A stretch of DNA of 64,000 bases, taken from contig CAYXYP010000004.1 in assembly GCA_964469405.1 (NCBI GenBank), positions 7,717-71,716 of the forward strand, written 5' to 3'. Of the stretch, positions 1 through 64,000 are shown piece by piece; positions within the stretch are counted from its first letter, which is position 1, and the number at the start of each line of letters is the position of its first letter. The notes beneath the pieces are model-generated. The model was given only the letters and a program-made list of their open reading frames with translations. It searched no databases and had not been told where the DNA came from. The stretch is from an uncultured Candidatus Saccharibacteria bacterium (GTDB lineage Bacteria; Patescibacteriota; Minisyncoccia; Phycocordibacterales; Phycocordibacteraceae). The position numbers and the translations under genes are program-made.

Positions 1-980
1 CGCGTATTCGGTGTAAGAGAATGTGTTTCGAGGAAGTCGGCAAGGGTGACGTCGCCGAGCGCAAAGCCGACTGCAGGAATCGGGTCGCCACCAAAGAGGG
101 CGACGAGCTGGTCGTAGCGCCCGCCACCGAAAATGGCACGAGGATTCTCAATGTTCGTGTCGTAAACTTCGAAGACCATTCCGGTGTAGTAATCAAAGCC
201 ACGCGTGATGCTCGAATCGAAGACGACATTGCCGACACCATAGGTTGCGAGCACTTCAATGTGATTGAGCAACCGACTTTTCTCAAGGGCCACTTCAGGC
301 GGAGCGCTCGTATCTCCGATAATTGAGAGGGGATCTGTCTCCGAAATCGTGCTCGATGCCGCCGCAAAAGCTTCAAGGGTCATCTTTGATTTCTTGTCGA
401 GGAGTCGTAAGTACTGTCGGATACTTTCGCCCTTTAGTCCCGCTGCGGTACAAGCGGCGTTCAGAAGTGGTCGTGAATTTATCCGAATGACGAAGTCGCT
501 TTCTGTGGCGCCAAAAGATTTGAGTATGGTCGATGCGAGCCGCACGATCTCAATATCGGCTTCGCCTTCGGGAAGTCCAATGAGGTCAATGTCTGCTTGA
601 TAAAATTCGCGCAGGCGACCTTTCTGTGGTCGTTCGTAGCGGAAACGATTGCCGATAGAGAACCATCGCAATGGATAGCTGAGTTCGCGACGTTTTGCCG
701 CGACCATCCGAGCCAGAGTCGGTGTCATTTCAGGTCGCAATGTTACGCGACGCTCGCCACGATCGGTGAATGTGTAAGTCTGTTCATTAACGATCTCCTC
801 GGAGGTTTTTGCTTCGTAGAGTTCGGAGCGTTCGAGCGGGGAAGCGTTATATTCCTCGTAGCCCCAGAGCGTAAGCGTTTTACGTATTTGCGTGAACATC
901 GCCTCGAGACGTGTCCAATCACTAGGATAAAAGTCGCGAACTCCTTTATATGAATCGGTTGATAGTGGTGAGTCGAACAT
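1..980 (-). CDS. hisS: histidyl-tRNA synthetase, N-terminal ~326 codons; the 3' end lies beyond the window edge
   Basis: Own minus-strand translation from the ATG at the complement of 978-980 gives MFDSPLSTDSYKGVRDFYPSD. It continues to ITRGFDYYTGMVFEVYD (complement of about 170-215) and GGGRYDQLVALFGGDPIPAVGFALG. This is the HisRS class II motif 3 region. There is no in-frame stop before position 1, so it is absent from the ORF track. Confidence 0.8.
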   Translation of the reverse strand, partial: MFDSPLSTDSYKGVRDFYPSDWTRLEAMFTQIRKTLTLWGYEEYNASPLERSELYEAKTSEEIVNEQTYTFTDRGERRVTLRPEMTPTLARMVAAKRRELSYPLRWFSIGNRFRYERPQKGRLREFYQADIDLIGLPEGEADIEIVRLASTILKSFGATESDFVIRINSRPLLNAACTAAGLKGESIRQYLRLLDKKSKMTLEAFAAASSTISETDPLSIIGDTSAPPEVALEKSRLLNHIEVLATYGVGNVVFDSSITRGFDYYTGMVFEVYDTNIENPRAIFGGGRYDQLVALFGGDPIPAVGFALGDVTLADFLETHSLTPNT

Positions 981-993
981 AGGTCCGATTGTA

Positions 994-1746
994 TCAGATA
1001 CCAATAATTTTTGGCTTAGTCGAGACGTAGATAATGCGGGGTTTCCCGTATTGGTCGGTGCGTATTTCGGCCAAAAGACCTCGTGTCGCAAATATCCTTT
1101 GAGTCTCCTCAGCTTGAGAACTATCGCACTCAATCCATGCCTCACCGTCTTTGGAGAGGTATTTCGGGAGTTCCTTCGCGATGCGGCGAATGGTATCGAG
1201 TCCATCCGCTCCGGAATAGAGCGCGCGGGCCGGCTCGTAGAGAGCAACGCTTTCCGGTAGCACACGACCGGCCGGAATATAGGGAGGATTTACGGCGATG
1301 ACATTGAACTGCATGTCGCTGAATGGCTCAAATAAGTCACCGATGCGGATATCGGCGCGCATAGCATCAAGATTATTTTCTCGAATATTTTTTTGAATAG
1401 TCGCTTTGTGCGCCGAGTCGATTTCGCCGAAAGATACCTGCATGTGCGGGAGTTTCGAGAGCACGGCACAGCCAATAGCGCCAGAGCCTGCGCAGAGATC
1501 AAGAAAGCCCATGTAGGACGTACGACGTCCTACATGGGTAAGGAGTTGCTCCGTCCACCATTCTGTTTCGGGGCGGGGAATGAGTGGCTTCGAGTCGAGA
1601 TGGATTTTCAATCCAAGAAATGGTTGCCAGCCAATGACGTAACCAAGCGGCTCGCTAGAAGCGAGCCGCTTCTTATCGATTTCGTAGGCCGCTGTTTCTT
1701 TCCCAGCGTATTTTTCATCTAGGAGCCATTGCTCATCGCGAGTCAT
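994..1746 (-). CDS. prmC: release-factor glutamine N5-methyltransferase (HemK/PrmC family)
   Basis: The 250-aa ORF has a SAM-binding LDLCAGSGAIG motif and the NPPY catalytic motif (VNPPYIP). Confidence 0.85.
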   Translation of the reverse strand: MTRDEQWLLDEKYAGKETAAYEIDKKRLASSEPLGYVIGWQPFLGLKIHLDSKPLIPRPETEWWTEQLLTHVGRRTSYMGFLDLCAGSGAIGCAVLSKLPHMQVSFGEIDSAHKATIQKNIRENNLDAMRADIRIGDLFEPFSDMQFNVIAVNPPYIPAGRVLPESVALYEPARALYSGADGLDTIRRIAKELPKYLSKDGEAWIECDSSQAEETQRIFATRGLLAEIRTDQYGKPRIIYVSTKPKIIGI

Positions 1747-1770
1747 AAGGGAACGCTAGCATATAAGAAG

Positions 1771-1802
1771 AAAGCCCGCCCTCCGAAGGAGGGCGGGCTT
1801 TC
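1771..1802 (-). terminator. intrinsic terminator hairpin downstream of the RRM-protein gene
   Basis: A perfect 14-bp stem aaagcccgccctcc / ggagggcgggcttt has a GAAG loop. On the minus strand it is followed by a T-rich tract. Confidence 0.7.
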
Positions 1803-1827
1803 CCCAAGTCTGTTTGACGATAAGGGA

Positions 1828-2223
1828 TTAGTATCCGCCGCGACCGTATCCGCCGCCGCCGTTACCACCACCAAAACCGCCACGATCACCACCGCGGTCA
1901 CCGCCGCCAAATCCACCCTCGCGGCGTGGAGGACGATCACCTTGTGGGCGAGCGAAGGAAACTGAGAGCGTACGCCCATCAAGTTCCTTGCCGTCCAAAC
2001 GGTCGATTGCCGCCTGAGCTTCCGCTTCAGTGGCCATCTCGACGAAGCCGAAGCCTCGTGAGCGACCCGTCATGCGATCACTAATAATGCTCGCGGAAAC
2101 GACATTTCCGGCCTCACCGAAGGCCTTCTTGATATCATCTTCCGTCGAACGATAAGGAATACCACCTACGTAAAGCTTGTTCCCTTGCACCGATGCTCCT
2201 GCTGCTGGCTGCTGATTGTCCAT
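1828..2223 (-). CDS. RNA-binding protein with a single RRM domain and a glycine-rich RGG/GGY tail
   Basis: RNP-2-like KLYVGGIPY and RNP-1 RGFGFVEM are present. The C-terminus reads GGFGGGDRGGDRGGFGGGNGGGGYGRGGY. Confidence 0.85.
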   Translation of the reverse strand: MDNQQPAAGASVQGNKLYVGGIPYRSTEDDIKKAFGEAGNVVSASIISDRMTGRSRGFGFVEMATEAEAQAAIDRLDGKELDGRTLSVSFARPQGDRPPRREGGFGGGDRGGDRGGFGGGNGGGGYGRGGY

Positions 2224-2412
2224 GTATTGGATCTAACTGATTAACCTCGCCGAAACTGAAAACTTTGCTTGCTCTTGTGGAGGGCGAAGCTCTAATACTC
2301 TGCGAGTGGGGACAGTATGCCAGAAATGTGTAGGAAACACAAGGCAAGGTGGGGATATTAGAAAATTGCGGTACGATTTGCGAAATTAACCATATCGGCA
2401 TATTGTGCCTTC

Positions 2413-3213
2413 ATGAAAACCGCCAAGAAAGTTAGCTGGGTCGCCGTGTCAGGAGGATTCGACCCTATACATATCGGCCACGTTCGCATGTTTGAGAAGG
2501 CAAAGAAATTTGGCGATAAACTTGTGGTTATCGTCAACAACGATAATTGGCTTCTCGCCAAAAAGGGCTACGTATTTATGTCCGAAAAGGAACGTTGCGA
2601 AATTATTGCATCGTTTCCTTCCGTCGACAAAGTCATTTTGACCTCACATAAGCCAAACGATCCAGACAGAAGTGTTTGTCGCGAACTCACGAAATTAAAA
2701 CCCGCAATATTTGCAAATGGAGGTGACCGCAAAAGTACGAAAGATATTCCTGAAGCCGTCGTCTGCGAGAAGTACGGAATAAAGATGGTCTTTAATATCG
2801 GTCACGGCGGTAAAGTCCAGTCATCCTCGTGGCTTGCGCGCGATGCGAGTCGTAACTTCGCTCGCTCGGTGCGCCCATGGGGTGAATTCTACGGATGGGA
2901 TTCTGGGAAGGAGTGGAAACTGAAGACTCTCTATGTGAAAGCCGGACAACGTCTGAGTCTGCAGTATCATCATCATCGGACCGAACATTGGATTCTCGTT
3001 GAGGGCGATGTAACTGCGACACTACAAAAACCAGGCGGAATCTCAAAGCGTATGTCGCTCAAGAAAGGGGAGGTTATATTTGTCGATCGAAAGGATGTGC
3101 ATCGACTCGAATCGAAGAAAGGTGGAATCGTTGTCGAGATCGGATTTGGGAATTTTGACGAGAACGACATCGTGCGGCTTGAGGACGATCATGGTCGCGC
3201 AGCAGAACAATAG
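2413..3213 (+). CDS. bifunctional-looking protein: N-terminal sugar-phosphate nucleotidyltransferase (cytidylyltransferase-like, HldE-domain-II/TagD type) fused to a C-terminal cupin (type II phosphomannose-isomerase-like)
   Basis: GGFDPIHIGHVRMFEKAKKFGDKLVVIVNNDNWL resembles the (H/T)xGH nucleotidyltransferase motif of the cytidylyltransferase family. The C-terminal SLQYHHHRTEHWILVEGD...VEIGFGNFDENDIVRLED is a metal-binding cupin signature, as in ManC C-terminal PMI domains. Confidence 0.7.
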   Translation: MKTAKKVSWVAVSGGFDPIHIGHVRMFEKAKKFGDKLVVIVNNDNWLLAKKGYVFMSEKERCEIIASFPSVDKVILTSHKPNDPDRSVCRELTKLKPAIFANGGDRKSTKDIPEAVVCEKYGIKMVFNIGHGGKVQSSSWLARDASRNFARSVRPWGEFYGWDSGKEWKLKTLYVKAGQRLSLQYHHHRTEHWILVEGDVTATLQKPGGISKRMSLKKGEVIFVDRKDVHRLESKKGGIVVEIGFGNFDENDIVRLEDDHGRAAEQ

Positions 3214-3241
3214 CTCTAGTCCAAGATTAGCCAAATTATTT

Positions 3242-4549
3242 CTATTGCGTTTTCAGTTGAAGTTTTTTGTATAGATACGCACGCACTTTGTACCACCAGT
3301 CGGGGTTAATCGGTTTAAGGTGCACATCCTGTCTAACGATAGTGGTTGTTGCGTTTTCAGGCATGTGAAGCGTTACAGGATCATAGCCGTCTGCCTGCAC
3401 CGTTACTTCTTTATATTGTCTCGGTACGAATATTTGGTAGGTTCCATCCGACACAGTCGCATAATTGGTACCATTCACATTCACCCTCACTCCGCCCATG
3501 CTCTCGCCGAGAGAGTCATAGATTACTCCTTGTAGGTTGAATGCTTTGAAATAATTTTGCACGGTGAAATACGCCGCACGCGGCGTGCCGTCGTCGTTTA
3601 GAAGTGCTGTCGATCCTCCGCTGAGGGTCCAGTAATTCACGACAGGAATATGTGCGCGCTCCAGATACATTGCTTTGAAAAGAGAGTCAATATAATTTGC
3701 TTGTTCGGTTTGCGTCATCCATCCGTTCAAGTCGGGGATCGGTGCGCCAAATTCACCGAGTCCCACATTGGCTTTCAATTGCTCGGGGATGGCTTTGATA
3801 TCGCCTGCAAATTGTTCCGGCGTGTGCACGTAATGATCGATAAGAATTGTCCCGCCAAAAGCTCGAACAGTTGCTGGAGTAATAATTTGTCGAGCAATAT
3901 CGGCGTTCATAGAGGGGTATACGGCGACATGTTTGTCTTGTAGCGCAAATTCGTTGTCGGCAATTGTTTTTTCATCTCTAAGAAATGCATTGTACCCAGC
4001 TACATCACCCGTCTGGCGTGGATCACCTGGTCCGCCATTTTCGCACTCTGGACAAGGGCTAAAAACGTCTCCATTCTGAAAGAGTTCGGTATTATCATCT
4101 AAAAAGATTACTAGTAACTGCGTATGTGCAGTACGGTCAACTTTGGGATAATTAAACCACCCCTCCCATCCCGAGAAATTACCTCTGAACCACACTGAGA
4201 GGTGGTGTGATCGAGCGGATGCGACCCATAGTCTTAGGACGGGAAGAAACTCAGTGTCATAGGGGGTAGCAATCGCTACGTGCGTGGCACCCGCATCTGC
4301 GATACGGGCCATTTGCTTGTCTACCATTGGTTTGAATGCATTTGGATTATTGAGCATTTGTCTCGACATGTCGCGCGAGGATTTCATCGTGTCGATGGAC
4401 TGCACGCTAAAAAGATTTCCGGTAGTGGTTGGGGCGAAATAATATAAAGTGTTTCCGTGATAGGACAGGAGGAACATATATAATGCGAAAACGATTACCG
4501 AGGAAGATACGGCAAGTGTGATGAATGTGCGGAATAAAAATTTGCGCAT
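3242..4549 (-). CDS. membrane-anchored/secreted protein, possible glycoside-hydrolase-like TIM-barrel domain plus C-terminal beta-sandwich; last gene of the glycan operon
   Basis: It has an N-terminal TM helix (LAVSSSVIVFALYMFLL) and a 435-aa extracytoplasmic body. It sits at the 3' end of the minus-strand glycosyltransferase operon. The hydrolase assignment is by weak resemblance only. Confidence 0.4.
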   Translation of the reverse strand: MRKFLFRTFITLAVSSSVIVFALYMFLLSYHGNTLYYFAPTTTGNLFSVQSIDTMKSSRDMSRQMLNNPNAFKPMVDKQMARIADAGATHVAIATPYDTEFLPVLRLWVASARSHHLSVWFRGNFSGWEGWFNYPKVDRTAHTQLLVIFLDDNTELFQNGDVFSPCPECENGGPGDPRQTGDVAGYNAFLRDEKTIADNEFALQDKHVAVYPSMNADIARQIITPATVRAFGGTILIDHYVHTPEQFAGDIKAIPEQLKANVGLGEFGAPIPDLNGWMTQTEQANYIDSLFKAMYLERAHIPVVNYWTLSGGSTALLNDDGTPRAAYFTVQNYFKAFNLQGVIYDSLGESMGGVRVNVNGTNYATVSDGTYQIFVPRQYKEVTVQADGYDPVTLHMPENATTTIVRQDVHLKPINPDWWYKVRAYLYKKLQLKTQ

Positions 4550-4552
4550 TGT

Positions 4553-6235
4553 CTAATTCGATGCGGGTACATCATTCCTTTCGAATATAAGGACTTCATT
4601 TGAAGTATATGCTTTATTGAAATATTTATATAGTCGCGCATTGATTTTTGGGTTATCGTTTATGCTCGTCCATACGGTGTCGTTTTTCTGCATGACTATC
4701 CAGCGCGCGTATTTCTCGGGTGTGATGAGCGATTCTTCCCAGTATGGCTTGTTACCGATGTAGATAATGTCCTTCATTTTGATGGGCGAACGAATGATGC
4801 TGATTGTTCGCGCAAAATCATCTGTTAATACCATGCCGCGATCGTAGTGAGATTCAAGCCAGAGTTGTGCATCAGGTATTTTTGCTGTTGCAGATGATAG
4901 GCCTGCAATACCATCTTGCAAGGCAAGCACCGGGGTGAATCCGATGAAGAAGAAAATGCACTGCAACGCGAGCAATCCCCCGATGAGTGTACGACCAAAA
5001 GTCCCACTACGAGAAAACAGATATCCTATGAAGAGCGCAATAACGGGCACCATCATAGCGCCGTAGCGCACATTGAAAAGTGTCCATTCAAAAGTAATCG
5101 GCGTGATGCCTGGTAGGAATATGACCGACTGGCCTAGGAATAAGGTGAGGACATTAAAAAATAATGGGACGAGAAGTACCAATAATATGAGCCATCGGTA
5201 GCGCATTTTTCTACTGAATCCAAACATAAATAGCCCCACAAGTGCGATGCACGCTAGGAGTGTTCCAACGCTCTGCATACTCGTGACCGTGTAATAAAGC
5301 AGCGCTACAAGGATATTGTGGTATGCGGGCAGCTCGCCTCTAACGAGCCAACTATTTTGTTGCGAGCTGGCTGAGAATTGACTGTGAGTGAAATAGAGTG
5401 GATCGCCGAGAATGAGAGCTCCCCATGAGAGCCAGAGGAAAATGCCAAAGAACGCTAATGTTATGAACAATATTTCGCGCCCCTCGAGTCGGTGCCATAG
5501 TTCCAAGAGCGTGCGCTTGCTCTTATGTATGAAGAGAGGCACTCGCTTACTCTGCAATCGAAACCAGGTGAGATTAAATCTCAAAGGAAAATAGTAGAGA
5601 AAGAGCACTCCTGCTTCCATCATCACGAGCGCCCAGCCGTCGTAGCGTGAGAGGGAAGCGCAGAATCCAAATCCTGCCGCTGCGATAAGCATGAGCAGTT
5701 TCGTATCATCGAGGAGAAACCGTATGAAGAAATAGCTTGAGAGAATGAAGAAGACGACCAGTGGGAGCTCGGTCATCGGTGTTGATTGTAGATAGAGGAT
5801 GTTGGGATTCGACATGAACACTATCGCTGCAAAAAAGGCTGCGCTCTTATTTCTGGTGAGAAGGTGAACGAGTTTGTATATATAAAGACTCGAAATAACA
5901 AAAGCAATGCCAGATATGATTGATCCCGCGAGTCCAGTACGCCAAAGGAAATCAAAGTATACGAATGGTATGAGCAATACGTGCGGCAAGGGCAACCAAA
6001 TACCGCCAAGCTGGGCAAAGCCAGGGGTGAGACTGTCTACGACGCGCTTGGCGATGTTGAGGTGCGACTCTGCATCCCCGTAGGCAGCGATGTATCCGTG
6101 AGTAAACGAATATGCCGTCGCGAGTATCGCGACGAATACGGCGAGTATAACGACCCACCACTCGGGAGTGAGCCATATACTCGGACGAAGTATCCATTCA
6201 AAATATTTCTTTCTGATGACAAAGGTGCTATTCAT
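4553..6235 (-). CDS. GT-C superfamily membrane glycosyltransferase (ArnT/PMT-like, polyprenyl-phosphate-sugar dependent)
   Basis: The 560-aa ORF has about 11 TM helices followed by a soluble C-terminal domain. The architecture is typical of GT39/GT83-like enzymes. It overlaps the upstream gene by 8 nt. Confidence 0.6.
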   Translation of the reverse strand: MNSTFVIRKKYFEWILRPSIWLTPEWWVVILAVFVAILATAYSFTHGYIAAYGDAESHLNIAKRVVDSLTPGFAQLGGIWLPLPHVLLIPFVYFDFLWRTGLAGSIISGIAFVISSLYIYKLVHLLTRNKSAAFFAAIVFMSNPNILYLQSTPMTELPLVVFFILSSYFFIRFLLDDTKLLMLIAAAGFGFCASLSRYDGWALVMMEAGVLFLYYFPLRFNLTWFRLQSKRVPLFIHKSKRTLLELWHRLEGREILFITLAFFGIFLWLSWGALILGDPLYFTHSQFSASSQQNSWLVRGELPAYHNILVALLYYTVTSMQSVGTLLACIALVGLFMFGFSRKMRYRWLILLVLLVPLFFNVLTLFLGQSVIFLPGITPITFEWTLFNVRYGAMMVPVIALFIGYLFSRSGTFGRTLIGGLLALQCIFFFIGFTPVLALQDGIAGLSSATAKIPDAQLWLESHYDRGMVLTDDFARTISIIRSPIKMKDIIYIGNKPYWEESLITPEKYARWIVMQKNDTVWTSINDNPKINARLYKYFNKAYTSNEVLIFERNDVPASN

Positions 6236-9200
6236 GGCGACGAATGTATGACAAGAGGAGTACGATTGCTGCGATAACTGCTATCACCACATATATGATG
6301 AGGAAATATTCCATCAAGGTGAGATGGATATACATATACGTCTTGTACACAAAGCTGCCACTTATATTGTCTTGCAGGAGTGGAATATCTTTCAAATAAT
6401 TGTATGTCTTTATTGGAAGTAATATTGCCTCAGATTTTTTTGGAATAGCATTTGATGTTAATGCTCCAAGAAGTGCTATGGCTGATGAGAAGAGGAACAG
6501 TGCGAATGCGGCGATTTTTTTTGGACCAAGAAATCGCCCATAGGAAAGTGCTATACCCACAAAAAGCGCGAGCCATGGCATTGCGGGGATGAGGTATCGC
6601 GGACCATACGCTGACCCTCCCCACGGATCACCCCATGCGCAGTACAGAAATATATTCGTCGCAATGAGAGCAATTGGTACGATATATATAGTACGATAGG
6701 TCTTCTTCCTGCGGAGAACATACATGATGCCAAGGAGCGAAAAAATAAATATCGGCGAGAAAAAGAATAGACCCCGCTCGTCAGAAAATAAGAGGACATA
6801 AAAACTGTTTGGTATGGATTTCTCATGGAAAAATCCAACAGCAGTTTTATCTTTTATTGGGACAGTGCTTGTGGCTGTTGCCGAAGTTGTAGTCGAGGAC
6901 GCCTTCGCAATTGCTGGCGTACTTGTCGCAGTGACAACTTTGTATCCTTTTAACTCTCCTGCAAGATGGCTCCATCCGCCGTAGTACGTGGCATTGTGCC
7001 AGAAATGTAGGCTGGTAACGAAAGCGAATACCACAAATGTCGCAATCGCACTCCATTGTATCGATATCGCAATACCCTCACGAATTTTTTTGAACGAGAA
7101 TGTCGAGACCGCGAGATAGATCATGACCGGTAGCATAAGTACGGCATTTGGGTAGTCGACGAAGATTGCAAGCGCATACGCGAGCCACACATACGCCGCA
7201 TAGAGGAATCTATATCGAGCGTCGCTTTGTGAGAAGCGCCATGCTGCATAAAATGCGGTGACGATAAAACATGCCGTAAAAGCGTTTTGATAGAGAGTGA
7301 TGGCATAGCTCCATGAGGTTGATCCAAATGCGTAGACAAGGACGGCGAATAATGCAGCCCATCGCGGTAATGCGAAGATACGTAGCCCGATGAGATATAT
7401 GAAAACGAGCGTAACGATGCTTATGAGGGATTCTGCAGAAAAGGTAGCAACTTGTCCGAGTCCATATTGCGCACCAAAAAGATAGAAGGGAAGAGTAAAA
7501 TACGAAACACCCGGGGCGAAATAGCTGTCTAATTTTCCATCAGACGACACGCCAACATCAGGATAGGCGATATCAGCCCATGTTTTCGAGAGATTATAGA
7601 CTCCATTCTCAGCCATGTTTGCGACTTGGGTATAGCGGCCACGCTCAGGGGACAATTCAAAAGCGTTTGTTGGTTGGTCTAAATTATTCTTGAATTGATC
7701 TTCGGTTGGATTTCCTGGTGCGCCACGCAACGTCAGTCCGTACATGACGAGACCAAGCATGACGATTGCTATGATGATGGCCGTATCTTTCTTTATAGTT
7801 ATTTTGCTCAGCCAGCTACTTTTTTTGGGAGTTTCTTTCCGCGGCGAGTAATACACTTCTGGTACTAAGGGAATATTCCCATCGGGAAACATCATTTTGG
7901 TCTGACTTGTGTATTCTTTGATCATCCCGAGTTTCATCTCCGGCTCTTCCTCGAAACGAAATACTTCAGTCGCGAGAGGATTGTCATCTTTCGAACCTAG
8001 AACGTTCTTCATATTGTAAGGGAAATCCTTCCACAGAATTACATTTTCGAAATTTTTGAGGCATACATCGCGGACGATCACGTGATCAATGTGTGATTTC
8101 AGAGCGAGCGGGCAGAAAATGACGAATTGTTTCTCATTCGCAATGAGCGCCCTTAATTCTTCCCCGAGGGAACGCATAAGATCTGTGTCGTGGGATGAAA
8201 TTGCTCCGCGGGCGATGTGTAATTGGTGTATCGGATACAAGTGCAAAAATTCCGGAAGAATACGGGAGAGTAGTTGGCGGAACTTACTCGGAGACGTTAT
8301 TTTTCTCCATGAAGCATCGATATATCCAAGATGGTGTGGAGTAATCCCGATACGTGAGTATGCTTTGCGGTCCTCTTCTTTTCGATCAATAAGGAGTTGA
8401 TTAGTATCCGTATACCCACACCGGTACAAGAATCGTAGGACGGAAAGCGTGTATGGTGGCGTCGACGCAGCGGTAAAAACGCTTATAACTTCGACTTGCG
8501 TATGCTTCGACAGGTGCGTAATTAAACCACCCGCCGATAGAGCAGCATCATCCAAGTGTGGAGAAATAAAATAGCACGGGATTTTCCCCGTAATTATTTT
8601 CTGCAAAAAATGAGTGTCGCCCATACTCGCCCGTATTTTTTTAGAGCTTTCTGCCATCTCCCACAATGAAGTAAACTTGTCGGTTTTGTGCAAGCGAACA
8701 TATAACAATATCAGAATAAAATTTATGGAAAAAATAGGGTGCGTGAAAAATTCTTTTACCATTTCCCTGAGTATGAGTCCGGGTGGAATAGCATATGCTT
8801 TTCTGGCCTCATCGCCAAATATATCAATCACAGCCTCTTTGCCTGCAGCAAAACGAGAACTCTGTTTTATATGGTCGCGGAGATTTGTTGGGCAACGAAA
8901 TATCGCTCGAGGATATTTTACGGAAACAAAATGCATTTTGTTTCCCATACAAAACATATACGACATAGCATCATACGGAGTATTGTCTGGGTACTGAATC
9001 GTTGCATATAATTTCTTTGAGAATGCCTGAGCAGGACCGAAACAAGTGTAAAGATTGTTCCCACTTCCTATCGATAAAAATAATTTCTGTTTCAATTCAT
9101 GATTCCAGACAAGAACCTTTTCAGTAAATGTTTTTGGGTTTGAAGGAAGAAGTGCCGCGCTCGTTAGTCCGACGGAGGAGTCATTAATAATTGGGCGTAT

Positions 9201-9533
9201 CAGTTCCTCTACAAAAAACTCATTTTCAGGCAAAATATCCGCATCGAGCATTACCATGATGTCGACTGTGGCATGTCGCAATAGCATATTTTTAGCTCGA
9301 ATGGCTCCGCCTCTTGTCTCAGAGCGGATAAGTTTTACTTTTTCTCCTGCGAACGAACGAACGATAGCGTCTGTCTCATCCGTACTGGCGTCGGATACGA
9401 CCACTATTTCAACTAGGTCTGCAGTATCGATCTTCTGACGAAGGAGTTCAGTCAGAAGCACCCCGATATTTTCGGCTTCATTATATGCAGCTATGGTAAT
9501 AGTGAGTGTAGGTTTCATATTTTTGGCATACAA
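6228..9533 (-). CDS. tri-domain fusion: GT2 glycosyltransferase + LmbE/PIG-L family N-deacetylase + multi-TM GT-C-like glycosyltransferase
   Basis: The N-terminus reads TITIAAYNEAENIG...VVVSDASTDETD...LDAD, a GT-A/GT2 DxD fold. The middle section has ISPHLDDAALSAGGLI, the PIG-L/LmbE HxDD zinc-deacetylase signature. The C-terminal ~550 aa carries about 13 TM helices of PMT/ArnT-like type. Confidence 0.7.
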   Translation of the reverse strand: MYAKNMKPTLTITIAAYNEAENIGVLLTELLRQKIDTADLVEIVVVSDASTDETDAIVRSFAGEKVKLIRSETRGGAIRAKNMLLRHATVDIMVMLDADILPENEFFVEELIRPIINDSSVGLTSAALLPSNPKTFTEKVLVWNHELKQKLFLSIGSGNNLYTCFGPAQAFSKKLYATIQYPDNTPYDAMSYMFCMGNKMHFVSVKYPRAIFRCPTNLRDHIKQSSRFAAGKEAVIDIFGDEARKAYAIPPGLILREMVKEFFTHPIFSINFILILLYVRLHKTDKFTSLWEMAESSKKIRASMGDTHFLQKIITGKIPCYFISPHLDDAALSAGGLITHLSKHTQVEVISVFTAASTPPYTLSVLRFLYRCGYTDTNQLLIDRKEEDRKAYSRIGITPHHLGYIDASWRKITSPSKFRQLLSRILPEFLHLYPIHQLHIARGAISSHDTDLMRSLGEELRALIANEKQFVIFCPLALKSHIDHVIVRDVCLKNFENVILWKDFPYNMKNVLGSKDDNPLATEVFRFEEEPEMKLGMIKEYTSQTKMMFPDGNIPLVPEVYYSPRKETPKKSSWLSKITIKKDTAIIIAIVMLGLVMYGLTLRGAPGNPTEDQFKNNLDQPTNAFELSPERGRYTQVANMAENGVYNLSKTWADIAYPDVGVSSDGKLDSYFAPGVSYFTLPFYLFGAQYGLGQVATFSAESLISIVTLVFIYLIGLRIFALPRWAALFAVLVYAFGSTSWSYAITLYQNAFTACFIVTAFYAAWRFSQSDARYRFLYAAYVWLAYALAIFVDYPNAVLMLPVMIYLAVSTFSFKKIREGIAISIQWSAIATFVVFAFVTSLHFWHNATYYGGWSHLAGELKGYKVVTATSTPAIAKASSTTTSATATSTVPIKDKTAVGFFHEKSIPNSFYVLLFSDERGLFFFSPIFIFSLLGIMYVLRRKKTYRTIYIVPIALIATNIFLYCAWGDPWGGSAYGPRYLIPAMPWLALFVGIALSYGRFLGPKKIAAFALFLFSSAIALLGALTSNAIPKKSEAILLPIKTYNYLKDIPLLQDNISGSFVYKTYMYIHLTLMEYFLIIYVVIAVIAAIVLLLSYIRRHE

Positions 9534-10717
9534 TCTCTATATACGGTATCCATTTTCCGGGCGACATCTTTCCATGATTGTCCTTTGCCAAAAATGGCGT
9601 TCGCCTCTTTTATTTTCTGTACGCTTGTTGCATTGCTCGGATCAAGAAGCCACAAAACTTTTTCGGCAACTTTTTTATCATCGTGTACCGGAAGACAAAA
9701 ACCATTCACGCCGTCTTTGATAAGTCCAGGGAGGCCATACACATCGGATACAACACAGGGAATCCCTTGGCTCATTCCTTCGCGTACGACATTGCAACCA
9801 CTCTCCCATAATGCCATGTGTACCATGGCAACGGCATGTCGCATGAGATAATATTTATCAATTCCGCGGACGACACCAGTGAATACAATACGCTTTCCAA
9901 GCCGAAGCTCTGCTATAAGGTTTTTCAGTTTTTGTTCATATGTCGCATCTTGCAATTGACCAATGACCACAAACTTCATGTTCTCCGGTAGATGCGCGAG
10001 TGCTCGAATCGTTGTTTCGATATTTTTGATCGGGTACACTCGTGCGACTTGAATGATATATCTGCCGTACGTTGCAACCGCTTTTTTAACATCTGCGCTC
10101 GCTAAAGCGTCAATATCTCCATACGCTTCATCTTCGAGCCCGTTGTCTATCAAGTGAACCTTTTCGGGCCTAATATATTTCACTTCTTCCGTTCGTTCCC
10201 ACTCCGATACTGCGCGCACGCCATCAACGGTGGCGTTTATAAGCCATGCACCAAGTGTGTGAGTGTATATCTTTTTTACGAAACGACTTACGGGAGGGAA
10301 CATTGACCATTCGGGACTAAAACCACCATGCGGGGTGAGTATAAGCGCAAATTCTTTCTTCCCAATTATTTTAAATAAAAGCGCATAAAAGAGATACCGC
10401 ACAAAGAATATGTCAAAATTATGAAGTGCGATGACATCAGTCTCTCCCCAATGTAGTTCAGGAGAAAATCCGAATACGCCACTCTCGTATCTTTTTACGC
10501 GGAGGCCATTCATGATCTCTTCTGCTACGAGTATATTTTTCTCAGTGTATGTATCTCTGAGTGTATGTATGGTTACATCCCAGCCGAGCGTATTCTGCAA
10601 GGCGACATACGTCTGCATAATGTTATTCTCGATACCTCCTGCAACGGGGTAGAAATACTTCGTGATAACGTCCACGTGTTTTTTTGGCACATTTACGAGA
10701 GTAGTCATGGCTGTCAT
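9515..10717 (-). CDS. GT4 (GT-B, group 1) glycosyltransferase
   Basis: The C-terminal EGMSQGIPCVVSDVYGLPGLIKDGVNGF matches the EX7E-type GT4 donor-binding motif. The ORF is 400 aa. It overlaps both neighbours by 19 nt and 4 nt. Confidence 0.8.
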   Translation of the reverse strand: MTAMTTLVNVPKKHVDVITKYFYPVAGGIENNIMQTYVALQNTLGWDVTIHTLRDTYTEKNILVAEEIMNGLRVKRYESGVFGFSPELHWGETDVIALHNFDIFFVRYLFYALLFKIIGKKEFALILTPHGGFSPEWSMFPPVSRFVKKIYTHTLGAWLINATVDGVRAVSEWERTEEVKYIRPEKVHLIDNGLEDEAYGDIDALASADVKKAVATYGRYIIQVARVYPIKNIETTIRALAHLPENMKFVVIGQLQDATYEQKLKNLIAELRLGKRIVFTGVVRGIDKYYLMRHAVAMVHMALWESGCNVVREGMSQGIPCVVSDVYGLPGLIKDGVNGFCLPVHDDKKVAEKVLWLLDPSNATSVQKIKEANAIFGKGQSWKDVARKMDTVYRDCMPKI

Positions 10718-12450
10718 TTTATTATTACAGCAGTTGAAATCACCGCATATCGCGGATCATTAAACAAAAGATCCTCATCGGCGAGCTCTTCTTTTGCGAG
10801 CCCAACCCAAAACGCTTGTCCAGAAAGGACATTCCCATACGAAGAAACAAGTATATGTTCCGGTGAGACACATTTCCCAAAAAGATATTTGAGCGAGGTG
10901 GGAGTATATCTCCAATAGCATCGTTCCGGATTTTGCATTACTCCCATAGACGAGACGGTGACGAGAAGCACACCTCCTGGTTTCAATATGCGAACAGCTT
11001 CCCGCGCCGCAGACTCGTGATCGTCAATGACCCCGAGCGTGTGCGTAAGAATGATGCAGTCGTAGGTATTTTCCGGAATATGACTCATATTTCTCAAATC
11101 ACCATACAAATTCGCCCTCTTATTTTTTATATCTACATCAAGCACATCACTTTTTGTCACTTTGGCACCACCGAAACGGGCGGTGTAGTCGTTAGTACAT
11201 ATTTCAAGACAGTAACCACGTATATATGCCGCATTAGTTTCTAAAAATAACTCGATGTAGTGACGATCAATCGGAGTGCCTCGGTCAAAACCAAATTTTT
11301 TGCTTATTGGGAAAAGGGAGTATTTTGATTTTGGTCGAAAAAAACGCATGAAAAGAGTACGAATTCTCCCAAGAAGAGAGACGAACATGTCTATAATGGT
11401 CGACCTTGGATAGACCGATTGGCTTCGCAAGGCATCTCCCGATAAATCATGAGATATATCACTCCACTCATATACAACAGCATTAAAGCATCGAAAGTTT
11501 AATTTGAGGCGTTCTTCACTCTCTGTATCGTGGAGTAATTGGACGGCGGATATTGCAAAAAGCGCACGAAATATTTTTGCAGTTTCTTGCGATTTGCCAT
11601 ATAGCGATGCGACACCATTTAGAACGACCTTTCGAGATTCATCGTTATCCCACTCCCAATGCAATGAGTTGGTAAATATTTGGAGCAAACTTGTAAAAGC
11701 ATTATCGCCAAAATCAATGATAACAACCCCTTCTTTGTTTACGAGGACATTCTCAAAATGAAAATCTCGATGAACTAACCCTTCATGCCAATGTGAGGCA
11801 AGAGGTGGAACTGCTTGCAGAACCATCGGTATTGTTCGTATGAGAGTCGGTATTTCTCGAGGATATCGGATAGCGGCGTATACAAGACTGACACCATAAG
11901 CAAATAGCGTGTCGGATAGTGTACGTCTGGGAATCTGGCTTTTTTCAGAGGCGTTGAATTGGTCACCAATATATTTCCAAAAATCAATTGCGAGATTAAA
12001 GGTTTCGTATTTTTTTGAAAATGGAGTGACATCTTTTAAATGTATACAATTTTCTATATACTCAAAGACCGCCAGAATATGCGTAGGAGATATTTCCTTT
12101 TCTAAAAGGCGAGGGATGCATATGTGCCGGTATTTCTCTTCAAGTGAGGACCCAATGCGATCCAGCACCCCATGGAGAAGCATGTACAACCGAATCTCGT
12201 TCATGAGTTGGTAGTATTCGTATGTTTGAACTGGCCCCCTCCATATTTTGATAAGAACTTTGTGTCCCTGATTATTTTCGTATACACCAATACCGCGCGG
12301 AGAACTTACGAGAACGGTGTGCAATCGAAAGCCATTGTATTCCGCAGGAAGTGATGTGTCAGAGTCAATTCGCTTGAACAAGCTTACTACGCTAGTTTTT
12401 AATACTAGAGATATGTGCCAGAAAATGTTTGTTTGCTTTATAATAGTCAT
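10714..12450 (-). CDS. fusion of a protein-kinase-like/aminoglycoside-phosphotransferase-like kinase domain and a class I SAM-dependent methyltransferase
   Basis: HRDFHFENVLVNKEGVVIIDFGD gives an HRD catalytic loop plus a DFG motif. The C-terminal DCIILTHTLGVIDD...ILKPGGVLLVTVSS is a Methyltransf_11-type fold. Confidence 0.65.
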   Translation of the reverse strand: MTIIKQTNIFWHISLVLKTSVVSLFKRIDSDTSLPAEYNGFRLHTVLVSSPRGIGVYENNQGHKVLIKIWRGPVQTYEYYQLMNEIRLYMLLHGVLDRIGSSLEEKYRHICIPRLLEKEISPTHILAVFEYIENCIHLKDVTPFSKKYETFNLAIDFWKYIGDQFNASEKSQIPRRTLSDTLFAYGVSLVYAAIRYPREIPTLIRTIPMVLQAVPPLASHWHEGLVHRDFHFENVLVNKEGVVIIDFGDNAFTSLLQIFTNSLHWEWDNDESRKVVLNGVASLYGKSQETAKIFRALFAISAVQLLHDTESEERLKLNFRCFNAVVYEWSDISHDLSGDALRSQSVYPRSTIIDMFVSLLGRIRTLFMRFFRPKSKYSLFPISKKFGFDRGTPIDRHYIELFLETNAAYIRGYCLEICTNDYTARFGGAKVTKSDVLDVDIKNKRANLYGDLRNMSHIPENTYDCIILTHTLGVIDDHESAAREAVRILKPGGVLLVTVSSMGVMQNPERCYWRYTPTSLKYLFGKCVSPEHILVSSYGNVLSGQAFWVGLAKEELADEDLLFNDPRYAVISTAVIIK

Positions 12451-12453
12451 ATT

Positions 12454-15400
12454 TTATGTTCGATTTACCAAAGAAGCTTCGTGGTGGGATATAAATTCCC
12501 GACTGGAAATTGCCTCAATAAATTTTTGACTGCTCTTGCTCCACTCAAAATTCTGTGACCATACAATCGCGTATCTTGAGAGAATCTTCCGGAGTGTCCC
12601 ATCAACGAGCACTAGAATTATCTTTTCTGCGAGAGCTCCAGTATCACCATACGGGACCAGGAGTCCCGTCTCGCCATCGCGTACAGAATCGCGAAGGCCG
12701 GAGACATCTGACGCAATGACGGGCGTACCGCAGGCATTCGCTTCAATCGTAGTTATTCCCCAGCCCTCAATCATAGATGGAGTGACAAAAACCCAGGATG
12801 TTCGCAAAATATCACGCTTCTCTTCCTCGGATACCTTTCCACGAAAAGAAACTGAATTTCCGAGGTCGAGTTTCTGCGTCAATCTCTTCAAATTATTTTC
12901 TTCCTCACCATCCCCAGCAATAATAAGCTCTGCATCGGGAACACGAGCCAGAACTTCTTTGAATGCCTCGATGAGCACATGGACAGACTTGTGTTCTTTC
13001 AGTCTTCCAACATAGGACACTGTTGGCACGAATGCTTTCTTTCCAGGAGTTAGGAAATTTGTATCAATGCCCGGATTTACCACCTGAATATCTTTGGTCG
13101 TTATGTTGAGCGTCTCCATAGCCTGTTTTGAAGAATCTGACACCGTAATGAAGTTGCAGTTGCGATACACAAGCGGCATAAAATCTCTTTCGAGGAAGCA
13201 AGCAAAACTGGAAAGTGGCCACACGAGCGATTTGCGGAATACGTCTTGATGAATGTGGTGTACCAGGCAATACACGGGTTCTGTAGCATACAGCGGAGTA
13301 AAGAAGGGGATACCATTTTCACTATCTACGATAACGTCGAATGTCCCTCTGAAATGAAATAGATAATAGAGCGAGGCGATGACATAGGTCGCATAGAATC
13401 CACCACGGCGTATGATGCGGACACCATCAGTCTCTCCGTTTGGGGGTAAATGACCGTCATTACTTGTGAACAGGGTCACGGAGTGACCATCCTTTACCCA
13501 CCGTGATGCAAGAGCTTGCACGTATGTCTCGGCGCCGCCGGCAAACACACTTTTGGTATCGCGCCAATTGAAGACAAGAATATTTTTTTTGCCCGGAATA
13601 TGAGGGCGTGCGGGAGGCAATGGTTTATAGATAATAAGGATGTCATAGAGGTTACGATAGGCGTAGAGAAGCTGGTTGTAGAAAATATGTGAAGCCGCAA
13701 TAATTAGGAAATATATGATATTAAACGCTACTGCCGTCTGCACAAATACCGCTACGGAAGAATGGTAGAACACCATACTTGTAAGCATGGAGAGAGATAA
13801 CACTAAAGATATGGCGGGGAAAAAATATCGTTCCCGCGCAAGCTGGTAGAGAACGACGGTTGTTGCAAGCGTGAATAATGTCATGGCGATAGAGTAGGGA
13901 ATGAGATACGGGACAATCATCAGCGCCGATGCGCCAAGAAGAAGCGGTGCAAGAAACCACCCGAACAAAGAGAGGCCGAGCCCTGCCGAAATGCTGAGGA
14001 ATGCCGTACCGACAAAAATCTTCCCAAATTCTTTCTCCGGATCTCTGCCTTTTCCCATCGCACGACTCACCATTGACACGATAAATACATTGAGAAGAGA
14101 ACCGAAAAAATAAATCATTTTCCCGATGGTGGAGAGGAGAGCATAGACGCCGGCGTCATAGGGACTTAAATAATGTTTCGCCAGAATTACGTCGACGCTC
14201 AGAACCATCGCAATCGAAAATCCCTTCATGAGTGATGCTGCATAAAAATCAAGCGAAAATTTCGTTTCCGTCTGGGCCGTTCTTTGGGCAGCTGGAATTT
14301 TTCGGTACACGAGGGCGGCGCAAGCGGTTGAACCAGCCCAACCAAGAAAGATAGAAATAGGTATGGCAAGTGAAGAGAATTCGTATGCACTCATGGAGAC
14401 GAGAATCATGGCTGCGGCGAGTCTCGAACTGGATTCAAAAAGGGCTAGAAACGCAAGCATGCCGAAGCTCCACATGCCTTGCAAGTACCCGGCGTTATAC
14501 GCATTAAGCGATCCGAAGAAAATCGCTGGAGCGAAGGCTGCTATTACCACGTATCCTGACATGTGGAAGAAATCGGAGATAAACGGGACGGAAGCAAACC
14601 ACACGATGCTCCCAATCATGCTCGGAATAAAAATGTGTAGCCATGTGTGACGGAAAAAGAGACTTCCTTTTCCGGGAGCGATTCCTTCAAGATACGAAAC
14701 GGTGTGGTTGAGTGTGGTGCCGACACCGTTAACAAAAAGATTGAGCAGATACACAAACGTGCTTACGAGCGTGATAGTGCCGAAGTCTTCGAAATTAAGA
14801 TGTCTGCCGAGATACGCATTGAATGCAAAGTTGATGATGTTTGCGACTACCGAAGACATCACCAGGAGTCCTGCGCTTGAAGTGATGAATTTTCGTGTCT
14901 TTACGAACCATGTTTCTTTTTCGGTATTGTCACTCAGAATATGGATCAGCTCTGGTTCGTTGTCGGGTACAGCATTTGCCGCCATATCGATGGATGCCGG
15001 TAACGCGGGATTCTTTACGGGTATGAGTGTCAAGACGGTCCGTGGAGGCTGTTTCGCCATGACGGCTTTCATATCGAAAGCGATTTGCGGTACTGGGACG
15101 CGCATCGTCCATGGTATTTGCGGGATAATTTTCACCGGGGCGAGGTGAAGCCCATGAACTGTCTTCGCCCAGTAGTGTGGCTTCACAATTATTTCGTACA
15201 GCGCTTGCCATGCGGCGAAACTCATACCGAGCCAATAGAACGGGATGAGGAAAACGTATTTGATGAGTCCGTCGTATTCGCGCTTCACACAACCGATCAT
15301 GTAGTAGTAGAGATAGAGGAAGTTTCCAAATACAAGCGAAAAGACTCCGATATAGAGTATCGGTCCCGGGAAGAAGGCCTCTATAAAGAGGCCGATCTTT

Positions 15401-16662
15401 GCGCGGAAAAGAAAGTAACAAATCGTCGTCACCCACATGATGGGATTGATGAAAAGCGAAAGTATCTTTCCGCCAACGATGAGCTGGAAAAGAAAAAAAT
15501 CTTTTCCTTTCCCCGCTGTGAAATACTCCTGCGGATTACGCATGTGCACGAAATAGGTCTGGATGTAGCCTTTGATCCACCTGCTGCGCTGGTTGTACCA
15601 ATTCAGGACGTCCGAGTTGGCCTCCTCGTGTGTGGTCGAATCGACGATTGCCGTTTTGTAACCGCGCTTGGCGAGGCGCATACCGAGGTCACAATCCTCG
15701 GTGACGTTAAACGCATCCCAGCCCCCGAGCTCACGGAGCGTGTCTCTGCGGAAATGGTTGGAAGTTCCGCCAAGCGGAATAGGCGCCCCGATTGATTGAA
15801 AGCCGGGGAGAACCAAGTCGAACCAGAGTGAATATTCCGCGCTAAAGAGTCTCGTGAGAATGTTCTGTTGCGGATTATAGAAATTGAGTTTGGCTTGGAT
15901 GCAGGCCACGCTCGCATCTACTTTTTTGAATGCGAGAACCGCCTTCTTAAGTTGGTCGACTTCGGGGACATCCTCGGCGTCGTATATAACGACATACTCG
16001 CCGCTCACATAATTAAGGCCGTAGTTCATCGCCTTCGGCTTGGTCTTCGGCTTTGAGTGCGGCACGACCACGATGTGGAAGTGCTCGGGCAGGGAGGACG
16101 TGCTTATTTTCTGTATGGTTTCCGTATCGTTCTCCTCGAGAAGAAAAAGGACCTGAAGTTTCTCGTGCGGGTAATCAAGTTTCTGCATCGCTTCGACGAA
16201 CTGAGGTACCACCTGCCATTCTTTATAGAGCGGACAGAAGATCGTGTAGGTCGGGCAGTTCTCGTCGCGGAGTCCCGCTATCTCTGATGCGCTGATGCGT
16301 ATTTCGGGGAGCGCTTTGTAGCTTTGGAAAATAATGAACGCACTAAATAGAAGATCGAAAAAATAGAGCACGGTCATCACGCCGAACAGCGCGATGGCGG
16401 TCATCTGCCAATTGAGAACAAATGCAAATGCAAGGAGTCCGATAGCTGTTCCTAAAAATATTTTCTGATGTCTAAGTAAATTGAAAAACGCTGATTCTGT
16501 CACATGCAAATCTGCATGATGAATGAATTCGGCACCCTTGTAATGGAAGCCCGTCTGCATCGTGTTAGACATAATGGGCGACATGTGTGGATCATGCTCC
16601 GGCCCGAAGATGAAACCACGCACTTTCCGGGACAGGTTCGTGTACGCATCAACGTATCTCAT
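12454..16662 (-). CDS. 1402-aa tri-module protein: processive GT2 synthase (cellulose/chitin/PNAG-synthase-like, QxxRW) + about 12-TM Wzx/MOP-flippase-like module + C-terminal GT4 glycosyltransferase
   Basis: The N-terminal domain has DAEDVPE, TEDCDLGMRL and QRSRWIKG (D, D, D, QxxRW) flanked by TM helices. The central ~450 aa is highly hydrophobic and polysaccharide-biosynthesis/flippase-like. The C-terminus reads EGWGITTIEANACGTPVIASDVSGLRDSVRDGETGLLV, a GT4 signature. Confidence 0.75.
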   Translation of the reverse strand: MRYVDAYTNLSRKVRGFIFGPEHDPHMSPIMSNTMQTGFHYKGAEFIHHADLHVTESAFFNLLRHQKIFLGTAIGLLAFAFVLNWQMTAIALFGVMTVLYFFDLLFSAFIIFQSYKALPEIRISASEIAGLRDENCPTYTIFCPLYKEWQVVPQFVEAMQKLDYPHEKLQVLFLLEENDTETIQKISTSSLPEHFHIVVVPHSKPKTKPKAMNYGLNYVSGEYVVIYDAEDVPEVDQLKKAVLAFKKVDASVACIQAKLNFYNPQQNILTRLFSAEYSLWFDLVLPGFQSIGAPIPLGGTSNHFRRDTLRELGGWDAFNVTEDCDLGMRLAKRGYKTAIVDSTTHEEANSDVLNWYNQRSRWIKGYIQTYFVHMRNPQEYFTAGKGKDFFLFQLIVGGKILSLFINPIMWVTTICYFLFRAKIGLFIEAFFPGPILYIGVFSLVFGNFLYLYYYMIGCVKREYDGLIKYVFLIPFYWLGMSFAAWQALYEIIVKPHYWAKTVHGLHLAPVKIIPQIPWTMRVPVPQIAFDMKAVMAKQPPRTVLTLIPVKNPALPASIDMAANAVPDNEPELIHILSDNTEKETWFVKTRKFITSSAGLLVMSSVVANIINFAFNAYLGRHLNFEDFGTITLVSTFVYLLNLFVNGVGTTLNHTVSYLEGIAPGKGSLFFRHTWLHIFIPSMIGSIVWFASVPFISDFFHMSGYVVIAAFAPAIFFGSLNAYNAGYLQGMWSFGMLAFLALFESSSRLAAAMILVSMSAYEFSSLAIPISIFLGWAGSTACAALVYRKIPAAQRTAQTETKFSLDFYAASLMKGFSIAMVLSVDVILAKHYLSPYDAGVYALLSTIGKMIYFFGSLLNVFIVSMVSRAMGKGRDPEKEFGKIFVGTAFLSISAGLGLSLFGWFLAPLLLGASALMIVPYLIPYSIAMTLFTLATTVVLYQLARERYFFPAISLVLSLSMLTSMVFYHSSVAVFVQTAVAFNIIYFLIIAASHIFYNQLLYAYRNLYDILIIYKPLPPARPHIPGKKNILVFNWRDTKSVFAGGAETYVQALASRWVKDGHSVTLFTSNDGHLPPNGETDGVRIIRRGGFYATYVIASLYYLFHFRGTFDVIVDSENGIPFFTPLYATEPVYCLVHHIHQDVFRKSLVWPLSSFACFLERDFMPLVYRNCNFITVSDSSKQAMETLNITTKDIQVVNPGIDTNFLTPGKKAFVPTVSYVGRLKEHKSVHVLIEAFKEVLARVPDAELIIAGDGEEENNLKRLTQKLDLGNSVSFRGKVSEEEKRDILRTSWVFVTPSMIEGWGITTIEANACGTPVIASDVSGLRDSVRDGETGLLVPYGDTGALAEKIILVLVDGTLRKILSRYAIVWSQNFEWSKSSQKFIEAISSREFISHHEASLVNRT

Positions 16663-17395
16663 TTTGTGCGGTAGGAAGAGCGCTATAGCGTCCCAGAATG
16701 CGGTTCCACGATATGTGTGCGAGCTCGCCGAGCGTTTGGAAATAAGAAACAGCGGTAACTTTGGATCCGGCGGGATTGTCCCATACGACGGGAAGTTCCT
16801 TTATCTTGAAGTCATTTTTGCGAGCGATGACTAAAACCTCGATATCAAATCCAAAACGCTCGATAGTCTGTCGCGGGAAAATCGCGTCGGCCGCCTTTGC
16901 GGAAAATAGTTTGAATCCGCGCTGAGTGTCTTCAATTCCCGGCACCGCTAAGAGCTGTACGAGCATGTTTGCACCTGAACCGAGTATTCTGCGGTGCCAG
17001 CCATTATGCTCGGATACGTCGGTGGTATCAGTGATGTGTATAGAACCGATAGCAACGTCGAACCCATTTGAGAGAGAGCGCATGAACATATCGAGGTGTG
17101 AGATATCTACTGAGTTGTCAGCGTCCATAAACAGTCGATAGTCGCCCGTCGCGGCGAGCATTCCGCGCTTGACGGAGAAACCCTTTCCGCTATTTTTTTC
17201 ATTTATTAGAACCTGCAGGTTTTTTATTCTTGACGCATAGCGTCCGGCCACAAAGGCGGTGCCGTCAGTCGAGCCATCGTCGACCACGATCACTTCGACG
17301 GGCATGTCATTATGGGCGAAATATCGTTCGATGCTCTCGAGTGTATTCCCGATACGCGTCGCTTCGTTGTAAGCCGGTATGACTATGGAAAGCAT
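16649..17395 (-). CDS. GT2 polyprenyl-phosphate glycosyltransferase (Dpm1/GtrB-like)
   Basis: MLSIVIPAYNEATRIGNTL...VIVVDDGSTDGT...DADNS is present. I place the start at the ATG at the complement of 17393-17395, just after the GtrA stop. The ORF track extends it to 17455. Confidence 0.75.
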   Translation of the reverse strand: MLSIVIPAYNEATRIGNTLESIERYFAHNDMPVEVIVVDDGSTDGTAFVAGRYASRIKNLQVLINEKNSGKGFSVKRGMLAATGDYRLFMDADNSVDISHLDMFMRSLSNGFDVAIGSIHITDTTDVSEHNGWHRRILGSGANMLVQLLAVPGIEDTQRGFKLFSAKAADAIFPRQTIERFGFDIEVLVIARKNDFKIKELPVVWDNPAGSKVTAVSYFQTLGELAHISWNRILGRYSALPTAQNEIR

Positions 17396-17399
17396 ATTT

Positions 17400-17813
17400 T
17401 TATCCATGAGATTTTTTGAACACCAGGAATCGATAGCCGAGGAAGTTCCATCCAAGCACGACGAAGGTGCCCATCAATGCTCCAATGTTTGCCGCAAGTT
17501 GCGGGGAAGCCTGCTGCACGAAGAGGGTGAAGACGGCAAACGAAATTGATACGTTTATCCAGAAGCCTACCGCGGATATGATGAAGAAAAGTAGTGGCTC
17601 TTTCACGTTTGTCGGCGTGTCGTGCCTAAAGACCCACCATTTATTCAATATGTAGCTATTGGCGACAGCCGCGAGGAAAGAGATGCTCTTGAATACGACG
17701 AAAAGTTCACCATGGACACCGGTACCAAAAAAGTATATTAAAATGTTGAGCACCATTAAATCGAGTGCTGTGTTAAGCACTCCGACACAGAAGAATTTAA
17801 AAAATGTATACAT
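17400..17813 (-). CDS. GtrA-family small membrane protein (polyprenyl-P-sugar translocation partner of GtrB-like GT2)
   Basis: The 137-aa ORF has 4 TM helices. FFKFFCVGVLNTALDLMVLNILIYF is GtrA-like. It is the first gene of the operon. Confidence 0.7.
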   Translation of the reverse strand: MYTFFKFFCVGVLNTALDLMVLNILIYFFGTGVHGELFVVFKSISFLAAVANSYILNKWWVFRHDTPTNVKEPLLFFIISAVGFWINVSISFAVFTLFVQQASPQLAANIGALMGTFVVLGWNFLGYRFLVFKKSHG

Positions 17814-18206
17814 ACGTAAGTACTACGCCGGCCAACCAAGTTGGGCATTACTCCGAGGAGTAATGCCCAGTCAAAACACATATAAGGAAGGAAAGAACGC
17901 GGAGGATTCCCAATGTGACGAGGAAGCGACGCACCAGAACCCTAACATATAGACTGAGGGTATGTCAAATTTCCGTCGCGGAGCATATATAAGGAGTGTT
18001 TTCCCGATTTAAGCTAGACATCCATTGGATGTTTAGTGTATTTCAACCCTGCAATAGAGAGCAAAGTCGATGATATTTTGCACTACAGTATATTGATCAA
18101 GAAAAAATGTCCGTGGGAGCACAACAGTGTATTGAAAATATATGTTTTCGACTCCTCATCACCCGATAAAATACACCCTAATTAAATAGTTATCCCCACG
18201 AATTTT

Positions 18207-19559
18207 ATGGACAGTGCTGCGAAGATGACTATAATGAATTTTGTGGTAACGCTCTCTCGCACATTTTCAGTAACACTCGCAAGTATTTTTATTTTCAGCA
18301 TAGTTTTGTTTGGTGGGGCGGGGAACTCTCTCGCACAAACCACTTCCACCTCACAGCCGGGTGTCGTCCTTCTCGCAACGGTAAACGTCGTCGATGTAAA
18401 GATCATCTCTCAGGAGGGTAGTACGTTCCGTATTTCTTTCAATCTCACAAATCGTCAAGGTATACAGACAGGAGTTAAATATGGCGTTCGGCTCGTATCG
18501 AACGTTAAAGGGGCAGCTATCGCCGACGAAAAAGTATATCCAGCGACACTGACACTTGCGGAGAACAGCTCTGTGATCAAAGAAATCACCTACACAGCCC
18601 CAGAAAACTTAAGTGGCGCCTACACGCTCTACATCACCAGCAGAAATGAAAGTGGTCTCCCTCTTGCCCTTACTCCAGCTGGCAAGGTTACTCTCACTGC
18701 AACTACAAAAGGTCTTGCGGTCGATCCCACCTCCTGTTATTTGAAGATCGTAGGTGAAAAAGGCAGCCCTCACTACAATCTCGTTCAAGGTGTCGATATT
18801 GCAAGTACTGAAAATCTAGTGCTGACCTGCACAGCGACTAATGGAGAGTCGACAGCGCTTTCCGCAGTACCGTCTTTCGAAACTCACTATCGCACCATAT
18901 ATGGAGCCATAGTTAAGCAAGTCGGAGGAGATTCGACACCGATTTCTTTTGCTGCAGGTGAGAAAAAGACTTTTTCCATCACACTTCCTAAGGCGGGAGA
19001 ACCTCAAGCATATGACGTCTCGACCGTGCTCAAGTCGGGGAGTATTTCATCAAACGCCATCATTGCTCACTACGTGATCAGCGGATCAAGTGCGACCGTG
19101 CAAAGTATTTCTCTCGACAAGAATTTCTATATGAAAGGTGATACCGCAACACTGTCTTTCGCATGGTCGCCATCAGCTGATGACTTCCCTAACTCACGCA
19201 TCGGGGAAAGCTCCCTCTCTGTTACGAGCGCTAGTGTGTCTATGACCGATGCGAGTGGAAACGCCTGTATAACGCCGACTCAAAAGTCTCTGTCAGGGGG
19301 TGTCAAAATAAACATCGCGCTCCTTCTCGAGAAGGACTGCAATAATCCTCATGTATCCCTGTCGCTCGTAGACGCAGCAGGGCACCCTCTCGCTCAGAAG
19401 GATCTAGCTATTATCAGTCCTGCGACAGCTCCTGAGGCGACATCGTCGACATCATCTCCTGTCTCTGTGCTCATTGCTCTTGGCGTCATTGTGATTATTG
19501 GATTGGGAGCATACATCATGCACCGGAAGAAAGAAGTCGTAATACAACAACTACCATGA
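18207..19559 (+). CDS. cell-surface protein with N-terminal signal/anchor and C-terminal TM anchor, hypothetical
   Basis: The 450-aa ORF starts with a hydrophobic N-terminus. The C-terminus is SVLIALGVIVIIGLGAYIMHRKKE, a TM helix plus a basic tail. The body is Ser/Thr-rich and beta-rich. Confidence 0.55.
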   Translation: MDSAAKMTIMNFVVTLSRTFSVTLASIFIFSIVLFGGAGNSLAQTTSTSQPGVVLLATVNVVDVKIISQEGSTFRISFNLTNRQGIQTGVKYGVRLVSNVKGAAIADEKVYPATLTLAENSSVIKEITYTAPENLSGAYTLYITSRNESGLPLALTPAGKVTLTATTKGLAVDPTSCYLKIVGEKGSPHYNLVQGVDIASTENLVLTCTATNGESTALSAVPSFETHYRTIYGAIVKQVGGDSTPISFAAGEKKTFSITLPKAGEPQAYDVSTVLKSGSISSNAIIAHYVISGSSATVQSISLDKNFYMKGDTATLSFAWSPSADDFPNSRIGESSLSVTSASVSMTDASGNACITPTQKSLSGGVKINIALLLEKDCNNPHVSLSLVDAAGHPLAQKDLAIISPATAPEATSSTSSPVSVLIALGVIVIIGLGAYIMHRKKEVVIQQLP

Positions 19560-21046
19560 GTAACACCACCTCAAGGACGTTTCTCTCTCTGGCTATTTTT
19601 GTTGCAGCGACAGGTTTTGTGATGCCTCAACAAGCGAAGGCGGATACTTTTATAGTGAGCGGATGGGACGGACCGCTTTTTACTTCCTTCACCTTCAATG
19701 TTGGTCTAGATAAATCTGTATACAAACCGGGTGAAAGAGTAATTGCGACTGCAGAGTCTTTATATTTGTCATGCTCTAATTACAATTTCGCAACGATAAA
19801 GGCGACTATTAGTGGAGCAACACAGACGGTACTCAACATATATGGCGTCAGTGGATCTATGAATTTTACTGCACAAAGTACTTCAGGAAATTATTTTGCT
19901 GTCTTTACCGGGACTGCCGTACGCGAGAGAGATCGTCGAACTTTGATTAGTGCGGACGCAGCACTTACAACACCACTCGTAGCAACAATGAGTATTCCAT
20001 ACACTGTGTCGGCTGTTACCGGAGGCACCACCGGCGGTACTAATACCGGAGGCCCTATCCCAGGCGGTACTAATACCGGAGGTTCTACGGTAGGAGGTAA
20101 TGTTGCGGGAGGTGCCATCACAGGAACTACTATCACCGGCGGTACCATCACAGGAACTACTATCACGGGAGGTACTAATGGAGTAGGTACCATTACCGGC
20201 GGCACAATTACGACGGGTCCTAACACAGGACGTACCATCACCGGGGCTACCATCACCGGAGGTACTATTACAGGCGGCACCATTACGGGGGGCACGGTCA
20301 CGGGAGGTACGGTATCAGGAGGCACGGTCACGGGAGGTACGGTATCAGGTGGCACGGTCACGGGAGGTGTGATTTCGACTGGAGGCACCACCGGCGGTAC
20401 TAATACCGGAGGCCCTATCCCAGGCGGTACTAATACCGGAGGTTCTACGGTAGGAGGTAATGTTGCGGGAGGTGCCATCACAGGAACTACTATCACCGGC
20501 GGTACCATCACAGGAACTACTATCACGGGAGGTACTAATGGAGTAGGTACCATTACCGGCGGCACAATTACGACGGGTCCTAACACAGGACGTACCATCA
20601 CCGGGGCTACCATCACCGGAGGTACTATTACAGGCGGCACCATTACGGGGGGCACGGTCACGGGAGGTACGGTATCAGGAGGCACGGTCACGGGAGGTAC
20701 GGTATCAGGTGGCACGGTCACGGGAGGTGTGATTTCAGGTGGTCTCCCTACTCCTACTCCAACTCCTCCTCCAACAGTTTCTATCAGCGCTACACCTAAT
20801 CGTGTCATTGCTGGCAATGAAACCACAGTGTCGTGGAATGCTTCTAATGTGACCTCCTGTAGCGTCACAAAAAATGGCGCACCGTGGCAGACGGTTCTCT
20901 CAGATCCTAATACCAGAACGCAATTTAAATCCTTTGTAGAGACTATCAATGTTCAGACCACATATGTTGTTACTTGTGCCAATGGTGCCAGTCAGAATGT
21001 AGCGTCAGCAATCGTAAACGTCACCTCTGTCTTCCAAGGATTTTAA
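19556..21046 (+). CDS. secreted repeat protein: signal peptide, long GGT(I/V)TG-type glycine/threonine repeat region, PT linker, C-terminal Ig-like domain
   Basis: The signal peptide is MSNTTSRTFLSLAIFVAATGFVMPQQAKA. About 240 aa consist of GGTxTG-like repeats. TPTPTPPPT precedes a C-terminal beta domain. The gene overlaps the upstream gene by 4 nt. Confidence 0.7.
   Translation: MSNTTSRTFLSLAIFVAATGFVMPQQAKADTFIVSGWDGPLFTSFTFNVGLDKSVYKPGERVIATAESLYLSCSNYNFATIKATISGATQTVLNIYGVSGSMNFTAQSTSGNYFAVFTGTAVRERDRRTLISADAALTTPLVATMSIPYTVSAVTGGTTGGTNTGGPIPGGTNTGGSTVGGNVAGGAITGTTITGGTITGTTITGGTNGVGTITGGTITTGPNTGRTITGATITGGTITGGTITGGTVTGGTVSGGTVTGGTVSGGTVTGGVISTGGTTGGTNTGGPIPGGTNTGGSTVGGNVAGGAITGTTITGGTITGTTITGGTNGVGTITGGTITTGPNTGRTITGATITGGTITGGTITGGTVTGGTVSGGTVTGGTVSGGTVTGGVISGGLPTPTPTPPPTVSISATPNRVIAGNETTVSWNASNVTSCSVTKNGAPWQTVLSDPNTRTQFKSFVETINVQTTYVVTCANGASQNVASAIVNVTSVFQGF
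20021..20736 (+). repeat. perfect tandem duplication, 2 x 360-bp period (about 356 bp identical), in frame (120 codons each) inside the repeat-protein gene
   Basis: Lines 20021-20376 and 20381-20736 are identical base for base. Each copy also contains a doubled 30-bp sub-unit ggcacggtcacgggaggtacggtatcagg(a/t). Confidence 0.9.
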
Positions 21047-21067
21047 ACCTGTGCTATCATCGAGGGA

Positions 21068-21319
21068 ATGAAAAAGAATATACATCCAGCGGATTATCGC
21101 GATGTCCTCTTCGAGGATATTGCGTCAGGGGCACGTTTCCTTATTGGTTCTACGGTCCATACAACCGAAACCGCGAAGTGGGAAGATGGTAAGGAATATC
21201 CTAAACTTATTGTGGAAATATCTTCAAAATCACATCCTTTTTACACTGGTGAAGACCGTACGCTCGATAAGGCAGGTCGTGTGGAACGTTTCAAGCAGCG
21301 TGCCGCCAAGAAGAAGTAG
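21068..21319 (+). CDS. rpmE: 50S ribosomal protein L31 (Cys-less, type-B-like)
   Basis: [24 protein letters not shown]...SKSHPFYTG is L31-like. No CxxC zinc-ribbon motif is present. Confidence 0.85.
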
Positions 21320-21325
21320 GCTTCG

Positions 21326-21468
21326 CAAAAGGACGAATTGAGAGCACACGGCGTCCCGTCCAGCGATGGGACGCGTTCACTCTCGACTCGCAAATTCCTG
21401 CGCAGCCCCCTTCGGCGCAGGAATTACCATGCTGCTTCGTCTCCGAGAGTCTCTCAATTCGTCCTTTT
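21326..21468 (+). ncRNA. structured RNA element between rpmE and prfA (multi-helix; possible complex terminator or cis-regulatory leader)
   Basis: An 18-bp closing helix pairs aaaaggacgaattgagag (21327-21344) with ctctcaattcgtcctttt (21451-21468). It encloses a 7-bp hairpin gcgtccc/gggacgc and an 11-bp hairpin aattcctgcgc/gcgcaggaatt. The element ends in TTTT. Confidence 0.35.
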
Positions 21469-21497
21469 GCTATCGCGGAGGATGTTAGAGTAACACC

Positions 21498-22436
21498 ATG
21501 GAATATTTGCCTGAATTTAAAAAGAACTTTGCAACCGCGTATCTCGCGGAGGAGTATGAACGTCTCGATAAAGAGGCTGCTGAGGCACTTGGAGCCGCAG
21601 GAGGGGATGCCGAGCTTATGCGAATGGCGAAGGAAGACGAGTCGCGCGTCCGCGCGCGACAGGCGGGCATTCTCACCGAAATAGAGCAAATCCTTGCGAA
21701 AGAAAAAGAAGAAGTCGCTCGACCGAGTTCGGTCGTGATGGAGCTACGCGCTGCTGCGGGTGGGGACGAAGCGACCATCTTCGCCACCGATCTAAAAGAA
21801 ATGTATCAAAAATATGCTGAACGTCGTGGATGGAAGACGCGCGTTGTCGATGATCTCACTATTGAGATCATAGGTGCTGATGCGTACGATGCTCTGCGCT
21901 TCGAAACTGGCGTACATCGAGTCCAGAGGGTGCCACTCACTGAGAAGTCGGGGCGTATTCATACCTCCACCGCCTCAATAGCTGTATTGCCTATCCGCTT
22001 AAAATCGAAGGTAGATATCAATCCAGCCGATATCCAGATGGAATTTTCGAGAAGTGGCGGAGCAGGAGGACAGAATGTGAACAAGGTCGAGACGGCTGTT
22101 CGGCTCGTCCATATACCTACCGGAATTGATGTACGCTCTTCTTCCGAGAGAAGTCAGTTGGCGAATCGCGAAAAGGCGATGCAAATTCTATCCGCGAAGC
22201 TTGAACAATTGCATGAAGAACAGGAAGCGAAGAAACATGCGGCAGAGCGTAAAGAACAGATAGGTACGGGCGATCGTTCGGAAAAGATTCGCACGTATAA
22301 CTACCTGCAAGATCGTGTTACCGACCATCGGCTGAAGGAATCCTGGCACAATCTGCCGAAGATCCTCGCGGGAGGCATAGATGACATTATCGATGCATTA
22401 CACGCGGCAACCACCTCGCCAACCCATTCCGGCTAA
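21498..22436 (+). CDS. prfA: peptide chain release factor 1
   Basis: It has the GGQ motif [11 protein letters not shown]. The codon-recognition tripeptide is PLT ([14 protein letters not shown]), which is the RF1 P-x-T type. The ORF is 312 aa. Confidence 0.85.
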
Positions 22437-22555
22437 TTGCGACTTGTCCGTATTGTCGTATCCAGTAGCATGCGTCGTCAGCCTTACTTCGATGGTATAA
22501 TTCAGCTGCGATGGCAATCGATTTCGGCGAAGTATAGAGAGTATGTTTAAATACG

Positions 22556-23521
22556 ATGATTCCCGCATTCCCTGAATTTAAAAAGATTAGTACCGATGAT
22601 AGGGAAGCAGTCGAGTCCTATACACGTCGATACCAACCCTATTCAGATTTTAACTTCACAAATTTGTGGGCCTGGGATACAAGTGGAGAACGCATGATTT
22701 CAGAATTAAAAGGGAACTTCGTCGTGCGCTTCACTGACTATAAGACTTGTGAACATCTGCTCTCTTTCCTAGGAAGTAATGAATCTGAAAGTACGGCGCG
22801 TCAACTCCTACATTTTGCTGAAGCGTCGGGAGTGTCTCCAATACTTCGCTTTATCACAGAAGAATCAATGCAGAATTTACAAAACTCCAATCTGTATGTA
22901 GAGGAAGATCAAGATAATTTTGATTATATATTCTCTGTTTCAGAGTTGGTTGCCTTGCAAGGTTCAAAATTTAAAGGGAAAAGACATCTTGCGGAGGGAT
23001 TCTTACGTGAGTATCCAGACGTACTTTTTGAATCAAGAGAGCTTAGCGATGTATTTGTACAAGAGCAAATCATCTCGGTACTTCGTCGGTGGGAGGACAA
23101 GAAGAAATTAGATAACAAAACGTATGACCTGGGACATGAGAAGAAAGCGCTTAGCCGCTTATTAGAAACCGCTAACAAGCACAAACTCATTTTGTCGTGC
23201 ATCTTTTTGCATGATGCCATGATTGGTTTTAGTATTGATGAGATAGTGCCACACCAATACGCAATATCACATTTTTTCAAAGCGGATAATTCCTTCAAGG
23301 GCATATCTGAATTCCTCAATGAAAAAGTGGCGCAGTATCTGGTAGTGCATGATGTTGTGTTATGGAACTGGCAGCAAGACCTAGGCATTGAAGATTTAAG
23401 GAGATCAAAAATGAGTTATCGCCCTGTTAATTTTCTTAAAAAATATCGAGTTTCTTTTGGTCCGCAGAAAATAAAGCATGGGGAAGAAAAGAACGCTATA
23501 GAACATACTTCAGTTGTATGA
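22556..23521 (+). CDS. hypothetical protein, possible dupli-GNAT fold (MprF C-terminal / DUF2156-like aminoacyl-lipid synthase type)
   Basis: The 321-aa soluble protein has an N-terminal ...YSDFNFTNLWAWD... pattern resembling the DUF2156 family. This assignment is tentative. The gene overlaps the downstream transporter gene by 4 nt. Confidence 0.4.
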   Translation: MIPAFPEFKKISTDDREAVESYTRRYQPYSDFNFTNLWAWDTSGERMISELKGNFVVRFTDYKTCEHLLSFLGSNESESTARQLLHFAEASGVSPILRFITEESMQNLQNSNLYVEEDQDNFDYIFSVSELVALQGSKFKGKRHLAEGFLREYPDVLFESRELSDVFVQEQIISVLRRWEDKKKLDNKTYDLGHEKKALSRLLETANKHKLILSCIFLHDAMIGFSIDEIVPHQYAISHFFKADNSFKGISEFLNEKVAQYLVVHDVVLWNWQQDLGIEDLRRSKMSYRPVNFLKKYRVSFGPQKIKHGEEKNAIEHTSVV

Positions 23522-24435
23522 GCTGGTTCTTTTTAACATTGATTGGTCCGTTTCTATATGCATTAACAAACCATATAGACAAGATTCTCCTTGAGAAGTA
23601 TTTCAAAGAGAGTGGCGTCGGCACGCTCATGCTCTTCTCGTCGCTTCTTTCCGCGCTTGCGTTACCGTTCCTATTTCTGGCTGATCCAATGGCATTGAGT
23701 GTGGGTAGTATAAGCATCCTCGTGCTCGCGGTAGTGGGAATCCTAAACATATTGGTGTTATGGTTTTACCTTCTTGCTCTTAGAGACGAAGAAGCATCGG
23801 TCGTGATTGTATTCTATCAACTTGTCCCAGTGTTTGGACTAGGGCTCGGCTACTTCATTCTCGGCGAAACTCTCACACAGATGCAACTTATCGCAATGGC
23901 AATCATCATTCTCGGCACGACAATTATCTCCTTTGAGATAGATGTGGAGAATAATTTTAAGCTTCGTCGGCAAACCATCGTACTTATGCTCGCAGCTTCC
24001 TTCTGTTGGGCACTTGGGTCAGTCATCTTCAAGGCGGTAGCACTTGAAGAAAATGTCTGGCGCTCGCTCTTCTGGGAGTACCTCATGCTCACGCTTGTGG
24101 GTATCGGTATTTTCATATTCGCGCGCTCCTATCGTACCCACTTTCTTTCTGCGATACGAAATAATTCCAAAGCAATCATATCGCTCAATTTTGCAAACGA
24201 AGTCTTGTACATGCTTGGGAATCTCGTATTTTCGTTTGCGTATCTACTTGCTCCTATCTCCCTCATTCTTCTTGTGGATTCTTTTCAACCGATTTTCGTT
24301 CTGGCTATTGGCATATTTTTGACGGTTCTCTTTCCAAAAATATCGGTCGAAAAGATATATGCGAAGCATCTCTGGCAAAAAATTATTGCAATCTGTATAA
24401 CCGGAGTTGGTACGTATCTCCTCCTCATCTCATAA
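23518..24435 (+). CDS. EamA/DMT-superfamily transporter
   Basis: The 305-aa ORF has 10 predicted TM helices with two-repeat EamA-like organisation. Confidence 0.7.
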   Translation: MSWFFLTLIGPFLYALTNHIDKILLEKYFKESGVGTLMLFSSLLSALALPFLFLADPMALSVGSISILVLAVVGILNILVLWFYLLALRDEEASVVIVFYQLVPVFGLGLGYFILGETLTQMQLIAMAIIILGTTIISFEIDVENNFKLRRQTIVLMLAASFCWALGSVIFKAVALEENVWRSLFWEYLMLTLVGIGIFIFARSYRTHFLSAIRNNSKAIISLNFANEVLYMLGNLVFSFAYLLAPISLILLVDSFQPIFVLAIGIFLTVLFPKISVEKIYAKHLWQKIIAICITGVGTYLLLIS

Positions 24436-24495
24436 GTGGTATACGCCTACCCGTGCTCTACTTAGTTTTGCTATACTCTACGTACCTACTCGTCT

Positions 24496-24903
24496 ATGAA
24501 ATTTCGCGACAATATATTTCTCTACGTGCTCGTCCCGCTCATCATTTTTCTTGTGAGCTTCTCCTACCTTCGCTTCATTGTCGCGCATGATTATATGGTT
24601 GCGTATGAAGGCGCATGTGACCCAGTCACAAATAATTGCTTCATTGGCTGCGAGGACGATGTATGTACGAAGGAGTATTACTACACTAAAGTGCAGAAGT
24701 ATGCGGCTGACTTGTACGCTCAATGTAGTGAGGATATAACAGGCTGCGAAGCTGCCAATGAATGTTTCCCCATCAATGATAGGAAGTGTTCTGTAACCTA
24801 CTGCGATCTGGAGATTGACGGCACGGCCTGCAAGGTGCAGGTAGAGAAGCCGAGTGTGTTAAGTAATGACCAAGTACAATCTGGTATCTTGAGTAATTCA
24901 TAG
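24496..24903 (+). CDS. small membrane-anchored cysteine-rich exported protein, hypothetical
   Basis: An N-terminal TM helix (IFLYVLVPLIIFLVSF) is followed by about 100 aa containing 13 Cys (CDPVTNNCFIGCEDDVCTKEY...CSVTYCDLEIDGTAC). Confidence 0.5.
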   Translation: MKFRDNIFLYVLVPLIIFLVSFSYLRFIVAHDYMVAYEGACDPVTNNCFIGCEDDVCTKEYYYTKVQKYAADLYAQCSEDITGCEAANECFPINDRKCSVTYCDLEIDGTACKVQVEKPSVLSNDQVQSGILSNS

Positions 24904-24906
24904 CTT

Positions 24907-26550
24907 ATGATTTGCAACTTATTTCCTGAACCAACATATTTTTTCTTCTCCGCTAATCTACCGGAACTTCTCTATTATTCACATATACCAGCAACTGCAG
25001 TCGCGCTCCTGGTCGGCTTATTCGTTTTCTTGAATGGTAGACAATTTCTACTTAATCGCCTCCTTTTCATCATTTCTGTCTGCTTCTCGCTCTGGACACT
25101 TTCGAACCTAATTTTGTGGACCAATATCCATAGCGATTTTCTACTCCTCATCTGGACATTCTACGTAGTACTTTTTAGTTTTATATCGATCTTTTGCGTC
25201 TACTTCGTCTATGTATTCCTAGAGAAGAAAGATATCTCACTCTTACTCAAGAGTGTACTTCTAGCGCTCCTAGCTCCAACTATTATCTTTGCGCCGACCT
25301 ACTTAAATCTGAGTGGATTCAATATTGCCAGCTGTGATGCGTTTATATTTGAAGGATTTTGGTACAAGCTTTATTACCTTTCACTTGGTGTGCTAGCGAT
25401 GGTCTGGATTCTCGTCCTGCTTATTCGGCGGTACCGGAGCGCAACGCCTGCTTTTCGAAAGCAGATAGTGCTCATGGGGGTGGGAATCGAGTTCTTTCTT
25501 TTCTCCTTCTTCACGATGACATCTTTGGCAGCTTATCTTACAAGCATAGGCATATTGCAGGATTCGAGTCTTGAATTTTATGGGCTGTTCGGGATGATGG
25601 TATTCATGGTCTTTATCGGAATTCTCATGGTCCGGTTCAAGACCTTTAACGTTGGCCTCATCGCATCTCAAGCGCTTGTTGTCGCTCTTGTGGTACTTGT
25701 CGGATCCCAGTTTACGTATGTGGATTCAATTACAGGTACTATCCTTACGTCCATAACACTTTTACTTACTGCTGCGGCCGGTCTTATTTTGATACGAAGT
25801 GTTAAAAAGGAGGTACGTCAGCGCGAACGTATTGAAGTGCTTGCAGGAGAACTTCAGGAGACCAATGAGCGGCAGGAGGGGCTCATCCACTTTATCGGGC
25901 ATGAAGTGAAAGGGTTTTTGACCAAGGATGCTAATGCTTTCGCTGCACTTTCTGATGGCGATTTTGGTGTGTTGCCGAGGTCGCTAAAACCATTTGTCGA
26001 ACAGGCGCTCCAGCAGTCGCGTAATGGCGAGAGTTCAGTGACGGACATTTTAAAAGCTTCGAATCTAAAGAAGGGTACGGTTACGTATGCGAAAGAACCG
26101 TTCGATTTGAAAGCACTTGTAGCGGAGGTGGTTGAAAAGGCGAAGCAGGCAGCAGAGCAAAAAGGACTGGTACTTTCTTTTGCTGTCGATGAATCGTCGT
26201 ATCAGATGGTCGGAGACAGGGTACAGATTAGTGATCATGTCCTGCGCAATCTGATCGATAACGCGATCAACTACACGCCTTCTGGTTCCATCATCGTCTC
26301 GCTCAAGAAAGAGAACGGCAAAATTATTTTTGCAGTGAAGGATACCGGCGTTGGCATCACCGAAGAGGATAAGAAGCATCTCTTTACCGAGGGCGGCCAC
26401 GGTAAGGATTCGCAAAGGGTGAATGTGCATTCCACGGGCTATGGTCTCTATATCGCGAAGAACATTGTTGAAGCGCATGGCGGCACCATCCGTGTTGAAT
26501 CTGATGGAGCAGGGAAGGGTTCAATCTTCGTTGTCGATCTACCAGTTTAA
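24907..26550 (+). CDS. sensor histidine kinase with about 7-TM N-terminal sensor module
   Basis: The H-box is IHFIGHEVKG. The HATPase_c region is DTGVGITEEDKKHLF...STGYGLYIAKNIVEAHGGTIRVES. Confidence 0.8.
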   Translation: MICNLFPEPTYFFFSANLPELLYYSHIPATAVALLVGLFVFLNGRQFLLNRLLFIISVCFSLWTLSNLILWTNIHSDFLLLIWTFYVVLFSFISIFCVYFVYVFLEKKDISLLLKSVLLALLAPTIIFAPTYLNLSGFNIASCDAFIFEGFWYKLYYLSLGVLAMVWILVLLIRRYRSATPAFRKQIVLMGVGIEFFLFSFFTMTSLAAYLTSIGILQDSSLEFYGLFGMMVFMVFIGILMVRFKTFNVGLIASQALVVALVVLVGSQFTYVDSITGTILTSITLLLTAAAGLILIRSVKKEVRQRERIEVLAGELQETNERQEGLIHFIGHEVKGFLTKDANAFAALSDGDFGVLPRSLKPFVEQALQQSRNGESSVTDILKASNLKKGTVTYAKEPFDLKALVAEVVEKAKQAAEQKGLVLSFAVDESSYQMVGDRVQISDHVLRNLIDNAINYTPSGSIIVSLKKENGKIIFAVKDTGVGITEEDKKHLFTEGGHGKDSQRVNVHSTGYGLYIAKNIVEAHGGTIRVESDGAGKGSIFVVDLPV

Positions 26551-26623
26551 TCAATCTCATGAACAAGAAACTTCGCTTCCACGGGCTCATTTTTGTGTAA
26601 TCGGTTAAGTTTGGGATGAGTTA

Positions 26624-27262
26624 TTGTATGATTACCACATGCTCAAATATTATTTTCCGCACCTATTATTGGGAATCTACATAGTCGAATTTATCATTGC
26701 CGGCGTTTATCCCTATTCTCGCGATGTCTGGTACGTCGAGAATGGGCCAATTGTTGCGCTCGTTGTCTTCATTGCTATTCTGTACATCAAGAATGTTCGC
26801 TTCTCTAACGGCGCATACGCCCTCATGTTTATCCTGCCATTCTTGCATACGGTAGGCGGTCACTACACGTTTGAGCTCGTTCCATTCGATTGGTTTAATA
26901 ATCTTTTTGGATTTGAGCGGAATATGTTCGATCGCGTCGCGCATTTTGCAGTCGGTTTCTACGCCTTGCCAGTCATCGAATACTTAGTTGGAAAGGGATT
27001 AGTCGCGAAGAAATGGATCGCCGTCACGTATGCGATATTTGCTGTAGCGTTTGTTGCGGTTTTCTATGAATGGATCGAATGGTGGTATGCGGAACTACAG
27101 GGCGGGGAGGCCGGTGCGGCGTTTCTTGGGTCACAGGGCGACATTTGGGACGCACAGAAGGACATGTTTATGGATGTATCAGGTGCTGTTTTCTCCGCGA
27201 CTGTCTACCTCGCACTCGGGTTTTTAAAAGTAAAAGATAGAGTACCGAAAATTGTGTTATGA
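26624..27262 (+). CDS. integral membrane protein (DUF2238/YjdF-like), hypothetical
   Basis: It is a 212-aa multi-TM protein. The family call rests on weak resemblance. Confidence 0.5.
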   Translation: MYDYHMLKYYFPHLLLGIYIVEFIIAGVYPYSRDVWYVENGPIVALVVFIAILYIKNVRFSNGAYALMFILPFLHTVGGHYTFELVPFDWFNNLFGFERNMFDRVAHFAVGFYALPVIEYLVGKGLVAKKWIAVTYAIFAVAFVAVFYEWIEWWYAELQGGEAGAAFLGSQGDIWDAQKDMFMDVSGAVFSATVYLALGFLKVKDRVPKIVL

Positions 27263-27561
27263 AATCAAATCGATTCAAAATACAATCAGGTGTATGGATT
27301 TATCCGGGAATGGCTGGGTGGCACTTTATCGCAGTTCCTAAAAAGGAATCCGAGGAGATTACGAGAAAATTCGGCAGTCTGAAAAGAGGTTGGGGCTCAC
27401 TTCCCGTAGCTGTGACGGTAGGTAAAACAAGCTGGGAGACCTCTATTTTCCCAGAAAAGAAATCGGGAGTATATCTGTTGCCGTTGAAAGCTGCTGTACG
27501 AAAAAAGGAAGGGATTTTTGATAAGGACAAGATTGATGTACTACTAGAGATCAAAGCGTAA
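27259..27561 (+). CDS. DUF1905-like small protein
   Basis: WHFIAVPKK...GSLPVAVTVGKTSWETSIFPEKKSGVYLLPLKAAVRKKEGI fits the DUF1905 pattern. It overlaps the upstream gene by 4 nt. Confidence 0.5.
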   Translation: MKSNRFKIQSGVWIYPGMAGWHFIAVPKKESEEITRKFGSLKRGWGSLPVAVTVGKTSWETSIFPEKKSGVYLLPLKAAVRKKEGIFDKDKIDVLLEIKA

Positions 27562-27650
27562 ACCGGTAATCAACAGACGACATTTATCAGGTATTTGGCG
27601 TGATACACTTTACTAGTTACCTAGTTAATCAACATACTAACCACTAGCGC

Positions 27651-27920
27651 ATGAATGAAAAAGAGCAGTACTCGGCACTCATAAGCGAGATCATCAAGAA
27701 ACAATCGCTAATTCTGGGGCCTGAAATAGCAATACTGAAGGCACGCAGTGTCCCCGGTCTCATGGTCGATAATGATGGCAAGGTGACTGGAGTTGGTGAA
27801 AATCCAAAAGATACACTTCAGAACCTTGTCGATCAGTACGTCGAACTTTCCGGTCTCATCGTCAAGAATGCTCTCGGCTCTATCTTCGCGAAGTACCCGA
27901 ATATCGAATTAAATAAATAA
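27651..27920 (+). CDS. hypothetical 89-aa protein
   Basis: It is an ORF of plausible context with no recognisable motif. Confidence 0.4.
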   Translation: MNEKEQYSALISEIIKKQSLILGPEIAILKARSVPGLMVDNDGKVTGVGENPKDTLQNLVDQYVELSGLIVKNALGSIFAKYPNIELNK

Positions 27921-27923
27921 AAT

Positions 27924-28658
27924 ATGAGCGCAGACACATTAATTACAACTGGGTATTACCTATCTTCTGTCGGGTTTCTTGCCGCCTTTATTACTATGGG
28001 TGTAGCGGTTCAGAAGTTCGGAAAGTCCAGTCTCGCGTCTATTTTCTACTATCTGTTCATCGGAACGGGTATATTCTTCGTCATTACTGTTTTCCAGAAG
28101 CTCGGAGGAGATTTCTTCGGAATTGGAGATACATCGATGGATTTTTGGTGGCACCTCATGTTCTATATGGCGTTCTTCTTTTATTTCCAGGGTATCAAAT
28201 TACTCGTTAATCTGGGAAATGCCGATGCACAGCAGAATCAGATGGCTCAGATTGATGGGGAACGGAAGTGGGGGGTGGGGGCGCTGCTTGTCTTAGTAGT
28301 AGTATTTATTATCCCAAAATTTGCTGACGGTATAGTTACGGCATACATGTCGTCACCGTTTGCGGACTTTGGACTGCATCATTTCCTTGCGTTCGCTGTT
28401 GCGGCCGCTGTCGGTTTCTATCTGCTGCACGCTGAAAAGAATCTTGGTCAGATAGGGAAGGCTATTGCGAATCCGATGATTGTGGCAATGTGGGCATTTG
28501 CCGGGCAACACTTTTGGGAATTGTTGGTCGAAAGTTGGAAAGTTATACAGGTGACAAGCGAAACGGGCGAAGGTGTCGAAAAAATCTTCTTGGTCATAGC
28601 AGCAATCAGTATTACTTATGCTGCATGGCGGCTCAACTCTTTCGCTAAGGCGTCATAA
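27924..28658 (+). CDS. hypothetical polytopic membrane protein
   Basis: The 244-aa ORF has about 7 TM helices. It lies immediately upstream of a histidine kinase gene. Confidence 0.5.
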   Translation: MSADTLITTGYYLSSVGFLAAFITMGVAVQKFGKSSLASIFYYLFIGTGIFFVITVFQKLGGDFFGIGDTSMDFWWHLMFYMAFFFYFQGIKLLVNLGNADAQQNQMAQIDGERKWGVGALLVLVVVFIIPKFADGIVTAYMSSPFADFGLHHFLAFAVAAAVGFYLLHAEKNLGQIGKAIANPMIVAMWAFAGQHFWELLVESWKVIQVTSETGEGVEKIFLVIAAISITYAAWRLNSFAKAS

Positions 28659-28685
28659 CATCAAAACTGTGGAGGCATATCACCC

Positions 28686-30443
28686 ATGATAACTATCGCG
28701 TCCATAGTTATCGCATGTGCCGCCGTTGCAGTAAGTGTGTATCTCGGAATCAAAGATTACAAAGCAAAAGGAATACTCGAGAAGAGGGAGAAGGATGTGA
28801 GTCGTAGGATGTATGAGCTCGCTATTCTTAAAGAGCTCGGTGACCGCATCGGTTATTCGCTGGACGTCCAGCAAATAATCGACATCATCACGAATTCCCT
28901 ACATCAATTCATAGAATATTCGGCCGTCTCCTACATGTTGCTCGAACCGGAGAAGGTCATATTTAAGATGCATTTGGAAAATTCTGTGCATCGAAGGTTC
29001 GTAAACGACGTGCGGGATAGAATGCTCGGTTCGCTTGGAGCTCTGCTCGATCGAGAATTTGATAAGAAAAATGTAGAGGAAATCCTTTCGGGGGCGATCA
29101 TCATCGAAGAATTGGAAGAGCCGGTGCGATCATTCTTCAACATTCCTTTGGTTATCGACGAAAAAGTAGTCGGCGTATTGACGGTCGCTGATACGAAAGA
29201 GGGTTTGTACAAGGAAGAAGAAATGACCATCTTGTACAAGATTATTCAGCAAGCATCGAAGGCGGTGACGAGTCTACAGGGAGTCGTAAAGACGGAACAG
29301 GAAAAGGTGAATGCGATGGTCGAGAGTATGGAGGATGGTGTCGTGATGACTGACGCTGATTATCGCATTTTGGTCATTAATCCCGCAGCGAAACGGGTCA
29401 TTGGGCAGGAAAAGAAGACAGACATAACAATCTTCGATTTCATAGATAATCTGGGTGGGAAAATGGATATCCGTGGACGACTTGAGGAAAGCGTGAAGCT
29501 GAAGAAGACCTATGCGTCAGAGCGATTTCAAATGAGAGAAAAATTTTACCAATCGTTTGTTTTTCCGGTGAAAACCATGTCAGTCTTGAACGAGGGCGAT
29601 GTGCTTGGTGGCGTTGTCATTTTCCATGACGTGACGCGTGAAGTAGAGCTGGAGCGTGTGCGGGACGACTTCACGTCAATGATCGTCCACGAGCTGCGAA
29701 CGCCGCTCAGTGGCATTCAGAAGGCGAGCGAACTCTTACAAACGCCTACCAAGAAGAAAAAAGTGGCAACAAAGCAATACGTCGACATCATTTATCAGAA
29801 TTCTTCCTCAATGCTGGATCTTGTAAATGATATTTTGGATGCTGCGAAATTGCAGGCCGGCAAATTTGAAATCAATCGTGAATCGGCAAATATTACGGAC
29901 GTTATAGAGAACAGAGTTTCTTTCTTTAATATATCGGCGGCTGAAAAGAAGATTCGTTTCGTGGTAGCGGTGAGCGATGATGTACCAAAAGATGTCCATT
30001 TTGATATTCAGAGAATTAAGCAAGTTCTTAATAATCTTATCTCGAATGCCCTTAAGTTTACTGCTGCAGGAGGTTCGGTTTCGGTCGTCGCCTTTATGCA
30101 TGAAGTAGGTATATCGGTAAATATGGAAATAGATAAAATGGGCGTATCGTTGCCAGAACCTCTTTCGGAAGAACAGTTTGTGACCTTACCGAAATCGCTT
30201 GTCGTCGCGGTTGTTGACACTGGTGTGGGAATTTCGGCTGCAAATATCCCAGTTCTTTTCAGTAAGTTCAAACAACTTGATAACAAAGCAATCGTTCCGA
30301 GCATTAGGGGGACCGGATTGGGACTTGCAATTGCCCGGGGTATACTAGAGGGGCATGGTGGGGTTGTGGGCGTCGTGTCCAAGATGGATGCGGGAAGTGC
30401 GTTTTATTTCGCGCTACCGCTCACGAAACAAGAGCTACAATAA
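28686..30443 (+). CDS. sensor histidine kinase (TM anchor, GAF/PAS-like region, HisKA, HATPase_c with an insertion)
   Basis: The H-box is MIVHELRTPLSGI. The N/G boxes are LNNLISNALKFT...DTGVGIS...GTGLGLAIARGILEGHGG. Confidence 0.8.
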   Translation: MITIASIVIACAAVAVSVYLGIKDYKAKGILEKREKDVSRRMYELAILKELGDRIGYSLDVQQIIDIITNSLHQFIEYSAVSYMLLEPEKVIFKMHLENSVHRRFVNDVRDRMLGSLGALLDREFDKKNVEEILSGAIIIEELEEPVRSFFNIPLVIDEKVVGVLTVADTKEGLYKEEEMTILYKIIQQASKAVTSLQGVVKTEQEKVNAMVESMEDGVVMTDADYRILVINPAAKRVIGQEKKTDITIFDFIDNLGGKMDIRGRLEESVKLKKTYASERFQMREKFYQSFVFPVKTMSVLNEGDVLGGVVIFHDVTREVELERVRDDFTSMIVHELRTPLSGIQKASELLQTPTKKKKVATKQYVDIIYQNSSSMLDLVNDILDAAKLQAGKFEINRESANITDVIENRVSFFNISAAEKKIRFVVAVSDDVPKDVHFDIQRIKQVLNNLISNALKFTAAGGSVSVVAFMHEVGISVNMEIDKMGVSLPEPLSEEQFVTLPKSLVVAVVDTGVGISAANIPVLFSKFKQLDNKAIVPSIRGTGLGLAIARGILEGHGGVVGVVSKMDAGSAFYFALPLTKQELQ

Positions 30444-30457
30444 TATATACATACCAT

Positions 30458-30826
30458 ATGAAGAATATACTGGTGATAGATGATGATATGACTTTTGTGG
30501 CGATGATGAAGGCATCGCTTGATCCAATAGAATATTCGGTTACCTCTGCGGGGAATGGCATAGAGGGCCTGGAAGCCATGGAAGAATCTGTACCCAATCT
30601 CATATTGCTCGATATCATGATGCCGAAAATGGGTGGTATCGAGTTTCTCAAAAAAGTGAATGAAAAATACGGTGAGGGGAATATTCCCGTTCTCATTACT
30701 TCAAATGTTTCGTCCCTGGATAAGATTAGTGAGGGAATATCGCTGGGCGTTCGCGGGTATTTTGTAAAATCTGACGAGTCATTGGAGGGGATCGGTAAAA
30801 TAATCAGCGACGTGTTCAAGAAATAG
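30458..30826 (+). CDS. stand-alone response-regulator receiver (CheY-like)
   Basis: VIDDDMTF...LILLDIMMPKMGG...ITSNV is present. The phospho-acceptor Asp lies in LLDIMMP. There is no output domain. Confidence 0.8.
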   Translation: MKNILVIDDDMTFVAMMKASLDPIEYSVTSAGNGIEGLEAMEESVPNLILLDIMMPKMGGIEFLKKVNEKYGEGNIPVLITSNVSSLDKISEGISLGVRGYFVKSDESLEGIGKIISDVFKK

Positions 30827-30883
30827 CCATTCAATAGCTAGGTTTTTATAAACAAGAATCGTTGATTGGGAGATTTGCAATCT

Positions 30884-31639
30884 CTAGGCTGCAAGTCCGA
30901 TTTTTGATAGGAATGTCGTAAGCTCTTCTCCTTCGATTGCTCGCCATGCTCCCGGTTTAAGGTTTTCGAGCCGGATGTTTAGTATGCGCGTGCGCTCCAA
31001 GTCGACGACGGTGTTATGCATTGCCGAGACCATTCGGCGTATCTGATGCTTCTTGCCCTCGGTGAGCGTAATGTTGAAGCTCTTTGGGCCAGTTTTTCGT
31101 ACGGTACAGTGTTTCGTCAGGTACCCCTCAATATCGACACCCGCCTCCATGGTTTTCTTAAAACTATCACGGATTGAATCCTGCGTTCGTACGCGGTATT
31201 CCTTGTCGTGGTCGTACTCCGGATTTAGGAGTCTGTCGGTCACGCGGCCGTCGTTTGTGAGAATGATCAGGCCGCTCGAATCCTTGTCGAGCCTTCCTAT
31301 GGGGAAAACGTCTTGCATTTCTGTCGCTGTCTCTACACTTTGCTTGATATCCTTTTCGCCGAGTTGTGGCGAGTGGGTGATGACACCAACGGGCTTGTTG
31401 TAAGCGAAATACAGGTATTTTTTCGGAGAGCGTTTGCCGCGCAACTCGACTTTGTCTCCCTCGTTGACTTTATCGCCTAACACGGCGACTTTACCATTGA
31501 GAAGTATTTTCCCTTGGATTATGAGCTCGTCCGCTCCACGGCGGGTGGAGGTACCCTGTTTCGCAAGGTATTTATTGATGCGCATCGGATACTCATCCGA
31601 GACCTTTTGTGGCGTTTTTGGCATGAAGGCACTATACAC
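30884..31639 (-). CDS. rRNA pseudouridine synthase, RsuA/RluB family (S4 domain + catalytic domain)
   Basis: The S4 domain is INKYLAKQGTSTRRGADELIIQGKILLNGK. The catalytic motif is GRLDKDSSGLIILTNDG. Confidence 0.8.
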   Translation of the reverse strand: MYSAFMPKTPQKVSDEYPMRINKYLAKQGTSTRRGADELIIQGKILLNGKVAVLGDKVNEGDKVELRGKRSPKKYLYFAYNKPVGVITHSPQLGEKDIKQSVETATEMQDVFPIGRLDKDSSGLIILTNDGRVTDRLLNPEYDHDKEYRVRTQDSIRDSFKKTMEAGVDIEGYLTKHCTVRKTGPKSFNITLTEGKKHQIRRMVSAMHNTVVDLERTRILNIRLENLKPGAWRAIEGEELTTFLSKIGLAA

Positions 31640-31673
31640 GATTTTTTCGATAGATTATTTATCCAACAAAAGA

Positions 31674-31708
31674 AATAGCCCCTGCGCACAAGGCGCAGGG
31701 GCTATTTG
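31674..31708 (-). terminator. intrinsic terminator after the M23 peptidase gene
   Basis: A perfect 15-bp stem aaatagcccctgcgc / gcgcaggggctattt has an ACAA loop. Confidence 0.7.
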
Positions 31709-31735
31709 AAAGAACTGTGGTGAGATCTGCCGCTA

Positions 31736-32452
31736 TTATGGCTGGCAGGTGGTTACAGGATAGTGCATATTGAAGCCTGGACGAAGCGGATCAGATACCC
31801 ATGCCCAATCGTACCAATAGTCCCACGTCTGCGTACTTGCTGTACCACCGAAAGGATCATAGCTCATACTTGTACCCGAGAGATCATTTATGCGGAGTTC
31901 AAAATGTAGGTGCGCTCCACTAGAGCTTCCTGAATTACCGGAAACACCGACCGTTTTCCCTCCCGGACCGCTTATGCAAGTGATCGATCCGCTGAATACG
32001 GATACCGAACTTAGGTGAGCGTAGATACTTACCATGTTGTCTGCATGCTTGATGGCAACAAATCTGCCGAAGCCTGATCCACACGGATTGCCGAGGTAGC
32101 CGCCGTTCGGGGCACAGACATTGTTTGTTGAGTACACCGTTCCTCTCGCCGAAGCGTATACGGTGGTACCGTAAGGAGCAGCGAAATCAGTTCCACGATG
32201 TCCGTCGTAGTAGAACGAGCCGGATGGAATAGTGATGTTGTCGTACCGAACATCAACACCTGTTGTCGCCGAAGCATCCTTCCAAGCGTTGATGTTGTAT
32301 GGCACGTACGCAAGCGGCAATCTATGAAGGGTTGCTGCTTGAGCCGTATCAATGCCTATCAGTGCAAAGAGTATCGCTGCACATATTGCATGAAGCATTT
32401 GGTCTCTCCTTTTTTGGGTTGTGAATTTCAACGAGCGGTGAGCACACTCCAA
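31736..32452 (-). CDS. secreted M23-family (LytM-type) metallopeptidase
   Basis: A signal peptide is present. HxxxD is seen in YDGHRGTDFAAPYGT, and HxH in SSGAHLHFE. Confidence 0.8.
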   Translation of the reverse strand: MECAHRSLKFTTQKRRDQMLHAICAAILFALIGIDTAQAATLHRLPLAYVPYNINAWKDASATTGVDVRYDNITIPSGSFYYDGHRGTDFAAPYGTTVYASARGTVYSTNNVCAPNGGYLGNPCGSGFGRFVAIKHADNMVSIYAHLSSVSVFSGSITCISGPGGKTVGVSGNSGSSSGAHLHFELRINDLSGTSMSYDPFGGTASTQTWDYWYDWAWVSDPLRPGFNMHYPVTTCQP

Positions 32453-33549
32453 ATCTTGCTAGAAACACTCTCATCGCTTGAACGCGCGAGAAGCGTATTG
32501 CCGGTACCAACTCGAAGCACATCGATTACTTTGGGGAAAGTTTGGACACTGCCCGTTTGAGTGTTAACGACCCACGTAGTGTCCTCAGCGGACAGCGCCA
32601 AAAGACGTGAGCCGGAGAGGTATTCTACGCGAGTGTAATCCATGTATGGAAGCTTCTGTATTCCCGTCGTGACAAGCTGCGGTACAGCCCCTTCCGAAAC
32701 CAAGAGTGAATACAAATCAACACGATTCTGGTTGGATGGATCACTATTCTGCAAAGCGGCTGTATTAATAGCCGCGAAATAGAGAACGTTACCATCTTCA
32801 GAGAAAGCGAGTGGTATGTATTCAGCACCGTCTGGCTTGTATGTCATCAACGTCTTGCCCGAAGCAATGGCGATGATGCTGATGCCACCAGCATCCCCGA
32901 TGCTATAGGGGATTGCATTTAAGAAGGCGAGTCTGGTTCCATCGGGAGAGAATATGGCATAGGTTGCTTTTCCCAAGACGGCGCGTTCCTCGCCTTTCAG
33001 ATCGATGATGCGAAGCATTCCGTTCTCATCGGTTGCGGTGATATAGGAACCTCCTGGGGAAAGCTTCACATAGCCTCCTCCAGTATATACACGAGTCACT
33101 TTACCGCTCGCATCGCCAAGCCATGTTGTGACGTTTGCCACGCTTTCCCGGTTTGTACCCTCTATCGTTTGGTAGAGATATTCTCCAGTCTGACGGTTCA
33201 CGTCTGCGAGACGATAGACATTGTCCGCGATGATCCGTCGCGAAACTTCCGTAGTCGTTGTCGCTCCTTCCATTGGCTTCTTCACATGCGATAGAAAAAG
33301 CGTACCTTCTCGAAAGAATGGAATGGCAATGGTTGGTGCACCCTGATCATACGTGGACAAAGCGATAGACTCTGGAGGAATCGCTTGAGCCCATCCATGC
33401 GTAGACATGGCTAGCCATATGGTGAAAGAAAGTACCACCACACTCGCAAGAACGAGTGTGGAGAATACCTTCTTCCGCTTCTGTTGAGGGCATTGTTGCA
33501 TATTCATTCGATGACTCCTTGTTTTTTGGTGAGGGATGATTCTAAACAC
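32428..33549 (-). CDS. membrane-anchored beta-propeller protein (TolB/PD40-like repeats)
   Basis: It has an N-terminal TM helix. Repeated FSPDGTRLAF / PDGAEYIPLAFSEDGNVLYF-type PD40 blades are present. Confidence 0.55.
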   Translation of the reverse strand: MFRIIPHQKTRSHRMNMQQCPQQKRKKVFSTLVLASVVVLSFTIWLAMSTHGWAQAIPPESIALSTYDQGAPTIAIPFFREGTLFLSHVKKPMEGATTTTEVSRRIIADNVYRLADVNRQTGEYLYQTIEGTNRESVANVTTWLGDASGKVTRVYTGGGYVKLSPGGSYITATDENGMLRIIDLKGEERAVLGKATYAIFSPDGTRLAFLNAIPYSIGDAGGISIIAIASGKTLMTYKPDGAEYIPLAFSEDGNVLYFAAINTAALQNSDPSNQNRVDLYSLLVSEGAVPQLVTTGIQKLPYMDYTRVEYLSGSRLLALSAEDTTWVVNTQTGSVQTFPKVIDVLRVGTGNTLLARSSDESVSSKIWSVLTAR

Positions 33550-33606
33550 TTGTGTACTGATACACGCAATCCTACATGATGATCTCCTTTTCTGTTAAAG
33601 AACAAT

Positions 33607-33659
33607 TTGCGCAACTATTGCGCAACTATTGCGCAACTATTGCGCAACTATTGCGCGAC
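33607..33659 (+). promoter_or_regulatory. tandem array of about 4.8 copies of an 11-bp unit ttgcgcaacta containing the 8-bp palindrome TTGCGCAA, in a divergent promoter region
   Basis: ttgcgcaacta is read four times exactly, followed by ttgcgcgac. It sits between the divergent starts at 33549 (minus) and 33758 (plus). Confidence 0.6.
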
Positions 33660-33757
33660 ATTAGCTACGATGTAGCCGCCGTGCGGCGTATCACATACGA
33701 TGCATCGAATCGCAGGCTCTGTTTTTCATTTCATAAGAAATGAGTTAGGGTGGATGT

Positions 33758-35302
33758 ATGGCTCGCGAAGAAAGCGTCATACGCTTTGAAGAAGTTACGT
33801 TTGAATACGGGCACAACAAACCAATCCTTGATGAGGTGGATTTTGCGTTACGCCGGGGGATGAAGATGGCGGTAATGGGCCAGAACGGTGCAGGGAAGTC
33901 GACACTATTCGCTCTGATGACTGGCGAACTTACACCAGAGTCAGGAGAGGTACATATGTCGCATGGCATGAGGGTAGCGACCGCGGCGCAAGTAATTCCG
34001 CGCGACCGCCTTGAACTCACTGTGCGTGAATTCTTCCAGAAATGCTTTACAGAGCCGATATATGACATCGACCCCCGTATCGACGAGGTACTGGAGGTCG
34101 TGAACTTAGAACACCATCAGAAGCTTCATGATCGTATCGTGAAGAGCTTCTCGGGCGGTCAGCAGGCGCGACTCCTCCTTGCCTCGGCGCTTATCCAGAA
34201 CCCCGACCTACTTCTCCTCGATGAGCCGACGAACAACCTTGATACGGCAGGCATTGAGCATCTCACGAAGTTTCTCGTCGAGTATCCGAAGACGGTCGTC
34301 GTCATCTCGCACGATGCTGATTTCTTGAATGCATTCACAACTGGCGTCCTCTATCTGGATATCTTCACGCGCAAAATCGAACAGTATCCGGGGAATTATC
34401 ATGATGTGCAGCGCGATATATTAATGCGTATCGAAAAAGAGAATCGTAAGAATGCCCAGCTCGAAAAAAAGATTCAGGAGAACAAAGATAAAGCCAACTT
34501 CTTCGCGCAGAAAGGAGGGAAGATGCGTCTCGTGGCAAAGAAGATGCGCACAGAAGTCGAAGAGATGGAGGAGGCGAAGGTGGATGTACGCAAAGAGGAT
34601 CGGACCATCCGGCCGTTCACGATTCCCGCACAAGATAATCTCGGTGGTACGGTGCTTACGCTCACGTCCTATACGGTTTTGAAGGGGAGGAAGCCGGTGA
34701 TAAAGAAAGCGAACATCTCTCTCCGGAAGAATCAACATCTACTCCTTCGCGGCCCAAATGGTATTGGGAAAAGCACGTTACTCGAGGCTATCGCACGAGG
34801 TGTCGCTGACGATTTTTTCGTTGGTAATCCGACGAGCAAAAATCGCGTCGGGAATGAGCACATTTCCGACGCCTCTCAGTCTCGAGGAAAAGTTACGTTG
34901 ACTGCTGCATCTGGGCTAAAGGTCGGTTACTACCGGCAAGATTTCTCCACGCTAGATTTTGAGCAGACTGTTTATAAGGCGCTCGAACATGCGATGGGCA
35001 AGCCAGACGAGGAGCGGTTACGCGCGACCGCTGCCGGATTTCTTCTCAGTGCAGATGTCATGCAAACAAAGATCGGGAATCTTTCTGAAGGGCAGAAGGG
35101 TCTCGTTGCTTTTGCTTCACTCGTGCTTGAGCGCCCAGGGCTTCTCATTCTCGATGAGCCGACGAATCATATAAACTTCCGTCACTTGCCCGTCATCGCG
35201 AAAGCACTCGACGCGTACGCAGGTACGATGATTCTCGTTTCCCACGTACCGGAATTTGTTACTCAAATCCGCATAGACGAAATCCTTGATCTTGAGAAAT
35301 GA
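33758..35302 (+). CDS. ABC-F family ATPase (tandem ABC domains, no TM domain)
   Basis: There are two Walker A motifs (GQNGAGKST, GPNGIGKST) and two signature/Walker B sets (LSGGQQARL...LLLDEPTNNLD, LSEGQKGLV...LILDEPTNHI). The inter-domain linker is charged. Confidence 0.85.
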   Translation: MAREESVIRFEEVTFEYGHNKPILDEVDFALRRGMKMAVMGQNGAGKSTLFALMTGELTPESGEVHMSHGMRVATAAQVIPRDRLELTVREFFQKCFTEPIYDIDPRIDEVLEVVNLEHHQKLHDRIVKSFSGGQQARLLLASALIQNPDLLLLDEPTNNLDTAGIEHLTKFLVEYPKTVVVISHDADFLNAFTTGVLYLDIFTRKIEQYPGNYHDVQRDILMRIEKENRKNAQLEKKIQENKDKANFFAQKGGKMRLVAKKMRTEVEEMEEAKVDVRKEDRTIRPFTIPAQDNLGGTVLTLTSYTVLKGRKPVIKKANISLRKNQHLLLRGPNGIGKSTLLEAIARGVADDFFVGNPTSKNRVGNEHISDASQSRGKVTLTAASGLKVGYYRQDFSTLDFEQTVYKALEHAMGKPDEERLRATAAGFLLSADVMQTKIGNLSEGQKGLVAFASLVLERPGLLILDEPTNHINFRHLPVIAKALDAYAGTMILVSHVPEFVTQIRIDEILDLEK

Positions 35303-36162
35303 ATATTTCACGCTCGCTCTCGGCCACCTTCAAAGCGAAAGATACGCTTGAAGGCGCAGGAGTGCATCTGAAGCGCGGGTTCTCAAATATCGAAGCGTCA
35401 CGCTTTGACCCGTTTCTCTTGTTTGATGATTTCAGTTCGAATATTCCGGAGCATTACCGCGCCGGATTCCCGTGGCATCCGCATCGTGGTATGGAGACGG
35501 TCACGTATATCCTCGACGGTGCAGTACGGCATAAAGACAGTCTAGGGAATGAAGGGGTGATTGAGAGTGGTGCCATTCAGTGGATGACCGCAGGTAGTGG
35601 AATCATTCATGAAGAGATGCCTGAGAGCGCGAATGGTATTCGAGGCTTTCAATTATGGGTGAATCTACCGAAGAGAAATAAGATGACGCCGCCTCGGTAT
35701 CAAGATCTCAAAGGGGCGACGGTCCCAGTGGTTGATCTCGGCTCACATGCGCGAGTGCGCGTCATTTCGGGGGAGATTTCTGGCATAGCCGGCCCGCTCA
35801 AATCGATTGCCGGAAATCCGCTGTATGCGGACATAACTCTTTTGCCGAACGGGATAGTTTCAGTTCCTGTGCCTTCAGGAGACACAGTTTTCGCCTATGT
35901 AGTCGAAGGAGCACTTGGTGTGGACGAAATCGAACCGACGTACTTTGCGCCGGGAACCATTCTACTTTTCGAGCGTCAAGGCGACGTCGTCAGTTTGCGT
36001 GCGCCCGTTATGGGCGCACGATTCCTTCTCATATCCGGCGCTCCGCTTAATGAGCCGATCGCCTGGCATGGTCCCATCGTAATGAATACAGACGAAGAGT
36101 TGCGCACGGCATTTCGAGAATTGAATGAAGGTAGTTTTCTTCGAAGAGATACTTTCCAATAA
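35299..36162 (+). CDS. pirin-family cupin protein
   Basis: HPHRGMETVTYILDG is present, along with a bicupin architecture. Confidence 0.85.
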   Translation: MNISRSLSATFKAKDTLEGAGVHLKRGFSNIEASRFDPFLLFDDFSSNIPEHYRAGFPWHPHRGMETVTYILDGAVRHKDSLGNEGVIESGAIQWMTAGSGIIHEEMPESANGIRGFQLWVNLPKRNKMTPPRYQDLKGATVPVVDLGSHARVRVISGEISGIAGPLKSIAGNPLYADITLLPNGIVSVPVPSGDTVFAYVVEGALGVDEIEPTYFAPGTILLFERQGDVVSLRAPVMGARFLLISGAPLNEPIAWHGPIVMNTDEELRTAFRELNEGSFLRRDTFQ

Positions 36163-36242
36163 GTGTTTTGAGGCGGGAGACTGTTGAAGTAATCATTAGA
36201 TTCTCGTTTTATGCGCCGAGCAGGTATAATGAACTTATTGAT

Positions 36243-37625
36243 ATGAATGATAAGAAGTTTCAAAATGAAGCCGAGCACCTATTTGAAGCGCCCGCGAAAC
36301 TTCTAGAGGAGAGTGTTGTTTTCGTGAAAAAGGAAGAGCGTACTCTAGCAAAAAAGAAACCACTCAAGCTTGCAGAGGAATATTGGGATACTCTCGGCCC
36401 TGGACTTACGACGGGTGCTGCCGATGATGATCCTTCCGGAATAGCCACGTATTCGCAGGCAGGAGCCAAGTACGGTCTGCAGCTTATCTGGCTCTCGCTC
36501 TTCACGTATCCCTTCATGGCTACGGTGCAAGAGATGTGTGCGCGCATCGGTCTCGTTTCGGGTCAGGGGCTCGCAGCGAACATTCGGAATCAATATTCCA
36601 TGAGCGTACTATATGCGGTGACCGCGCTACTCTTTTTTGCGAATGTGTTTAATATCGCTGCCGATCTCGGCGCCATGGCGGCAGCGTCGCGCCTTTTATT
36701 TCCAGGCTTCGGGTTGGAACTGCTTGTTATATTTTTTGCCCTCGTGAGCCTTGCACTCCAAATATTCACCACCTATGCGCACTATGCAAAATATTTGAAG
36801 TATTTAGCGCTCGCCCTGCTCTCGTATGCCGCAGTTGCATTTGCAGTGGGTCTTGATTGGAGCGACGTTCTCTATCACACATTCGTCCCCTCGATAACTT
36901 TTTCTAAGGATCAACTATTCCTCATCTGCGCTATTTTAGGAACCACCATTTCCCCTTATCTTTTCTTCTGGCAGACTTCTCAAGAAGTCGAAGAGAGAAT
37001 ATTGAAAGGCGAGACGACTATTGAGGCGCGCCGAGAACAGGTGAGTAAGCACTCTTTACGCCGTATGCGCACCGATGTATGGAGTGGAATGTTCTTCTCA
37101 AACCTCATCGCGTTCTTCATTTTTGCTGCGTGCGCAGGTACTTTGTATGCGAATGGCATAACAAATATTGCTACGGCAGATCAGGCAGCTCTGGCTCTTA
37201 AACCCTTTGGAGAATTTGCTTTTTTGCTCTTTGCCATTGGTATTGTCGGCACAGGGCTTCTCGCGGTACCGGTTTTAGCGGGTTCAACCGCGTATGCAAT
37301 TAGTGAAAGTTTCGGATGGAAACACGGTCTTCATCTTAAATTAAAACAGGCGTACGCGTTTTACGGAGTCATTATTGTATCGATGGTACTCGGCATTGCA
37401 GCAAATTTTGCGCATCTTGATCCCATACAGGGACTTATTTATGCCGCAGTCGCAAATGGCATCATTGCACCATTCATCCTCTTCTTTGTCGTACGCCTCT
37501 CGAGTAGTCGGAATCTTATGGGAGAATACGCAAACCGACCGCTCGTTTCATTCATCGGGTGGATTACAATCGCTATCATGGCTATTTCGGGCATTGCGGC
37601 CATTACAACTTTGTTTTGGCATTAA
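36243..37625 (+). CDS. mntH: NRAMP-family divalent-metal transporter (MntH-like)
   Basis: GPGLTTGAADDDPSGIATYSQAGAKYGLQLIWL is an NRAMP signature. About 11 TM helices are predicted. The ORF track starts at 36168; I prefer the ATG at 36243 (MNDKKF). The start is uncertain. Confidence 0.7.
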   Translation: MNDKKFQNEAEHLFEAPAKLLEESVVFVKKEERTLAKKKPLKLAEEYWDTLGPGLTTGAADDDPSGIATYSQAGAKYGLQLIWLSLFTYPFMATVQEMCARIGLVSGQGLAANIRNQYSMSVLYAVTALLFFANVFNIAADLGAMAAASRLLFPGFGLELLVIFFALVSLALQIFTTYAHYAKYLKYLALALLSYAAVAFAVGLDWSDVLYHTFVPSITFSKDQLFLICAILGTTISPYLFFWQTSQEVEERILKGETTIEARREQVSKHSLRRMRTDVWSGMFFSNLIAFFIFAACAGTLYANGITNIATADQAALALKPFGEFAFLLFAIGIVGTGLLAVPVLAGSTAYAISESFGWKHGLHLKLKQAYAFYGVIIVSMVLGIAANFAHLDPIQGLIYAAVANGIIAPFILFFVVRLSSSRNLMGEYANRPLVSFIGWITIAIMAISGIAAITTLFWH

Positions 37626-37800
37626 TCAGTGATGCAGTAATTTCATCTGAACGGGATTGGATTGTCTGAATGGGATGTGTTTGGTAGTGTGTCAATACCG
37701 AGTCGGGCGAATCGCCGTAGTAAGCGTTCCTTGCACGCTTTCCCTCGGCTCGCTCGGAGTACATACGTATACGAAGACGTACACATATGTCTCCTCACTC

Positions 37801-37871
37801 GCCGGTGTAGTTCAATGGTAGAACGAAGGACTCATAAGCCTTAGACAGTGGTTCGATTCCACTCATCGGCA
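37801..37871 (+). tRNA. tRNA-Met (anticodon CAT); elongator type, or tRNA-Ile2 if lysidinylated
   Basis: The cloverleaf is acceptor GCCGGTG/CATCGGC (one G-U), D arm GTTC-AATGGTA-GAAC, anticodon loop CTCATAA, and T arm AGTGG-TTCGATT-CCACT. The 1:72 base pair is G-C, so it is not an initiator. The 3' CCA is not encoded. Confidence 0.8.
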
Positions 37872-38097
37872 CACACGACATTTTGGGAAAATTTTGGTAG
37901 GATGGGAAAACGAGCGCTTGCTGAGATAGTCAGGCTTACAGTAGTAAGCCTGAGACAGGCTTCTCACGCGGCGCTCGGAGAAAATACAAGCTCGCTTGTA
38001 TTTTACTCCTCGCTTGCGGGAGCAAGCTTAAGAGAGCATGCTCCCGGCGCGTTCGCTCACATAAGAAAATCTGATACTTTTCTTAGTTTCCTCACTT

Positions 38098-38171
38098 GCG
38101 GGAGTAGCTCAACTGGTTAGAGCGCCGCCCTGTCACGGCGGAGGTTGCGGGTTCAAGTCCCGTCTCTCGCG
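38098..38171 (+). tRNA. tRNA-Asp (anticodon GTC)
   Basis: The cloverleaf is acceptor GCGGGAG/CTCTCGC, anticodon stem-loop CCGCC-CTGTCAC-GGCGG, and T arm GCGGG-TTCAAGT-CCCGT. Confidence 0.85.
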
Positions 38172-38215
38172 CAGAATAGAAAAGCCGGCGAAAGCCGGCC
38201 TTTTCTTTATTCTGC
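38171..38215 (+). terminator. composite intrinsic terminator after tRNA-Asp
   Basis: An inner stem gccggc-gaaa-gccggc is followed by cttttctt. An outer stem pairs gcagaata with tattctgc. Confidence 0.65.
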
Positions 38216-38367
38216 TGACGAGAGACGGGACTTGAACAGCTCGGCTATGTTTTGCTAGCGAGCAAAACCGCCGAGCCAGGGCCGAGCGGAGTGAGGAGCG
38301 TCGGCGACGAATGAGCGCTTGGCCAAGCCCGTCTCTCGTTCAAAAATGCATAACTAAAATATAAAAA

Positions 38368-39327
38368 GTGTGTGGTAAGGTTCTATTGATTCTTACTATG
38401 ACAGTATCTACCGACCTTATTATAGGAATAATTTCTCTCTACGCGATTATTTTATTAGGCTATCTTGCGGGCAAACGGTGTAACGTCAGTAAAGAATCCA
38501 TAGCCGCTCTTCTGATTTATTTCATATCACCGATCGTTATTTTCAATGGTGTTGCTACTGCGCTTCCCAATGCCTCAGTTATTCTTTTGCCATTACTTTT
38601 CTTTGCTTTGGCAACAATCATAAGCGCCACATTCTATCTCATCGGAAAATTTTTCTGGCAGGGTGCTGAAAGAAACGTTCTGGCGTTTACATCTGGAGTT
38701 GGAAACGTTGGGTACTTCGGCCTGCCCCTCATCATTGTACTTTTTGGGGAACAGTATCTTCCGGAAGCGGTACTTTCGATTCTTGGCTTTATCCTCTATG
38801 AAAATTCCGTAGGGTATTATCTCGTCGCACGCGGCCATTTCAAACCAAGAGATGCGTTTATAAAAATGTGCAGATTGCCATCGATGTATGCATTTATACT
38901 CGGCCTATTGTTTCTCACTCTGCACCTCTCGATACACGAGAGTGTCTCAGCACTTTTCGCAAACTTTCGGGGAGCATATTCGATACTCGGTATGATGCTA
39001 GTCGGGCTTGGACTCGTCGGCGTCACCGCAAATTCTTTGGACATAAAATTTCTGTCAGCGACTTTTATTGCCAAATTTCTCGTCTGGCCTATCGCAATCT
39101 CCTCATTCATTTTATTGGATACTCATATCTTTCATATCTTTGCGTCGTCAGTATATCCAATCATGCTCGTTCTTTCTATCGTTCCGCTTGCGTCAAATAC
39201 CGTTGCCTTCGCGGCAGAGCTGAATGTGGTTCCCGGGAAGGCGGCAATTGCAGTTCTTGCGAGTACCATCTTTGCACTCCTCTACATCCCATTATTTATA
39301 GCGACGGTATTTCCTTTAATTTTGTAG
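38368..39327 (+). CDS. AEC-family (auxin-efflux-carrier-like) membrane transporter
   Basis: The 319-aa ORF has about 10 TM helices, an N-terminal LGYLAGKR motif and a two-repeat topology. Confidence 0.6.
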   Translation: MCGKVLLILTMTVSTDLIIGIISLYAIILLGYLAGKRCNVSKESIAALLIYFISPIVIFNGVATALPNASVILLPLLFFALATIISATFYLIGKFFWQGAERNVLAFTSGVGNVGYFGLPLIIVLFGEQYLPEAVLSILGFILYENSVGYYLVARGHFKPRDAFIKMCRLPSMYAFILGLLFLTLHLSIHESVSALFANFRGAYSILGMMLVGLGLVGVTANSLDIKFLSATFIAKFLVWPIAISSFILLDTHIFHIFASSVYPIMLVLSIVPLASNTVAFAAELNVVPGKAAIAVLASTIFALLYIPLFIATVFPLIL

Positions 39328-39366
39328 TTTTTCACACGATGTCTATGTTGTATGAATGAAACAGGT

Positions 39367-40086
39367 TTAGTGTGAGTGTAAACCGTAGCCTAATTGTGAC
39401 GCATGCGCAGAATGGTTCCGATGGATAAGTTCGTCGTTACGAATGAGCTCAAACAGCTCGTATTCATTTCGAACATTTCTTCCATAGAATGCAAGGAAGT
39501 CGGAGGTGACGGGAGTCTGTTTCAGGTGCTCGCCTTCGTTCTCAAGAAATTGTGAGTATTGCTCATACGCATGCGACTCAAAGAGGTAATTGAGGTCGAG
39601 TGCCGCTCGTCGGGAAACGAGGAAGAGGATATATACCGTCCAGAAATAGAAGAATGAGAAGAGAAACGGGATGAACGTATGACGAATGAAGCTTTGGCAG
39701 CGGAGGCGTTGCACAATCTGCGAAAGGACGACGACGTGCATCGTTTCATTGTCCTGAGCCATTCGACTGAACGCATTTAGCTTTGTAAGCTCGATGGCCC
39801 GGTGCTCATTCGAATAGAGCGCAGTTAGGATGGTGTACGCCGCGATTTCCCATGATTGGTAGGGGATTCGGGCGATAACCTCTATCGCTTTGAACTTAGC
39901 ATAGGACGGTGTGCGACCATAGATAAAAGTGCCTGAATGTACAAGAAGCGATCCGAGTAGTCGTGATATGAGCAACGGACGGTAGTGGTCAAAGGGCGCC
40001 GCATATTCAGCCCGGAGAGCAGAATCATTAAGCGACCGAGCAAGTTCTTCACTGATTGTAAATTCGTCGTTCATTTTTCCGAGCAT
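39367..40086 (-). CDS. di-iron carboxylate protein of alternative-oxidase (AOX/PTOX) type
   Basis: IEVIARIPY, NEHRAIE, LFESHAYEQY and IRNDELIHRNHS parallel the four AOX iron-binding helices (LETVA, NERMHL, LEEEAIHSY, RADEAHHRDVNH). There is a central hydrophobic membrane-dipping segment. Confidence 0.5.
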   Translation of the reverse strand: MLGKMNDEFTISEELARSLNDSALRAEYAAPFDHYRPLLISRLLGSLLVHSGTFIYGRTPSYAKFKAIEVIARIPYQSWEIAAYTILTALYSNEHRAIELTKLNAFSRMAQDNETMHVVVLSQIVQRLRCQSFIRHTFIPFLFSFFYFWTVYILFLVSRRAALDLNYLFESHAYEQYSQFLENEGEHLKQTPVTSDFLAFYGRNVRNEYELFELIRNDELIHRNHSAHASQLGYGLHSH

Positions 40087-40439
40087 TATGTGCGGCCGTA
40101 TCGATCTTCGAGACGTTGGATATCGTTTTCGTTGAATTCACCAAACGCAATTTCAAGAAAGGTGAGACCTTCGGGGCCTCCCAGAGCTCGATGTTTCGTA
40201 TGGCGTGGGCTGAAGAAAGTATCGCCTTCCTTCGCGTTATGGTCTGTATCATCGATATGTATCACGCCAGAACCTTTGAGTACGCGCCAGAATTCGTCGC
40301 GGTGTTCATGGGTCTGCAGACTGAAGGCCTCGCCGGCATCAACGGTGATTATTTTTACCGTCGTCTGCTCGTTCAGAGTGAAGCGTTCAAAGTCTCCCCA
40401 CGGGCGTTTCTCCTTTTCGTAGTGCGACAGACCTTCCAT
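40086..40439 (-). CDS. stand-alone cupin (type II phosphomannose-isomerase-like), paralog of the C-terminal domain of the 2413-3213 protein
   Basis: RPWGDFERF...SLQTHEHRDEFWRVLKGSG...LEIAFGEFNENDIQRLEDRYGR is present. Its stop overlaps the start of the AOX-like gene. Confidence 0.65.
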   Translation of the reverse strand: MEGLSHYEKEKRPWGDFERFTLNEQTTVKIITVDAGEAFSLQTHEHRDEFWRVLKGSGVIHIDDTDHNAKEGDTFFSPRHTKHRALGGPEGLTFLEIAFGEFNENDIQRLEDRYGRT

Positions 40440-40566
40440 AGGATATCCTCAGTATACTGTATTTTTATGGGTTATCATAAGCGCTATGCATGGGGGTTTT
40501 CATCATCTACGTAAACGCATTCGCGTTGCTCAAGGCATTGAGCCATTTCCTGCGCGTTCGATTGGG

Positions 40567-40818
40567 ATGCGCGCGTTCGATTACCTCATGTATGTCGTAG
40601 GAATTCTTGCGCCATTTGCACTCTTGCCGCAGACATTTCAAATTTACAATACGAAGAGTTCCGAAGGAGTATCCCTCCTTACTTGGATTTTGTTGACGAT
40701 TGCGAGCATCCTCTGGACCATTTATGCGGCTGTACATAAAGACAAACATCTTCTTTTTGCCAGCGGACTTATGATTATTTCTCATCTGGCGATCGTTATA
40801 GGCTTGCTAATCTATTGA
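40567..40818 (+). CDS. SemiSWEET/PQ-loop 3-TM sugar transporter
   Basis: The 84-aa protein has a PQ motif in FALLPQTFQIYNTKSSEGVSLLTWIL and three TM helices. The ORF track begins at 40486; I prefer the ATG at 40567. Confidence 0.5.
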   Translation: MRAFDYLMYVVGILAPFALLPQTFQIYNTKSSEGVSLLTWILLTIASILWTIYAAVHKDKHLLFASGLMIISHLAIVIGLLIY

Positions 40819-40893
40819 AAGGGAGGCGAAGATAGCGTAGTCTCGTAGAACAAGGAAATATATGTGCGTAGGAATTTCTTTGTATCCTCAGTC

Positions 40894-40966
40894 GCCGAGA
40901 TAGCTCAGTTGGTAGAGCACGTCCATGGTAAGGACGAGGTCGTCGGTTCAATCCCGACTCTCGGCT
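40894..40966 (+). tRNA. tRNA-Thr (anticodon GGT)
   Basis: The cloverleaf is acceptor GCCGAGA/TCTCGGC, D arm GCTC-AGTTGGTA-GAGC, anticodon CGTCC-ATGGTAA-GGACG, and T arm GTCGG-TTCAATC-CCGAC. Confidence 0.85.
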
Positions 40967-41101
40967 CAAAATTGGGAAAAGTAAAGACATGATGTATTCT
41001 AGTCTGAGTTGCTAGTGTCACCAAAGTTCAGCTGGTGGGTTGTCGACGATTGGTATCGTGACAAAAAATTCTTGTTCTGTAAACGTAATCGAATACCGTA
41101 A

Positions 41102-41174
41102 GCCGCCTTAGCTCAGTTGGTAGAGCGACTGCATCGTAAGCAGTAGGTCCCCAGTTCAAGCCTGGGAGGCGGCT
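41102..41174 (+). tRNA. tRNA-Thr (anticodon CGT)
   Basis: The cloverleaf is acceptor GCCGCCT/AGGCGGC, anticodon ACTGC-ATCGTAA-GCAGT, and T arm CCCAG-TTCAAGC-CTGGG. Confidence 0.85.
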
Positions 41175-41233
41175 CATTCAGTAGAATCTATGTCCAAAGA
41201 CACGAATTTGTAAATTCGCCTACTGGGTCAAAA

Positions 41234-41923
41234 ATGGAAATCCAAACAACGACCCCAGACGACAATGCTTCACAGAAGGAGGCACGTCGCGATGCGTTTA
41301 AAAATTTAGCCTTCATCTTACTTACCGTCGGTGCCGCATACGTGCTGACTGTCTCAATCGGAATTGATGGTCTTGAGCGGCTTGTGGAACGAGTAGGTAT
41401 ATGGGGTCCGCTTGCGATTATTGCGCTTAAGATGACAACGATTATCATTGTGCCGCTCTCCGGTGGCCCCGTCTATGCAGTCGCGGGAGCTGCGTTCGGT
41501 TTTTGGCAGGGACTGGGGATCACATTTATTGGTGACGTGCTCGGGTTTTCCGTTGCGTTTTATTTGAGTCGTTTTTTTGGTCGGAAAATAATTGACGTGT
41601 TTGTCCCGCGCACCCAGTTTCCTTTTATAGAAAAGTTTCTCACGCAAGGGTCGGTGCTCAAATCGTTCCTCAAGGCGCGTCTCGCGTTCACCGGATTTCC
41701 CGAAGTTTTTGCCTACGCCGCGGGCCTTACAGAGGTCTCATTCCTCGTTTTTATAGTCGCACAAATGGCGCTCCACACGCCGGTAGTTGCGCTTGTGGTT
41801 TTGTTCGGGAATGCGCTGCTCACGGGCAACCCACTTTTCTTTATTTGTGCGACGGTTGTTGGCGTTCTCTTGGCTATAATTGGCGGATGGTGGTTTAAGC
41901 GCGATCTCATCCATGAGGCCTAG
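41234..41923 (+). CDS. DedA/TVP38 (SNARE-associated) family membrane protein
   Basis: LAIIALKMTTIIIVPLSGGPVYAVAGAAFGFWQGLGITFIGDVLGFSVAFYLSRFFGRK is the family core. Confidence 0.75.
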   Translation: MEIQTTTPDDNASQKEARRDAFKNLAFILLTVGAAYVLTVSIGIDGLERLVERVGIWGPLAIIALKMTTIIIVPLSGGPVYAVAGAAFGFWQGLGITFIGDVLGFSVAFYLSRFFGRKIIDVFVPRTQFPFIEKFLTQGSVLKSFLKARLAFTGFPEVFAYAAGLTEVSFLVFIVAQMALHTPVVALVVLFGNALLTGNPLFFICATVVGVLLAIIGGWWFKRDLIHEA

Positions 41924-41941
41924 GGTTCAGAGATATAAAAT

Positions 41942-41971
41942 AGGGGCTCCTTGAGGTGTCTCAAGGAGCCC
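41942..41971 (+). terminator. bidirectional intrinsic terminator between the convergent DedA and NUDIX genes
   Basis: The stem is gggctccttgag / ctcaaggagccc with a gtgt loop. T-rich tracts follow on both strands. Confidence 0.7.
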
Positions 41972-41978
41972 GCTTTGT

Positions 41979-42422
41979 TCATGCTGGTCTCGCAAATACT
42001 TCTGCAATGAGGATTTTGTGCCGACCAAGAAGATCGGGTATCTCCAGGACTTTGGCAGTTGGGAATGCTTCGATCAACAAAGTTTGGTCGTCCTCTCGGC
42101 CGAATTTGTGTCGCGTGTTGAACTTTTTTTGCGTTACCTTTGCGATGCAGAGATGGGGAATATATAAAGCGCCATTATGTCGGTGCCACGAATGAAACGA
42201 CATTTCTTCCTGAAGGAGGCGGATACCAGTCTCTTCTCTGCATTCCCGTATTGCTGCGGCGGCAACACTCTCACCTTCTGGGTTAATATGACCTCCCGGC
42301 AGTTTCCAAAAAGGTTTCTTAAACCCCTCATTCTTAACCAGAATGATTTCCCCATTCGGTGAGAGTATGCACGTCATAACCGATCCTTTATCCGGACCTA
42401 TCTTTTGTGGGTCCATAGACAT
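41979..42422 (-). CDS. NUDIX hydrolase
   Basis: The Nudix box is [25 protein letters not shown]. The start is ambiguous; the ORF track extends to 42473 into the prfB promoter. Confidence 0.7.
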
Positions 42423-42507
42423 CTCCTGTCTGATTGTGGGGTACGTGAACGTTCTTCTATACCTACAATACAAATTATTTGATATATGTCAAGTACCGGA
42501 TAAAATC

Positions 42508-42516
42508 TGGTACAAT
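42508..42516 (+). promoter_or_regulatory. extended -10 element (TGgTACAAT) placed so that transcription would start at or next to the prfB ATG (possible leaderless mRNA)
   Basis: tggtacaat ends 6 nt before the ATG at 42523-42525. No Shine-Dalgarno sequence lies between them. Confidence 0.35.
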
Positions 42517-42522
42517 TCTTCG

Positions 42523-43398
42523 ATGTCTGAGAGAGAGCAGCGGCTGGCAGAGCTTGAGGCGATGATGGCATCACCTGACTTCTGGCTGGACAAGGAGCAG
42601 GCACAGATTTTCATACAGGAGTATCAAGCGCTTAAAGAGGGTGGCGAGGACGATCCGCATGATCGAGGCGATGCGACGCTCGCTATTCTTGCAGGAGCCG
42701 GGGGTGATGATGCCGAGGATTTCGCACGAATGCTCCGTCGGATGTATGAAGGATATGCGACGAAGCAGGGTTGGCGCGTGCGCGAGCTCCACGCGAACGA
42801 GAATGATCAGGGCGGCTATCGTAATGTCATGCTCGAATTCAGTGGTACAGGCGTATACGGGCGTTTGAGACATGAAGCGGGGGTGCATCGTTTGGTGCGC
42901 CAGTCGCCTTTTAATGCGAACGCCAAACGGCAGACGAGTTTTGCCCTCATCGAAGTGCTTCCGGTCCTGATTGCGACCGACAAGGTCGAACTAAGGCCGG
43001 ATGATATTGAGATACAGTTTGCCCGCGCAGGCGGCGCAGGCGGGCAGAATGTTAATAAGCGCGAGACGGCGGTGCGCATCCTCCATAAGCCAACTAATCT
43101 CTCTGTGCATATCTCAAGCGAGCGCAGCCAGCTCGCTAATCGCGAGAAGGCGCTTGAGCTCCTGAAAGCGAAGATTTTTGCCAAAGAAGAGGCCGAGCGT
43201 CAGGCAGTAGCAAAAGGTCGTTCTATTGCAGCAACGACCGCGAATGAATGGGGGAGTCAAATGCGCTCCTACGTGCTCCACCCATATAAGATGGTCAAAG
43301 ATCATCGTACGAATTATGAATCTTCCAACCCGGAGAAAATCCTTGATGGAGACCTTGATGGGTTTATAGACGCATCTGCCAAGGGTGGGGTACAATAG
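42523..43398 (+). CDS. prfB: peptide chain release factor 2, contiguous (no programmed frameshift), short N-terminal domain
   Basis: The SPF codon-recognition motif ([15 protein letters not shown]) and GGQ ([11 protein letters not shown]) are present. The ORF-track N-terminal extension from 42343 has no RF2 similarity, so the start is taken at [12 protein letters not shown]. Confidence 0.8.
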
Positions 43399-43407
43399 AA
43401 AACGACA

Positions 43408-44085
43408 ATGATTTATTTCGACAAGGTGACGAAGCGATATGGAGACGCGGTGGCACTCGAGGAAGTCACACTCTCGGTCGCGCCTAAAGAATTCATCTCC
43501 ATCGTCGGTCATTCGGGTGCGGGGAAAACAACACTCCTGAAACTCCTTCTCGCCGAAGAAAAACCGACTGACGGTACCGTTTTTTTTGAATCAATTGATG
43601 TAAACGACCTACCGAGCTCGGCGTTGCATTATTATCGGCGCAAGATAGGGATGGTTTTCCAGGATTTTCGTCTCATTCCTAACAAGACTGCTTATGAAAA
43701 CATCGCTTTTGCGATGGAAGCCGCAGGTCGCTCAGACACCGAGATCGCAAGTGATGTGCCCTACATTCTTGAATTGGTTAATCTTGCCGATAAAGCCTCA
43801 CATTTCCCTGATCAGCTCTCAGGAGGCGAGAAACAGCGTATTGCCATCGGTCGGGCCATTATCAATCAGCCAGATCTCATAGTTGCTGATGAGCCGACCG
43901 GCAATCTTGATCCGATCAATACATATGAAGTCGTTGAAATACTCAAGAAAATAAATGAGCTTGGTACGACCATTATCATCACGACGCACAACAAGGGTGT
44001 GGTTGACGCTATCGGGAAACGAGTCATTACCATCGATCGCGGGAAGTTAGTGCGAGACGATGCGGGCGGAAAATATTCCTTATGA
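43408..44085 (+). CDS. ftsE: cell-division ABC ATPase FtsE
   Basis: Walker A GHSGAGKTT, signature LSGGEKQRIAIGRA and Walker B LIVADEPTGNLD are present. It is 225 aa. Confidence 0.85.
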   Translation: MIYFDKVTKRYGDAVALEEVTLSVAPKEFISIVGHSGAGKTTLLKLLLAEEKPTDGTVFFESIDVNDLPSSALHYYRRKIGMVFQDFRLIPNKTAYENIAFAMEAAGRSDTEIASDVPYILELVNLADKASHFPDQLSGGEKQRIAIGRAIINQPDLIVADEPTGNLDPINTYEVVEILKKINELGTTIIITTHNKGVVDAIGKRVITIDRGKLVRDDAGGKYSL

Positions 44086-44122
44086 ATATAAAAAATTGTG
44101 CACCTGATATACTAGTCACATT

Positions 44123-45049
44123 ATGATCTGGATGGTTATAAAACGAGTCCTTGTGGGTGGTGGCAAGAACTTTGCCCGTGGCGGAGCAGTCTCGGCCGCG
44201 ACCGTGCTTATTATGACCGTGACACTTGCGATTATTGGCTCATTGATTTTCCTTTCAGCGCTCCTGACTTTTACTTTGGATACGATTAAAGACAAGGTCG
44301 ACGTCTCGGTGTTTTTTGTTACGACAGCCAGTGAGGCAGATATTCTCGCTGTGAAGGACCAGCTTGAGAAATTGCCGCAAGTATCGAGTATCGTTTATAC
44401 CTCAGCTGACGACGCTCTCACGGCCTTCCGTGCCCGACATGCGAATGATCAGCTGACTCTTCAGGCGCTTAACGAGCTTGGCGGTAATCCTCTTGACGCC
44501 TCGCTTGAAGTACAGGCGAAAGATCCTTCCGGATACGAAAGCATAGTGAATTTTCTCGAGGCATCACCGACACTATCTGCTGGTGGGACATCTCTGGTTG
44601 ACCGCATAAATTATGCGCAGAATAAAGAAATAATTGATCGTCTTTCGCTCGCGATACGAGCGACGCGTGAAATTGGTTTCGCCATCATTGTCCTTTTTGC
44701 AATCGCTTCGATTCTTATCGCATTTGCGACCGTCCGTCTCGCGATTTATAGCGCGAAGGAAGAAATTTCGGTCATGAGGCTCGTGGGCGCCAGCAACACC
44801 TATATCCAAGGACCATTTATAGTTACGGGAGTCATTACGGGTGTTATTGCGGCAACTATTGTTTTATTGCTCTTGTGGCCAGCAACATGGTACGCCGGAA
44901 TTAAAACTGTAGGATGGTTTGGCGGCTTCAATCTGGCGGATTATTACAGTACCCATTTTCCTGTCGTCTTCTCCATACTGATGCTCTCGGGTGTTTTGCT
45001 CGGAGCGGTCGCCTCGATGCTCGCTATCCGTAGATATTTGAAAGTCTAG
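44123..45049 (+). CDS. ftsX: cell-division permease-like protein FtsX
   Basis: It has 4 TM helices with a large first extracytoplasmic loop. It lies immediately after ftsE. Confidence 0.8.
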   Translation: MIWMVIKRVLVGGGKNFARGGAVSAATVLIMTVTLAIIGSLIFLSALLTFTLDTIKDKVDVSVFFVTTASEADILAVKDQLEKLPQVSSIVYTSADDALTAFRARHANDQLTLQALNELGGNPLDASLEVQAKDPSGYESIVNFLEASPTLSAGGTSLVDRINYAQNKEIIDRLSLAIRATREIGFAIIVLFAIASILIAFATVRLAIYSAKEEISVMRLVGASNTYIQGPFIVTGVITGVIAATIVLLLLWPATWYAGIKTVGWFGGFNLADYYSTHFPVVFSILMLSGVLLGAVASMLAIRRYLKV

Positions 45050-45056
45050 TTCCTGT

Positions 45057-46715
45057 ATGGCAAAAGAAGGTCATAAATACATATTTGTTCTTGGTGGAGT
45101 CATGAGTGGTGTAGGGAAGGGTGTCGTTACGAGTTCCATTGGATTATTGCTCCAACAGAAAGGCTATAAGATGAATCTGGTAAAAGTCGATCCGTATCTT
45201 AATGTTGATGCGGGCACGATGAATCCAACCGAGCATGGGGAGGTGTTTGTGCTTCGAAGCGGGCTTGAGACAGATCAAGATATGGGGAATTACGAACGTT
45301 TCCTTGGGCGCGATCTCACGAACGAAGATTACATGACGAGCGGCATGGTGTATCAATCGGTCATCGCTCGCGAGCGAGCACTCGAGTATGGCGGTAGATG
45401 TGTGGAAGCTATTCCTCATGTGCGCGATGAGATCTTGAGGCGTATCGAATCTGCGTCCGACTACAACGGCAGCCAGGTCTCAGTCATCGAGATCGGTGGA
45501 ACAATCGGCGATTTTCAGAATGCTCTCTTTATCGAAGCGGCACGTGTGCTAAAGATGAAGCACCCAGAGGACGTGCTTTTCGTTATGGTGTCATATTTGC
45601 CTACACCGGGGACTCTCGGCGAGATGAAGACGAAGCCAACTCAGATGGCGGTACGCGACCTCAATTCTTACGGGGTACAGCCAGATTTTATCGTCGCGCG
45701 CTCAAAAGAGCCCGTTGATGAGAAGCGGAAGGAGAAGCTGGCTATTTGGTGCAATGTGCGCAAGGACCGCATCATCAGCGCGCCAGATATCAGTAGTATC
45801 TACGAAGCTCCGCTCAACTTCGAGAAAGATAATCTCGGTGACGCTATGCTTGATGCGCTCAAATTGCCGGAGAAGAAAAAAGCATCCCTTGCCGCGTGGA
45901 AGAAGTTCGCACGCGCGGCCGCACATACAAAAGCACCAGAAGTAACTGTCGCGATCGTCGGGAAATATTTTGATACTGGCGATTTCATGCTCTCAGACGC
46001 GTATCTTTCAGTTATTGAAGCAATTAAGTTTTCTGCGGCCAAGCTCGGCCATCGTGCGAAAATAGCTTGGGTTAATTCAAAAGATATTGAGAAGGGCGGT
46101 GCAAAAGCAGCTGCCGTGCTCGGGGAATATGATGGCATCATCGTTCCTGGAGGCTTTGGCGAGACTGGTATCGAAGGTAAGATTAAAGCGATACAATTCG
46201 CACGCGAAAATAAGATTCCGTACTTCGGTCTCTGTTACGGCATGCAGCTCATGGTAATCGAGTACGCACGCAATGTGCTTGGGCTGAGGGATGCGCACAC
46301 GACCGAAATCAAGAAGACTGCCGAACATCCTGTCGTTGATGTGATGTTGGAACAGAAAAAGCATCTCGCTGATAACAAATATGGCGGGACCATGCGTCTC
46401 GGCGTGTACACGGCACATCTTAAGAAGGATACTATTGCTCGTGCTGCGTATAAGAAAGAATTAGTTGAGGAACGTCACCGTCACCGCTACGAAATAAATT
46501 CGTCGTACGTTAAGAAACTTGAAGATGTCGGTCTTGTCTTCTCCGGCACCTCTCCTGATGGCGTTCTGATGGAGATTGCTGAGCTCCCGCGCTCGGTGCA
46601 TCCTTTTATGCTGGGCACCCAGTTCCATCCCGAATTCCAGGCGCGTCCTTTGGATCCACACCCGCTTTTTACCGAGTTTCTTCGGGCCGCTATCGATCGA
46701 AAGAAAAGAAAATAA
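45057..46715 (+). CDS. pyrG: CTP synthase
   Basis: The N-terminal synthetase domain is VLGGVMSGVGKG. The C-terminal class I glutamine amidotransferase has GLCYGMQ and HRHRYE. Confidence 0.9.
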   Translation: MAKEGHKYIFVLGGVMSGVGKGVVTSSIGLLLQQKGYKMNLVKVDPYLNVDAGTMNPTEHGEVFVLRSGLETDQDMGNYERFLGRDLTNEDYMTSGMVYQSVIARERALEYGGRCVEAIPHVRDEILRRIESASDYNGSQVSVIEIGGTIGDFQNALFIEAARVLKMKHPEDVLFVMVSYLPTPGTLGEMKTKPTQMAVRDLNSYGVQPDFIVARSKEPVDEKRKEKLAIWCNVRKDRIISAPDISSIYEAPLNFEKDNLGDAMLDALKLPEKKKASLAAWKKFARAAAHTKAPEVTVAIVGKYFDTGDFMLSDAYLSVIEAIKFSAAKLGHRAKIAWVNSKDIEKGGAKAAAVLGEYDGIIVPGGFGETGIEGKIKAIQFARENKIPYFGLCYGMQLMVIEYARNVLGLRDAHTTEIKKTAEHPVVDVMLEQKKHLADNKYGGTMRLGVYTAHLKKDTIARAAYKKELVEERHRHRYEINSSYVKKLEDVGLVFSGTSPDGVLMEIAELPRSVHPFMLGTQFHPEFQARPLDPHPLFTEFLRAAIDRKKRK

Positions 46716-46717
46716 AT

Positions 46718-47524
46718 ATGGAAGCTATCATTGAGGTGAAGAATCTCACAAAAAAATTTGGCGATTTTGTTGCCGTACAGGACGTCTCATTTTCGGTTGA
46801 GGAGGGAGGTATCTTTGCATTTCTCGGACCTAATGGAGCGGGCAAATCGACGACGATTAAAATGATCACAACGCTGCTGCGCCCGACTTCAGGAACTATC
46901 ATTATCAATGGCCACGATCCCGCTATCAATCCCGATTTTGTACGAACATCCTTCGGTATCGTCTTCCAGGATCCTTCGCTTGACGATGATTTGACTGCAC
47001 TTGAGAATCTACATTTGCACGGAATTCTCTACGGCGTACCGAAAGACATGTTGAAGAGACGCATTGATGAGATGCTTACGCTTGTCGAGCTCACGGATCG
47101 TCGGCACGACTTTGTGCGTGATTTTTCGGGCGGGATGAAGCGTCGTTTGGAGATAGCTCGTGGACTTCTGCATCATCCGAAAATCATTTTTCTCGATGAG
47201 CCGACCTTGGGTCTCGACCCGCAGACGCGTAATCATCTCTGGAGTTATGTACAGAAGCTAAATGCCGATGAAGGTATAACCGTTTTCTTTACCACGCACT
47301 ACATGGAAGAAGCCGAGCGCGTCGCAAAAAAAATCGCCATCATTGATCATGGTGTCATTATTGCTCAAGGAAGTAATGATGAATTGAAGAAACAGACAAG
47401 TACAACAACGCTCGAGGAGGCTTTTTTGAAGCTTACCGGAAGCGATATCAGGCACGAAGCGGGTAATGCTCTCGAACTGTCACGCGCGCATCAACGGATG
47501 TGGCAAGGCACCAATCGTCGCTAA
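46718..47524 (+). CDS. ABC transporter ATP-binding protein (ABC-2 type)
   Basis: Walker A GPNGAGKST, signature FSGGMKRRLEIA and Walker B IIFLDEPTLGLD are present. Confidence 0.85.
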   Translation: MEAIIEVKNLTKKFGDFVAVQDVSFSVEEGGIFAFLGPNGAGKSTTIKMITTLLRPTSGTIIINGHDPAINPDFVRTSFGIVFQDPSLDDDLTALENLHLHGILYGVPKDMLKRRIDEMLTLVELTDRRHDFVRDFSGGMKRRLEIARGLLHHPKIIFLDEPTLGLDPQTRNHLWSYVQKLNADEGITVFFTTHYMEEAERVAKKIAIIDHGVIIAQGSNDELKKQTSTTTLEEAFLKLTGSDIRHEAGNALELSRAHQRMWQGTNRR

Positions 47525-47528
47525 TTGT

Positions 47529-48281
47529 ATGCATATGAACGCTGTGTACGTCATGTGGCTTAGAGAAATGAAGCGATTTATCCGCTCCCGGAGTCGTATC
47601 GTGGGTGCTTTGGGTCAACCCCTCCTCTTTCTTATTGCGTTTGGTTACGGGTTTGGTCCCGTGTTCGCAAAAGCAGGGCAAGGGAATTATCTGGAGTTTA
47701 TCGCACCGGGCATCATCGGCATGTCGATTATTTTTACCGCGATTTTCAACGGGATGCAGGTTATCTGGGATCGACAGTTCGGATTCCTGAAAGAGACGAT
47801 GGTTGCACCGGTCTCCAGGCTTTCTATCATGTTCGGACGTACGCTTGGCGGAGCAACGGTTGCGAGTATTGAAGGCATGCTCGTACTTATTATCGCCGTC
47901 ATAGTCGGTTTCCGACCCTCGTCGTGGGCTGGCATTGTACCGGCGATTCTTGTGATGTTGCTTATAGCCCTTCTCTTCAGTGCTCTCGGAATCATGGCCG
48001 CTTCGCGGCTGAAAGATATGCAAGGTTTCCAGATCATTATGAATTTTCTTGTGATACCACTCTTCTTTCTTTCGGGAGCTCTCTTCCCTTTGAATACGGT
48101 CCCGTCCGCTCTGCTTTTTGTTGCGCGACTTGACCCTTTGTCATATGGCGTCGATGCGCTGCGCTATTTTCTTATCGGCGTTGCGACATTCCCGATCGCG
48201 CTTGATATCGGCGTTCTCGTTGGGATTACGGCACTCTTCCTCGCGGTTGGTTCGTATTTTTTCTCCCGGATGGAAGTTTAG
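47529..48281 (+). CDS. ABC-2 family transporter permease
   Basis: About 6 TM helices are predicted. The start is taken at ATG 47529/47535, just after the ATPase stop. The ORF track gives 47466. Confidence 0.75.
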   Translation: MHMNAVYVMWLREMKRFIRSRSRIVGALGQPLLFLIAFGYGFGPVFAKAGQGNYLEFIAPGIIGMSIIFTAIFNGMQVIWDRQFGFLKETMVAPVSRLSIMFGRTLGGATVASIEGMLVLIIAVIVGFRPSSWAGIVPAILVMLLIALLFSALGIMAASRLKDMQGFQIIMNFLVIPLFFLSGALFPLNTVPSALLFVARLDPLSYGVDALRYFLIGVATFPIALDIGVLVGITALFLAVGSYFFSRMEV

Positions 48282-49021
48282 GATATCGCACGGATAGCAT
48301 CGGTCAATGTATCGACCTGTTTGAAGAATTTAGTATCACGAACATCGCGCGGGCGTAGAAGGTCGACATCAAGCGTCATTTCTATACGTCCCGGATGTGC
48401 CCCCATGACAATAATCTTGTCGGAGAGCTCGATGGTGTCGGGGATAAGGTGATTCACCATAAGGATGGTCATGTTGTAGGAGTGCCATATGTTAATCAGG
48501 TCTGCTTTGAGTGCTTCAGAGGTGATGGTATCAAGATTCGAGAATGGTTCGTCCATGATGAGGAAATCAGGAGAGATTGCGAGAGCTCGCGCGAGGCCAA
48601 CTCTCTGACGCTGACCGCCCGAGAGGGTTGCGGGAAAATGGTTTTCGAGATGTGCGAGGCCAACCTCTTTCAATTTCTCGCGCGCAATACTTTCCCGCTC
48701 TTTGCGTCGCATACCATCCATGTGGAGACCGAAAGCAACATTATCGAGAGCAGAGAGCCAAGGAAAGAGTGCATAGCTCTGGAATACCATCGCAGGTCGT
48801 GAAAAATTTCGCACAATATTGCCACTAGTCTGAGGGAGAAGTCCGAGGATGATGCGCATGAGGGTCGATTTCCCGGCGCCTGATGGGCCGATAACTGATA
48901 CGAATGCACCAGTAGGGACAGAGAATGAAATATCCCTCAAGATAGGTACGCTCACTTCTTCATCACTAAAATTGGCGGAGACGCGCGAGAGGACGAGTGC
49001 CGTTTTGTCAGAGTCAATCAT
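48278..49021 (-). CDS. ABC transporter ATP-binding protein (NitT/TauT-like)
   Basis: Walker A GPSGAGKST, signature LSGGQRQRVGLARAL and Walker B LIMDEPFSNLD are present. Confidence 0.8.
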   Translation of the reverse strand: MIDSDKTALVLSRVSANFSDEEVSVPILRDISFSVPTGAFVSVIGPSGAGKSTLMRIILGLLPQTSGNIVRNFSRPAMVFQSYALFPWLSALDNVAFGLHMDGMRRKERESIAREKLKEVGLAHLENHFPATLSGGQRQRVGLARALAISPDFLIMDEPFSNLDTITSEALKADLINIWHSYNMTILMVNHLIPDTIELSDKIIVMGAHPGRIEMTLDVDLLRPRDVRDTKFFKQVDTLTDAIRAIS

Positions 49022-49024
49022 AGT

Positions 49025-49774
49025 TTATTCAGCGTATCGCCGGCTGCTTTCGGCGAGGAGTGGGGTCCAAACGAGGCGATTCACTGCAAATACGATGACG
49101 AGAATAGCGAGCATCCCGGCAATCATGGCCTGACTCATACCCGAGACGCTCGCTTCTTTTATAAAGTCGCCGAAACCGGCGATATTCGTAATAATCTCGG
49201 CGCCGATGACCGCTTCCCATCCGATAGCAATGCCAACGATTGATCCGGTAAGTACGGCAGGGAAGGAGAGTGGAGCGAGATAATAGCGGATGCGTTTCGG
49301 TCCTCGCGCGCCAAAAATAGTTGCCGCGTCATTTAAATCTACGTGCGCGCTTTTAATTGCAGTCAGGACGGCGAAGAGGATTGGCCAGACTATGGAGCTC
49401 ACGGCAAAGAAAACGATCATTTCGCTTGTAAAACCGAAAAAGTAGATGAAAAGCGGTATGAGTGCAAATGAAGGAATGTTTTGTAAAACATCAAAAATTG
49501 GGAAAAGCATTTCGCCAAATCGGCCCCAGCCTACGAGGAGCGCGATGGAGACGCCGAGTATGAGTGCAATACCGTAGGCCAATACAAGGCGGTAGGTGGT
49601 CTGCAGGACGGCTTCCCCGATCATCACCCACGTATCGCCTCCGAAGTAGCCAAAGGACGTGAAAAGGACAGCAGCACAAATAATGCCCGTCACGATGAAC
49701 CATGCACGTCGGTGTCGCTTTAGATGAACACGATGCATGGCACGCGTTTGTGGGTGTATGACACTGCGAATCAT
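49025..49774 (-). CDS. ABC transporter permease (binding-protein-dependent inner-membrane component, SsuC/TauC-like)
   Basis: It has 6 TM helices with an EAA-like loop. It is coupled to the ATPase gene. No substrate-binding protein gene is adjacent. Confidence 0.75.
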   Translation of the reverse strand: MIRSVIHPQTRAMHRVHLKRHRRAWFIVTGIICAAVLFTSFGYFGGDTWVMIGEAVLQTTYRLVLAYGIALILGVSIALLVGWGRFGEMLFPIFDVLQNIPSFALIPLFIYFFGFTSEMIVFFAVSSIVWPILFAVLTAIKSAHVDLNDAATIFGARGPKRIRYYLAPLSFPAVLTGSIVGIAIGWEAVIGAEIITNIAGFGDFIKEASVSGMSQAMIAGMLAILVIVFAVNRLVWTPLLAESSRRYAE

Positions 49775-49928
49775 AGTTCCAAGTATATCTTAGTCGGGAG
49801 CCCGCTGATTTTCGATCGTGCGAACAGCGCATAGTGCACACTCATTGCCAAAGGATGGTGTGGGCCATGATACAATTGCTCTCGATAGCGGGCAGACGTT
49901 ACATATTAAGTATAATTATCTTTAATTC

Positions 49929-50717
49929 ATGAGTATATTTCGAACTATTGGAATCGTCGGCAGCGCTTCTGCACTTCTCTTTTCGGCGACGGTTGCGTTC
50001 GCTCAAGATCGGCCCGTGAATGTAAGAGAGGGTATGAATGAGCCTGCGAAGAATCCGATTAATATGCGTCGCGCGGTAGCTACATCGACAACCGCAACGA
50101 CGACTCGTCGAGAAATCGGCAAAGATTCACTCGAGCATATGAAAACGGTGCGTGAAGAAGCTCAAACGCGCATCAAGGAGCAACAAGAGAAAGCGCAACA
50201 ACGTTTAGGGGATATCAAGGAAAAAGCAAAGCAACAGATGGCAGATCGACTCATCAAGCAGTTCGCAAAAGAAAATGTAAGATGGACCGATCATTTTATG
50301 AAGATGCAGGATCGCCTCGATGCCATCTTGAAGAAGATTCAGGACCGAGCAACCATTGCTGCGAGCAAAGGGAAAGACATTTCTGCAGTCACGGCAGCAA
50401 TTGCATCAGCACAAACTGCAATCGCAACTGCTCGTACTGCGGTAACTACACAGGCTGCTAAGACCTATGCGGTAGATCCATCAGCTATTGTCGTGACAAC
50501 TTCAACTACGACTCCAAGCGGGCAGGAAGAGCTTATGCGAGGCCTACGAGCTTCGTTCAAGAATCTTCACACCGCTTTGTTTAAGGACCTCTTTGCCCTA
50601 CGCGATGGCCCGGTAACGGATGCACGGAAAGCGGTATATAACGCAGCTCAAGTATTGGGTAAAATCCACGGGGTTGATGAAGGGAGTGCGACCTCAACAG
50701 CAAATACGAATCAATAA
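49929..50717 (+). CDS. secreted coiled-coil/low-complexity protein, hypothetical
   Basis: The signal peptide is MSIFRTIGIVGSASALLFSATVAFAQ. The body is Ala/Thr/Lys-rich. Confidence 0.5.
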   Translation: MSIFRTIGIVGSASALLFSATVAFAQDRPVNVREGMNEPAKNPINMRRAVATSTTATTTRREIGKDSLEHMKTVREEAQTRIKEQQEKAQQRLGDIKEKAKQQMADRLIKQFAKENVRWTDHFMKMQDRLDAILKKIQDRATIAASKGKDISAVTAAIASAQTAIATARTAVTTQAAKTYAVDPSAIVVTTSTTTPSGQEELMRGLRASFKNLHTALFKDLFALRDGPVTDARKAVYNAAQVLGKIHGVDEGSATSTANTNQ

Positions 50718-50735
50718 TCTCTAATTGAAATATCT

Positions 50736-51104
50736 ATGGACAATCAACCAGTAGTAAATGAGCCCGTGAATCAGCCAGTATATGAGCCAGTAAATCAACC
50801 GATACTTCAAGTAATCGACCAAGGTTCCTCACACAATATGTGGTACATCACGGGCGCAGTCGTCGTTATCGCTGGACTCGCTCTATGGTACTACTTGACA
50901 CCGTCTCCGATTATCGTAGATGATACACCCCCGACTATTACGGTGGGTGCAGAGACTTCGGTTGTCGATGTGACGCAGGCCGTACCACTAGTAAGTGGCA
51001 ATTCTGTTGCGAATATTTTGACTGATCTCAGTCAAACTTCGGACGGTTCTGCTGCGCTCAATCAGGCGGCTGCTTCCTCCGCTGAGGCTGTTCAGGGATT
51101 TTAA
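50736..51104 (+). CDS. single-pass membrane protein, hypothetical
   Basis: The N-terminus has a proline-rich repeat (NEPVNQPVYEPVNQP). It is followed by one TM helix and an extracytoplasmic tail. Confidence 0.45.
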   Translation: MDNQPVVNEPVNQPVYEPVNQPILQVIDQGSSHNMWYITGAVVVIAGLALWYYLTPSPIIVDDTPPTITVGAETSVVDVTQAVPLVSGNSVANILTDLSQTSDGSAALNQAAASSAEAVQGF

Positions 51105-51117
51105 GAAAAAATATAGC

Positions 51118-51153
51118 AACGAACGATCGCCGGCTAGCCGGCGATCGTTCGTT
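51118..51153 (+). terminator. bidirectional intrinsic terminator
   Basis: A perfect 16-bp stem aacgaacgatcgccgg / ccggcgatcgttcgtt has a CTAG loop. It lies between convergent genes. Confidence 0.75.
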
Positions 51154-51172
51154 TGTATAGAGAAAATCTAAC

Positions 51173-51421
51173 TCAGAGTTCTCCGACGATTCCTACAATC
51201 CACTTTTCAACCTTCTGTATTGTCGCATGGATCTTCGGGTACTTCACGGTGTGGGTATCAGTCCATGCGCGGATTTTTGGCGAATGGAGGGAAAGGAGAA
51301 TTACGCCAATAGCAAGGAAGAGGAATCCTTGGAGAAAAGGTAGCACGAGACCAACGAGACCGAGAATAATGAAAAGAATGCCTGCCACAAGCACCAACTT
51401 CTTTTTAATTTTTTTGTACAT
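51173..51421 (-). CDS. YbaN/DUF454-like small inner-membrane protein
   Basis: The 82-aa ORF has two TM helices. LLSLHSPKIRAWTDTH resembles the YbaN family. Confidence 0.55.
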   Translation of the reverse strand: MYKKIKKKLVLVAGILFIILGLVGLVLPFLQGFLFLAIGVILLSLHSPKIRAWTDTHTVKYPKIHATIQKVEKWIVGIVGEL

Positions 51422-51827
51422 GATGGCTCCGAGGTCGTTTTTTTGCCAAGCTTTTTTTCAGTTTCTTTAAATCCGAATCTATCACCTCAAGTTCTTCAAC
51501 CACATGCTGCAGAGCACTTTGTTCAGAGTGTACCTCGCTCTCGGTTTTCTCGGTAAGCTTTTTTTCTCGATTAACACCTGACATGATGATGCTGTCTCCT
51601 ATAAAAACTGAAACGAGGAGTCCGGTGAGAAGAAGGATTACGGTGCCGACTACAATAGATATCGGTCCGGAAAACCAAGGAAACAGGTTTGCCGTTTCCC
51701 ACACCCCCCTCCAAAACAGGACAACACCAATACCGCCAATGAATGCATACGGAATTGGGTAGTGACTGAGCGAAATCCGTATCCTATCTTCAAGTTTATC
51801 GAAATAACAAATGATGCTGTTGAGCAT
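51405..51827 (-). CDS. hypothetical membrane protein with C-terminal coiled coil
   Basis: The 140-aa ORF has two TM helices. It overlaps the downstream gene by 17 nt. Confidence 0.45.
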   Translation of the reverse strand: MLNSIICYFDKLEDRIRISLSHYPIPYAFIGGIGVVLFWRGVWETANLFPWFSGPISIVVGTVILLLTGLLVSVFIGDSIIMSGVNREKKLTEKTESEVHSEQSALQHVVEELEVIDSDLKKLKKSLAKKRPRSHHVQKN

Positions 51828-51831
51828 GTCC

Positions 51832-52197
51832 TTATACTACCACCGGTTTGTTAGCGTATAGGAAGCCGAGTAATAGTGCGGAGAGTACTACGGCCGGTAG
51901 CATCAGCGAGAGAGGGTCAAACATGAGGTGAGAGCCGATTGCTCCTGTCATAACGATGAGTAATCCGATTGCAGCCATACGCGGCAGACGCGCATCAATG
52001 AGTCGTCCGCACACAAGCCCAAGTGCTCCGGCAAGTTCGATAGTACCAATAACATACATGAACCAAAGCGGATAGCCGAAGTGCGTAAACACCGCCACTT
52101 CCATTGGGCTAGTAGATAATTTCAAAAAACCGACAAAACCGAATGCAAGCGCAAGCAGTCCTGCAAGAACCCAAGACGCAACATTACTTTTTGGCAT
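51832..52197 (-). CDS. DoxX-family membrane protein
   Basis: The 121-aa ORF has 4 TM helices with DoxX-like spacing. Confidence 0.65.
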   Translation of the reverse strand: MPKSNVASWVLAGLLALAFGFVGFLKLSTSPMEVAVFTHFGYPLWFMYVIGTIELAGALGLVCGRLIDARLPRMAAIGLLIVMTGAIGSHLMFDPLSLMLPAVVLSALLLGFLYANKPVVV

Positions 52198-52282
52198 GAA
52201 TACGGTAAGTTACTATTATCTGCTAATAATAACATCCCCTATTGGTTAGAAATCGCTTCCAGTATGCCAGTGTCCCTGCATG

Positions 52283-54067
52283 TTAAACATGCAAACCAAT
52301 CTGTAATTCATAAAGTCTTCGGTATTCTCCACCCTCAATCATGAGGAGCTCTTGATGGGTTCCTGACTCAGTTACCCGGCCTTCTTTGAAGACGAGGATG
52401 ATATCTGCTTTTCGAACTGTACTCAGGCGGTGCGCAATGATAAAAGTGGTTTTGCCTCGCATAAGTTCGTCTAATGATTCGGTGATGATCTTCTCCGAGC
52501 CCGCATCAAGGGCTGAGGTCGGTTCATCGAGGATGAGAATACGTGGATTACGCAGGATCGCTCGAGCGATGGCTACGCGCTGTTTCTGGCCGACGGATAG
52601 TTTTACGCCTCGCTCTCCGACCATTTGCTCCCATTTCTGTGGAAATTTTTCTATAAAAGCTAAAGCATGAGCTTTTACGGTGGCTTGTTGTATTTCTTCA
52701 TCTGTGGCTTCGAAGTTTCCATATTGGACATTCATCCTGATGGAGTCATTGAAAAGAACAACTTCTTGTGGGACGACGCCGATCTGACTACGAAGGCTTC
52801 GAAGGTTAATGTCCCGAATGTCATGACCATCAATAAGCACCTCTCCTTTAGTAGGGAAATGATAGGCTGAAATAAGGTCAATAAGTGTGCTCTTCCCAAC
52901 ACCGGATTCCCCGACAAGAGCCACCACCTGGCCTCCCTTGATAGAGAAAGAAATATCTTCCAATACTCCTTTGCCTTCTTCATACTGGAAAGAGACATTC
53001 TTGAATGTGATGTCCCCTCTGACGGTAAGTTTGATGGATCCCTCTTTATTATAGGGTTCGGTGGGAATCTGAAGAATTTTTTCCGTCTCTTGAATATTTA
53101 CAATGCCATTCTGAATAATCTGCCAGTTTCGGGCGATGGTAGTGAAGGGGCCGAAGACCATCGCCGCATACGCATTGAAAGCAATCAATTCGCCAAGGGT
53201 CATGGTGCCGTGCTGAATATAGGAAACAGACATGATGAAAATAACGATTTGTGTCGTAAGAATCGTCATGCGTTGGTAGAGGGTCAGACTGCTCCAGAGA
53301 TTGGTGAGGCGCATCCAGAGAGGGACCGCACTCTTCATCTTTACGGAGAGCCTGTTTCTCTCATAGTCTTCAGCAGTGGCTTGTTTAATAGCTAATGCAT
53401 TACCGACGACATCAAACGACTCTCCGAAGACGAAATTGAGAACATCCCAGTATTCTTTCTGATAGATAGCAGTGTGCTGTATTTTCGATGAGAATATAAA
53501 AATATAGATAGACACGCCGAGAAGAAGCATGAGTGCTAGAAGTGGCTGCAGATAAAATGCAATAATAAAAGCAATAATGATACTTAGTATCTGAGGAGAG
53601 AGATCGATAACGATACGTCCGGCGATAGTTTCGAGGGCGCTTGCCGCTACGTTGATCTTGCTGCTCACCTCGCCTATTTTATTGGTTTTGTGAAATGAAA
53701 CGGGGAGAAGGAGAAGATATCCGAAGCCGTTACTTAGGTAATCGAGCCAGATAATATTTGAAAATTTCTCACTTAAAATATTAATGCGCCAGTCAAGGGT
53801 GTACGTGATCATTTGGATGATGGCCCACAAGATAAGGATCGCTGCGTAGAGAGGAACAGCGTACGAAAGCAGGTCGACCGTCGCGTGACTGGTAATGACG
53901 TCGAAGAATCTACCGGCGATATAGGGGATGACGCCGTTTCCGATGGCCGAGAAAATGCCCATGACACTAAGAGCTGTAATCTCTTTTTTGTACTGACTAA
54001 TGTATTTCCACAGTACGCGGAGACCGGTATAGAGGTTTTCTTTGCTTATTTTTTCTGCGGTTTCCAT
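52283..54067 (-). CDS. ABC exporter, fused transmembrane and ATP-binding domains (MsbA/type I exporter-like)
   Basis: It has 6 TM helices followed by GESGVGKSTL, LSVGQKQRVAIARAIL and ILILDEPTSALD. Confidence 0.85.
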   Translation of the reverse strand: METAEKISKENLYTGLRVLWKYISQYKKEITALSVMGIFSAIGNGVIPYIAGRFFDVITSHATVDLLSYAVPLYAAILILWAIIQMITYTLDWRINILSEKFSNIIWLDYLSNGFGYLLLLPVSFHKTNKIGEVSSKINVAASALETIAGRIVIDLSPQILSIIIAFIIAFYLQPLLALMLLLGVSIYIFIFSSKIQHTAIYQKEYWDVLNFVFGESFDVVGNALAIKQATAEDYERNRLSVKMKSAVPLWMRLTNLWSSLTLYQRMTILTTQIVIFIMSVSYIQHGTMTLGELIAFNAYAAMVFGPFTTIARNWQIIQNGIVNIQETEKILQIPTEPYNKEGSIKLTVRGDITFKNVSFQYEEGKGVLEDISFSIKGGQVVALVGESGVGKSTLIDLISAYHFPTKGEVLIDGHDIRDINLRSLRSQIGVVPQEVVLFNDSIRMNVQYGNFEATDEEIQQATVKAHALAFIEKFPQKWEQMVGERGVKLSVGQKQRVAIARAILRNPRILILDEPTSALDAGSEKIITESLDELMRGKTTFIIAHRLSTVRKADIILVFKEGRVTESGTHQELLMIEGGEYRRLYELQIGLHV

Positions 54068-54128
54068 AGTGTTGTAAGTCTAAAATAATTTACCACATCA
54101 AACGTTGAGTAAGAAATATCCTTGCGTG

Positions 54129-55418
54129 CTATCGCCCGGCAAGCTTCGATTTTTGTGATGCGTGGGTTCCGGCGACATACCCAGTCGTCCAGCAAAGTTG
54201 CAGCGAATAACCGCCCGACGGCCGAGTAATATGCAGCAGATCTCCCGTGACGAATAGGTTCTCATAGAGCCGACTTCGCATGGTCCGTGTATCAATTTCG
54301 GTAAGAGAGAGCCCTCCATCAGCCACTACCGCCCGATCGAAGCCCATGAGCCCCGTGATAGTTACTGGAACGTGTTTCAGAAGCTCAATGATCTCTCGCC
54401 GATATTCTTTTGTAACGCTATGGACTTTTGTATCGGGGTTGATATTCGGAAGAAGCGATAGAAGAATTTCGGCTGTACCAGGAGGCGCGATATCTTTGAA
54501 AACGTTTTTGAGCCGTTTATTTTTATTGGTATCAAAAAGTTTAGTGATCTTTTGGTCGAGCGCACCTACATCCAAATCAGGGCACGTGTCGATGGCGGCA
54601 GTGACGTTTCCTTCTTGAAGCATATCAGCCACTTTCCCTGCGCTGTTGAGGATAGTCGGACCGGATATTCCAAAATGGGTGAAAAGAAGTGTCCCCACAG
54701 TCGAAAATTTCTTTGTGCCATGCACAGAGAACGAAATTCTCATCGAAGGAAGGGAAGTACCCGCAAGCCGTTTGACCCACCCCTCTTTCACTTTGAGCGG
54801 AACGATGGTTGGGGTTGGTTTCGCTGTAGCATGTCCAAGCTCGGCGAGCCATGAGAATCCGTCTCCAGTCGAGCCGGTCTCAGGGTGCGAGGCGCCTCCA
54901 GTTGCGAGTATGTAAGAGCTTGCTGAGAAATCTCCTACGCTCGTCTGAACTTTAACTATGCGTCCGTGTGTGCCGACGATCTTTCTTACAGTGATGCCCG
55001 TGCGCACCTCGACATGCGTTTCTGCGAGATACTTTTCGAGTATAGCGACTACGTCAGGTGCGCGCTCGTTTACCGGAAAGACTCGTTTTTGCGCCTCGAC
55101 TTTCAGGGGCAATCCCCGAGATTCAAAAAATGAAAAAGTGTCTGATACTCCAAATTGCGCGAATGTTGAATGGAGAAATTTATCCATCTTTCCGTATTTG
55201 GAGAGGAAGATTCGTACGTCTGCTTCGGCATTCGTGATGTTGCAACGACCACCGCCAGTGATAGCGAGTTTCTCGCCAAGCCGCACATTCTTCTCGAGGA
55301 GTAGAACACGTTTTCCATTTTCGGCGGCGTGGCCGGCCGCCATCATGCCGGATGCTCCACCGCCAATCACGATCACGTCGTAGTGAGAAGTAGACCTCAT
55401 TGGGGCTAATGAACGCAC
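54129..55418 (-). CDS. HI0933-like (BaiN/aminoacetone-oxidase family) FAD-dependent flavoprotein
   Basis: YDVIVIGGGASGMMAAGHAAENGKRVLLLEKN...GGGRCNITN is the family signature. Confidence 0.8.
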   Translation of the reverse strand: MRSLAPMRSTSHYDVIVIGGGASGMMAAGHAAENGKRVLLLEKNVRLGEKLAITGGGRCNITNAEADVRIFLSKYGKMDKFLHSTFAQFGVSDTFSFFESRGLPLKVEAQKRVFPVNERAPDVVAILEKYLAETHVEVRTGITVRKIVGTHGRIVKVQTSVGDFSASSYILATGGASHPETGSTGDGFSWLAELGHATAKPTPTIVPLKVKEGWVKRLAGTSLPSMRISFSVHGTKKFSTVGTLLFTHFGISGPTILNSAGKVADMLQEGNVTAAIDTCPDLDVGALDQKITKLFDTNKNKRLKNVFKDIAPPGTAEILLSLLPNINPDTKVHSVTKEYRREIIELLKHVPVTITGLMGFDRAVVADGGLSLTEIDTRTMRSRLYENLFVTGDLLHITRPSGGYSLQLCWTTGYVAGTHASQKSKLAGR

Positions 55419-55421
55419 GGG

Positions 55422-55781
55422 CTACTTCTCGGTCGAGGAAAGCGCACGAGTTTGAGTCTCGACGAGCGCGATGAGTCGGTCGAGTTTTGTGCTGAGGATA
55501 CCAAATTGCTTTTTCATATCGCCGGTGCCCATGTCTTCGTTATGGGTATTTGGTTCGCGCACGGATGGCGTGAAGGATGGCGTCGGCATATTACTCTTGA
55601 AACAATCGTGGCAGTAGACAGGCTTTTTACCATTCGGGCGAAAGGGAACTTCGCACATCTTGTGGCAGCTATTGCAGGATGCTCTATGCTTTTCAGTTGG
55701 ACGATCGGCATTAAGCGCGGGTGAGCGTTTGCCGCCGAAATTTGTGCGTGGGCCGAAATGTGGTTTCTTAAAATCTTTCAT
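55422..55781 (-). CDS. small zinc-ribbon protein, hypothetical
   Basis: CNSCHKMCEVPFRPNGKKPVYCHDCF gives a CxxC...CxxC arrangement. It is followed by a coiled-coil tail. Confidence 0.45.
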   Translation of the reverse strand: MKDFKKPHFGPRTNFGGKRSPALNADRPTEKHRASCNSCHKMCEVPFRPNGKKPVYCHDCFKSNMPTPSFTPSVREPNTHNEDMGTGDMKKQFGILSTKLDRLIALVETQTRALSSTEK

Positions 55782-55928
55782 AATGAGGTACTTGTAACCT
55801 GTAGAATAACATGATTTTTAGAAAAAGGCAACCCATCCCAAAATCACAAAACAAAAGGTTGACCATTTGTTTTGTGAGGTGTTATTGACTGAGTCAAACC
55901 TAGAACAAGTTATTACTACGAAATCTGA

Positions 55929-56618
55929 CTATATTTCTATAATTGTATAAATAGGGAGATGGTCAGACGCTTGAGAGTCTATGGTTCCGCTTGAGAGTAC
56001 TTTTATATCTGATGTGCAGAATATATAGTCTATTTTTTTTCCGTCAGCGCTGAACTTAGTTGGGTCCCCCTCGGTGTTCACCATGACTTTACCCATATCC
56101 TCTATGATTTTAGTATCAGGCGTTGCATTGAAATCACCCATGACCAACCCGTTTTCTTTTGGTAATACCTTTATCAAATTCTGCACCTGGGTAGTCTGTA
56201 TTTGAGAAGGTTGTTCGGTCGCATATACGAGATGAGTTGAGAAGACTTGTAGGTTCTTACCCTCGATTTTCACCGTTGCTTCGAGTGCAGTCCTCTTCCG
56301 GTCTCCAGATAGGACGTGCACGTTTCTGTCCGAGATCGCATATTTGCTCAATATTGCATTTCCCCACTCCATATTATTCTCTATTTTGTGTTTCTCCAAA
56401 AGGTGAGATATCGAGGGGATCAAGAGGGTAGTAGTCTCGTACACATAGGTATATCCCAGGACGTCCGCGATAGCTTTGGCGCTGTTATTAGCGCCACCTT
56501 CATCTTGTAGGACCTCTTGTAGTCCGATAATGTCTGGTTTTGCCTCGCTTAAGCATTTTATAATTTCTGGTAACTTTCTTCCGCCCCAAATATTCCAAGA
56601 TACGATTTTTAATTGCAT
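55929..56618 (-). CDS. endonuclease/exonuclease/phosphatase (EEP) family protein
   Basis: VSWNIWGG...IIGLQEV...GDFNATPD...SDHLPIY are the EEP catalytic motifs. Confidence 0.75.
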   Translation of the reverse strand: MQLKIVSWNIWGGRKLPEIIKCLSEAKPDIIGLQEVLQDEGGANNSAKAIADVLGYTYVYETTTLLIPSISHLLEKHKIENNMEWGNAILSKYAISDRNVHVLSGDRKRTALEATVKIEGKNLQVFSTHLVYATEQPSQIQTTQVQNLIKVLPKENGLVMGDFNATPDTKIIEDMGKVMVNTEGDPTKFSADGKKIDYIFCTSDIKVLSSGTIDSQASDHLPIYTIIEI

Positions 56619-56731
56619 TGCCCCTGATTATAGCAAATCCTATCCTGAGTCAAGGACCAGTTATGTATAGTGATATATAGTGTCATATGCCCTTGACGGA
56701 GTTTAAATTGCTTAGTGGCACGACGTGGCAA

Positions 56732-57364
56732 CTATCGTAAGAGTGGGAGCAGTACCTGATATACGCGATCAGCAATAAATTTGTTCCCAGCATCATTCGG
56801 GTGGACCGAATCTTCCATGAATTCTTCCTTTCCGAAGAGACTTTGGAGAACATTAGAAACGTAAGCCGTCTGATATTTTTTATGAAGTGCCTCAAATTCG
56901 GACGCAAACTGGTCGCCAAAGAGACTCCCTTTCACTCCAAGCAGCAAAACGATTGCACCCCTTGCGTGGATGTACTCGATAATTTTCGCCAGATTCTGAA
57001 ATGTTGTTTGGATCGGGACCCGTTTAAGATGGTCATTACCGCCCAAGAGAAGAAGCACGACCTTAGGATGGTACCGATCCAGCTCATGGATGCGCGCGAG
57101 CCCGTCTGCAGTTGTGTCGCCAGGAACTCCTAAATTTATAATGGTGCGCCCTGTTCGACGGGACAAAAGCGAGACAAAATCATTCTTACTGGTAGCTCCG
57201 CTTCCCGCCACTAGACTATCCCCGAAGGCAATAATGTCTGTACCTGAGGAAGGGAAATTCGTGATATTTTCGTTGGGATCCGGAGAGAAAAAGAAATACC
57301 AACCAACACCAACAACACAGATGAATGCTACTACCGAAACCCATAGTATGGTCGGACGGCTCAT
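56732..57364 (-). CDS. SGNH/GDSL-family hydrolase, membrane-anchored
   Basis: IIAFGDSLVAGSGA is block I. LLGGNDHL is block III. DSVHPNDAG is block V. Confidence 0.75.
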   Translation of the reverse strand: MSRPTILWVSVVAFICVVGVGWYFFFSPDPNENITNFPSSGTDIIAFGDSLVAGSGATSKNDFVSLLSRRTGRTIINLGVPGDTTADGLARIHELDRYHPKVVLLLLGGNDHLKRVPIQTTFQNLAKIIEYIHARGAIVLLLGVKGSLFGDQFASEFEALHKKYQTAYVSNVLQSLFGKEEFMEDSVHPNDAGNKFIADRVYQVLLPLLR

Positions 57365-57455
57365 GTCCCCATCATAACCTCTTTCCTTTTCAATGGCTGA
57401 CGAACTGAGAGTTTAGCTGATCATGTCGTACGGTGGGAATCGTGATCAGACCCGG

Positions 57456-58019
57456 TTAGTTTTCTATGAACGAAATTGAAGTAGGGGGAACGAAGATTTT
57501 TGCATCCATTGTCCACGGACTGCAAGAGAAGGAAAGATCTGTAGCAAGATCTACTCCACCCCTGCTCGCTATCACACTGCCGCTCACACTTGAAGACGCA
57601 GGAAGTTTGATTCCCGTGGCCGCACTTGTTGTCCACGCATAGAGATAGTTACTATCATCTATCATCGTCGAATTAGTAAAGTTGGCACGTGCCATCCCTG
57701 CCACAACATACAATGTTCCCGAACGCATGACACCGCTCGCAGTTTTAATTGAGCAGACCAAAGGTTGTCTCAGATTGAGAAGATATGAGAGCGAACCGAT
57801 TCCGACGGTATTTACAGTGGTTTTCGTCGGCTTGGCTGCTGTATATGAAGATGTCTTGGTCGTCGTTTTTTCCGGTACAGTTGCCGATGGTGTGGTCGTC
57901 GCACTTGGTCCCCTTGTATCCTCACTCTCTATCTTTAATGTGAGATATGCTACACCGCCGACCAAAACTAGTACTATAATTACCCCCAAAATCGTGTTGG
58001 TATTCATTAGGAATAGCAT
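57456..58019 (-). CDS. hypothetical membrane-anchored exported protein
   Basis: The start is taken at MLFLMNTNTILGVIIVLVLV (complement of 58017-58019). The longer ORF-track version runs into tRNA-derived sequence. The body is Thr-rich. Confidence 0.45.
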   Translation of the reverse strand: MLFLMNTNTILGVIIVLVLVGGVAYLTLKIESEDTRGPSATTTPSATVPEKTTTKTSSYTAAKPTKTTVNTVGIGSLSYLLNLRQPLVCSIKTASGVMRSGTLYVVAGMARANFTNSTMIDDSNYLYAWTTSAATGIKLPASSSVSGSVIASRGGVDLATDLSFSCSPWTMDAKIFVPPTSISFIEN

Positions 58020-58186
58020 AGCATCGAAAGAACAAGTTACGCGGGTTGCGGACTCTATATTTCGGCTGCCAGACTTGGATTCGCCTCTCGCCGTGCTCGG
58101 CTCGAAACCTACGACGTCTCTTCGACGCCTGCGGCCCGCGGTTCGAATCCAAGTCTGTGTGCGCAAAAACTGCTACGCACTTTTTG

Positions 58187-58257
58187 CTGCCAGACTTGGA
58201 TTCGAACCAAGATACTCAGATTCAGAGTCTGAGGTCCTACCATTAGACGATCTGGCA
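58187..58257 (-). tRNA. tRNA-Gln (anticodon CTG)
   Basis: The minus-strand sequence is TGCCAGA-TC-GTCT-AATGGTA-GGAC-C-TCAGA-CTCTGAA-TCTGA-GTAT-CTTGG-TTCGAAT-CCAAG-TCTGGCA-G. All stems are perfect. Confidence 0.8.
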
Positions 58258-58519
58258 TAACTGTACCTTATTGCCAGACGTTAATGGGAGGACGTTGTCC
58301 TACTGCAAGCGAAGCAAGGCAAAGAAGGAATGTCTGCATTCATTCTTTCCGAGCGAGCGTAGCAGAAAGCCCGAAGGGCTTACCATTAGACGATCTGGCA
58401 ATAGTACGACACAGGAGTGTCGTACTATCTAGACGATACGTTATCAAGCAGGTTTGTTCAATACATAGAATTGCGGCAGATGTTTAGTAGAAAAAAGGTT
58501 GAGCATGTAGGATTGTCTG

Positions 58520-60061
58520 ATGCCACACGAAATTACGTCGTTATCTGACGCGGAGCATCGCAATATTATGGTCATCATGGCCGCGCTCATGCTCGCGCTT
58601 CTCTTGGCTGCGCTTGATCAGACAATTGTTTCGACCGCACTGCCGCGTATCGCGAGTGATTTCAACGCACTTTCCGAGTTGCCCTGGGTGGTAACGGCAT
58701 ACCTGCTTGCGACTGCAGTCTCGACACCGCTCTACGGCAAGCTGAGTGATCTCTATGGTCGCAAGCACGTGCTTTCGGTTGCTATCGTCATATTCCTCAT
58801 TGGGTCGGCGCTATCAGGTATGGCGCAGAACATGCTTGAGTTAATCGTCTTTCGCGGTGTCCAAGGTATCGGAGCCGGAGGTTTGATGACGCTCGTATTT
58901 GCAGTAATTGGGGACGTTGTTCCCTCGAGACATCGTGGACGTTATCAGGGGTACTTCGGAGCAGTCTTCGGTCTCGCAAGTGTGGCGGGCCCGCTCCTTG
59001 GCGGAGTATTTACTGACCATCTTTCGTGGCGCTGGATCTTTTATATCAATATTCCGCTTGGGCTTCTTGCTCTTGCTGCAATCTATATCCGGCTTCCGGA
59101 ACACCAGCACCATCGGAAACACTCGATCGATTATGTGGGCGCTTTTATTCTCTCGGTTGCCATTATCTCACTCCTGCTCGTGATGATGTGGGGCGGGGTG
59201 ACTTATGCTTGGAGCTCTTTGCCTATACTTGCGCTCGGTGCAGTTGGCGTCTTTGGGGCGGGGCTGTTTGTCTGGTGGGAATCGTATACGACAGAGGCAC
59301 TCATTCCGCTCCCTCTCTTTAGAAACTCAATCTTCCGTGTTTCTGCATTGCTCTCTCTCGTGTCGGGGGTGGCGATGTTTGCAGCCCTCATTTTCTTGCC
59401 GGAATATCAGCAAGTAGTGCGCGGCTACTCGGCGACGAAATCGGGCCTTCTAATGCTCCCGCTTATTTTCGGTCTATTGGTTGCGTCGATTGGTTCGGGA
59501 CGGGCCATTTCCCATACGGGCAAGTATCGCGTATTTCCGATTATTGGCTCAATTCTCGTGATATGTGGCGTCTGGCTCTTGAGTCATGTTGACGTTACAA
59601 CTCCGCAATGGCTACTCTCAATCTGGATGTTCATCGTGGGTCTTGGTATCGGCTCTTCGTTGCAAGTAACGACGATCGCCGCACAGGACACTGTCCATCC
59701 GCGGGATCTTGGTACCGCTACTTCAACTATCGTTTTCTTCCGCACTATTGGGAGCACCATTGGGACCGCCATTCTGGGTGCAATACTTACCACGCGTTTT
59801 GCGGCGCATCTTGCCGAACTCATGCCCGGTGGAACGAATAGTTTTTCGATACACGATGGCTTGGACTTCGCACAAATACACAATCTCCCGCCCGCTTTGG
59901 CCGCCAACGTGCTCCAAGCCTTTAACGCGGCATTTCAGGACGTATTTTTGTGGACGCTGCCGTTTGCCGTGCTTGCGCTTCTAGTCGCACTATTTCTCAA
60001 GGATCAGCCGCTCCGCTCTGATGCCCGCGAATTCGCCAAGGGCGAAGCGTTGGGTCTGTGA
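58520..60061 (+). CDS. MFS transporter, 14-TM DHA2 (EmrB/QacA-like) subfamily
   Basis: The 513-aa ORF has [13 protein letters not shown] and [10 protein letters not shown] motifs and 14 hydrophobic segments. Confidence 0.85.
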
Positions 60062-60100
60062 ACTTATCACGAAGACAGCGCGAGTGATATAGTCATCTAC

Positions 60101-61108
60101 ATGATAGACAAATCGCCGTCGCTATTTCGTTTTTTTCTTGTTCCCAGCGTGGTTTCAATCGCGATACTTGCAGGAGTGGGTATTTTTTTAGGACCAGTCG
60201 CTCTCTTTACGGCAGTGCTGCTTGTCGTGCTTGAAATAACTCTTTCTTTTGACAATGCCGTCGTAAATGCACGAGTGCTTCAGAAGATGAATCCTCTATG
60301 GCAACATCGTTTTCTTACCTGGGGTATCTTTATTGCGGTATTTCTCACGCGCGTAGTGCTCCCGGTCCTCATCGTCGCCGCTTCAGTCGCTATGTCTCCT
60401 TTAGTGATTGCGTCTATTGCTTTGTTTGACCCTGCACAATACGCAGAATTACTACATGGTGCGGAGCACATCATCGCTTCATTTGGAGGGATGTTTCTCA
60501 CCATGGTAGGACTTAAATATTTTTTTGATGAGGCGAAAGAAGTACACTGGATTCATCACATTGAACGACATTTCGCCCGGTGGGGGAGCATAGAAGCGCT
60601 TGAGATTGCCATTGCCCTCAGTCTTCTTACTGGCATAGCTCTCTTTTTGCCTGCGGACAGCACCGGTATTTTCTTTGCGGGCATCATTGCAATCGTGCTC
60701 TTTATTATCGTGCAGGGAATCGCGAATTCTTTCGATATCTCGACAAACAGCGTTGCTGCATCAGGTCTTGCATTGTTCGTCTATCTTAACGTTCTCGATG
60801 CAGCATTCTCGCTCGATAGTGTCGTGGGGGCGTTCGCTCTTTCGACGAGTATCCCAATCATTATCGTCGGTCTTGGCATCGGAGCATATTTCGTACGCAT
60901 GCTCACTCTCTATATGGTGCACAATGGTACGCTCTCTCGAATCATGTACATAGAGCACGGCGCACATTGGGCGATCCTCGGACTTGCGGGAGCGATGTTC
61001 GCAGGCATGTTTGTGCATGTCCCTGAACCAATTATTGGCCTCGTAGGGCTCCTTTTTGTGGGTGGGGCATACATATCGTCTATTCGCTCCGTGTCAGTCC
61101 GTGCATAG
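60101..61108 (+). CDS. TerC/DUF475-like integral membrane protein
   Basis: EITLSFDNAVVNA resembles the TerC-family ELSLSVDNA motif. About 9 TM helices are predicted. Confidence 0.6.
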   Translation: MIDKSPSLFRFFLVPSVVSIAILAGVGIFLGPVALFTAVLLVVLEITLSFDNAVVNARVLQKMNPLWQHRFLTWGIFIAVFLTRVVLPVLIVAASVAMSPLVIASIALFDPAQYAELLHGAEHIIASFGGMFLTMVGLKYFFDEAKEVHWIHHIERHFARWGSIEALEIAIALSLLTGIALFLPADSTGIFFAGIIAIVLFIIVQGIANSFDISTNSVAASGLALFVYLNVLDAAFSLDSVVGAFALSTSIPIIIVGLGIGAYFVRMLTLYMVHNGTLSRIMYIEHGAHWAILGLAGAMFAGMFVHVPEPIIGLVGLLFVGGAYISSIRSVSVRA

Positions 61109-61252
61109 GGATTGATATCCACCACTATACACTTGCATTTTCTGGACGGTGTCGCATGTAGGGTATACTCAGGGATGTAAGACAGTATCTGTCGCAACGT
61201 CTATAGTGAGCTGTGCTCAGGTACGTTACATAATTAACCTTATTTAAAATCC

Positions 61253-62284
61253 ATGTCAGCATGTAAGAAAATACTAGCAATCGTGATTGCGCTCGGCGTC
61301 TTTGCACCGGCGTCCGCCTTTGCACAGACAGCCTCTACAACGACTTCTACGACGAGTCCGGCAGCAGTTATCGGCCAGATTCAAGCATTGCAGACGCAAA
61401 TCAACTCGTTGCAGCTGCAACAGCAGCAAAATATCGCAATGCTCGTGACGACCCTTCGGCGAGGCTCAACCGGAGATCAGGTGTTGATATTACAGGCTCT
61501 CCTTGCGGCGGATTCAGTTATCTATCCGGAAGGTTTGATTTCCGGATTTTTTGGTCCCTTGACTGCAAAAGCAGTGAAGCGATTCCAGAAGAAGCACGGT
61601 TTCGAGCAAGTAGGGCTAGTCGGCCCGAAGACTCTTAAGAAACTACAAGAGCTTCTACAAAAAAATCCACTTGCTTTCAGCACCCTGACTTCTACCTCCA
61701 CGGCGACGTCGACCTCAAGTCAACTTTCAAGAGGTGATACAAAACGTTTGTGCGCCGTCATATCTTCTCTCACCAAAGATCTACTTCCAGAAGGATGGAA
61801 CAAGAAGGGTAAAGGTGATAATAAGCAAATTATAGCTGGATGCGACAAACGTTCCGAAAAACATGATGAGGATGACGAGGACGATGATCATCGAGGCACA
61901 CCTACGCCAACACCGACTTCTTCTCCTACGCCTACTCCAACCACTTCACCAACACCAACACCAACACCAACACCAGTACCTACTGACATCACACCACCTG
62001 TAAATTCTTCGGTGAGCGTGACGAATATTGCTACTACGACAGCTACTATCTCGTGGGTGACCGACGAGGCGGCTACGAGCAAGATCTACTACAGCACGGC
62101 AACACCAGTAAATCTTCTCTCGGCGCTTACAGTGAGCAATAGTTCGCTTGTGACGAGTCACATTCTTGGCCTCACAGGTCTCACTGCCTCGACGACGTAT
62201 CACTACATCCTAGAATCTAAGGATGCGATTGGGAACACAACGACGACCACCCCTTCGACGCAGATCTTCACCACTGCAAATTAA
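61253..62284 (+). CDS. secreted protein with peptidoglycan-binding domain, PT-rich linker and C-terminal fibronectin-III-like domain
   Basis: A signal peptide is present. The PG_binding_1-like segment is STGDQVLILQALLAAD...GFFGPLTAKAVKRFQKKHG. The linker is (TPTP)n. The ending ISWVTDEAATSKIYYS is FN3-like. Confidence 0.65.
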   Translation: MSACKKILAIVIALGVFAPASAFAQTASTTTSTTSPAAVIGQIQALQTQINSLQLQQQQNIAMLVTTLRRGSTGDQVLILQALLAADSVIYPEGLISGFFGPLTAKAVKRFQKKHGFEQVGLVGPKTLKKLQELLQKNPLAFSTLTSTSTATSTSSQLSRGDTKRLCAVISSLTKDLLPEGWNKKGKGDNKQIIAGCDKRSEKHDEDDEDDDHRGTPTPTPTSSPTPTPTTSPTPTPTPTPVPTDITPPVNSSVSVTNIATTTATISWVTDEAATSKIYYSTATPVNLLSALTVSNSSLVTSHILGLTGLTASTTYHYILESKDAIGNTTTTTPSTQIFTTAN

Positions 62285-62389
62285 ACGCGACTCAAACGCA
62301 TACAAAACCGCCCCTTTGGGGGCGGTTTTGTATTATACTAGGGAGCACGAACGTTCAGTAAGGAAATCGTCCCTACCACGTCATAACCT

Positions 62390-62884
62390 ATGAAGGACGA
62401 ATCTTTGGAAATAAAACTGCTTGCTGCTTACGATGCTCACGCTGACGCCATTTTTCGGCACTGCTATTTCAAGACGAGTCAACGAGAGATTGCAGAGGAC
62501 ATGATGCAGGATGTATTTCTCAAAGCGTGGTCCTATATGCAGTTAAAACGCCCGATACTCAACATGCGCGCCTTCCTGTATCGACTTGCCGATAATCTGG
62601 TGATCGACTGGTATCGCAAACACAAGTCCCAGTCACTTGATGCTCTGATGGACGATGGTTTCGAACTGGTTGAAGGAGATACCAGCATCGAGGAACAGAC
62701 GGAAATATCACTCGCGCTCGCAAAGCTCAAGGAGCTCAGTGAAGACGAGCAGAAGCTCATCACGCTACGTTTCGTAGAAGGATTGTCACCTAGCGAAATA
62801 GGGGAAATCCTCGATGAGAATGAAAATACGATTTCAGTACGGATTCACCGAGCTCTGAAGCGATTACGAATACTCTTTAAATAA
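62390..62884 (+). CDS. ECF-type RNA polymerase sigma factor
   Basis: Region 2 is DVFLKAWSYM...YRLADNLVIDWYRK. Region 4 is LITLRFVEGLSPSEIGEIL...ISVRIHRALKRLR. Confidence 0.8.
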   Translation: MKDESLEIKLLAAYDAHADAIFRHCYFKTSQREIAEDMMQDVFLKAWSYMQLKRPILNMRAFLYRLADNLVIDWYRKHKSQSLDALMDDGFELVEGDTSIEEQTEISLALAKLKELSEDEQKLITLRFVEGLSPSEIGEILDENENTISVRIHRALKRLRILFK

Positions 62885-62891
62885 TCTGCGT

Positions 62892-63749
62892 ATGGAACTA
62901 CCACCAAAAAAATTCATTGAACAACTTCGCTCAATAGCGCTCTCTCATACAGAGCGTTCCACACTGCGCTCGGCGCTTATTGCGCATATGAGTGAGCACG
63001 GTGCGCGACAGGCGGCACCTTCTCCCTGGTCTTCATTTTATTTCGCAAAGCGTATTCAGGTAGTGTCCCTATCCCTCGTCATCGTTATCAGCTACGGAAG
63101 CTCGGTAACTTTTGCCGCAGAGGGTTCCTTGCCAGGGGATATGTTGTATCCCGTTAAAACGTATGTGAATGAGCCGATAGTGCGGGTAGTAACGGTGACC
63201 TCTCCGGCTTCAGAAGCGGCGTTTGAAACAAAACTGCTTGAGAAACGCCTCGAGGAAGCCGAGACTCTTGATGCCGAGGAAAGCTTTAACCCAGAGCTCA
63301 AACTGTCTGTGCGCGAGGGCATACACGAGCAAAGCATCAAAGCGAAAGAGAAAATCAATGATGCCGAAAATTCTTCTGGCGCCAACGTATCCTCCACCAC
63401 AATATCTATAACTGGTGAGATCAGCACAAGCTCTCCCGAAAGTATTTCGGAGAAGGGAGATCAGTCTCACGATAATCTAGGCAGCGATAAAAAGAATCTC
63501 GATAATGAACATCCGGTATTGCGTGCTACTGAATCTGTAACTGACGCGGTCAATATCAGCTCTCCCGAAAACACCTCGGGGAGTAGTGGGTCGTCTAATG
63601 TAAATTCGGGCAGTAGCAAAAGTGACAGCGAGAGCTCTCTGAAAGATATACAACAAAAGCACAAAGATATTCTCGAGAAATTAGACCTTACTTTCGAAGA
63701 AGGCGATAACGATGATAATGAAACAGAAGAGCGTAGGAGGGGAGAATAG
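62892..63749 (+). CDS. putative anti-sigma factor / single-pass membrane protein with extracytoplasmic domain
   Basis: It lies immediately downstream of the ECF sigma gene. It has an N-terminal cytoplasmic segment, one TM helix (VVSLSLVIVISYG) and an acidic Ser-rich C-terminus. Confidence 0.5.
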   Translation: MELPPKKFIEQLRSIALSHTERSTLRSALIAHMSEHGARQAAPSPWSSFYFAKRIQVVSLSLVIVISYGSSVTFAAEGSLPGDMLYPVKTYVNEPIVRVVTVTSPASEAAFETKLLEKRLEEAETLDAEESFNPELKLSVREGIHEQSIKAKEKINDAENSSGANVSSTTISITGEISTSSPESISEKGDQSHDNLGSDKKNLDNEHPVLRATESVTDAVNISSPENTSGSSGSSNVNSGSSKSDSESSLKDIQQKHKDILEKLDLTFEEGDNDDNETEERRRGE

Positions 63750-63819
63750 TCACTGGACTATCATCTCTACTACATAAACTATGTTACCAAAGCAACATAG
63801 TTTATGTTCATAGAAGATA

Positions 63820-63841
63820 CCCGCTACGTAGTAGCGGGTTA
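63820..63841. terminator. hairpin terminator, usable from both strands
   Basis: The stem is acccgcta / tagcgggt with a CGTAG loop. A 13-bp inverted repeat cataaactatgtt/aacatagtttatg at 63773-63806 lies just upstream. Confidence 0.55.
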
Positions 63842-64000
63842 TAGATTGCCAGGAAGGAACATCCCGACCATGCTAAGGGCAAGCAGGATGACGAAAATGA
63901 TGGTAAATGCGCGTTTCATTGCTGTAGCATAGCAGATTTTTATAAAAATGGATTATACTCTACCTACATGAACTTTCTCGTGCGGTACAAGCACTCAGGA

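Follow-up and report, generated by a model that had tools for sequence, protein, structure and literature searches.

In Lactococcus, a GT2 glycosyltransferase (WpsA/B) starts the side chain of the wall polysaccharide on C55-P, further glycosyltransferases extend it, the Wzx-type WpsG flips it and the GT-C enzyme WpsJ transfers it onto a separately made backbone, all from a gene cluster with conserved and variable regions (PMC9574508). The GacI/J/K/L proteins include a Wzx-type flippase and a GT-A enzyme with a small membrane partner (PMC8035078). We analysed a window of 64,000 nucleotides from an uncultured Candidatus Saccharibacteria bacterium (contig CAYXYP010000004.1), for which a preliminary description had proposed a run of eight minus-strand genes at 3242-17813. 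All eight open reading frames were present, and in our best model the operon serves to build a cell-surface or cell-envelope sugar polymer. Its features, together with the neighbouring convergent gene, are the following.

17400..17813, minus strand: GtrA-family small membrane protein, 137 aa (PF04138 GtrA_DPMS_TM, 66.3 bits, cut-off 26.1)
16649..17407, minus strand: soluble Dpm1-like GT2 (GT2a), 252 aa from ATG 17407, with the ORF reaching TTG 17455 (Glycos_transf_2, 103.7 bits)
12454..16662, minus strand: three-domain megasynthase, 1402 aa (Pfam, homologues, AlphaFold, Foldseek), with a BcsA/HAS-like GT2 (about aa 60-510), a MOP flippase (about aa 585-1010) and a GT4 (about aa 1025-1395)
15133..16485, minus strand: membrane-embedded synthase domain of this giant protein (Glyco_trans_2_3 96 bits, CelA 95 bits), with DAED 15970-15981, TED 15694-15702, QRSRW 15577-15591 and an invariant WAKTVHG 15151-15171
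13633..14910, minus strand: its MOP-superfamily (Wzx/MurJ/MATE-like) flippase domain (AlphaFold model and Pfam matches of homologues)
12478..13590, minus strand: its GT4 domain, a retaining GT-B (Glycos_transf_1 151 bits, Glyco_transf_4 55 bits)
10714..12450, minus strand: kinase-methyltransferase fusion, 578 aa (APH 29.7 bits, cut-off 23.2; Methyltransf_11 35.6 bits, cut-off 21.2), with an ePK/APH-like kinase at about 11446-12333 (VLIK lysine; DFG 11707-11715) and a class I SAM methyltransferase at about 10717-11388
9515..10717, minus strand: stand-alone GT4, 400 aa (Glycos_transf_1 98 bits)
6228..9518, minus strand: GT2-LmbE-GT-C triple fusion, 1096 aa from ATG 9518 (Glycos_transf_2 82.7 bits, PIG-L 38.6 bits)
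8754-9518, minus strand: GT2b domain of the triple fusion (Glycos_transf_2)
7884-8588, minus strand: its LmbE/PIG-L de-N-acetylase domain (PHLDD 8547-8561, HIDH 8082-8093)
6231-7823, minus strand: GTC1, its GT-C membrane domain (WGDPWGG 6615-6635), whose first outer loop holds invariant acidic residues (ELSPERG 7638-7658, PDVG 7551-7562)
4553..6235, minus strand: GTC2, second GT-C glycosyltransferase, 560 aa (PMT_2 30.9 bits, cut-off 26.1), with the invariant motif Y52-x-D54...H58 directly after TM1 at 6062-6082
3242..4549, minus strand: membrane-anchored extracytoplasmic glycosidase-like protein, 435 aa (AlphaFold model and fold search), with an N-terminal TM anchor (4466-4522), a (beta/alpha)8 barrel of clan GH-A (about 3545-4417), whose candidate acid/base lies in PECENG (4034-4051) and whose candidate nucleophile lies in GEFG (3746-3757), and a CarboxypepD_reg beta-sandwich (about 3317-3541; Pfam CarboxypepD_reg 5e-6)
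2413..3213, plus strand: nucleotidyltransferase and PMI-type cupin gene, 266 aa (CTP_transf_like 6e-13, MannoseP_isomer C-terminal 1e-22)

The eight genes are tightly packed. GT2a overlaps the GtrA gene by 8 nt if it starts at ATG 17407, or by 56 nt with TTG 17455, the start of the mechanical ORF, and the giant protein overlaps GT2a by 14 nt. The kinase-methyltransferase follows after 3 nt and overlaps the stand-alone GT4 by 4 nt; the triple fusion begins within this GT4 gene, either in an ATGA overlap of 4 nt (ATG 9518) or in an overlap of 19 nt (TTG 9533), and ends with an overlap of 8 nt with GTC2, which is separated by 3 nt from the last gene. This spacing is consistent with translational coupling and a single transcript; promoter and terminator scans gave results at chance level.

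Every domain call of the preliminary description was borne out. Pfam gathering cut-offs were exceeded by GtrA_DPMS_TM, Glycos_transf_2 (three times), Glyco_trans_2_3, Glycos_transf_1/4 (twice), APH, Methyltransf_11, PIG-L and, in GTC2, PMT_2. Three domain assignments, including the flippase and the GT-C part of the triple fusion, were missed by Pfam in the window proteins. Most domains are backed by Pfam or PDB sequence matches, and the flippase and hydrolase by AlphaFold models with fold searches only.

The GtrA-family protein shows three hydrophobic segments above the 1.6 threshold, and its orthologues lie upstream in five related loci (L003, L004, L038, L060, L066). It likely pairs with the soluble GT2a and anchors it in the membrane, and/or flips polyprenyl-P-sugar. 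GT2a itself has no TM segment; its best solved relative is the dolichol-P-mannose synthase of P. furiosus (E 6e-15, residues 6-227 covered), and it is predicted to be a polyprenyl-phosphate hexose synthase. Among the 84 related loci, 40 or more encode it as an N-terminal extension of the giant protein.

The giant protein has more than 120 full-length homologues, and its residues 1-1020 were modelled by AlphaFold with a pLDDT of 88.1. QRSRW, DAED and TED are invariant across 56 homologues of the synthase domain, which matched BcsA by sequence (E 1e-15). A Foldseek search with the model retrieved BcsA (6e-11), hyaluronan synthases and, as the best size-normalised structural match, PcManGT (TMt 0.71). 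PcManGT is a non-secreting N-glycan mannosyltransferase, and the modelled cellulose-synthase-like fold should not be read as proof of processive secretion. The flippase domain gave no Pfam match in the window protein's own sequence; PF01943 or PF01554 is found at this place in many homologues, and the modelled domain, with eleven hydrophobic segments, matched the lipid III flippase WzxE (TMt 0.74-0.77), MurJ and MATE proteins in Foldseek. For the GT4 domain, the nearest NCBIfam models were those of the GlcNAc transferases MshA and BshA, and a weak match to monoglucosyl-diacylglycerol synthase was also seen, all matches being far below the cut-offs.

In the kinase-methyltransferase, the translation of the kinase part contains an HRDxxxxN loop, and relatives carry the methyltransferase (about 235 aa) and the kinase (about 310-330 aa) as stand-alone proteins. 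The stand-alone GT4 is similar over its full length to Agl16 (190 bits, cut-off 575, hence not an equivalog), and the pair formed by methyltransferase and GT4 recurs as a cassette in at least ten related loci. In the triple fusion, the LmbE domain matched Dbv21 and teicoplanin deacetylases (E 3.5e-15). The GT-C fold of GTC1 and GTC2 is predicted from weak Pfam matches and profile comparison: PMT_2 was matched in 4 of 39 GTC1 orthologues (best 2.6e-8), with TMEM260-like matches in two, and in 12 of 38 GTC2 orthologues, and hhalign related GTC1 to GTC2 with 92.8% probability. PDB profile searches with both membrane proteins gave no match. Nine hydrophobic segments were counted in GTC2. The glycosidase model, built from two sequences only (pLDDT 77.7, pTM 0.77), shows eight alternating strand/helix units; E168, E170 and E266 do not vary among 31 orthologues, and the fold has invariant Glu residues at the beta-4 and beta-7 positions.

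The preliminary description had not recognised this arrangement as any characterised locus. We likewise found no paper describing it, but it is not peculiar to the window: it is a locus type conserved across ultra-small Patescibacteria, in hundreds of genomes, with a constant machinery and a highly variable middle. Relatives of the 1402-aa protein were found in 591 or more species-level genomes, and those with informative names are almost all Patescibacteria (CPR). The order Dpm1-like GT2, synthase-flippase-GT4, hypervariable tailoring cassette, two GT-C and GH-A glycosidase is kept in 84 related loci. In the 46 loci whose downstream sequence extends for 9 kb or more, GTC2 is present in 45, GTC1 in 39, the glycosidase in 30 and LmbE in 8, with 30 different middle cassettes. 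The hypervariable tailoring genes, lower in GC (42.8% for the cassette, 47.1% for the conserved parts), sit between conserved flanks, a pattern that predicts a surface chemistry differing from strain to strain. In five minimal loci (L066, L072, L074, L078, L083), the only genes are a fusion of Dpm1-like GT2 and synthase, a pair of GTC2-like genes and the glycosidase, which defines a core able to operate without flippase, GT4 and cassette.

Synteny also qualified the claim that functions normally carried by separate proteins are collapsed here into three very large polypeptides. The giant GT2-flippase-GT4 protein stood, but as the normal form across Patescibacteria loci; the kinase-methyltransferase and the triple fusion are lineage-specific, their modules being separate or otherwise fused in relatives with a giant protein 65-88% identical. 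Fusions resembling the triple fusion, onto this GT-C, recur elsewhere. Library representatives encode LmbE-kinase-GTC1 (1088-1127 aa), LmbE-X-GTC1, kinase-GTC1, LmbE-GT2b(-GT4) and GTC1-like-glycosidase proteins (in P0151, a GTC1-like membrane domain is joined to the glycosidase module), and six of those examined carry a GT2b-GTC1 fusion of 819-943 aa. Kinase-GT4-CE4, kinase-acetyltransferase, GT2-GT4, GT4-LmbE and GT2-GT4-LmbE fusions were found as well. In co-occurrence counts, whose P values disregard phylogenetic relatedness, GTC1 and GT2b are both present in 37 loci, both absent in 6 and discordant in 3, and GTC1 and the MOP domain are both present in 39, both absent in 5 and discordant in 2.

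The components of the glycan pathway proposed in the preliminary description (lipid-linked sugar synthesis, QxxRW synthase, translocation, deacetylation, outside GT-C transfer, hydrolase) were all found, and on balance we lean towards a cell-envelope glycopolymer assembled by two coupled routes, a core and an add-on, for which we infer all substrate assignments. In the core, the BcsA/HAS-like domain would polymerise a beta-linked backbone from nucleotide sugar, probably threading it through its own membrane channel. GT2a and GtrA would make a polyprenyl-monophosphate hexose, which would serve GTC2 as donor for attaching single sugars outside the membrane, and the GH-A enzyme may trim, release or transglycosylate the chain, a role played in other synthase systems by BcsZ, PslG and PgaB. 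In the add-on, GT2b would start a side chain on polyprenyl monophosphate, which would explain the absent phosphoglycosyl transferase, and the two GT4 units would extend it; its tailoring in the cytoplasm would fall to LmbE (turning HexNAc into HexN), to the kinase (yielding a sugar phosphate) and to the methyltransferase, the Wzx-like domain would flip it and GTC1 would transfer it onto the backbone. In this lineage, adjacent cassette genes have become fused into the kinase-methyltransferase and the triple fusion. The pairings GT2a-GTC2 and GT2b-GTC1 are suggested by co-occurrence and fusions, not by activity; GT2b showed no specific Dpm1/GtrB likeness in sequence searches and may instead be a common GT2 that extends chains. 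The convergent nucleotidyltransferase-cupin gene lies beside the operon's 3' end as described, with matches to RfaE domain II (1.5e-17) and the GMP_PMI C-terminus (1.6e-20), both under the cut-offs. It possibly supplies an activated manno-configured sugar, a role for which adjacency gives weak support: the same convergent position is seen only in L001 and L004, the two closest relatives with sequence reaching there, and the gene is an uncertain member of the system.

A different product, a membrane-anchored lipoglycan like mycobacterial PIM/LM/LAM or a GPI anchor, is possible although we doubt it. Here GT4 enzymes would glycosylate a membrane lipid at its cytoplasmic face, LmbE would de-N-acetylate a GlcNAc-lipid like PIG-L, the MOP domain would flip it and the two GT-C would extend it outside with polyprenyl-P-hexose from the Dpm1-like GT2. 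The parts list fits (GT4 and LmbE as in PIG-A/PIG-L, MshA/MshB and BshA/BshB, the GT4-LmbE and GT2-GT4-LmbE fusions, a Dpm1-like GT2, PMT_2-type GT-Cs), no phosphoglycosyl transferase is required and the weak monoglucosyl-diacylglycerol synthase match agrees, but the invariant synthase and the conserved GH-A glycosidase are left unexplained, LmbE is optional, and GT4 and flippase are absent from minimal loci. This reading is compatible with the two-route model, as a glycolipid could serve as primer for the backbone. Less probable still is O-glycosylation of surface proteins, S-layer or pilins, with the GT-Cs as PMT/TMEM260-like protein mannosyltransferases using the polyprenyl-P-sugar of GT2a and the other transferases building the glycan. 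GT-C family matches confined to PMT_2, PMT and TMEM260-like, the likeness of several transferases to archaeal Agl enzymes (Agl16, AglJ, Dol-P hexose transferase) and type IV pilus genes adjoining the locus in L003, L004 and L005 would suit it. The pilin association, however, is not general (3 of 85 loci), ArnT-like transferases acting on lipids and glycans also fall within PMT_2, no oligosaccharyltransferase of the STT3, PglL or O-antigen-ligase type was found, and the polysaccharide-type synthase, the GH-A glycosidase and the GT-C-glycosidase fusion indicate a glycan acceptor.

The analogies to Wzx/Wzy and WbdA/WbdD drawn earlier were not supported, and a conventional O-antigen or capsule pathway, Wzx/Wzy-dependent or ABC-dependent with WbdD-like capping, is very improbable despite the Wzx-like fold, the kinase and methyltransferase in one polypeptide and a variable lower-GC middle like that of O-antigen loci. 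Neither an initiating phosphoglycosyl transferase (PF00953 or PF02397) nor a Wzy-type polymerase was found in the window or five Pfam-annotated relatives, and neither Wzz nor an ABC exporter in the operon or annotated relatives. The kinase-methyltransferase has no WbdD similarity in the PDB at E up to 1, its domain order is reversed, and it ends in the methyltransferase domain with no coiled-coil tail; the fusion of the kinase to LmbE, GT4, acetyltransferase or GT-C in relatives is more in keeping with a kinase that tailors sugars than with a terminator of chain length. It is hardly credible that faulty assembly or frameshifts merged neighbouring genes into the large fusions. Near-identical assemblies do carry shorter calls (a 224-aa methyltransferase alone, triple-fusion pieces of 117-651 aa), but the full-length triple fusion was recovered in three sequence versions, of 1096, 1096 and 1098 aa, from 8 contigs of three sources (NCBI, Logan and ENA), the 1402-aa protein on 8 contigs and the 578-aa protein on 5. 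The hundreds of full-length homologues of the giant protein, the analogous GTC1 fusions in unrelated representatives and the domain linkers, in frame and free of stop codons, also speak against it. Among characterised systems, the closest analogue of the locus is the dual-chain wall-polysaccharide pathway of Lactococcus.

The operon was composed of eight successive ORFs on the minus strand (ORF reading, window 3242-17813), with neighbours overlapping by 4-14 nt or standing 3 nt apart when the most plausible ATG starts were taken, namely ATG 17407 for the small GT2 and ATG 9518 for the triple fusion, the latter yielding an ATGA overlap. The Pfam domains listed for the eight lay above their gathering cut-offs, and a further gene lay convergent to them:

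17400-17813, minus strand, GtrA protein (GtrA_DPMS_TM, 66 bits)
16649-17407, minus strand, GT2a, a Dpm1-like GT2 of 252 aa (Pfam GT2 above cut-off)
12454-16662, minus strand, giant protein of 1402 aa (N-terminal Glyco_trans_2_3 and CelA-like matches, C-terminal Glycos_transf_1/4)
10714-12450, minus strand, kinase-methyltransferase of 578 aa (APH and Methyltransf_11)
9515-10717, minus strand, stand-alone GT4 of 400 aa (Pfam above cut-off)
6228-9518, minus strand, triple fusion GT2-LmbE-GT-C of 1096 aa (Glycos_transf_2 and PIG-L)
4553-6235, minus strand, GTC2, the second GT-C, 560 aa (PMT_2)
3242-4549, minus strand, last gene, glycosidase-like, 435 aa (sole Pfam domain CarboxypepD_reg)
2413-3213, plus strand, convergent nucleotidyltransferase-cupin gene (cytidylyl/adenylyl-transferase-like domain and PMI-type cupin)

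Three regions gave no Pfam match even at E = 10: the middle of the giant protein (flippase), the C-terminal half of the triple fusion (its GT-C part, GTC1) and, in the last protein, the first 300 residues (barrel). The counts from promoter and terminator scans equalled the shuffled expectation, so that these scans were uninformative on the operon boundaries.

The DAED, TED and QRSRW motifs of the synthase domain of the giant protein were invariant in 56 sequences. When residues 1-1020 were modelled with AlphaFold from 56 homologues (pLDDT 88.1), the model resembled BcsA and hyaluronan synthases (HAS) in its first half, over an alignment of about 440-540 columns with the TM helices included, and WzxE, MurJ and MATE transporters in its second half (TMt up to 0.77). 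PcManGT, which has no known polymer secretion, matched the synthase domain as well as BcsA/HAS did. The flippase families PF01943 or PF01554 were present in many homologues of the giant protein. A PilZ or related Pfam module was absent from the giant protein, and a c-di-GMP receptor is not universal among synthases, HAS being without one. We found no description in the literature, for any characterised synthase, of a processive-type enzyme carrying a MOP flippase and a GT4 in the same chain. GT2a was closest across its full length to archaeal dolichol-P-mannose synthase (E = 6e-15) and is by this likeness a candidate polyprenyl-P-sugar synthase; it carries no TM domain of its own. Two flippase candidates are encoded alongside it, the GtrA_DPMS_TM protein (66 bits) and the MOP-fold domain of the giant protein (TMt 0.74-0.77 to WzxE).

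In the triple fusion, the middle domain scored 38.6 bits for PIG-L against a cut-off of 28.2, with the metal-binding motifs PHLDD (aa 320-324) and HIDH (aa 476-479), and was similar to teicoplanin deacetylases and Dbv21 (E = 3.5e-15); on these motifs and matches its prediction as a LmbE/PIG-L de-N-acetylase is solid. GTC2 itself clears the PMT_2 cut-off, whereas GTC1 does so only via its orthologues (PMT_2 in 4 of 39, TMEM260-like in 2), and the GTC1 family was related to GTC2 by profile comparison with 92.8% probability. Invariant acidic residues directly follow TM1 in both proteins, D54 in GTC2 and E56 and D89 in GTC1 (domain numbering). For the glycosidase, GTC2 and GTC1, profile HMMs made from 31-39 orthologues matched in the PDB a SusC-type CarboxypepD_reg domain and nothing else. 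The triple fusion of the window is real and not an artefact: eight contigs, drawn from three sources, carry it in three versions of 1096, 1096 and 1098 aa, and one of the assemblies is from the 0.1-um fraction of Hainich groundwater, the origin of the identical contig.

The last protein is predicted to adopt the (beta/alpha)8 barrel fold of clan GH-A, with conserved glutamates at the catalytic positions, which in the model lie after strand 4 (acid/base) and after strand 7 (nucleophile) as in this clan, and it is syntenic across relatives. The kinase domain of the kinase-methyltransferase carries VLIK, HRDxxxxN and DFG motifs, and the protein ends with its methyltransferase domain at residue 578, with no C-terminal coiled-coil ruler. 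A phmmer search against all PDB chains (E up to 1) returned generic methyltransferases and kinases, and the protein was rejected as a WbdD homologue since WbdD was not among these matches. No ABC transporter gene was present in the operon, and the ABC genes of the window (33758, 46718, 48278, 52283) are unlinked to it. Four gene calls of 224 aa (P0160, P0162, P0164, P0167) correspond to the methyltransferase only, starting at the residue equivalent to 355 of the window protein, and one of them shares a contig with the 1098-aa triple fusion. These calls come from near-identical assemblies and suggest that part of the population may carry a polymorphic, or in some cases disrupted, kinase-methyltransferase junction.

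Relatives of the giant protein were widespread. More than 120 full-length relatives, 43-88% identical, came from sources named Parcubacteria, Roizman-, Doudna-, Niyogi- and Falkowbacteria and others, and a scan of one genome per species found relatives encoded in at least 591 genomes; informatively named records were mostly Patescibacteria. The same locus also occurs in MAG records from third parties (L007, L009, L011, L012, L015, L016 and many more) under titles that name uncultured Gammaproteobacteria, Bdellovibrionales, Pseudomonadales, Verrucomicrobiia, Clostridia or Weeksellaceae; these titles are probably wrong taxonomic labels rather than signs of a wider distribution. The preliminary description did not recognise the arrangement as any characterised glycan locus; its impression of uniqueness does not hold for a locus whose giant protein has relatives in at least 591 species genomes. 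We found no description of the distribution of the locus across Patescibacteria, the literature giving generic statements on CPR glycosyltransferases, nor any of the constant pairing of synthase-flippase-GT4 with two GT-Cs and a GH-A glycosidase.

Domain-level BLAST annotation of 85 related loci showed a conserved gene order: Dpm1-like GT2, synthase-flippase-GT4, a variable set, GTC1, GTC2 and the GH-A protein. In at least 40 of 84 loci the Dpm1-like GT2 and the giant protein form a single polypeptide; GtrA was found in 5 of the 85, most relatives having instead the GT2 fused to the synthase. The variable set draws on GT2, GT4, methyltransferase, kinase, LmbE or CE4 deacetylase and acetyltransferase genes, LmbE being optional across the family. 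Among the 46 loci with at least 9 kb of downstream sequence, GTC2 was present in 45, GTC1 in 39, two GT-C genes in 40 and the glycosidase in 30, the last count being too low because the glycosidase is the last gene; these same loci held 30 distinct middle cassettes. Loci with GTC1 tend also to have the flippase domain and the 300-aa GT2 type. A minimal form (L066, L072, L074, L078, L083) consists of a Dpm1-like GT2-synthase fusion, two GTC2-like genes and the glycosidase, with nothing more. In the window, the GC content of the cassette (7884-12333) is 42.8%, against 47.1% for the conserved operon parts (3242-7823, 12478-17813) and 47.4% for the whole window; this resembles the pattern of O-antigen-type variable regions swapped between strains. 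In its closest relatives (L003 1-6802, L004 1-8079, L005 23740-24429) the locus is bordered by type IV pilus genes (T2SSE, T2SSF, several N_methyl pilins and an LVIVD-repeat protein), which are absent beside it in the window and in most other loci.

The synthase-flippase-GT4 fusion is the rule in the phylum, whereas the kinase-methyltransferase and GT2-LmbE-GT-C fusions are exceptions. In L004, whose giant protein is 65% identical to that of the window, three separate genes encode GT2-GT4, PIG-L and GTC1, and an acetyltransferase is joined to the kinase; L001 (88% identical) has a free-standing methyltransferase and a kinase joined with a GT4 and a CE4 deacetylase. When 1.84 billion representatives were searched exhaustively by HMMER with the triple fusion, the best 150 matches included no second GT2-LmbE-GT-C protein. 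GTC1 was repeatedly fused to other partners among the matches, as GT2-GTC1 (six representatives), LmbE-kinase-GTC1, kinase-GTC1 and GTC1-GTC1, and LmbE-GT2 and LmbE-GT2-GT4 fusions were likewise found. Fusions onto GTC1 arose independently, more than once. In P0151 (954 aa), a GTC1-like membrane domain with the motif YGAYDDPWGG is joined to a GH-A and CarboxypepD_reg module, which ties the GT-C step physically to the glycosidase step. These recurrent fusions (synthase-flippase-GT4, GT2-GT-C, LmbE-kinase-GT-C, GT-C-glycosidase) are natural 'Rosetta stones' indicating which cytoplasmic and outer-face steps cooperate, and are useful for GT-C systems generally.

From the components present, their folds, families and motifs, the synteny, the co-occurrence and the fusion patterns, we infer which enzyme acts on what as follows. 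The minimal loci suggest a core of GT2-synthase, GTC2-type enzymes and glycosidase. In this core, the BcsA/HAS-like inverting GT2 would make, and probably export, a beta-linked backbone, the Dpm1-like GT2 (in the window with GtrA) would make a polyprenyl-P-sugar, the GTC2-type enzymes would attach the sugar derived from it outside the cell, and the GH-A enzyme, of a family cleaving beta-linkages, would process the chain as BcsZ, PslG and PgaB do. An add-on module would comprise the flippase-GT4 and the 300-aa GT2 together with the tailoring enzymes and GTC1. An initiating transferase of PF00953 or PF02397 was absent from the operon, the other scanned window ORFs and five annotated related loci, and this lack of a phosphoglycosyl transferase in the annotated loci fits initiation by a GT2 on polyprenyl monophosphate. 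The chain so begun would be extended and tailored in the cytoplasm, flipped by a Wzx-type flippase and transferred en bloc by a GT-C. The triple fusion would then unite the initiating GT2, the de-N-acetylase and the final transferase in one chain; the LmbE domain could equally act on an internal HexNAc of an oligosaccharide. Several hints, none of them decisive, agree weakly on a manno-configured sugar, namely the DPMS-like GT2, the PMT-type GT-Cs, the top fold matches, in which mannan-active GH families predominate, and the PMI-type cupin neighbour.

Other readings were weighed against this backbone and side-chain scheme. A lipoglycan built like LM/LAM or GPI has most components in common with the locus, and it may overlap with our scheme, but it leaves the synthase and the glycosidase unexplained. 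Protein O-glycosylation is possible for one GT-C; the link to type IV pili and pilin glycosylation that L003-L005 had suggested was rejected, prepilin-like ORFs being found in only 3 of the 85 loci, and the glycosidase together with the GT-C-glycosidase fusion indicates a glycan acceptor.

A classical Wzx/Wzy pathway or a WbdD-capped ABC pathway lacks its defining parts here. The preliminary description, whose domain assignments were borne out by Pfam, PDB sequence matches and fold models, had likened parts of the operon to Wzy and WbdD. The first analogy fails as there was no Wzy, O-antigen ligase or Wzz family match in any operon protein, and no initiating phosphoglycosyl transferase of WecA/MraY type or WbaP type in the operon, the scanned window ORFs or five related loci, although one may be encoded elsewhere in the genome. 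The second was abandoned on the lack of PDB similarity to WbdD, the opposite domain order and the missing coiled coil and ABC exporter. Artefactual joining of the large fusions is excluded because independent assemblies carry them.

Several other genes of the window were noted. Divergent from the operon, two overlapping plus-strand ORFs (18207-19559 and 19556-21046; 450 and 496 aa), the first with N- and C-terminal membrane segments, had no Pfam/NCBIfam match and no counterpart beside the locus in the 85 relatives, which places them outside the system. A stand-alone LPG_synthase_C protein (22556-23521, plus strand), equivalent to the C-terminal part of MprF, its aminoacyl-phosphatidylglycerol synthase, is followed by an EamA transporter and is a further envelope-lipid modification gene near the glycan operon. 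Two class-I peptide chain release factor genes with PCRF and RF-1 lie at 21498-22436 and 42343-43398 (plus strand), the former short (312 aa) with a truncated PCRF match. A 131-aa protein at 1828-2223 (minus strand) has a eukaryote-type RRM_1 RNA recognition motif (E = 4e-23). A 239-aa ORF at 39367-40086 (minus strand) gave a weak alternative-oxidase (AOX) match (E = 1e-7), unexpected since Patescibacteria are usually described as being without respiration.

The envelope chemistry of CPR/Patescibacteria is hardly characterised, and as these bacteria live attached to other cells, a part in host recognition is an obvious possibility for their surface glycans. A conserved locus with a strain-variable cassette in hundreds of species gives enzymes to express and a predicted polymer to seek, and is a marker of surface-type diversity in metagenomes. 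We consider it a tentative and rather doubtful proposal that the product of the locus is the chief envelope glycopolymer of Patescibacteria and defines the lineage, with a role like that of teichoic acids in Firmicutes or LM/LAM in Actinobacteria, and that it is made through an undescribed synthase-flippase-GT4 megasynthase uniting synthase-dependent secretion and GT-C side-chain grafting. If true, the hypervariable cassette would set the surface code for host-cell attachment and phage susceptibility.

With synthase-dependent systems (BcsA/B/Z, PgaABCD, hyaluronan synthase, Psl/PslG) the locus shares a membrane GT2 with D, DxD, TED and QxxRW and a predicted BcsA/HAS-like fold, a predicted dedicated glycosidase encoded in the operon and, often, deacetylases; it differs from them in that no PilZ/c-di-GMP module was detected, in having no outer-membrane components, in the fusion of the synthase to a MOP flippase and a GT4, and in the GT-C coupling. 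As in E. coli O9a WbdD, an ePK-like kinase and a SAM methyltransferase are united in one cytoplasmic protein within a glycan locus, but here with no detectable sequence similarity, in the opposite order, without coiled-coil ruler or ABC transporter partner, and as a lineage-specific, possibly polymorphic fusion. Actinobacterial PIM/LM/LAM and eukaryotic GPI synthesis would share with the locus a cytoplasmic-face GT4, LmbE/PIG-L, flipping and extension by a GT-C whose polyprenyl/dolichyl-P-mannose donor comes from a Dpm1-type GT2, whereas here a processive-type synthase and a glycosidase are present and LmbE is optional.

Aminosugar addition pathways (ArnC/ArnD/ArnT, Francisella FlmF2/NaxD/FlmK, Bordetella LgmA/C/B, M. 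tuberculosis PpgS/Rv3632/Rv3779) make a polyprenyl-P-N-acyl-aminosugar, remove the acyl group and transfer the aminosugar outside. The triple fusion holds a predicted GT2, deacylase and GT-C in the same order of chemistry, with intact LmbE motifs, but in a single polypeptide and with a deacylase of LmbE/PIG-L type, those of the known pathways being CE4-like (ArnD) or YdjC-like (NaxD). To our knowledge, the monoderm CPR cell has no lipid A. GtrA/GtrB/GtrC, CsbB/GtcA/YfhO and GtlA/GtcA/GtlB each encode a polyprenyl-P-sugar synthase of the GT2 type together with a GtrA-family protein and a GT-C, and the locus likewise has a GtrA-family protein beside a candidate synthase and predicted GT-Cs; unlike in these three-component systems, the GT2 here is without TM domain, the predicted GT-Cs and the candidate GT2 donors number two each, and the set lies in a much larger synthase locus.

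The Lactococcus lactis PSP side chain is made by GT2 start, extension, Wzx-type flipping and GT-C transfer (WpsA/B, WpsC-F, WpsG, WpsJ), and the cwps locus, with its conserved and variable regions, encodes a conserved backbone and a strain-variable side chain (PMC9574508). The streptococcal GacI/J/K/L follow the same side-chain logic, with a soluble GT-A paired with a small membrane partner (PMC8035078). Our scheme would resemble the lactococcal dual chain (rhamnan and PSP), whose set of proteins also includes WpsI/H, in having one locus for a backbone and a variable side chain, GT2 start on polyprenyl monophosphate, a Wzx-type flippase and a GT-C, a resemblance of logic only. The backbone would here come from a BcsA/HAS-like synthase and not from an ABC-transporter-dependent rhamnan pathway; synthase, flippase and GT4 form one polypeptide; the operon is without rml genes, LCP ligase and Wzz-like WpsH; a GH-A glycosidase is a conserved member; and the hosts are Patescibacteria. 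Every module belongs to a known family, and the overall logic has precedents in the synthase-dependent, the three-/four-component and the lactococcal dual-chain systems.

Follow-up and report, generated by a model that had tools for sequence, protein, structure and literature searches.

Patescibacteria (CPR) are abundant, mostly uncultured and episymbiotic bacteria whose envelope chemistry is largely uncharted. The window analysed here is a stretch of 64,000 nucleotides from an uncultured Candidatus Saccharibacteria bacterium. On its minus strand, a stop-free open reading frame (ORF; 6228..9533, 1101 codons counted from a TTG) joins a GT2 glycosyltransferase, an LmbE/PIG-L deacetylase and a GT-C glycosyltransferase, which raises the question of whether one polypeptide makes a polyprenyl-phosphate N-acetyl-hexosamine, de-N-acetylates it and transfers the resulting amino sugar, as the original prediction proposed. 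The analysis supported the domains, their topology and the recurrence of a deacetylase; it did not support the closed line of donor synthesis, de-N-acetylation and transfer. We found that the ORF is a genuine and recent end-to-end joining of three adjacent genes from a conserved envelope-glycan operon of Patescibacteria, yielding a new domain architecture built from known kinds of enzyme. Our results suggest that the three domains work side by side in a pathway and do not by themselves make up a complete three-step line.

Domain identities, catalytic residues and predicted topology

All features described below lie on the minus strand. The likelier start of the fused gene (6228..9518; 1096 aa; stop codon 6228-6230) is the ATG at 9518, which shares the sequence ATGA with the TGA stop codon of the upstream GT4 gene and is where public gene calls begin; the TTG at 9533 lies five codons upstream. 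The three identities assigned to the ORF were right, with Pfam matches for GT2 and PIG-L and a GT-C fold for the remainder.

The GT2 domain (aa 1-298; 8625..9518) was delimited by Pfam, by a family alignment and by a family profile searched against the PDB. Glycos_transf_2 (PF00535) matches at aa 7-134 (E 3.8e-23; 82.7 bits, threshold 23.3), and the family otherwise consists of standalone proteins of ~300 aa ending in WEMAxSSKK. Its invariant residues are D43, D94 (in D92-A-D94), D183, Q219 and R222; in a 14-sequence family alignment, D43 (within SDAS) and the DxD motif D92-A-D94 are invariant or nearly so, and the fused domain keeps every family-invariant residue predicted to be catalytic. 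The top PDB match of the family profile is 6yv7, PcManGT (3e-17). Because we take this best solved relative to be dolichyl-phosphate dependent, a polyprenyl-phosphate acceptor is conceivable for the fused GT2. Full-length likeness to the curated polyprenyl-phosphate sugar synthases was nevertheless not found: the matches to ArnC (E 0.063) and PpgS (E 0.092) are partial, and the family profile covers DPMS only at 5-121, GtrB at 6-134 and ArnC at 5-104. A weak match to the HfsG model (E 1.1e-6) falls far under its curated cut-off.

Hydropathy revealed no C-terminal transmembrane (TM) hairpin of the GtrB/ArnC type in the fused GT2. The sole hydrophobic segment within the N-terminal 566 aa is a marginal one at aa 256-274 (8697..8753; mean Kyte-Doolittle 1.59), which probably anchors the protein at the membrane interface without spanning the bilayer. 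The sequence on either side of this helix should be cytoplasmic, because fusions in relatives that involve the same GT2 family (GT2f), namely GT2f-GT4b and PIG-L-GT2f, require it.

The LmbE/PIG-L deacetylase domain (aa 299-566; 7821..8624) matches PF02585 at aa 317-485 (E 1.8e-9; 38.6 bits, threshold 28.2). Its PDB matches, Dbv21 (3dfi, 2.9e-16) and Orf2* (2x9l, 2e-13), make teicoplanin-type glycopeptide deacetylases its nearest solved relatives, while the curated equivalog models for MshB, BshB and PIG-L gave no match. The segment ISPHLDDAALSAGG, quoted earlier as the zinc deacetylase motif, is present, and its SPHLDD begins at aa 319. This motif (S319-P-H321-L-D323-D324; 8547..8564) aligns with SPHLDD of 3dfi and 2x9l; H321 and D324 are the presumptive zinc ligands and D323 the presumptive general base, and all three residues are conserved in 53/53 homologues. 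A second motif, S475-H476-I-D478-H479 (8082..8096), corresponds to HPDH in the solved relatives and would supply the third zinc ligand, H479; H476, D478 and H479 are conserved in 50-53 of the 53 homologues. The catalytic His and Asp of the middle domain, on whose loss the original prediction was to fall, are thus conserved on alignment, and the domain retains every family-invariant residue with a predicted catalytic role in zinc-dependent de-N-acetylases. The 2xad chain has HPDN at the position of HPDH. In the AlphaFold model of the full-length protein, pLDDT is below 50 across the GT2 and PIG-L regions.

The C-terminal module (aa 567-1096; 6231..7820; about 13 TM helices) has the GT-C fold, as anticipated. 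Standalone homologues of this module, each 500-550 aa long, number more than 680 across Patescibacteria. Among solved structures, those of ALG12 and ArnT, two users of polyprenyl-phosphate monosaccharide donors, lie closest, and the structural matches include GT-C mannosyltransferases. At the level of sequence, neither PMT_2 (PF13231) nor PMT (PF02366) matches the fused protein at E <= 1, so that its sequence profile places it in neither GT83 nor GT39, and the GT-C family profile matched no PDB sequence; some GT-C homologues carry a precomputed weak PF13231 match. All 26 family-invariant residues are kept. Hydropathy, charge, invariant columns and the model predict a net acidic extracytoplasmic loop 1 (aa 598-697; 7428..7727), in which E621, S623 and E625 (FELSPERGRY) and D654 (YPDVG) are family-invariant, with E621, E625 and D654 invariant among 117 sequences; these four residues are candidates for catalysis or donor binding. 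Going only by its fold relatives, the module would use a lipid-phosphate-linked sugar donor.

The single marginal hydrophobic segment in aa 1-566, the K/R-rich short loops and the acidic loop 1 point to a topology in which the GT2 and deacetylase are cytoplasmic and loop 1, with E621, E625 and D654, faces outward. On this point the original prediction, with its GT-C acting at the outer membrane face, is supported. The deacetylase is bracketed by the interfacial helix and by TM1 of the GT-C (N-in orientation), as a cytoplasmic-face de-N-acylase would, and relatives fuse PIG-L to cytoplasmic GT4, GT2 and kinase domains.

The operon and its relatives

The flanking genes were also as claimed. Upstream, the GT4 (9515..10717), whose best curated match is Agl16 and which matches the GlcNAc-PG synthase model at E 2.4e-5, is translationally coupled to the fused gene by the ATGA overlap. 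Downstream, a second GT-C (GT-C2; 4553..6235) matches PMT_2 (30.9 bits; cut-off 26.1) and is unrelated in sequence to the fused GT-C; it is followed by a 435-aa membrane protein with a CarboxypepD_reg-like domain (3242..4549), the last core gene of the cluster (45/57 loci). The upstream part of the operon encodes a fusion of an APH-like kinase with a methyltransferase (10714-12450), a 1402-aa protein that is core in relatives and combines a BcsA-like GT2, a multi-TM region and a GT4 domain with PimA as its best match (12454-16662), and a GtrA/GT2 pair (16649..17813). This pair comprises a GtrA-like protein with four TM helices (17400-17813) and a DPMS/PpgS-like GT2 (16649-17455) that matches DPMS (PDB 5mlz) at 9.8e-15 over aa 2-223 and, near full length, the NCBIfam models for PpgS (6.7e-12) and Dol-P-hexose transferase (2.1e-13). 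The GtrA gene adjoins this GT2, not the fused one. The pair is, on sequence grounds, a better candidate than the fused GT2 for the polyprenyl-phosphate sugar synthase and flippase, and beside it the notion that the fused GT2, with its marginal ArnC and PpgS matches, makes the lipid-linked donor of the GT-C was not supported.

The fused gene led to a group-wide cluster. We compared about 80 related genomes and counted genes in 57 species-level loci with 10-kb flanks. The GT-C of the fused type (GT-C1) is a core gene, directly followed by a GT-C2-type gene in 52/57 loci. By contrast, GT2f occurs in 0, 1, 2 or 3 copies in 6, 19, 23 and 9 loci, respectively. A one-synthase-per-GT-C relation does not fit, because GT2f varies between 0 and 3 copies beside a near-constant GT-C pair. 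A deacetylase is found in 36/57 loci, as CE4 in 21 and PIG-L in 15 but never both, and a FemAB-like acyltransferase accompanies PIG-L in six loci. Co-occurrence thus revealed no dependence of the GT-C on a deacetylase or a dedicated GT2, absent from 21/57 and 6/57 loci, respectively, although loci so scored may encode such genes beyond the 10-kb flank. The minimal cluster (L053) has neither GT2f nor deacetylase, and its GT-C1 and GT-C2 directly follow the core synthase. Deacetylase-free clusters have other tailoring genes in the same position, either a DegT aminotransferase with an SDR or a polysaccharide pyruvyl transferase. Within the 10-kb flank, searches at phmmer sensitivity found the GtrA/DPMS-like pair in 32/57 loci.

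GT2f lies directly upstream of the GT-C in 23/57 loci and is fused to it in six representative clusters. The GT-C has also been joined to PIG-L-acyltransferase, PIG-L-kinase, CE4 and kinase partners; because it fuses to whatever gene is immediately upstream, fusion reflects adjacency in a compact operon. In the 16/16 other loci, PIG-L is preceded by a GT4 domain and never by GT2f.

Our literature search returned no publication on this gene cluster. Its core comprises the giant BcsA-like/PimA-like synthase, the PpgS/DPMS-like GT2, the two GT-Cs and the membrane protein. A tailoring cassette that differs from species to species is set between these genes; in it, LmbE-type and CE4-type deacetylases interchange, and their place can be occupied by aminotransferases or pyruvyl transferases. 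The cluster may encode the principal surface glycoconjugate pathway of Patescibacteria, a proposal that can be tested. Its tailoring cassette could generate variation in surface charge and antigens, with possible consequences for attachment to hosts and recognition by phages.

Pathway readings and known systems

We hold with roughly even confidence that the three domains act in one pathway and at one patch of membrane, with the N-terminal pair modifying the cargo or acceptor glycan and the GT-C carrying out a conserved outer-face step. The GT2 and deacetylase would be held at the membrane by the interfacial helix and TM1 of the GT-C, and this cytoplasmic pair would belong to the tailoring part of the pathway, which varies among species. 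A HexNAc would be placed on a lipid-linked glycan intermediate by the fused GT2 or the neighbouring GT4, and the PIG-L domain would strip the N-acetyl group to leave a free amine (HexN); after flipping, the conserved late GT-C step would take place at the outer face. The donor of the GT-C would most probably be a polyprenyl-phosphate hexose from the separate PpgS/DPMS-like GT2 and GtrA pair. Modification of the cargo or acceptor glycan, rather than synthesis of the GT-C donor, is the most likely role of the N-terminal pair.

Such tailoring has precedents. HfsG/HfsH (Caulobacter holdfast) and NodC/NodB(/NodA) each pair a GT2 with a cytoplasmic de-N-acetylase, and their substrate is a GlcNAc glycan, lipid-linked or still nascent, that has yet to be exported. 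The weak HfsG match of the fused GT2 is paralleled by weak NodB and HfsH matches of the relatives' CE4, far under the curated cut-offs, and the FemAB-like acyltransferase found with PIG-L recalls the deacetylate-then-re-acylate order of NodB/NodA. Unlike the present protein, these systems have a CE4 in place of PIG-L and involve no GT-C fusion. The GtrA/GtrB/GtrX three-component systems, described as a paradigm of extracytoplasmic glycosylation (PMC11127046), resemble the present operon, which brings together a GtrA-like protein, a DPMS-like GT2 and GT-Cs. Here, what is fused to the GT-C is another GT2 family and a deacetylase instead of the GtrB-like GT2, and two unrelated GT-Cs stand in tandem.

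A self-contained line of the ArnC-ArnD-ArnT kind is unlikely by comparison. In it, the GT2 would make polyprenyl-phosphate-HexNAc, PIG-L would convert this to polyprenyl-phosphate-HexN, and after flipping the GT-C would transfer the amino sugar to an envelope acceptor. ArnC-ArnD-ArnT (lipid A aminoarabinose), FlmF2-NaxD-FlmK and PpgS/Rv3632-Rv3779 bring together the same classes, namely a GT2, a cytoplasmic-face de-N-acylase and an outer-face GT-C. The domain order and topology agree with them, as do the donors of the nearest solved GT-C relatives, the recurrent deacetylase-GT-C and GT2-GT-C fusions, the GT2 immediately before the GT-C in 23/57 loci and the CE4 (ArnD family) that stands in place of PIG-L in relatives such as L001. 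Here, however, the deacetylase is LmbE/PIG-L, a family that to our knowledge none of these pathways uses, and all three parts form one polypeptide; we also know of no lipid A in Patescibacteria. Moreover, the fused GT2 resembles ArnC and PpgS only over the generic nucleotide-binding half (partial model matches, E 0.06-0.09) and appears to lack the C-terminal TM hairpin, a better PpgS/DPMS-like GT2 with GtrA lies within the same operon, and PIG-L in other loci follows GT4 and never GT2f. The variable GT2f copy number and the persistence of the GT-C where deacetylase or GT2f is missing likewise argue against it, the GT-C being independent of the deacetylase across relatives. The operon's PpgS-like GT2 and GtrA-like partner recall PpgS with Rv3632 from the analogous mycobacterial PpgS/Rv3779 GalN pathway, whose deacetylase is still to be identified (PMC9671496), a point in favour of the self-contained line. 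LmbE/PIG-L offers a candidate enzyme class for the missing deacetylase of such pathways.

Less probable still is a route resembling early glycosylphosphatidylinositol (GPI) or lipoglycan assembly. A GT4 or GT2 would put GlcNAc on a membrane lipid or primer, PIG-L would produce a GlcN-lipid, and this, once flipped, would be the direct acceptor of the GT-C, with a polyprenyl-phosphate hexose from the DPMS-like GT2 as donor. The scheme follows the order PIG-A, PIG-L, PIG-M, the last with Dol-P-Man. The GPI steps, MshA/MshB and BshA/BshB share the PIG-L family with its zinc motifs, and a GT4 ahead of PIG-L in relatives, PimA as the best match of the GT4 domain in the 1402-aa protein, GT-C mannosyltransferases among the structural matches and the DPMS-like GT2 with GtrA in the operon all point the same way. 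Amino-sugar-lipid operons are also known: in gpgSDF (GlcN-phosphatidylglycerol) and hexSDF, a glycosyltransferase and then a deacetylase load a membrane lipid with HexNAc and bare its amine, and a flippase carries the product outward (PMC11483062), but these operons contain no GT-C. Against this route, HexN cannot be an obligatory GT-C acceptor, because the GT-C is also present in deacetylase-free clusters; the neighbouring GT4 best matches Agl16, an archaeal N-glycan enzyme, rather than PIG-A, MshA or BshA; and the nearest solved deacetylases are of the teicoplanin type, with no curated equivalog match.

We likewise give only a small chance to a complete single-chain amino-sugar machine, in which the GT2 charges polyprenyl phosphate with HexNAc, the LmbE domain deacetylates this and the GT-C transfers the sugar, coupled to CPR-wide charge tuning by PIG-L and CE4. 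Were it true, LmbE-type enzymes would be a fourth, previously unrecognised family for deacetylation of lipid-linked sugars, after CE4 (ArnD), YdjC (NaxD) and a mycobacterial enzyme yet to be named. The GT-C would then put a cationic sugar on the Patescibacteria envelope, and the alternation of PIG-L and CE4 would mark a CPR-wide system for tuning surface charge.

A recent fusion in one lineage

Whichever role the N-terminal pair plays, the natural fusion provides a stoichiometric, membrane-anchored construct that could be expressed to seek the substrates of the deacetylase and the GT-C. A protein identical to it (P0151) is called on nine public contigs, and a second allele (L010; 95% identical) is found on two further contigs, one at 505x coverage. 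Together, the two alleles occupy more than 10 contigs, independently assembled from several groundwater samples, in the same reading frame. The three-domain architecture is limited to one 90%-identity cluster, and the single-polypeptide form is restricted to one species-level lineage.

At junction 1 (8622..8648), the GT2 C-terminal SSKKI is followed by RAS and the former PIG-L ATG (8622-8624), with an A7 run at 8636-8642. At junction 2 (7794..7826), an A7 run (7820-7826) puts the ancestral TAG out of frame; in a relative with a standalone PIG-L (L005), the C-terminus reads ...YYAPREKM-TAG, followed by ATGAAAAAAGAC. The former GT-C start codon is ATA (7794-7796) in both alleles, where relatives have ATG AAA AAA GA(T/C), and because this start has been lost the GT-C part can be made only as a fusion. 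The alleles differ by 51 amino-acid changes, yet both junctions are identical at the nucleotide level. All three domains are under purifying selection, with dN/dS values of 0.09 (GT2), 0.20 (PIG-L) and 0.17 (GT-C).

It is highly improbable that errors at the two A7 runs merged three genes or that the ORF is a pseudogene: the homopolymers at both junctions, stops in the other two frames beside junction 2 and the confinement to one cluster would fit, but the frame shared among independent assemblies, a diverged allele that retains both junctions, a dN/dS of 0.09-0.20 in each domain and the intact GT-C residues and deacetylase motifs all speak against it, and with ATA in both alleles a frameshift correction would leave the core GT-C gene without a start.

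Three-domain fusion of operon neighbours

On its minus strand, the window carries an ORF without internal stop codons (6228..9533), whose first ATG lies at 9518. Because this ATG forms an ATGA overlap with the stop codon (TGA) of the GT4 gene upstream and is the start used in public gene calls, the fused protein is counted as 1096 residues. Pfam assigned Glycos_transf_2 to aa 7-134 (E 3.8e-23) and PIG-L to aa 317-485 (E 1.8e-9), both over the curated thresholds; the C-terminal half, which we recognized as a GT-C by its fold, had no Pfam match and, in NCBIfam, only weakly matched a family of putative Leptospira glycosyltransferases. The original prediction of a GT2, LmbE/PIG-L deacetylase and GT-C in one polypeptide is thereby confirmed, as are its flanking genes, a PMT_2-type GT-C (ORF 4553-6235, hereafter GT-C2) and a GT4 (ORF 9515-10717).

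The domain boundaries retain the ends of formerly separate genes. The GT2 part ends exactly at the end of a standalone family of about 300 aa (WEMAxSSKK), four residues further lies the Met that starts standalone PIG-L proteins, and the C-terminus of the PIG-L part resembles that of the separate PIG-L protein at the related locus L005 (...PEVYYAPREKM-stop). An A7 run in the window shifts the ancestral TAG after PIG-L out of frame, and the ancestral GT-C start, ATG AAA AAA GA(T/C) in relatives, reads ATA AAG AAA GAT. The GT-C, a core enzyme, thus lacks a separate start codon and can therefore be made only within the fusion, whose junctions would be spanned by peptides such as ...SSKKIRASMGDTH... 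and ...KETPKKSSWLSK.... Both junctions coincide with A7 homopolymer runs (window 7820-7826 and 8636-8642), which suggests that the stop codons came to be bypassed through slippage.

Such runs could also invite sequencing error, yet an artefact of this or another kind is extremely improbable: nine contigs, drawn from several assemblies and read sets of Hainich groundwater, encode the identical fused protein; both junctions are nucleotide-identical in a second allele, which is 95% identical, differs by 51 substitutions and lies on two contigs (one at 505x coverage); and comparison of the two alleles gives a dN/dS of 0.09 for GT2, 0.20 for PIG-L and 0.17 for GT-C. The fusion is real, recent and under selection; it arose by the joining of operon neighbours and is confined to one species-level lineage.

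When 1.84 billion representative proteins were searched exhaustively and domains were then mapped locally, the order GT2-PIG-L-GT-C was found only in this cluster. Its uniqueness rests on this search and mapping together with a survey of 79 loci, and the 50% clustering of the representative library can conceal fusions beneath shorter representatives. Queried with all 1096 aa, a word-indexed search for homologues returned at least 30 matches and missed standalone GT-Cs 81% identical over 520 aa, which were recovered with the C-terminal query alone. A full-length homologue search by itself is therefore no evidence of a unique fusion, and negatives of word-indexed searches with multidomain queries are untrustworthy.

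Deacetylase and GT-C modules and their topology

Among solved structures, the PIG-L domain is closest to two glycopeptide deacetylases of the LmbE family, Dbv21 (3dfi, E 2.9e-16) and Orf2* (2x9l, E 2e-13), whose SPHLDDA and HPDH motifs align with SPHLDDA and SHIDH in the window. Among 53 aligned homologues of this domain, H321, D323, D324, D478 and H479 were kept in every one and H476 in 50. As the His/Asp motif residues are conserved across these homologues, the objection that the middle domain might have lost its catalytic residues falls away, and the domain is, judged by its sequence, catalytically intact. An NCBIfam scan of this domain, one standalone PIG-L and a FemAB-like acyltransferase gave no curated family match.

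Over 680 proteins of 500-550 aa are standalone homologues of the GT-C module, at up to 81% identity, in Parcubacteria, Microgenomates and other Patescibacteria. Since its family profile gave no meaningful match against PDB sequences, comparison of folds was needed. An AlphaFold model built on an alignment of 117 homologues reached pLDDT 90.9 and pTM 0.92, and its best 36 Foldseek PDB matches were all GT-C enzymes, including AglB, ArnT, STT3, ALG3, PglB, AftB, Pmt4 and Emb. The predicted structure thus identifies the C-terminal module as a GT-C, in keeping with the original prediction; membership of the ArnT/PMT family was undetectable at the sequence level with Pfam or with the family profile against PDB. 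E621, S623 and E625 (FELSPERGRY) and D654 (YPDVG), in the first loop after TM1, are family-invariant. The fused-type GT-C (GT-C1) and GT-C2 show no sequence similarity, and for this reason they are not taken to be paralogues. Within the module, a Ser/Thr/Ala-rich loop (ATSTPAIAKASSTTTSATATSTVPIK; aa ~864-892, window ~6843-6938, minus strand) is predicted to be disordered (pLDDT < 50) and differs in length and sequence among homologues.

Residues 1-566 of the fused protein contain a single marginally hydrophobic stretch (aa 256-274), and the GT-C helices score far higher. KITIKKD lies just before TM1 (aa 579-597) and a net-acidic loop of 100 residues just after it, and the short GT-C loops 810-815, 936-942 and 995-1001 are K/R-rich; together these features predict an N-in GT-C whose conserved acidic loop is outside. 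Cytoplasmic nucleotide sugars are required by GT4 and GT2 enzymes alike, and GT2-GT4 and PIG-L-GT2 fusions are present in relatives; the helix after GT2 is therefore likely non-spanning. We infer that GT2 and deacetylase lie at the cytoplasmic face. In the full-length AlphaFold model with a mixed alignment, the GT2 and PIG-L halves had pLDDT < 50, too low for any claim on how the domains are arranged or where GT2 binds its acceptor. A candidate QxxRW-type acceptor-sugar motif, Q219-x-x-R222, was set aside, because hhalign of the GT2 family against the BcsA-like and DPMS-like GT2s of the operon was confident only over the nucleotide-binding half.

Conserved core and variable cassette across Patescibacteria

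Three close relatives of the locus are syntenic, with the domains partitioned differently among genes: APH-GT4-CE4, GT2 and GT-C in L001; GT2-GT4, PIG-L and GT-C in L005; and GT2, CE4, GT2, GT2 and GT-C in L006, CE4 being the deacetylase family of ArnD. We surveyed 79 further loci (L012-L090) of species-representative genomes with domain queries from the window, and counted cassettes in the 57 of them whose upstream sequence extends for at least 7 kb. A variable cassette sits between two core parts. Upstream lie GtrA and a DPMS-like GT2, the latter often fused to a protein comprising a BcsA-like GT2, a multi-TM region and a PimA-like GT4; downstream lie GT-C1, GT-C2 and a CarboxypepD_reg membrane protein. 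GT-C2 directly follows GT-C1 in 52/57 loci. The fused-type GT2 is present in zero, one, two or three copies in 6, 19, 23 and 9 loci, respectively, and in L053 the core genes abut directly without any cassette.

A deacetylase occurs in 36 of the 57 loci, as CE4 in 21 and PIG-L in 15, and never as both, which argues that de-N-acetylation is a real pathway step in about two thirds of species. GT2 precedes CE4 in 20/25 cases and a GT4 domain precedes PIG-L in 16/16; a FemAB-like acyltransferase (Acetyltransf_6) was found in six loci, each time with PIG-L. Deacetylase-free cassettes carry different tailoring genes beside GT-C1, either a DegT aminotransferase with a short-chain dehydrogenase, a pair which we read as an alternative amino-sugar route, or a polysaccharide pyruvyl transferase; such genes lie just upstream of GT-C1 in L057 (7112-9971), L076 (7225-10001), L051 (8781-10010) and L065 (8807-9940).

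In the window, the upstream core comprises a 137-aa GtrA-like protein with four TM segments and, directly downstream of its gene, a 248-aa GT2 (together 16649-17813, minus strand), followed by a 1402-aa protein (12454-16662, minus strand). The latter combines a BcsA-like processive-type GT2 (aa ~136-418) with a PimA-like GT4 (aa ~1040-1380), and the multi-TM region of about 600 aa between them had no Pfam or PDB match; elsewhere in Patescibacteria this core gene either takes in the DPMS-like GT2 as well, giving 1500-1900 aa, or is divided between two genes. The 248-aa GT2 matches Pyrococcus DPMS across aa 2-223 (E 9.8e-15) and the PpgS, Dol-P-hexose transferase and AglJ models over almost its full length. 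Reminiscent of PpgS/Rv3632 or GtrB/GtrA, this GT2 and the GtrA-like protein probably serve the operon as polyprenyl-phosphate sugar synthase and flippase.

These data bear on the proposal that GT2, PIG-L and GT-C form a closed, ArnC-ArnD-ArnT-like pathway in cis. Deacetylation as a pathway step is upheld by the alternation of PIG-L and CE4, but the dependence of the GT-C on deacetylase and GT2 is not: GT-C1 is a core enzyme present also in clusters lacking a deacetylase or the fused-type GT2, the copy number of that GT2 is uncoupled from the near-constant GT-C pair, and the GT-C fuses to whichever gene is upstream (GT2, PIG-L-acyltransferase, PIG-L-kinase, CE4, kinase-CE4 and GrpB-kinase in the representative library). 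Nor is the fused GT2 favoured as the donor synthase, matching the ArnC and PpgS models at only E 0.06-0.09, whereas the DPMS-like GT2 beside GtrA is the better candidate. We put about even odds on a scheme in which GT2 and PIG-L belong to a variable cytoplasmic cassette that would tailor a lipid-linked glycan, PIG-L yielding a HexN residue from a HexNAc installed by the fused GT2 or the adjacent GT4, while the GT-C would carry out a conserved outer-face step, most probably with a polyprenyl-phosphate hexose from the DPMS-like GT2/GtrA pair. The closed pathway is unlikely on the evidence given, and a GPI-like scheme, with the HexN-lipid as direct acceptor of the GT-C, is distinctly improbable.

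Related systems and accessory genes

In enzyme classes and topology, the fused protein resembles both ArnC-ArnD-ArnT and the mycobacterial PpgS/Rv3632/Rv3779 GalN pathway, the deacetylase of which is still unidentified (PMC9671496). The parts of the GtrA/GtrB/GT-C three-component system are present in the operon as a whole (PMC11127046), and in the gpgSDF and hexSDF operons a glycosyltransferase, deacetylase and flippase produce amino-sugar lipids (PMC11483062). A literature search for this cluster or fusion in Patescibacteria found no publication. Cytoplasmic GT2-then-deacetylase pairs are represented by holdfast HfsG/HfsH and Nod-factor NodC/NodB, to which weak profile matches point. To our knowledge, an LmbE/PIG-L enzyme is fused to a GT-C in none of the Arn, PpgS, Gtr, gpgSDF/hexSDF, HfsG/HfsH and NodC/NodB systems. 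The fused protein combines known kinds of enzyme in a new domain architecture, and it is of value mainly because it leads to a phylum-wide cluster for envelope glycans that is uncharacterised and in which the deacetylase type switches between species.

Further genes accompany these enzymes. A 578-aa fusion of an APH-like kinase and a class-I methyltransferase (10714-12450, minus strand) corresponds in relatives to separate genes, or to a kinase fused to GT4-CE4, PIG-L or GT-C. The 435-aa product of 3242-4549 (minus strand), which has a TM segment at its N-terminus and a beta-sandwich domain resembling CarboxypepD_reg, follows the GT-C pair in 45/57 loci and is fused to GT-C2 in two. The cluster is adjoined by a bacterial RRM-domain protein (1828-2223, minus strand) and by a gene (2413-3213, plus strand) in which a cytidylyltransferase-like domain is joined to a cupin of the mannose-6-phosphate isomerase type, the latter gene being syntenic in L001, L005 and L012.

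Follow-up and report, generated by a model that had tools for sequence, protein, structure and literature searches.

A conserved kinase-methyltransferase fusion in a glycan-assembly operon of a CPR bacterium

The open reading frame at positions 10714-12450 of the window (the whole 64,000-nucleotide stretch of DNA analysed here) encodes a real and conserved fusion protein that joins an APH/protein-kinase-like domain to a class I SAM methyltransferase. Both halves belong to families that are embedded, by fusion and synteny, in glycan-assembly machinery. We consider it the probable, if far from assured, reading that the protein is a bifunctional, cytoplasm-facing enzyme modifying a glycan with phosphate and methyl groups, possibly as methyl-phosphate, and that it arose convergently and operates without a ruler.

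The fusion and its operon

The ends of the reading frame coincide exactly with this interval on the minus strand (Table 1), and the same single ORF occurs in six further clusters (P0002-6, P0009, P0010), so that the fusion is no frameshift artefact. A preliminary description of this DNA had recognised an HRD...DFG kinase-like domain joined to a class I SAM methyltransferase within a glycan operon, with the kinase at the N-terminus in reversal of the WbdD order. Pfam, motifs, structural models and gene neighbours agree with this account, the layout being kinase, linker and methyltransferase domain, with which the protein ends. Residues 1-28 (maximum Kyte-Doolittle score 1.23) possibly form a membrane-proximal element rather than a transmembrane segment, and the linker carries one amphipathic helix at 350-370 (muH ~0.5-0.6), which is not a coiled coil. 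The inter-domain geometry of the AlphaFold model of the full fusion is unreliable (pTM 0.55).

The gene for the 1402-aa GT2/GT4 protein stops 3 nt upstream of the fusion, and the start of the GT4 gene at 9515-10717 overlaps the stop codon of the fusion by 4 nt (ATGA). According to the Pfam tables of called genes, neither the operon nor the related loci L001-L005 contain an ABC-2 pair. The sole such pair in the window (46718-48281) has a 268-aa ATPase without Wzt_C; we rejected it as a hidden Wzm/Wzt system given its distance of 34 kb, its short ATPase, its position next to pyrG and its absence from the related loci.

Table 1. Features of the fusion protein and of the surrounding operon in window coordinates
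Feature	Position	Strand	Basis or remark
Kinase-methyltransferase fusion ORF, 578 aa, ATG start	10714..12450	-	Kinase-like domain, linker, methyltransferase domain
N-terminal residues 1-28, conserved moderately hydrophobic helix (NIFWHISLVLKTSVVSLF)	12367..12450	-	Low model confidence
APH/protein-kinase-like domain, residues ~30-337	11440..12363	-	Pfam APH, AlphaFold model, Foldseek
Lys68, ATP-phosphate-binding Lys of V-L-I-K	12247..12249	-	Invariant in family alignment
Catalytic loop H227-R-D229-F-H-F-E-N234 and metal-binding D246-F-G248	11707..11772	-	Invariant
Inter-domain linker, residues 338-380	11311..11439	-	Low-confidence region of model
Class I SAM methyltransferase domain, residues 381-578	10717..11310	-	Pfam, family alignments, model, Foldseek
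Upstream partner, 1402 aa: GT2 (Q-R-S-R-W motif), MOP/Wzx-like membrane block, GT4	12454..16662	-	
Downstream partner, GT4 glycosyltransferase, 400 aa	9515..10717	-	
GT2 + PIG-L de-N-acetylase + polytopic membrane block, 1101 aa	6228..9533	-	Same operon
PMT_2 (GT-C type) membrane glycosyltransferase	4553..6235	-	Same strand
Small GT2, 268 aa, operon head	16649..17455	-	

Kinase and methyltransferase families

The kinase half belongs to the APH/protein-kinase-like superfamily, as judged by a match to PF01636 above the gathering cutoff (residues 211-270, E 7e-7, 29.7 bits versus 23.2), the catalytic Lys, the HxDxxxxN and DxG motifs and a bilobal fold. This fold is modelled with N-lobe strands at 41-71, an alphaC helix at 77-102 and a helical C-lobe, at pLDDT values of 85-94 across the domain. 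K68, E85, the H227-N234 loop (within V-H227-R-D229-F-H-F-E-N234) and D246-F-G248 (within I-D246-F-G248) are all invariant in a 10-member family alignment. Among 147 representatives of the wider kinase family, the Lys68 column holds K in 142, and D229, N234 and D246 are conserved in 141, 145 and 146, respectively, the full set being intact in 133; where the fusion has DFG, the wider family shows D-[LF]-[QE], as in APH and choline kinases. On the strength of these residues, the kinase half is predicted to be catalytically competent.

Structural neighbours of the kinase model are APH-type enzymes: Foldseek returned NahK, AmiN, Mph, LicA and APH(2'') at E 5e-8 to 1e-6 with probability 1.0, along with FN3K, APH(3') and, as fold match number 5, YihE. 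The top match, NahK (13-15% identity, TM 0.36/0.53), is indistinguishable from 40 other APH-type kinases, and these matches are nearly equal (TM ~0.5, 9-17% identity), none standing out as a specific nearest neighbour. Profile searches of the PDB with the kinase half retrieved catalytic loops of protein kinases, the likeness being confined to ~30-60 residues. When the PDB was searched for WbdD or any specific relative, both with single sequences and with profiles, only generic catalytic-loop or methyltransferase-motif matches came back.

An exhaustive HMMER scan at E<1e-10 placed 499 clusters in the kinase family (a size of ~500 that counts clusters at 50% identity), mostly of 310-360 aa. Its fusion partners are GT2, Polysacc_deac_1, GT2 plus deacetylase, a MatE/MOP domain or a second kinase; a methyltransferase partner was found in none of the 147 representatives and at none of the loci L008-L012. 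Given that most members lack such a partner, the core role of the kinase would be independent of methylation.

The second half is a class I SAM methyltransferase by its Methyltransf_11 match (PF08241, residues 429-496, E 1.4e-8, 35.6 bits versus a gathering cutoff of 21.2) and its Rossmann-like seven-strand fold, modelled at pLDDT 93.8 and matched by more than 1000 methyltransferase structures in Foldseek (E<1e-3). From N- to C-terminus, the family signature reads G-F-D-R-G-x-P-I-D-R-x-Y-I-E ... L-E-I-x-x-x-x-Y-T ... S-D-V-L-D ... L-T-H-T-L-G-x-I-D-D ... G-Q-A-F-W-V-G. Motif I is non-canonical (L-E-I-C-T-N-D-Y-T); we rejected its Cys as an inactivating change, since only ~55% of the family carries Gly in that column.

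The domain is 45-50% identical to hundreds of methyltransferase domains that are fused to GT2, GT4, PgdA deacetylase or pyruvyl transferase; it matches the glycan-cassette methyltransferase family over its full length at 42-50% identity and has 23 of 23 invariant columns. It groups with these domains and not with the UbiE/MenG enzymes, the outcome that the preliminary description had named as fatal to its reading: NCBIfam UbiE/MenG models score 12-29 bits versus cutoffs of 158-420, and Pfam Ubie_methyltran is marginal (21.5 versus 20.1, covering 61 residues). The two non-CPR relatives sampled adjoin Wzm and a long Wzt (with Wzt_C in L019) in loci that contain no kinase, and GT2-fused relatives next to Wzm/Wzt(+Wzt_C) are a signature of capped glycans. 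Most members of the methyltransferase family act without a kinase, their default acceptor presumably being a hydroxyl.

Kinase-coupled methyltransferases group into a sub-clade of their own, with the motif THxLGxIDD...GQxFWVG and ten discriminating positions, including H473G, Y476D, R522Y, E526K, R575V and L548W; compared with the GT2-methyltransferase fusions, C414, G473, D476, Y522, K526 and W548 are distinctive. A phosphate-binding signature sought among the ten positions did not emerge as a clear gain of basic residues. H473G and Y476D, located just after strand beta4, suggest a changed acceptor in this clade.

The pairing of the two halves is conserved. In each of the nine distinct loci that we examined with a member of this methyltransferase sub-clade, the pair is fused, adjacent or elsewhere in the same cluster. 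L004 and L005 have a separate kinase whose very next gene is a 231-aa methyltransferase of the same sub-clade, and the nearest methyltransferase relatives with other fusion partners (P0011, P0012) likewise lie in clusters with a kinase-family gene. A pattern scan of reference genomes yielded 9 loci, a number too small for statistics. Fusion or immediate adjacency, always in the order kinase then methyltransferase, recurs in lineages down to 35% identity.

The neighbourhood is conserved as well. A giant GT2-(membrane)-GT4 protein is present in the cluster of the kinase-family gene at every locus checked, including those of relatives at 24-29% identity. In L001-L004, L006, L008, L009, L012 and L016, it directly precedes the kinase-family gene or a divergent kinase paralog before it, with L003 and L009 encoding it in a pair of neighbouring genes. 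L005 and L011 have a single gene in between, and L017 has it at another place in the cluster. This check of position covered L001-L006, L008, L009, L011, L012, L016 and L017. All close loci have a GT4 gene after the kinase/methyltransferase pair.

Proposed function and competing explanations

We propose cytoplasmic glycan modification because the kinase residues are intact, both families are linked to glycan cassettes, the pairing is conserved, the operon is tight and the O7 and WbdD terminators provide a precedent. In this scheme, the N-terminal APH-fold kinase would use ATP to phosphorylate a sugar hydroxyl of the lipid-linked glycan under construction by the adjacent GT2-Wzx-like-GT4 megaprotein and the GT4. 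The C-terminal methyltransferase would then use SAM to methylate the same intermediate, the likeliest target being the newly added phosphate, and the resulting methyl-phosphate group would block that position before the MOP/Wzx-like module exports the glycan. Such chemistry would be akin to that of WbdD and the K. pneumoniae O7 ORF6 terminator, in a fusion that would have arisen independently and has no coiled-coil ruler. The parts of this proposal differ in strength: a glycan is the likely substrate, a methyl-phosphate product is a tentative assignment, and a chain-terminating consequence is doubtful. Of the analogous phosphate/methyl-phosphate capping role put forward earlier, the glycan-machinery families and the kept pairing speak in favour; no obvious basic phosphate-binding cluster is added, and a ruler and a Wzt-CBM are missing.

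A possible, though on present evidence unlikely, alternative is that the two halves make independent decorations, in which the kinase would leave a phosphomonoester at one sugar position and the methyltransferase would O-methylate a hydroxyl elsewhere, the fusion reflecting co-localisation and not sequential chemistry. In eukaryotes, the phosphate added by the glycan kinases POMK and FAM20B is a 'go' signal for the next glycosyltransferase, a role that it could also play here. This reading would fit the kinase family, most of whose members have no methyltransferase and whose genes lie between that of the giant GT protein and additional GT2 genes, as well as the mostly kinase-free methyltransferase family and the lack of a clear gain of basic residues in the kinase-coupled clade. 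It is harder to reconcile with the fixed kinase-then-methyltransferase order across distant lineages, with the distinctness of the kinase-coupled sub-clade and its suggested change of acceptor, and with the fact that both known methyltransferase plus kinase pairs in glycan clusters give methyl-phosphate (PMC3482155, PMC11231755).

It is improbable that the fusion serves a small-molecule precursor pathway, be it as an anomeric sugar kinase (NahK/AmgK-like) for nucleotide-sugar synthesis or as an ethanolamine/choline kinase plus phosphoethanolamine N-methyltransferase leading to phosphocholine decoration of a glycan. NahK heads the Foldseek list, which also holds the choline kinase LicA, and nucleotidyl- or cytidylyl-transferase genes lie close by (2413-3213 in the window; also in L001 and L005); however, the APH-type scores are modest and specific to none of these enzymes. 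Similarly, phosphoethanolamine N-methyltransferases are among the PDB profile matches of the methyltransferase (E 2.5e-6 to 5e-3), yet these span the generic motif region only. The cluster showed no LicD- or EptA-type transferase, and the repeated GT2, deacetylase and flippase fusions of both families are hard to square with soluble precursor enzymes.

Even less probable is a regulatory protein kinase (YihE/SrkA-like or ePK-like) that would control assembly by phosphorylating Ser/Thr/Tyr of the glycosyltransferase megaprotein. The H-R-D...N...D-F-G motif is ePK-like, and both the PDB profile matches and the rank of YihE, described as a Ser/Thr kinase (PMC3482155), point the same way; but the likeness is limited to the catalytic loop, there is no activation-segment or APE region, the C-lobe is APH-like and helical, the wider family departs from DFG, and the fused methyltransferase would be left without a rationale. 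An aminoglycoside or macrolide phosphotransferase that entered the operon by chance, as the Pfam APH match and the folds of APH(2''), APH(3') and Mph might suggest, is hardly credible given the glycan-machinery synteny and fusions conserved in hundreds of family members and the low identity to any resistance enzyme.

If the proposed phosphate or methyl-phosphate mark holds true, kinase plus methyltransferase modification of glycans would have at least three separate origins and would not be bound to ABC-transporter export or coiled-coil rulers. It would also open a first biochemical route to the essentially uncharacterised surface glycans of CPR/Patescibacteria, and regiospecific glycan kinases and phosphate methyltransferases are rare and useful biocatalysts. 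In its boldest form, which we regard as rather unlikely, the fusion would be the third independently evolved methyl-phosphate glycan-capping enzyme and the first outside Gram-negative O-antigen systems, ruler-less, coupled to Wzx/MOP instead of a Wzt-CBM ABC transporter, and built on an unnamed glycan-kinase family fixed in a CPR-wide GT2-flippase-GT4 cassette. Whatever the chemistry, our analysis defines a sizeable APH-like kinase family that is often missed by annotation pipelines and almost always tied to one type of glycan-assembly cassette.

Comparison with known systems

WbdD of E. coli O9a and K. pneumoniae O3 (PDB 4AZS family) is an O-antigen terminator composed of methyltransferase, kinase and coiled coil that produces a methyl-phosphate cap (PMC3482155). 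The fusion shares with it a kinase of the protein-kinase-like superfamily and a class I SAM methyltransferase in one polypeptide, a gene among the GT4 glycosyltransferases of a glycan cluster, and matches to APH and Methyltransf_11, broad Pfam models that hit both proteins. By sequence comparison, however, it is not a WbdD-family member. Neither of the comparisons that the preliminary description had suggested, by HMM and by structure, connects the two: hhalign against WbdD of E. coli HS gave a probability of 8% for the kinase (WbdD residues 211-459), over 34 columns at the catalytic loop only, and of 0.1% for the methyltransferase (residues 1-210), BLASTP gave E 0.11, and WbdD appears neither among the top 60 profile and top 50 Foldseek matches of the kinase half nor among the top 50 Foldseek matches of the methyltransferase model. 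The kinase neighbours of the fusion are APH-type (NahK, AmiN, Mph, LicA, FN3K), whereas those of WbdD are Src-like, and the residues of the kinase-coupled clade add no obvious basic cluster like the phosphate-binding R203/H132/H133 of WbdD (PMC3482155).

The architectures differ as well. WbdD runs from methyltransferase through kinase and a 250-residue coiled-coil ruler to a membrane/WbdA-binding end; in the fusion, a crude heptad score found 0 coiled-coil residues (117 in WbdD as positive control), and the longest helix of the AlphaFold model has 26 residues. The cluster, in a Kaiserbacteria-like CPR bacterium, has a MOP/Wzx-like module and no Wzm/Wzt-CBM. Both hallmarks of the known terminator systems, coiled coil and Wzt-CBM, are therefore missing and, together with the lack of WbdD homology, this leaves the length-regulated linear polymer suggested earlier unsupported. 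What survives of the WbdD-style capping enzyme is the domain pairing and its glycan-machinery families. A search of the literature for glycan kinase/methyltransferase systems in CPR bacteria yielded no relevant match.

A second known terminator is ORF6 of K. pneumoniae O7, which acts in an ABC-transporter pathway and whose N-terminal terminator combines a methyltransferase, an AmiN-like kinase of 223 aa missed by domain databases, a CBM, a coiled coil and two GT2 modules; its methyl-phosphate terminator has been proven by experiment (PMC11231755). Compared by published description and fold, both kinases resemble the APH/AmiN kind rather than that of WbdD, and AmiN (6sui/6sum/6sv5) is among the top Foldseek matches of our kinase. 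ORF6 differs in that its methyltransferase comes first and in its CBM, coiled coil and GT2 polymerase modules; the fusion has neither CBM nor coiled coil, and its kinase, at ~300 aa, passes the Pfam APH cutoff. ORF6 shows that methyl-phosphate capping is possible without a WbdD-type kinase, and methyltransferase plus kinase pairs of two unrelated kinds thus yield such caps (PMC3482155, PMC11231755). The preliminary description would have abandoned its reading had the kinase turned out to be a small-molecule kinase. Formally its neighbours are of that type, which is not decisive since the proven O7 terminator also has an AmiN-like kinase (PMC11231755).

With the APH-type small-molecule kinases NahK, AmiN, Mph(2'), APH(2''), LicA and FN3K, and with YihE, the fusion shares the fold and the HxDxxxxN...D motif at the low identities given above, and its context is glycan assembly instead of salvage or resistance. 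Finally, GT2-methyltransferase fusions, such as the uncharacterised Pontibacter lucknowensis P0024, belong to the same methyltransferase family and share G-F-D-R-G-x-P-I-D-R-x-Y-I-E, but have Wzm/Wzt(+Wzt_C) alongside and no kinase in the locus; in functional terms, they compare with methyl-capping terminators, WbdD-O8 for example (PMC3482155).

A kinase-methyltransferase gene in a glycosyltransferase operon

A genuine fusion joins an HRD...DFG kinase-like domain to a class I methyltransferase, as evidenced by Pfam matches to APH (PF01636; residues 211-270, E 7e-7, 29.7 bits, cutoff 23.2) and Methyltransf_11 (residues 429-496, E 1.4e-8, 35.6 bits, cutoff 21.2), by the motifs V-H227-R-D-F-H-F-E-N234 and I-D246-F-G and, N-terminal of the catalytic loop, by the lysine of V-L-I-K68 and alphaC E85. 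The ORF listing and Pfam likewise confirm the coordinates and the N-terminal kinase given in the preliminary description. Other kinase and methyltransferase Pfam models match more weakly, and NCBIfam returned UbiE/MenG and kinase matches only, all far below threshold. No transmembrane segment was found in the fusion, and a single amphipathic linker helix spans residues 350-370.

Among 5.8 billion proteins, searched by word index, only a handful are full-length relatives (protein clusters P0001-P0006, P0009 and P0010; 35-100% identity), one of them labelled Patescibacteria; in two more, P0007 and P0008, the kinase stands alone. K68, E85, H227, D229, H231, N234, D246 and G248 are invariant in a 10-sequence alignment, and conservation of the N-terminal 23 residues supports the long start of the fusion. 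The CTP synthase of the window shares 86-95% identity with proteins annotated as Candidatus Kaiserbacteria, Parcubacteria and Paceibacterota, which identifies the host as a CPR bacterium and not an LPS producer.

Within the operon, the fusion follows its upstream neighbor after a 3-nt gap and shares an ATGA overlap with the downstream gene. Along its whole length, the 1402-aa protein shares 56-65% identity with an ortholog from locus L005; we call its membrane block Wzx/MOP-like because it is 56% identical to this ortholog, whose central block matches Polysacc_synt and Polysacc_synt_3 (Wzx/MOP; PF01943/PF13440). Every related locus checked encodes a protein of this type alongside a kinase-family gene, and in most of them it comes immediately before the kinase. 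The GT2/PIG-L, PMT_2, GT4 and small GT2 proteins might recall GPI/PIM-type glycolipid assembly logic, which we offer as an idea only.

Glycan operon and further genes of the window
Feature	Position	Strand	Remarks
Cytidylyltransferase-like (PF01467) + mannose-6-phosphate isomerase C-terminal/cupin fusion	2413-3213	+	266 aa; unusual; edge of glycan region
PMT_2 (GT-C) enzyme	4553-6235	-	follows 6228-9533
GT2 + PIG-L de-N-acetylase + long polytopic C-terminal block	6228-9533	-	1101 aa; TTG start; no Pfam match in polytopic block
GT4	9515-10717	-	follows fusion
Kinase-methyltransferase fusion	10714-12450	-	578 aa; ATG start; APH + Methyltransf_11
GT2/Wzx-MOP-like membrane block/GT4	12454-16662	-	1402 aa; GT2 motif Q-R-S-R-W, processive-synthase type
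Small GT2	16649-17455	-	head of same-strand operon
Adjacent ORFs	18207-19559; 19556-21046	+	450 and 496 aa; divergent from glycan operon; no Pfam match
Class I peptide-release factors (PCRF + RF-1)	21498-22436; 42343-43398	+	two genes; first short (312 aa)
Stand-alone LPG_synthase_C (aminoacyl-phosphatidylglycerol synthase C-terminal domain)	22556-23521	+	no membrane flippase part; EamA transporter follows
ABC-2 (Wzm/Wzt-like) pair	46718-48281	+	268-aa ATPase + ABC2_membrane permease; no carbohydrate-binding extension; beside pyrG (CTP synthase)

Families of the two halves

When 1.84 billion representatives were scanned exhaustively by HMMER, the kinase profile matched 773 clusters at E<1e-3 (499 at E<1e-10), mostly stand-alone proteins of 310-360 aa. 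Ten longer members carry a second copy of the same kinase, a MatE/MOP flippase-like domain, Polysacc_deac_1, GT2 plus deacetylase, or GT2, and several of those examined have no Pfam kinase match. Members of the family are often missed by Pfam and annotated as hypothetical (L016, 6433-7362; P0163, P0202 and P0215). Of 147 representatives, 133 retain the whole Lys/Asp/Asn/Asp catalytic set. In place of DFG the wider family has D-[LF]-[QE], an APH/choline-kinase-like trait. The definition of this large, poorly annotated APH-like family and its link to glycan cassettes is the most useful by-product of our analysis.

Some loci contain a divergent second kinase paralog directly upstream of the main kinase (L004, 6966-7979; L007, 8959-9972), and tandem kinase-kinase fusion proteins also exist (P0121, P0122, P0124 and P0131), a pattern that suggests either phosphorylation in two steps or pairing with a pseudokinase. 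Two kinase-family loci with the same GT cassette (L008 and L012) come from contigs of MAGs labelled 'uncultured Gammaproteobacteria', and Chloroflexi/Anaerolineae contigs (L013 and L014) carry weaker relatives; either mis-binned contigs or a cassette that has spread outside CPR may account for these labels.

The METHYLTRANSFERASE half (residues 381-578) is 42-50% identical to >100 clusters of methyltransferase domains, which occur, usually as the C-terminal part, in fusions with GT2, GT4, PgdA-type deacetylase, pyruvyl-transferase or FkbM domains. Its members share a strong signature (P-x-S-x-x-F-G-F-D-R-G-x-P-I-D-R-x-Y-I-E ... V-L-E-I-g-D-x-x-Y-T ... D-V-L ... L-T-Q-T-L ... L-K-P-G-G-V-L-L) and a non-canonical motif I; Cys418 of the fusion occupies an alignment column with Gly in only 55% of members. 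Kinase-coupled methyltransferases form their own sub-clade, differing at C414, G473 (His elsewhere), D476 (Tyr), Y522 (Arg), K526 (Glu) and W548 (Leu). A PDB profile search found no solved structure within the family, and the very confident domain model (pLDDT 93.8, pTM 0.90) matches >1000 class I methyltransferases, including the sugar O-methyltransferases RebM and AtmM, with no specific nearest neighbor.

Cassette conservation and candidate roles

The order GT2-MOP-GT4, kinase-methyltransferase, GT4 (with or without deacetylase and GT2) is kept at the P0006 and P0010 loci, in the latter at 35% identity. The separate kinase genes of P0007 and P0008 are each followed directly by a gene for a methyltransferase of 231 aa, which belongs to the sub-clade of the fusion. 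The closest methyltransferase relatives with other partners, P0011 (deacetylase-methyltransferase) and P0012 (GT4-methyltransferase), occupy the same kind of cassette, each with a kinase-family gene overlooked by Pfam. No fusion-type methyltransferase lies within 10 kb of the more distant kinases (24-29% identity; L008-L012), and this methyltransferase domain is present in none of the 147 kinase representatives. At the four of these loci with neighbors scanned (L008, L009, L011 and L012) the kinase still lies just downstream of a giant GT2/GT4 protein and, at the two with downstream genes scanned (L008 and L009), ahead of further GT2 genes. Across these cassettes the kinase is therefore the fixed component, to which one branch has added the methyltransferase.

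Two GT2-methyltransferase fusions sampled from outside CPR, one from Pontibacter and one on a metagenome contig, are immediate neighbors of ABC2_membrane (Wzm) and of a Wzt of 411-430 aa; the Wzt of L019 carries Wzt_C, and a kinase-family gene is absent from both loci. A Wzm and Wzt(Wzt_C) neighborhood is the genomic signature of terminally capped glycans, the cap being recognised by the transporter (PMC11231755).

A glycan is the probable substrate, judging from the fusion partners and conserved gene neighborhoods of the two families. In the best-supported reading, towards which we lean, the kinase and methyltransferase would modify, on the cytoplasmic side, the lipid-linked glycan made by the neighboring glycosyltransferases, ahead of MOP-type export. 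A methyl-phosphate product is possible, though less likely than not; it is suggested by the repeated fusion or adjacency of the two genes, by the separate methyltransferase sub-clade with its changes beside strand beta4 and by two precedents. A chain-terminating role is somewhat less likely still. The main alternative, two independent decorations, gains from the observation that either family works mostly without the other; we consider it rather unlikely. The AlphaFold model of the kinase domain (pLDDT 85-94) gave a flat list of APH-type Foldseek matches in the PDB (E 5e-8 to 1e-6, TM ~0.5, 9-17% identity), including NahK, AmiN, macrolide 2'-phosphotransferases, LicA, APH(2'')/(3'), FN3K and YihE, and PDB profile searches aligned the catalytic-loop region only, with many protein kinases. 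A precursor pathway, with a NahK-like kinase or an ethanolamine kinase plus phosphoethanolamine N-methyltransferase, is improbable, a regulatory protein kinase more so, and antibiotic resistance very improbable indeed.

Comparison with WbdD

The preliminary description had proposed a WbdD-style cap and hence a length-regulated linear polymer. Against WbdD of E. coli HS (L015:22966-25092, 708 aa, between wzt and wbdA), BLASTP gave E 0.11, and hhalign 8% probability with the fusion family profile (34 columns around HxD...DFG) and 0.1% with the methyltransferase profile, so that the two proteins have only superfamilies in common; membership of the WbdD family is not supported. WbdD was also outside the top 50 PDB Foldseek matches of the kinase model and not in the methyltransferase list. 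In WbdD, Methyltransf_31/25/11 is N-terminal and APH/Pkinase central, whereas the fusion has the reverse order. A crude heptad score recovered the WbdD coiled coil (473-595, 117 residues) and nothing in the fusion; neither a molecular ruler nor a length-regulated linear polymer is supported. The only ABC-2 pair of the window, 34 kb away, is unlinked and was rejected as part of the glycan operon. What persists of the proposal is a plausible functional analogy, namely phosphate/methyl modification of a glycan. The protein reads best as a kinase-methyltransferase of convergent origin, with its domains in reversed order and no ruler, in a MOP-type cassette of a CPR bacterium.
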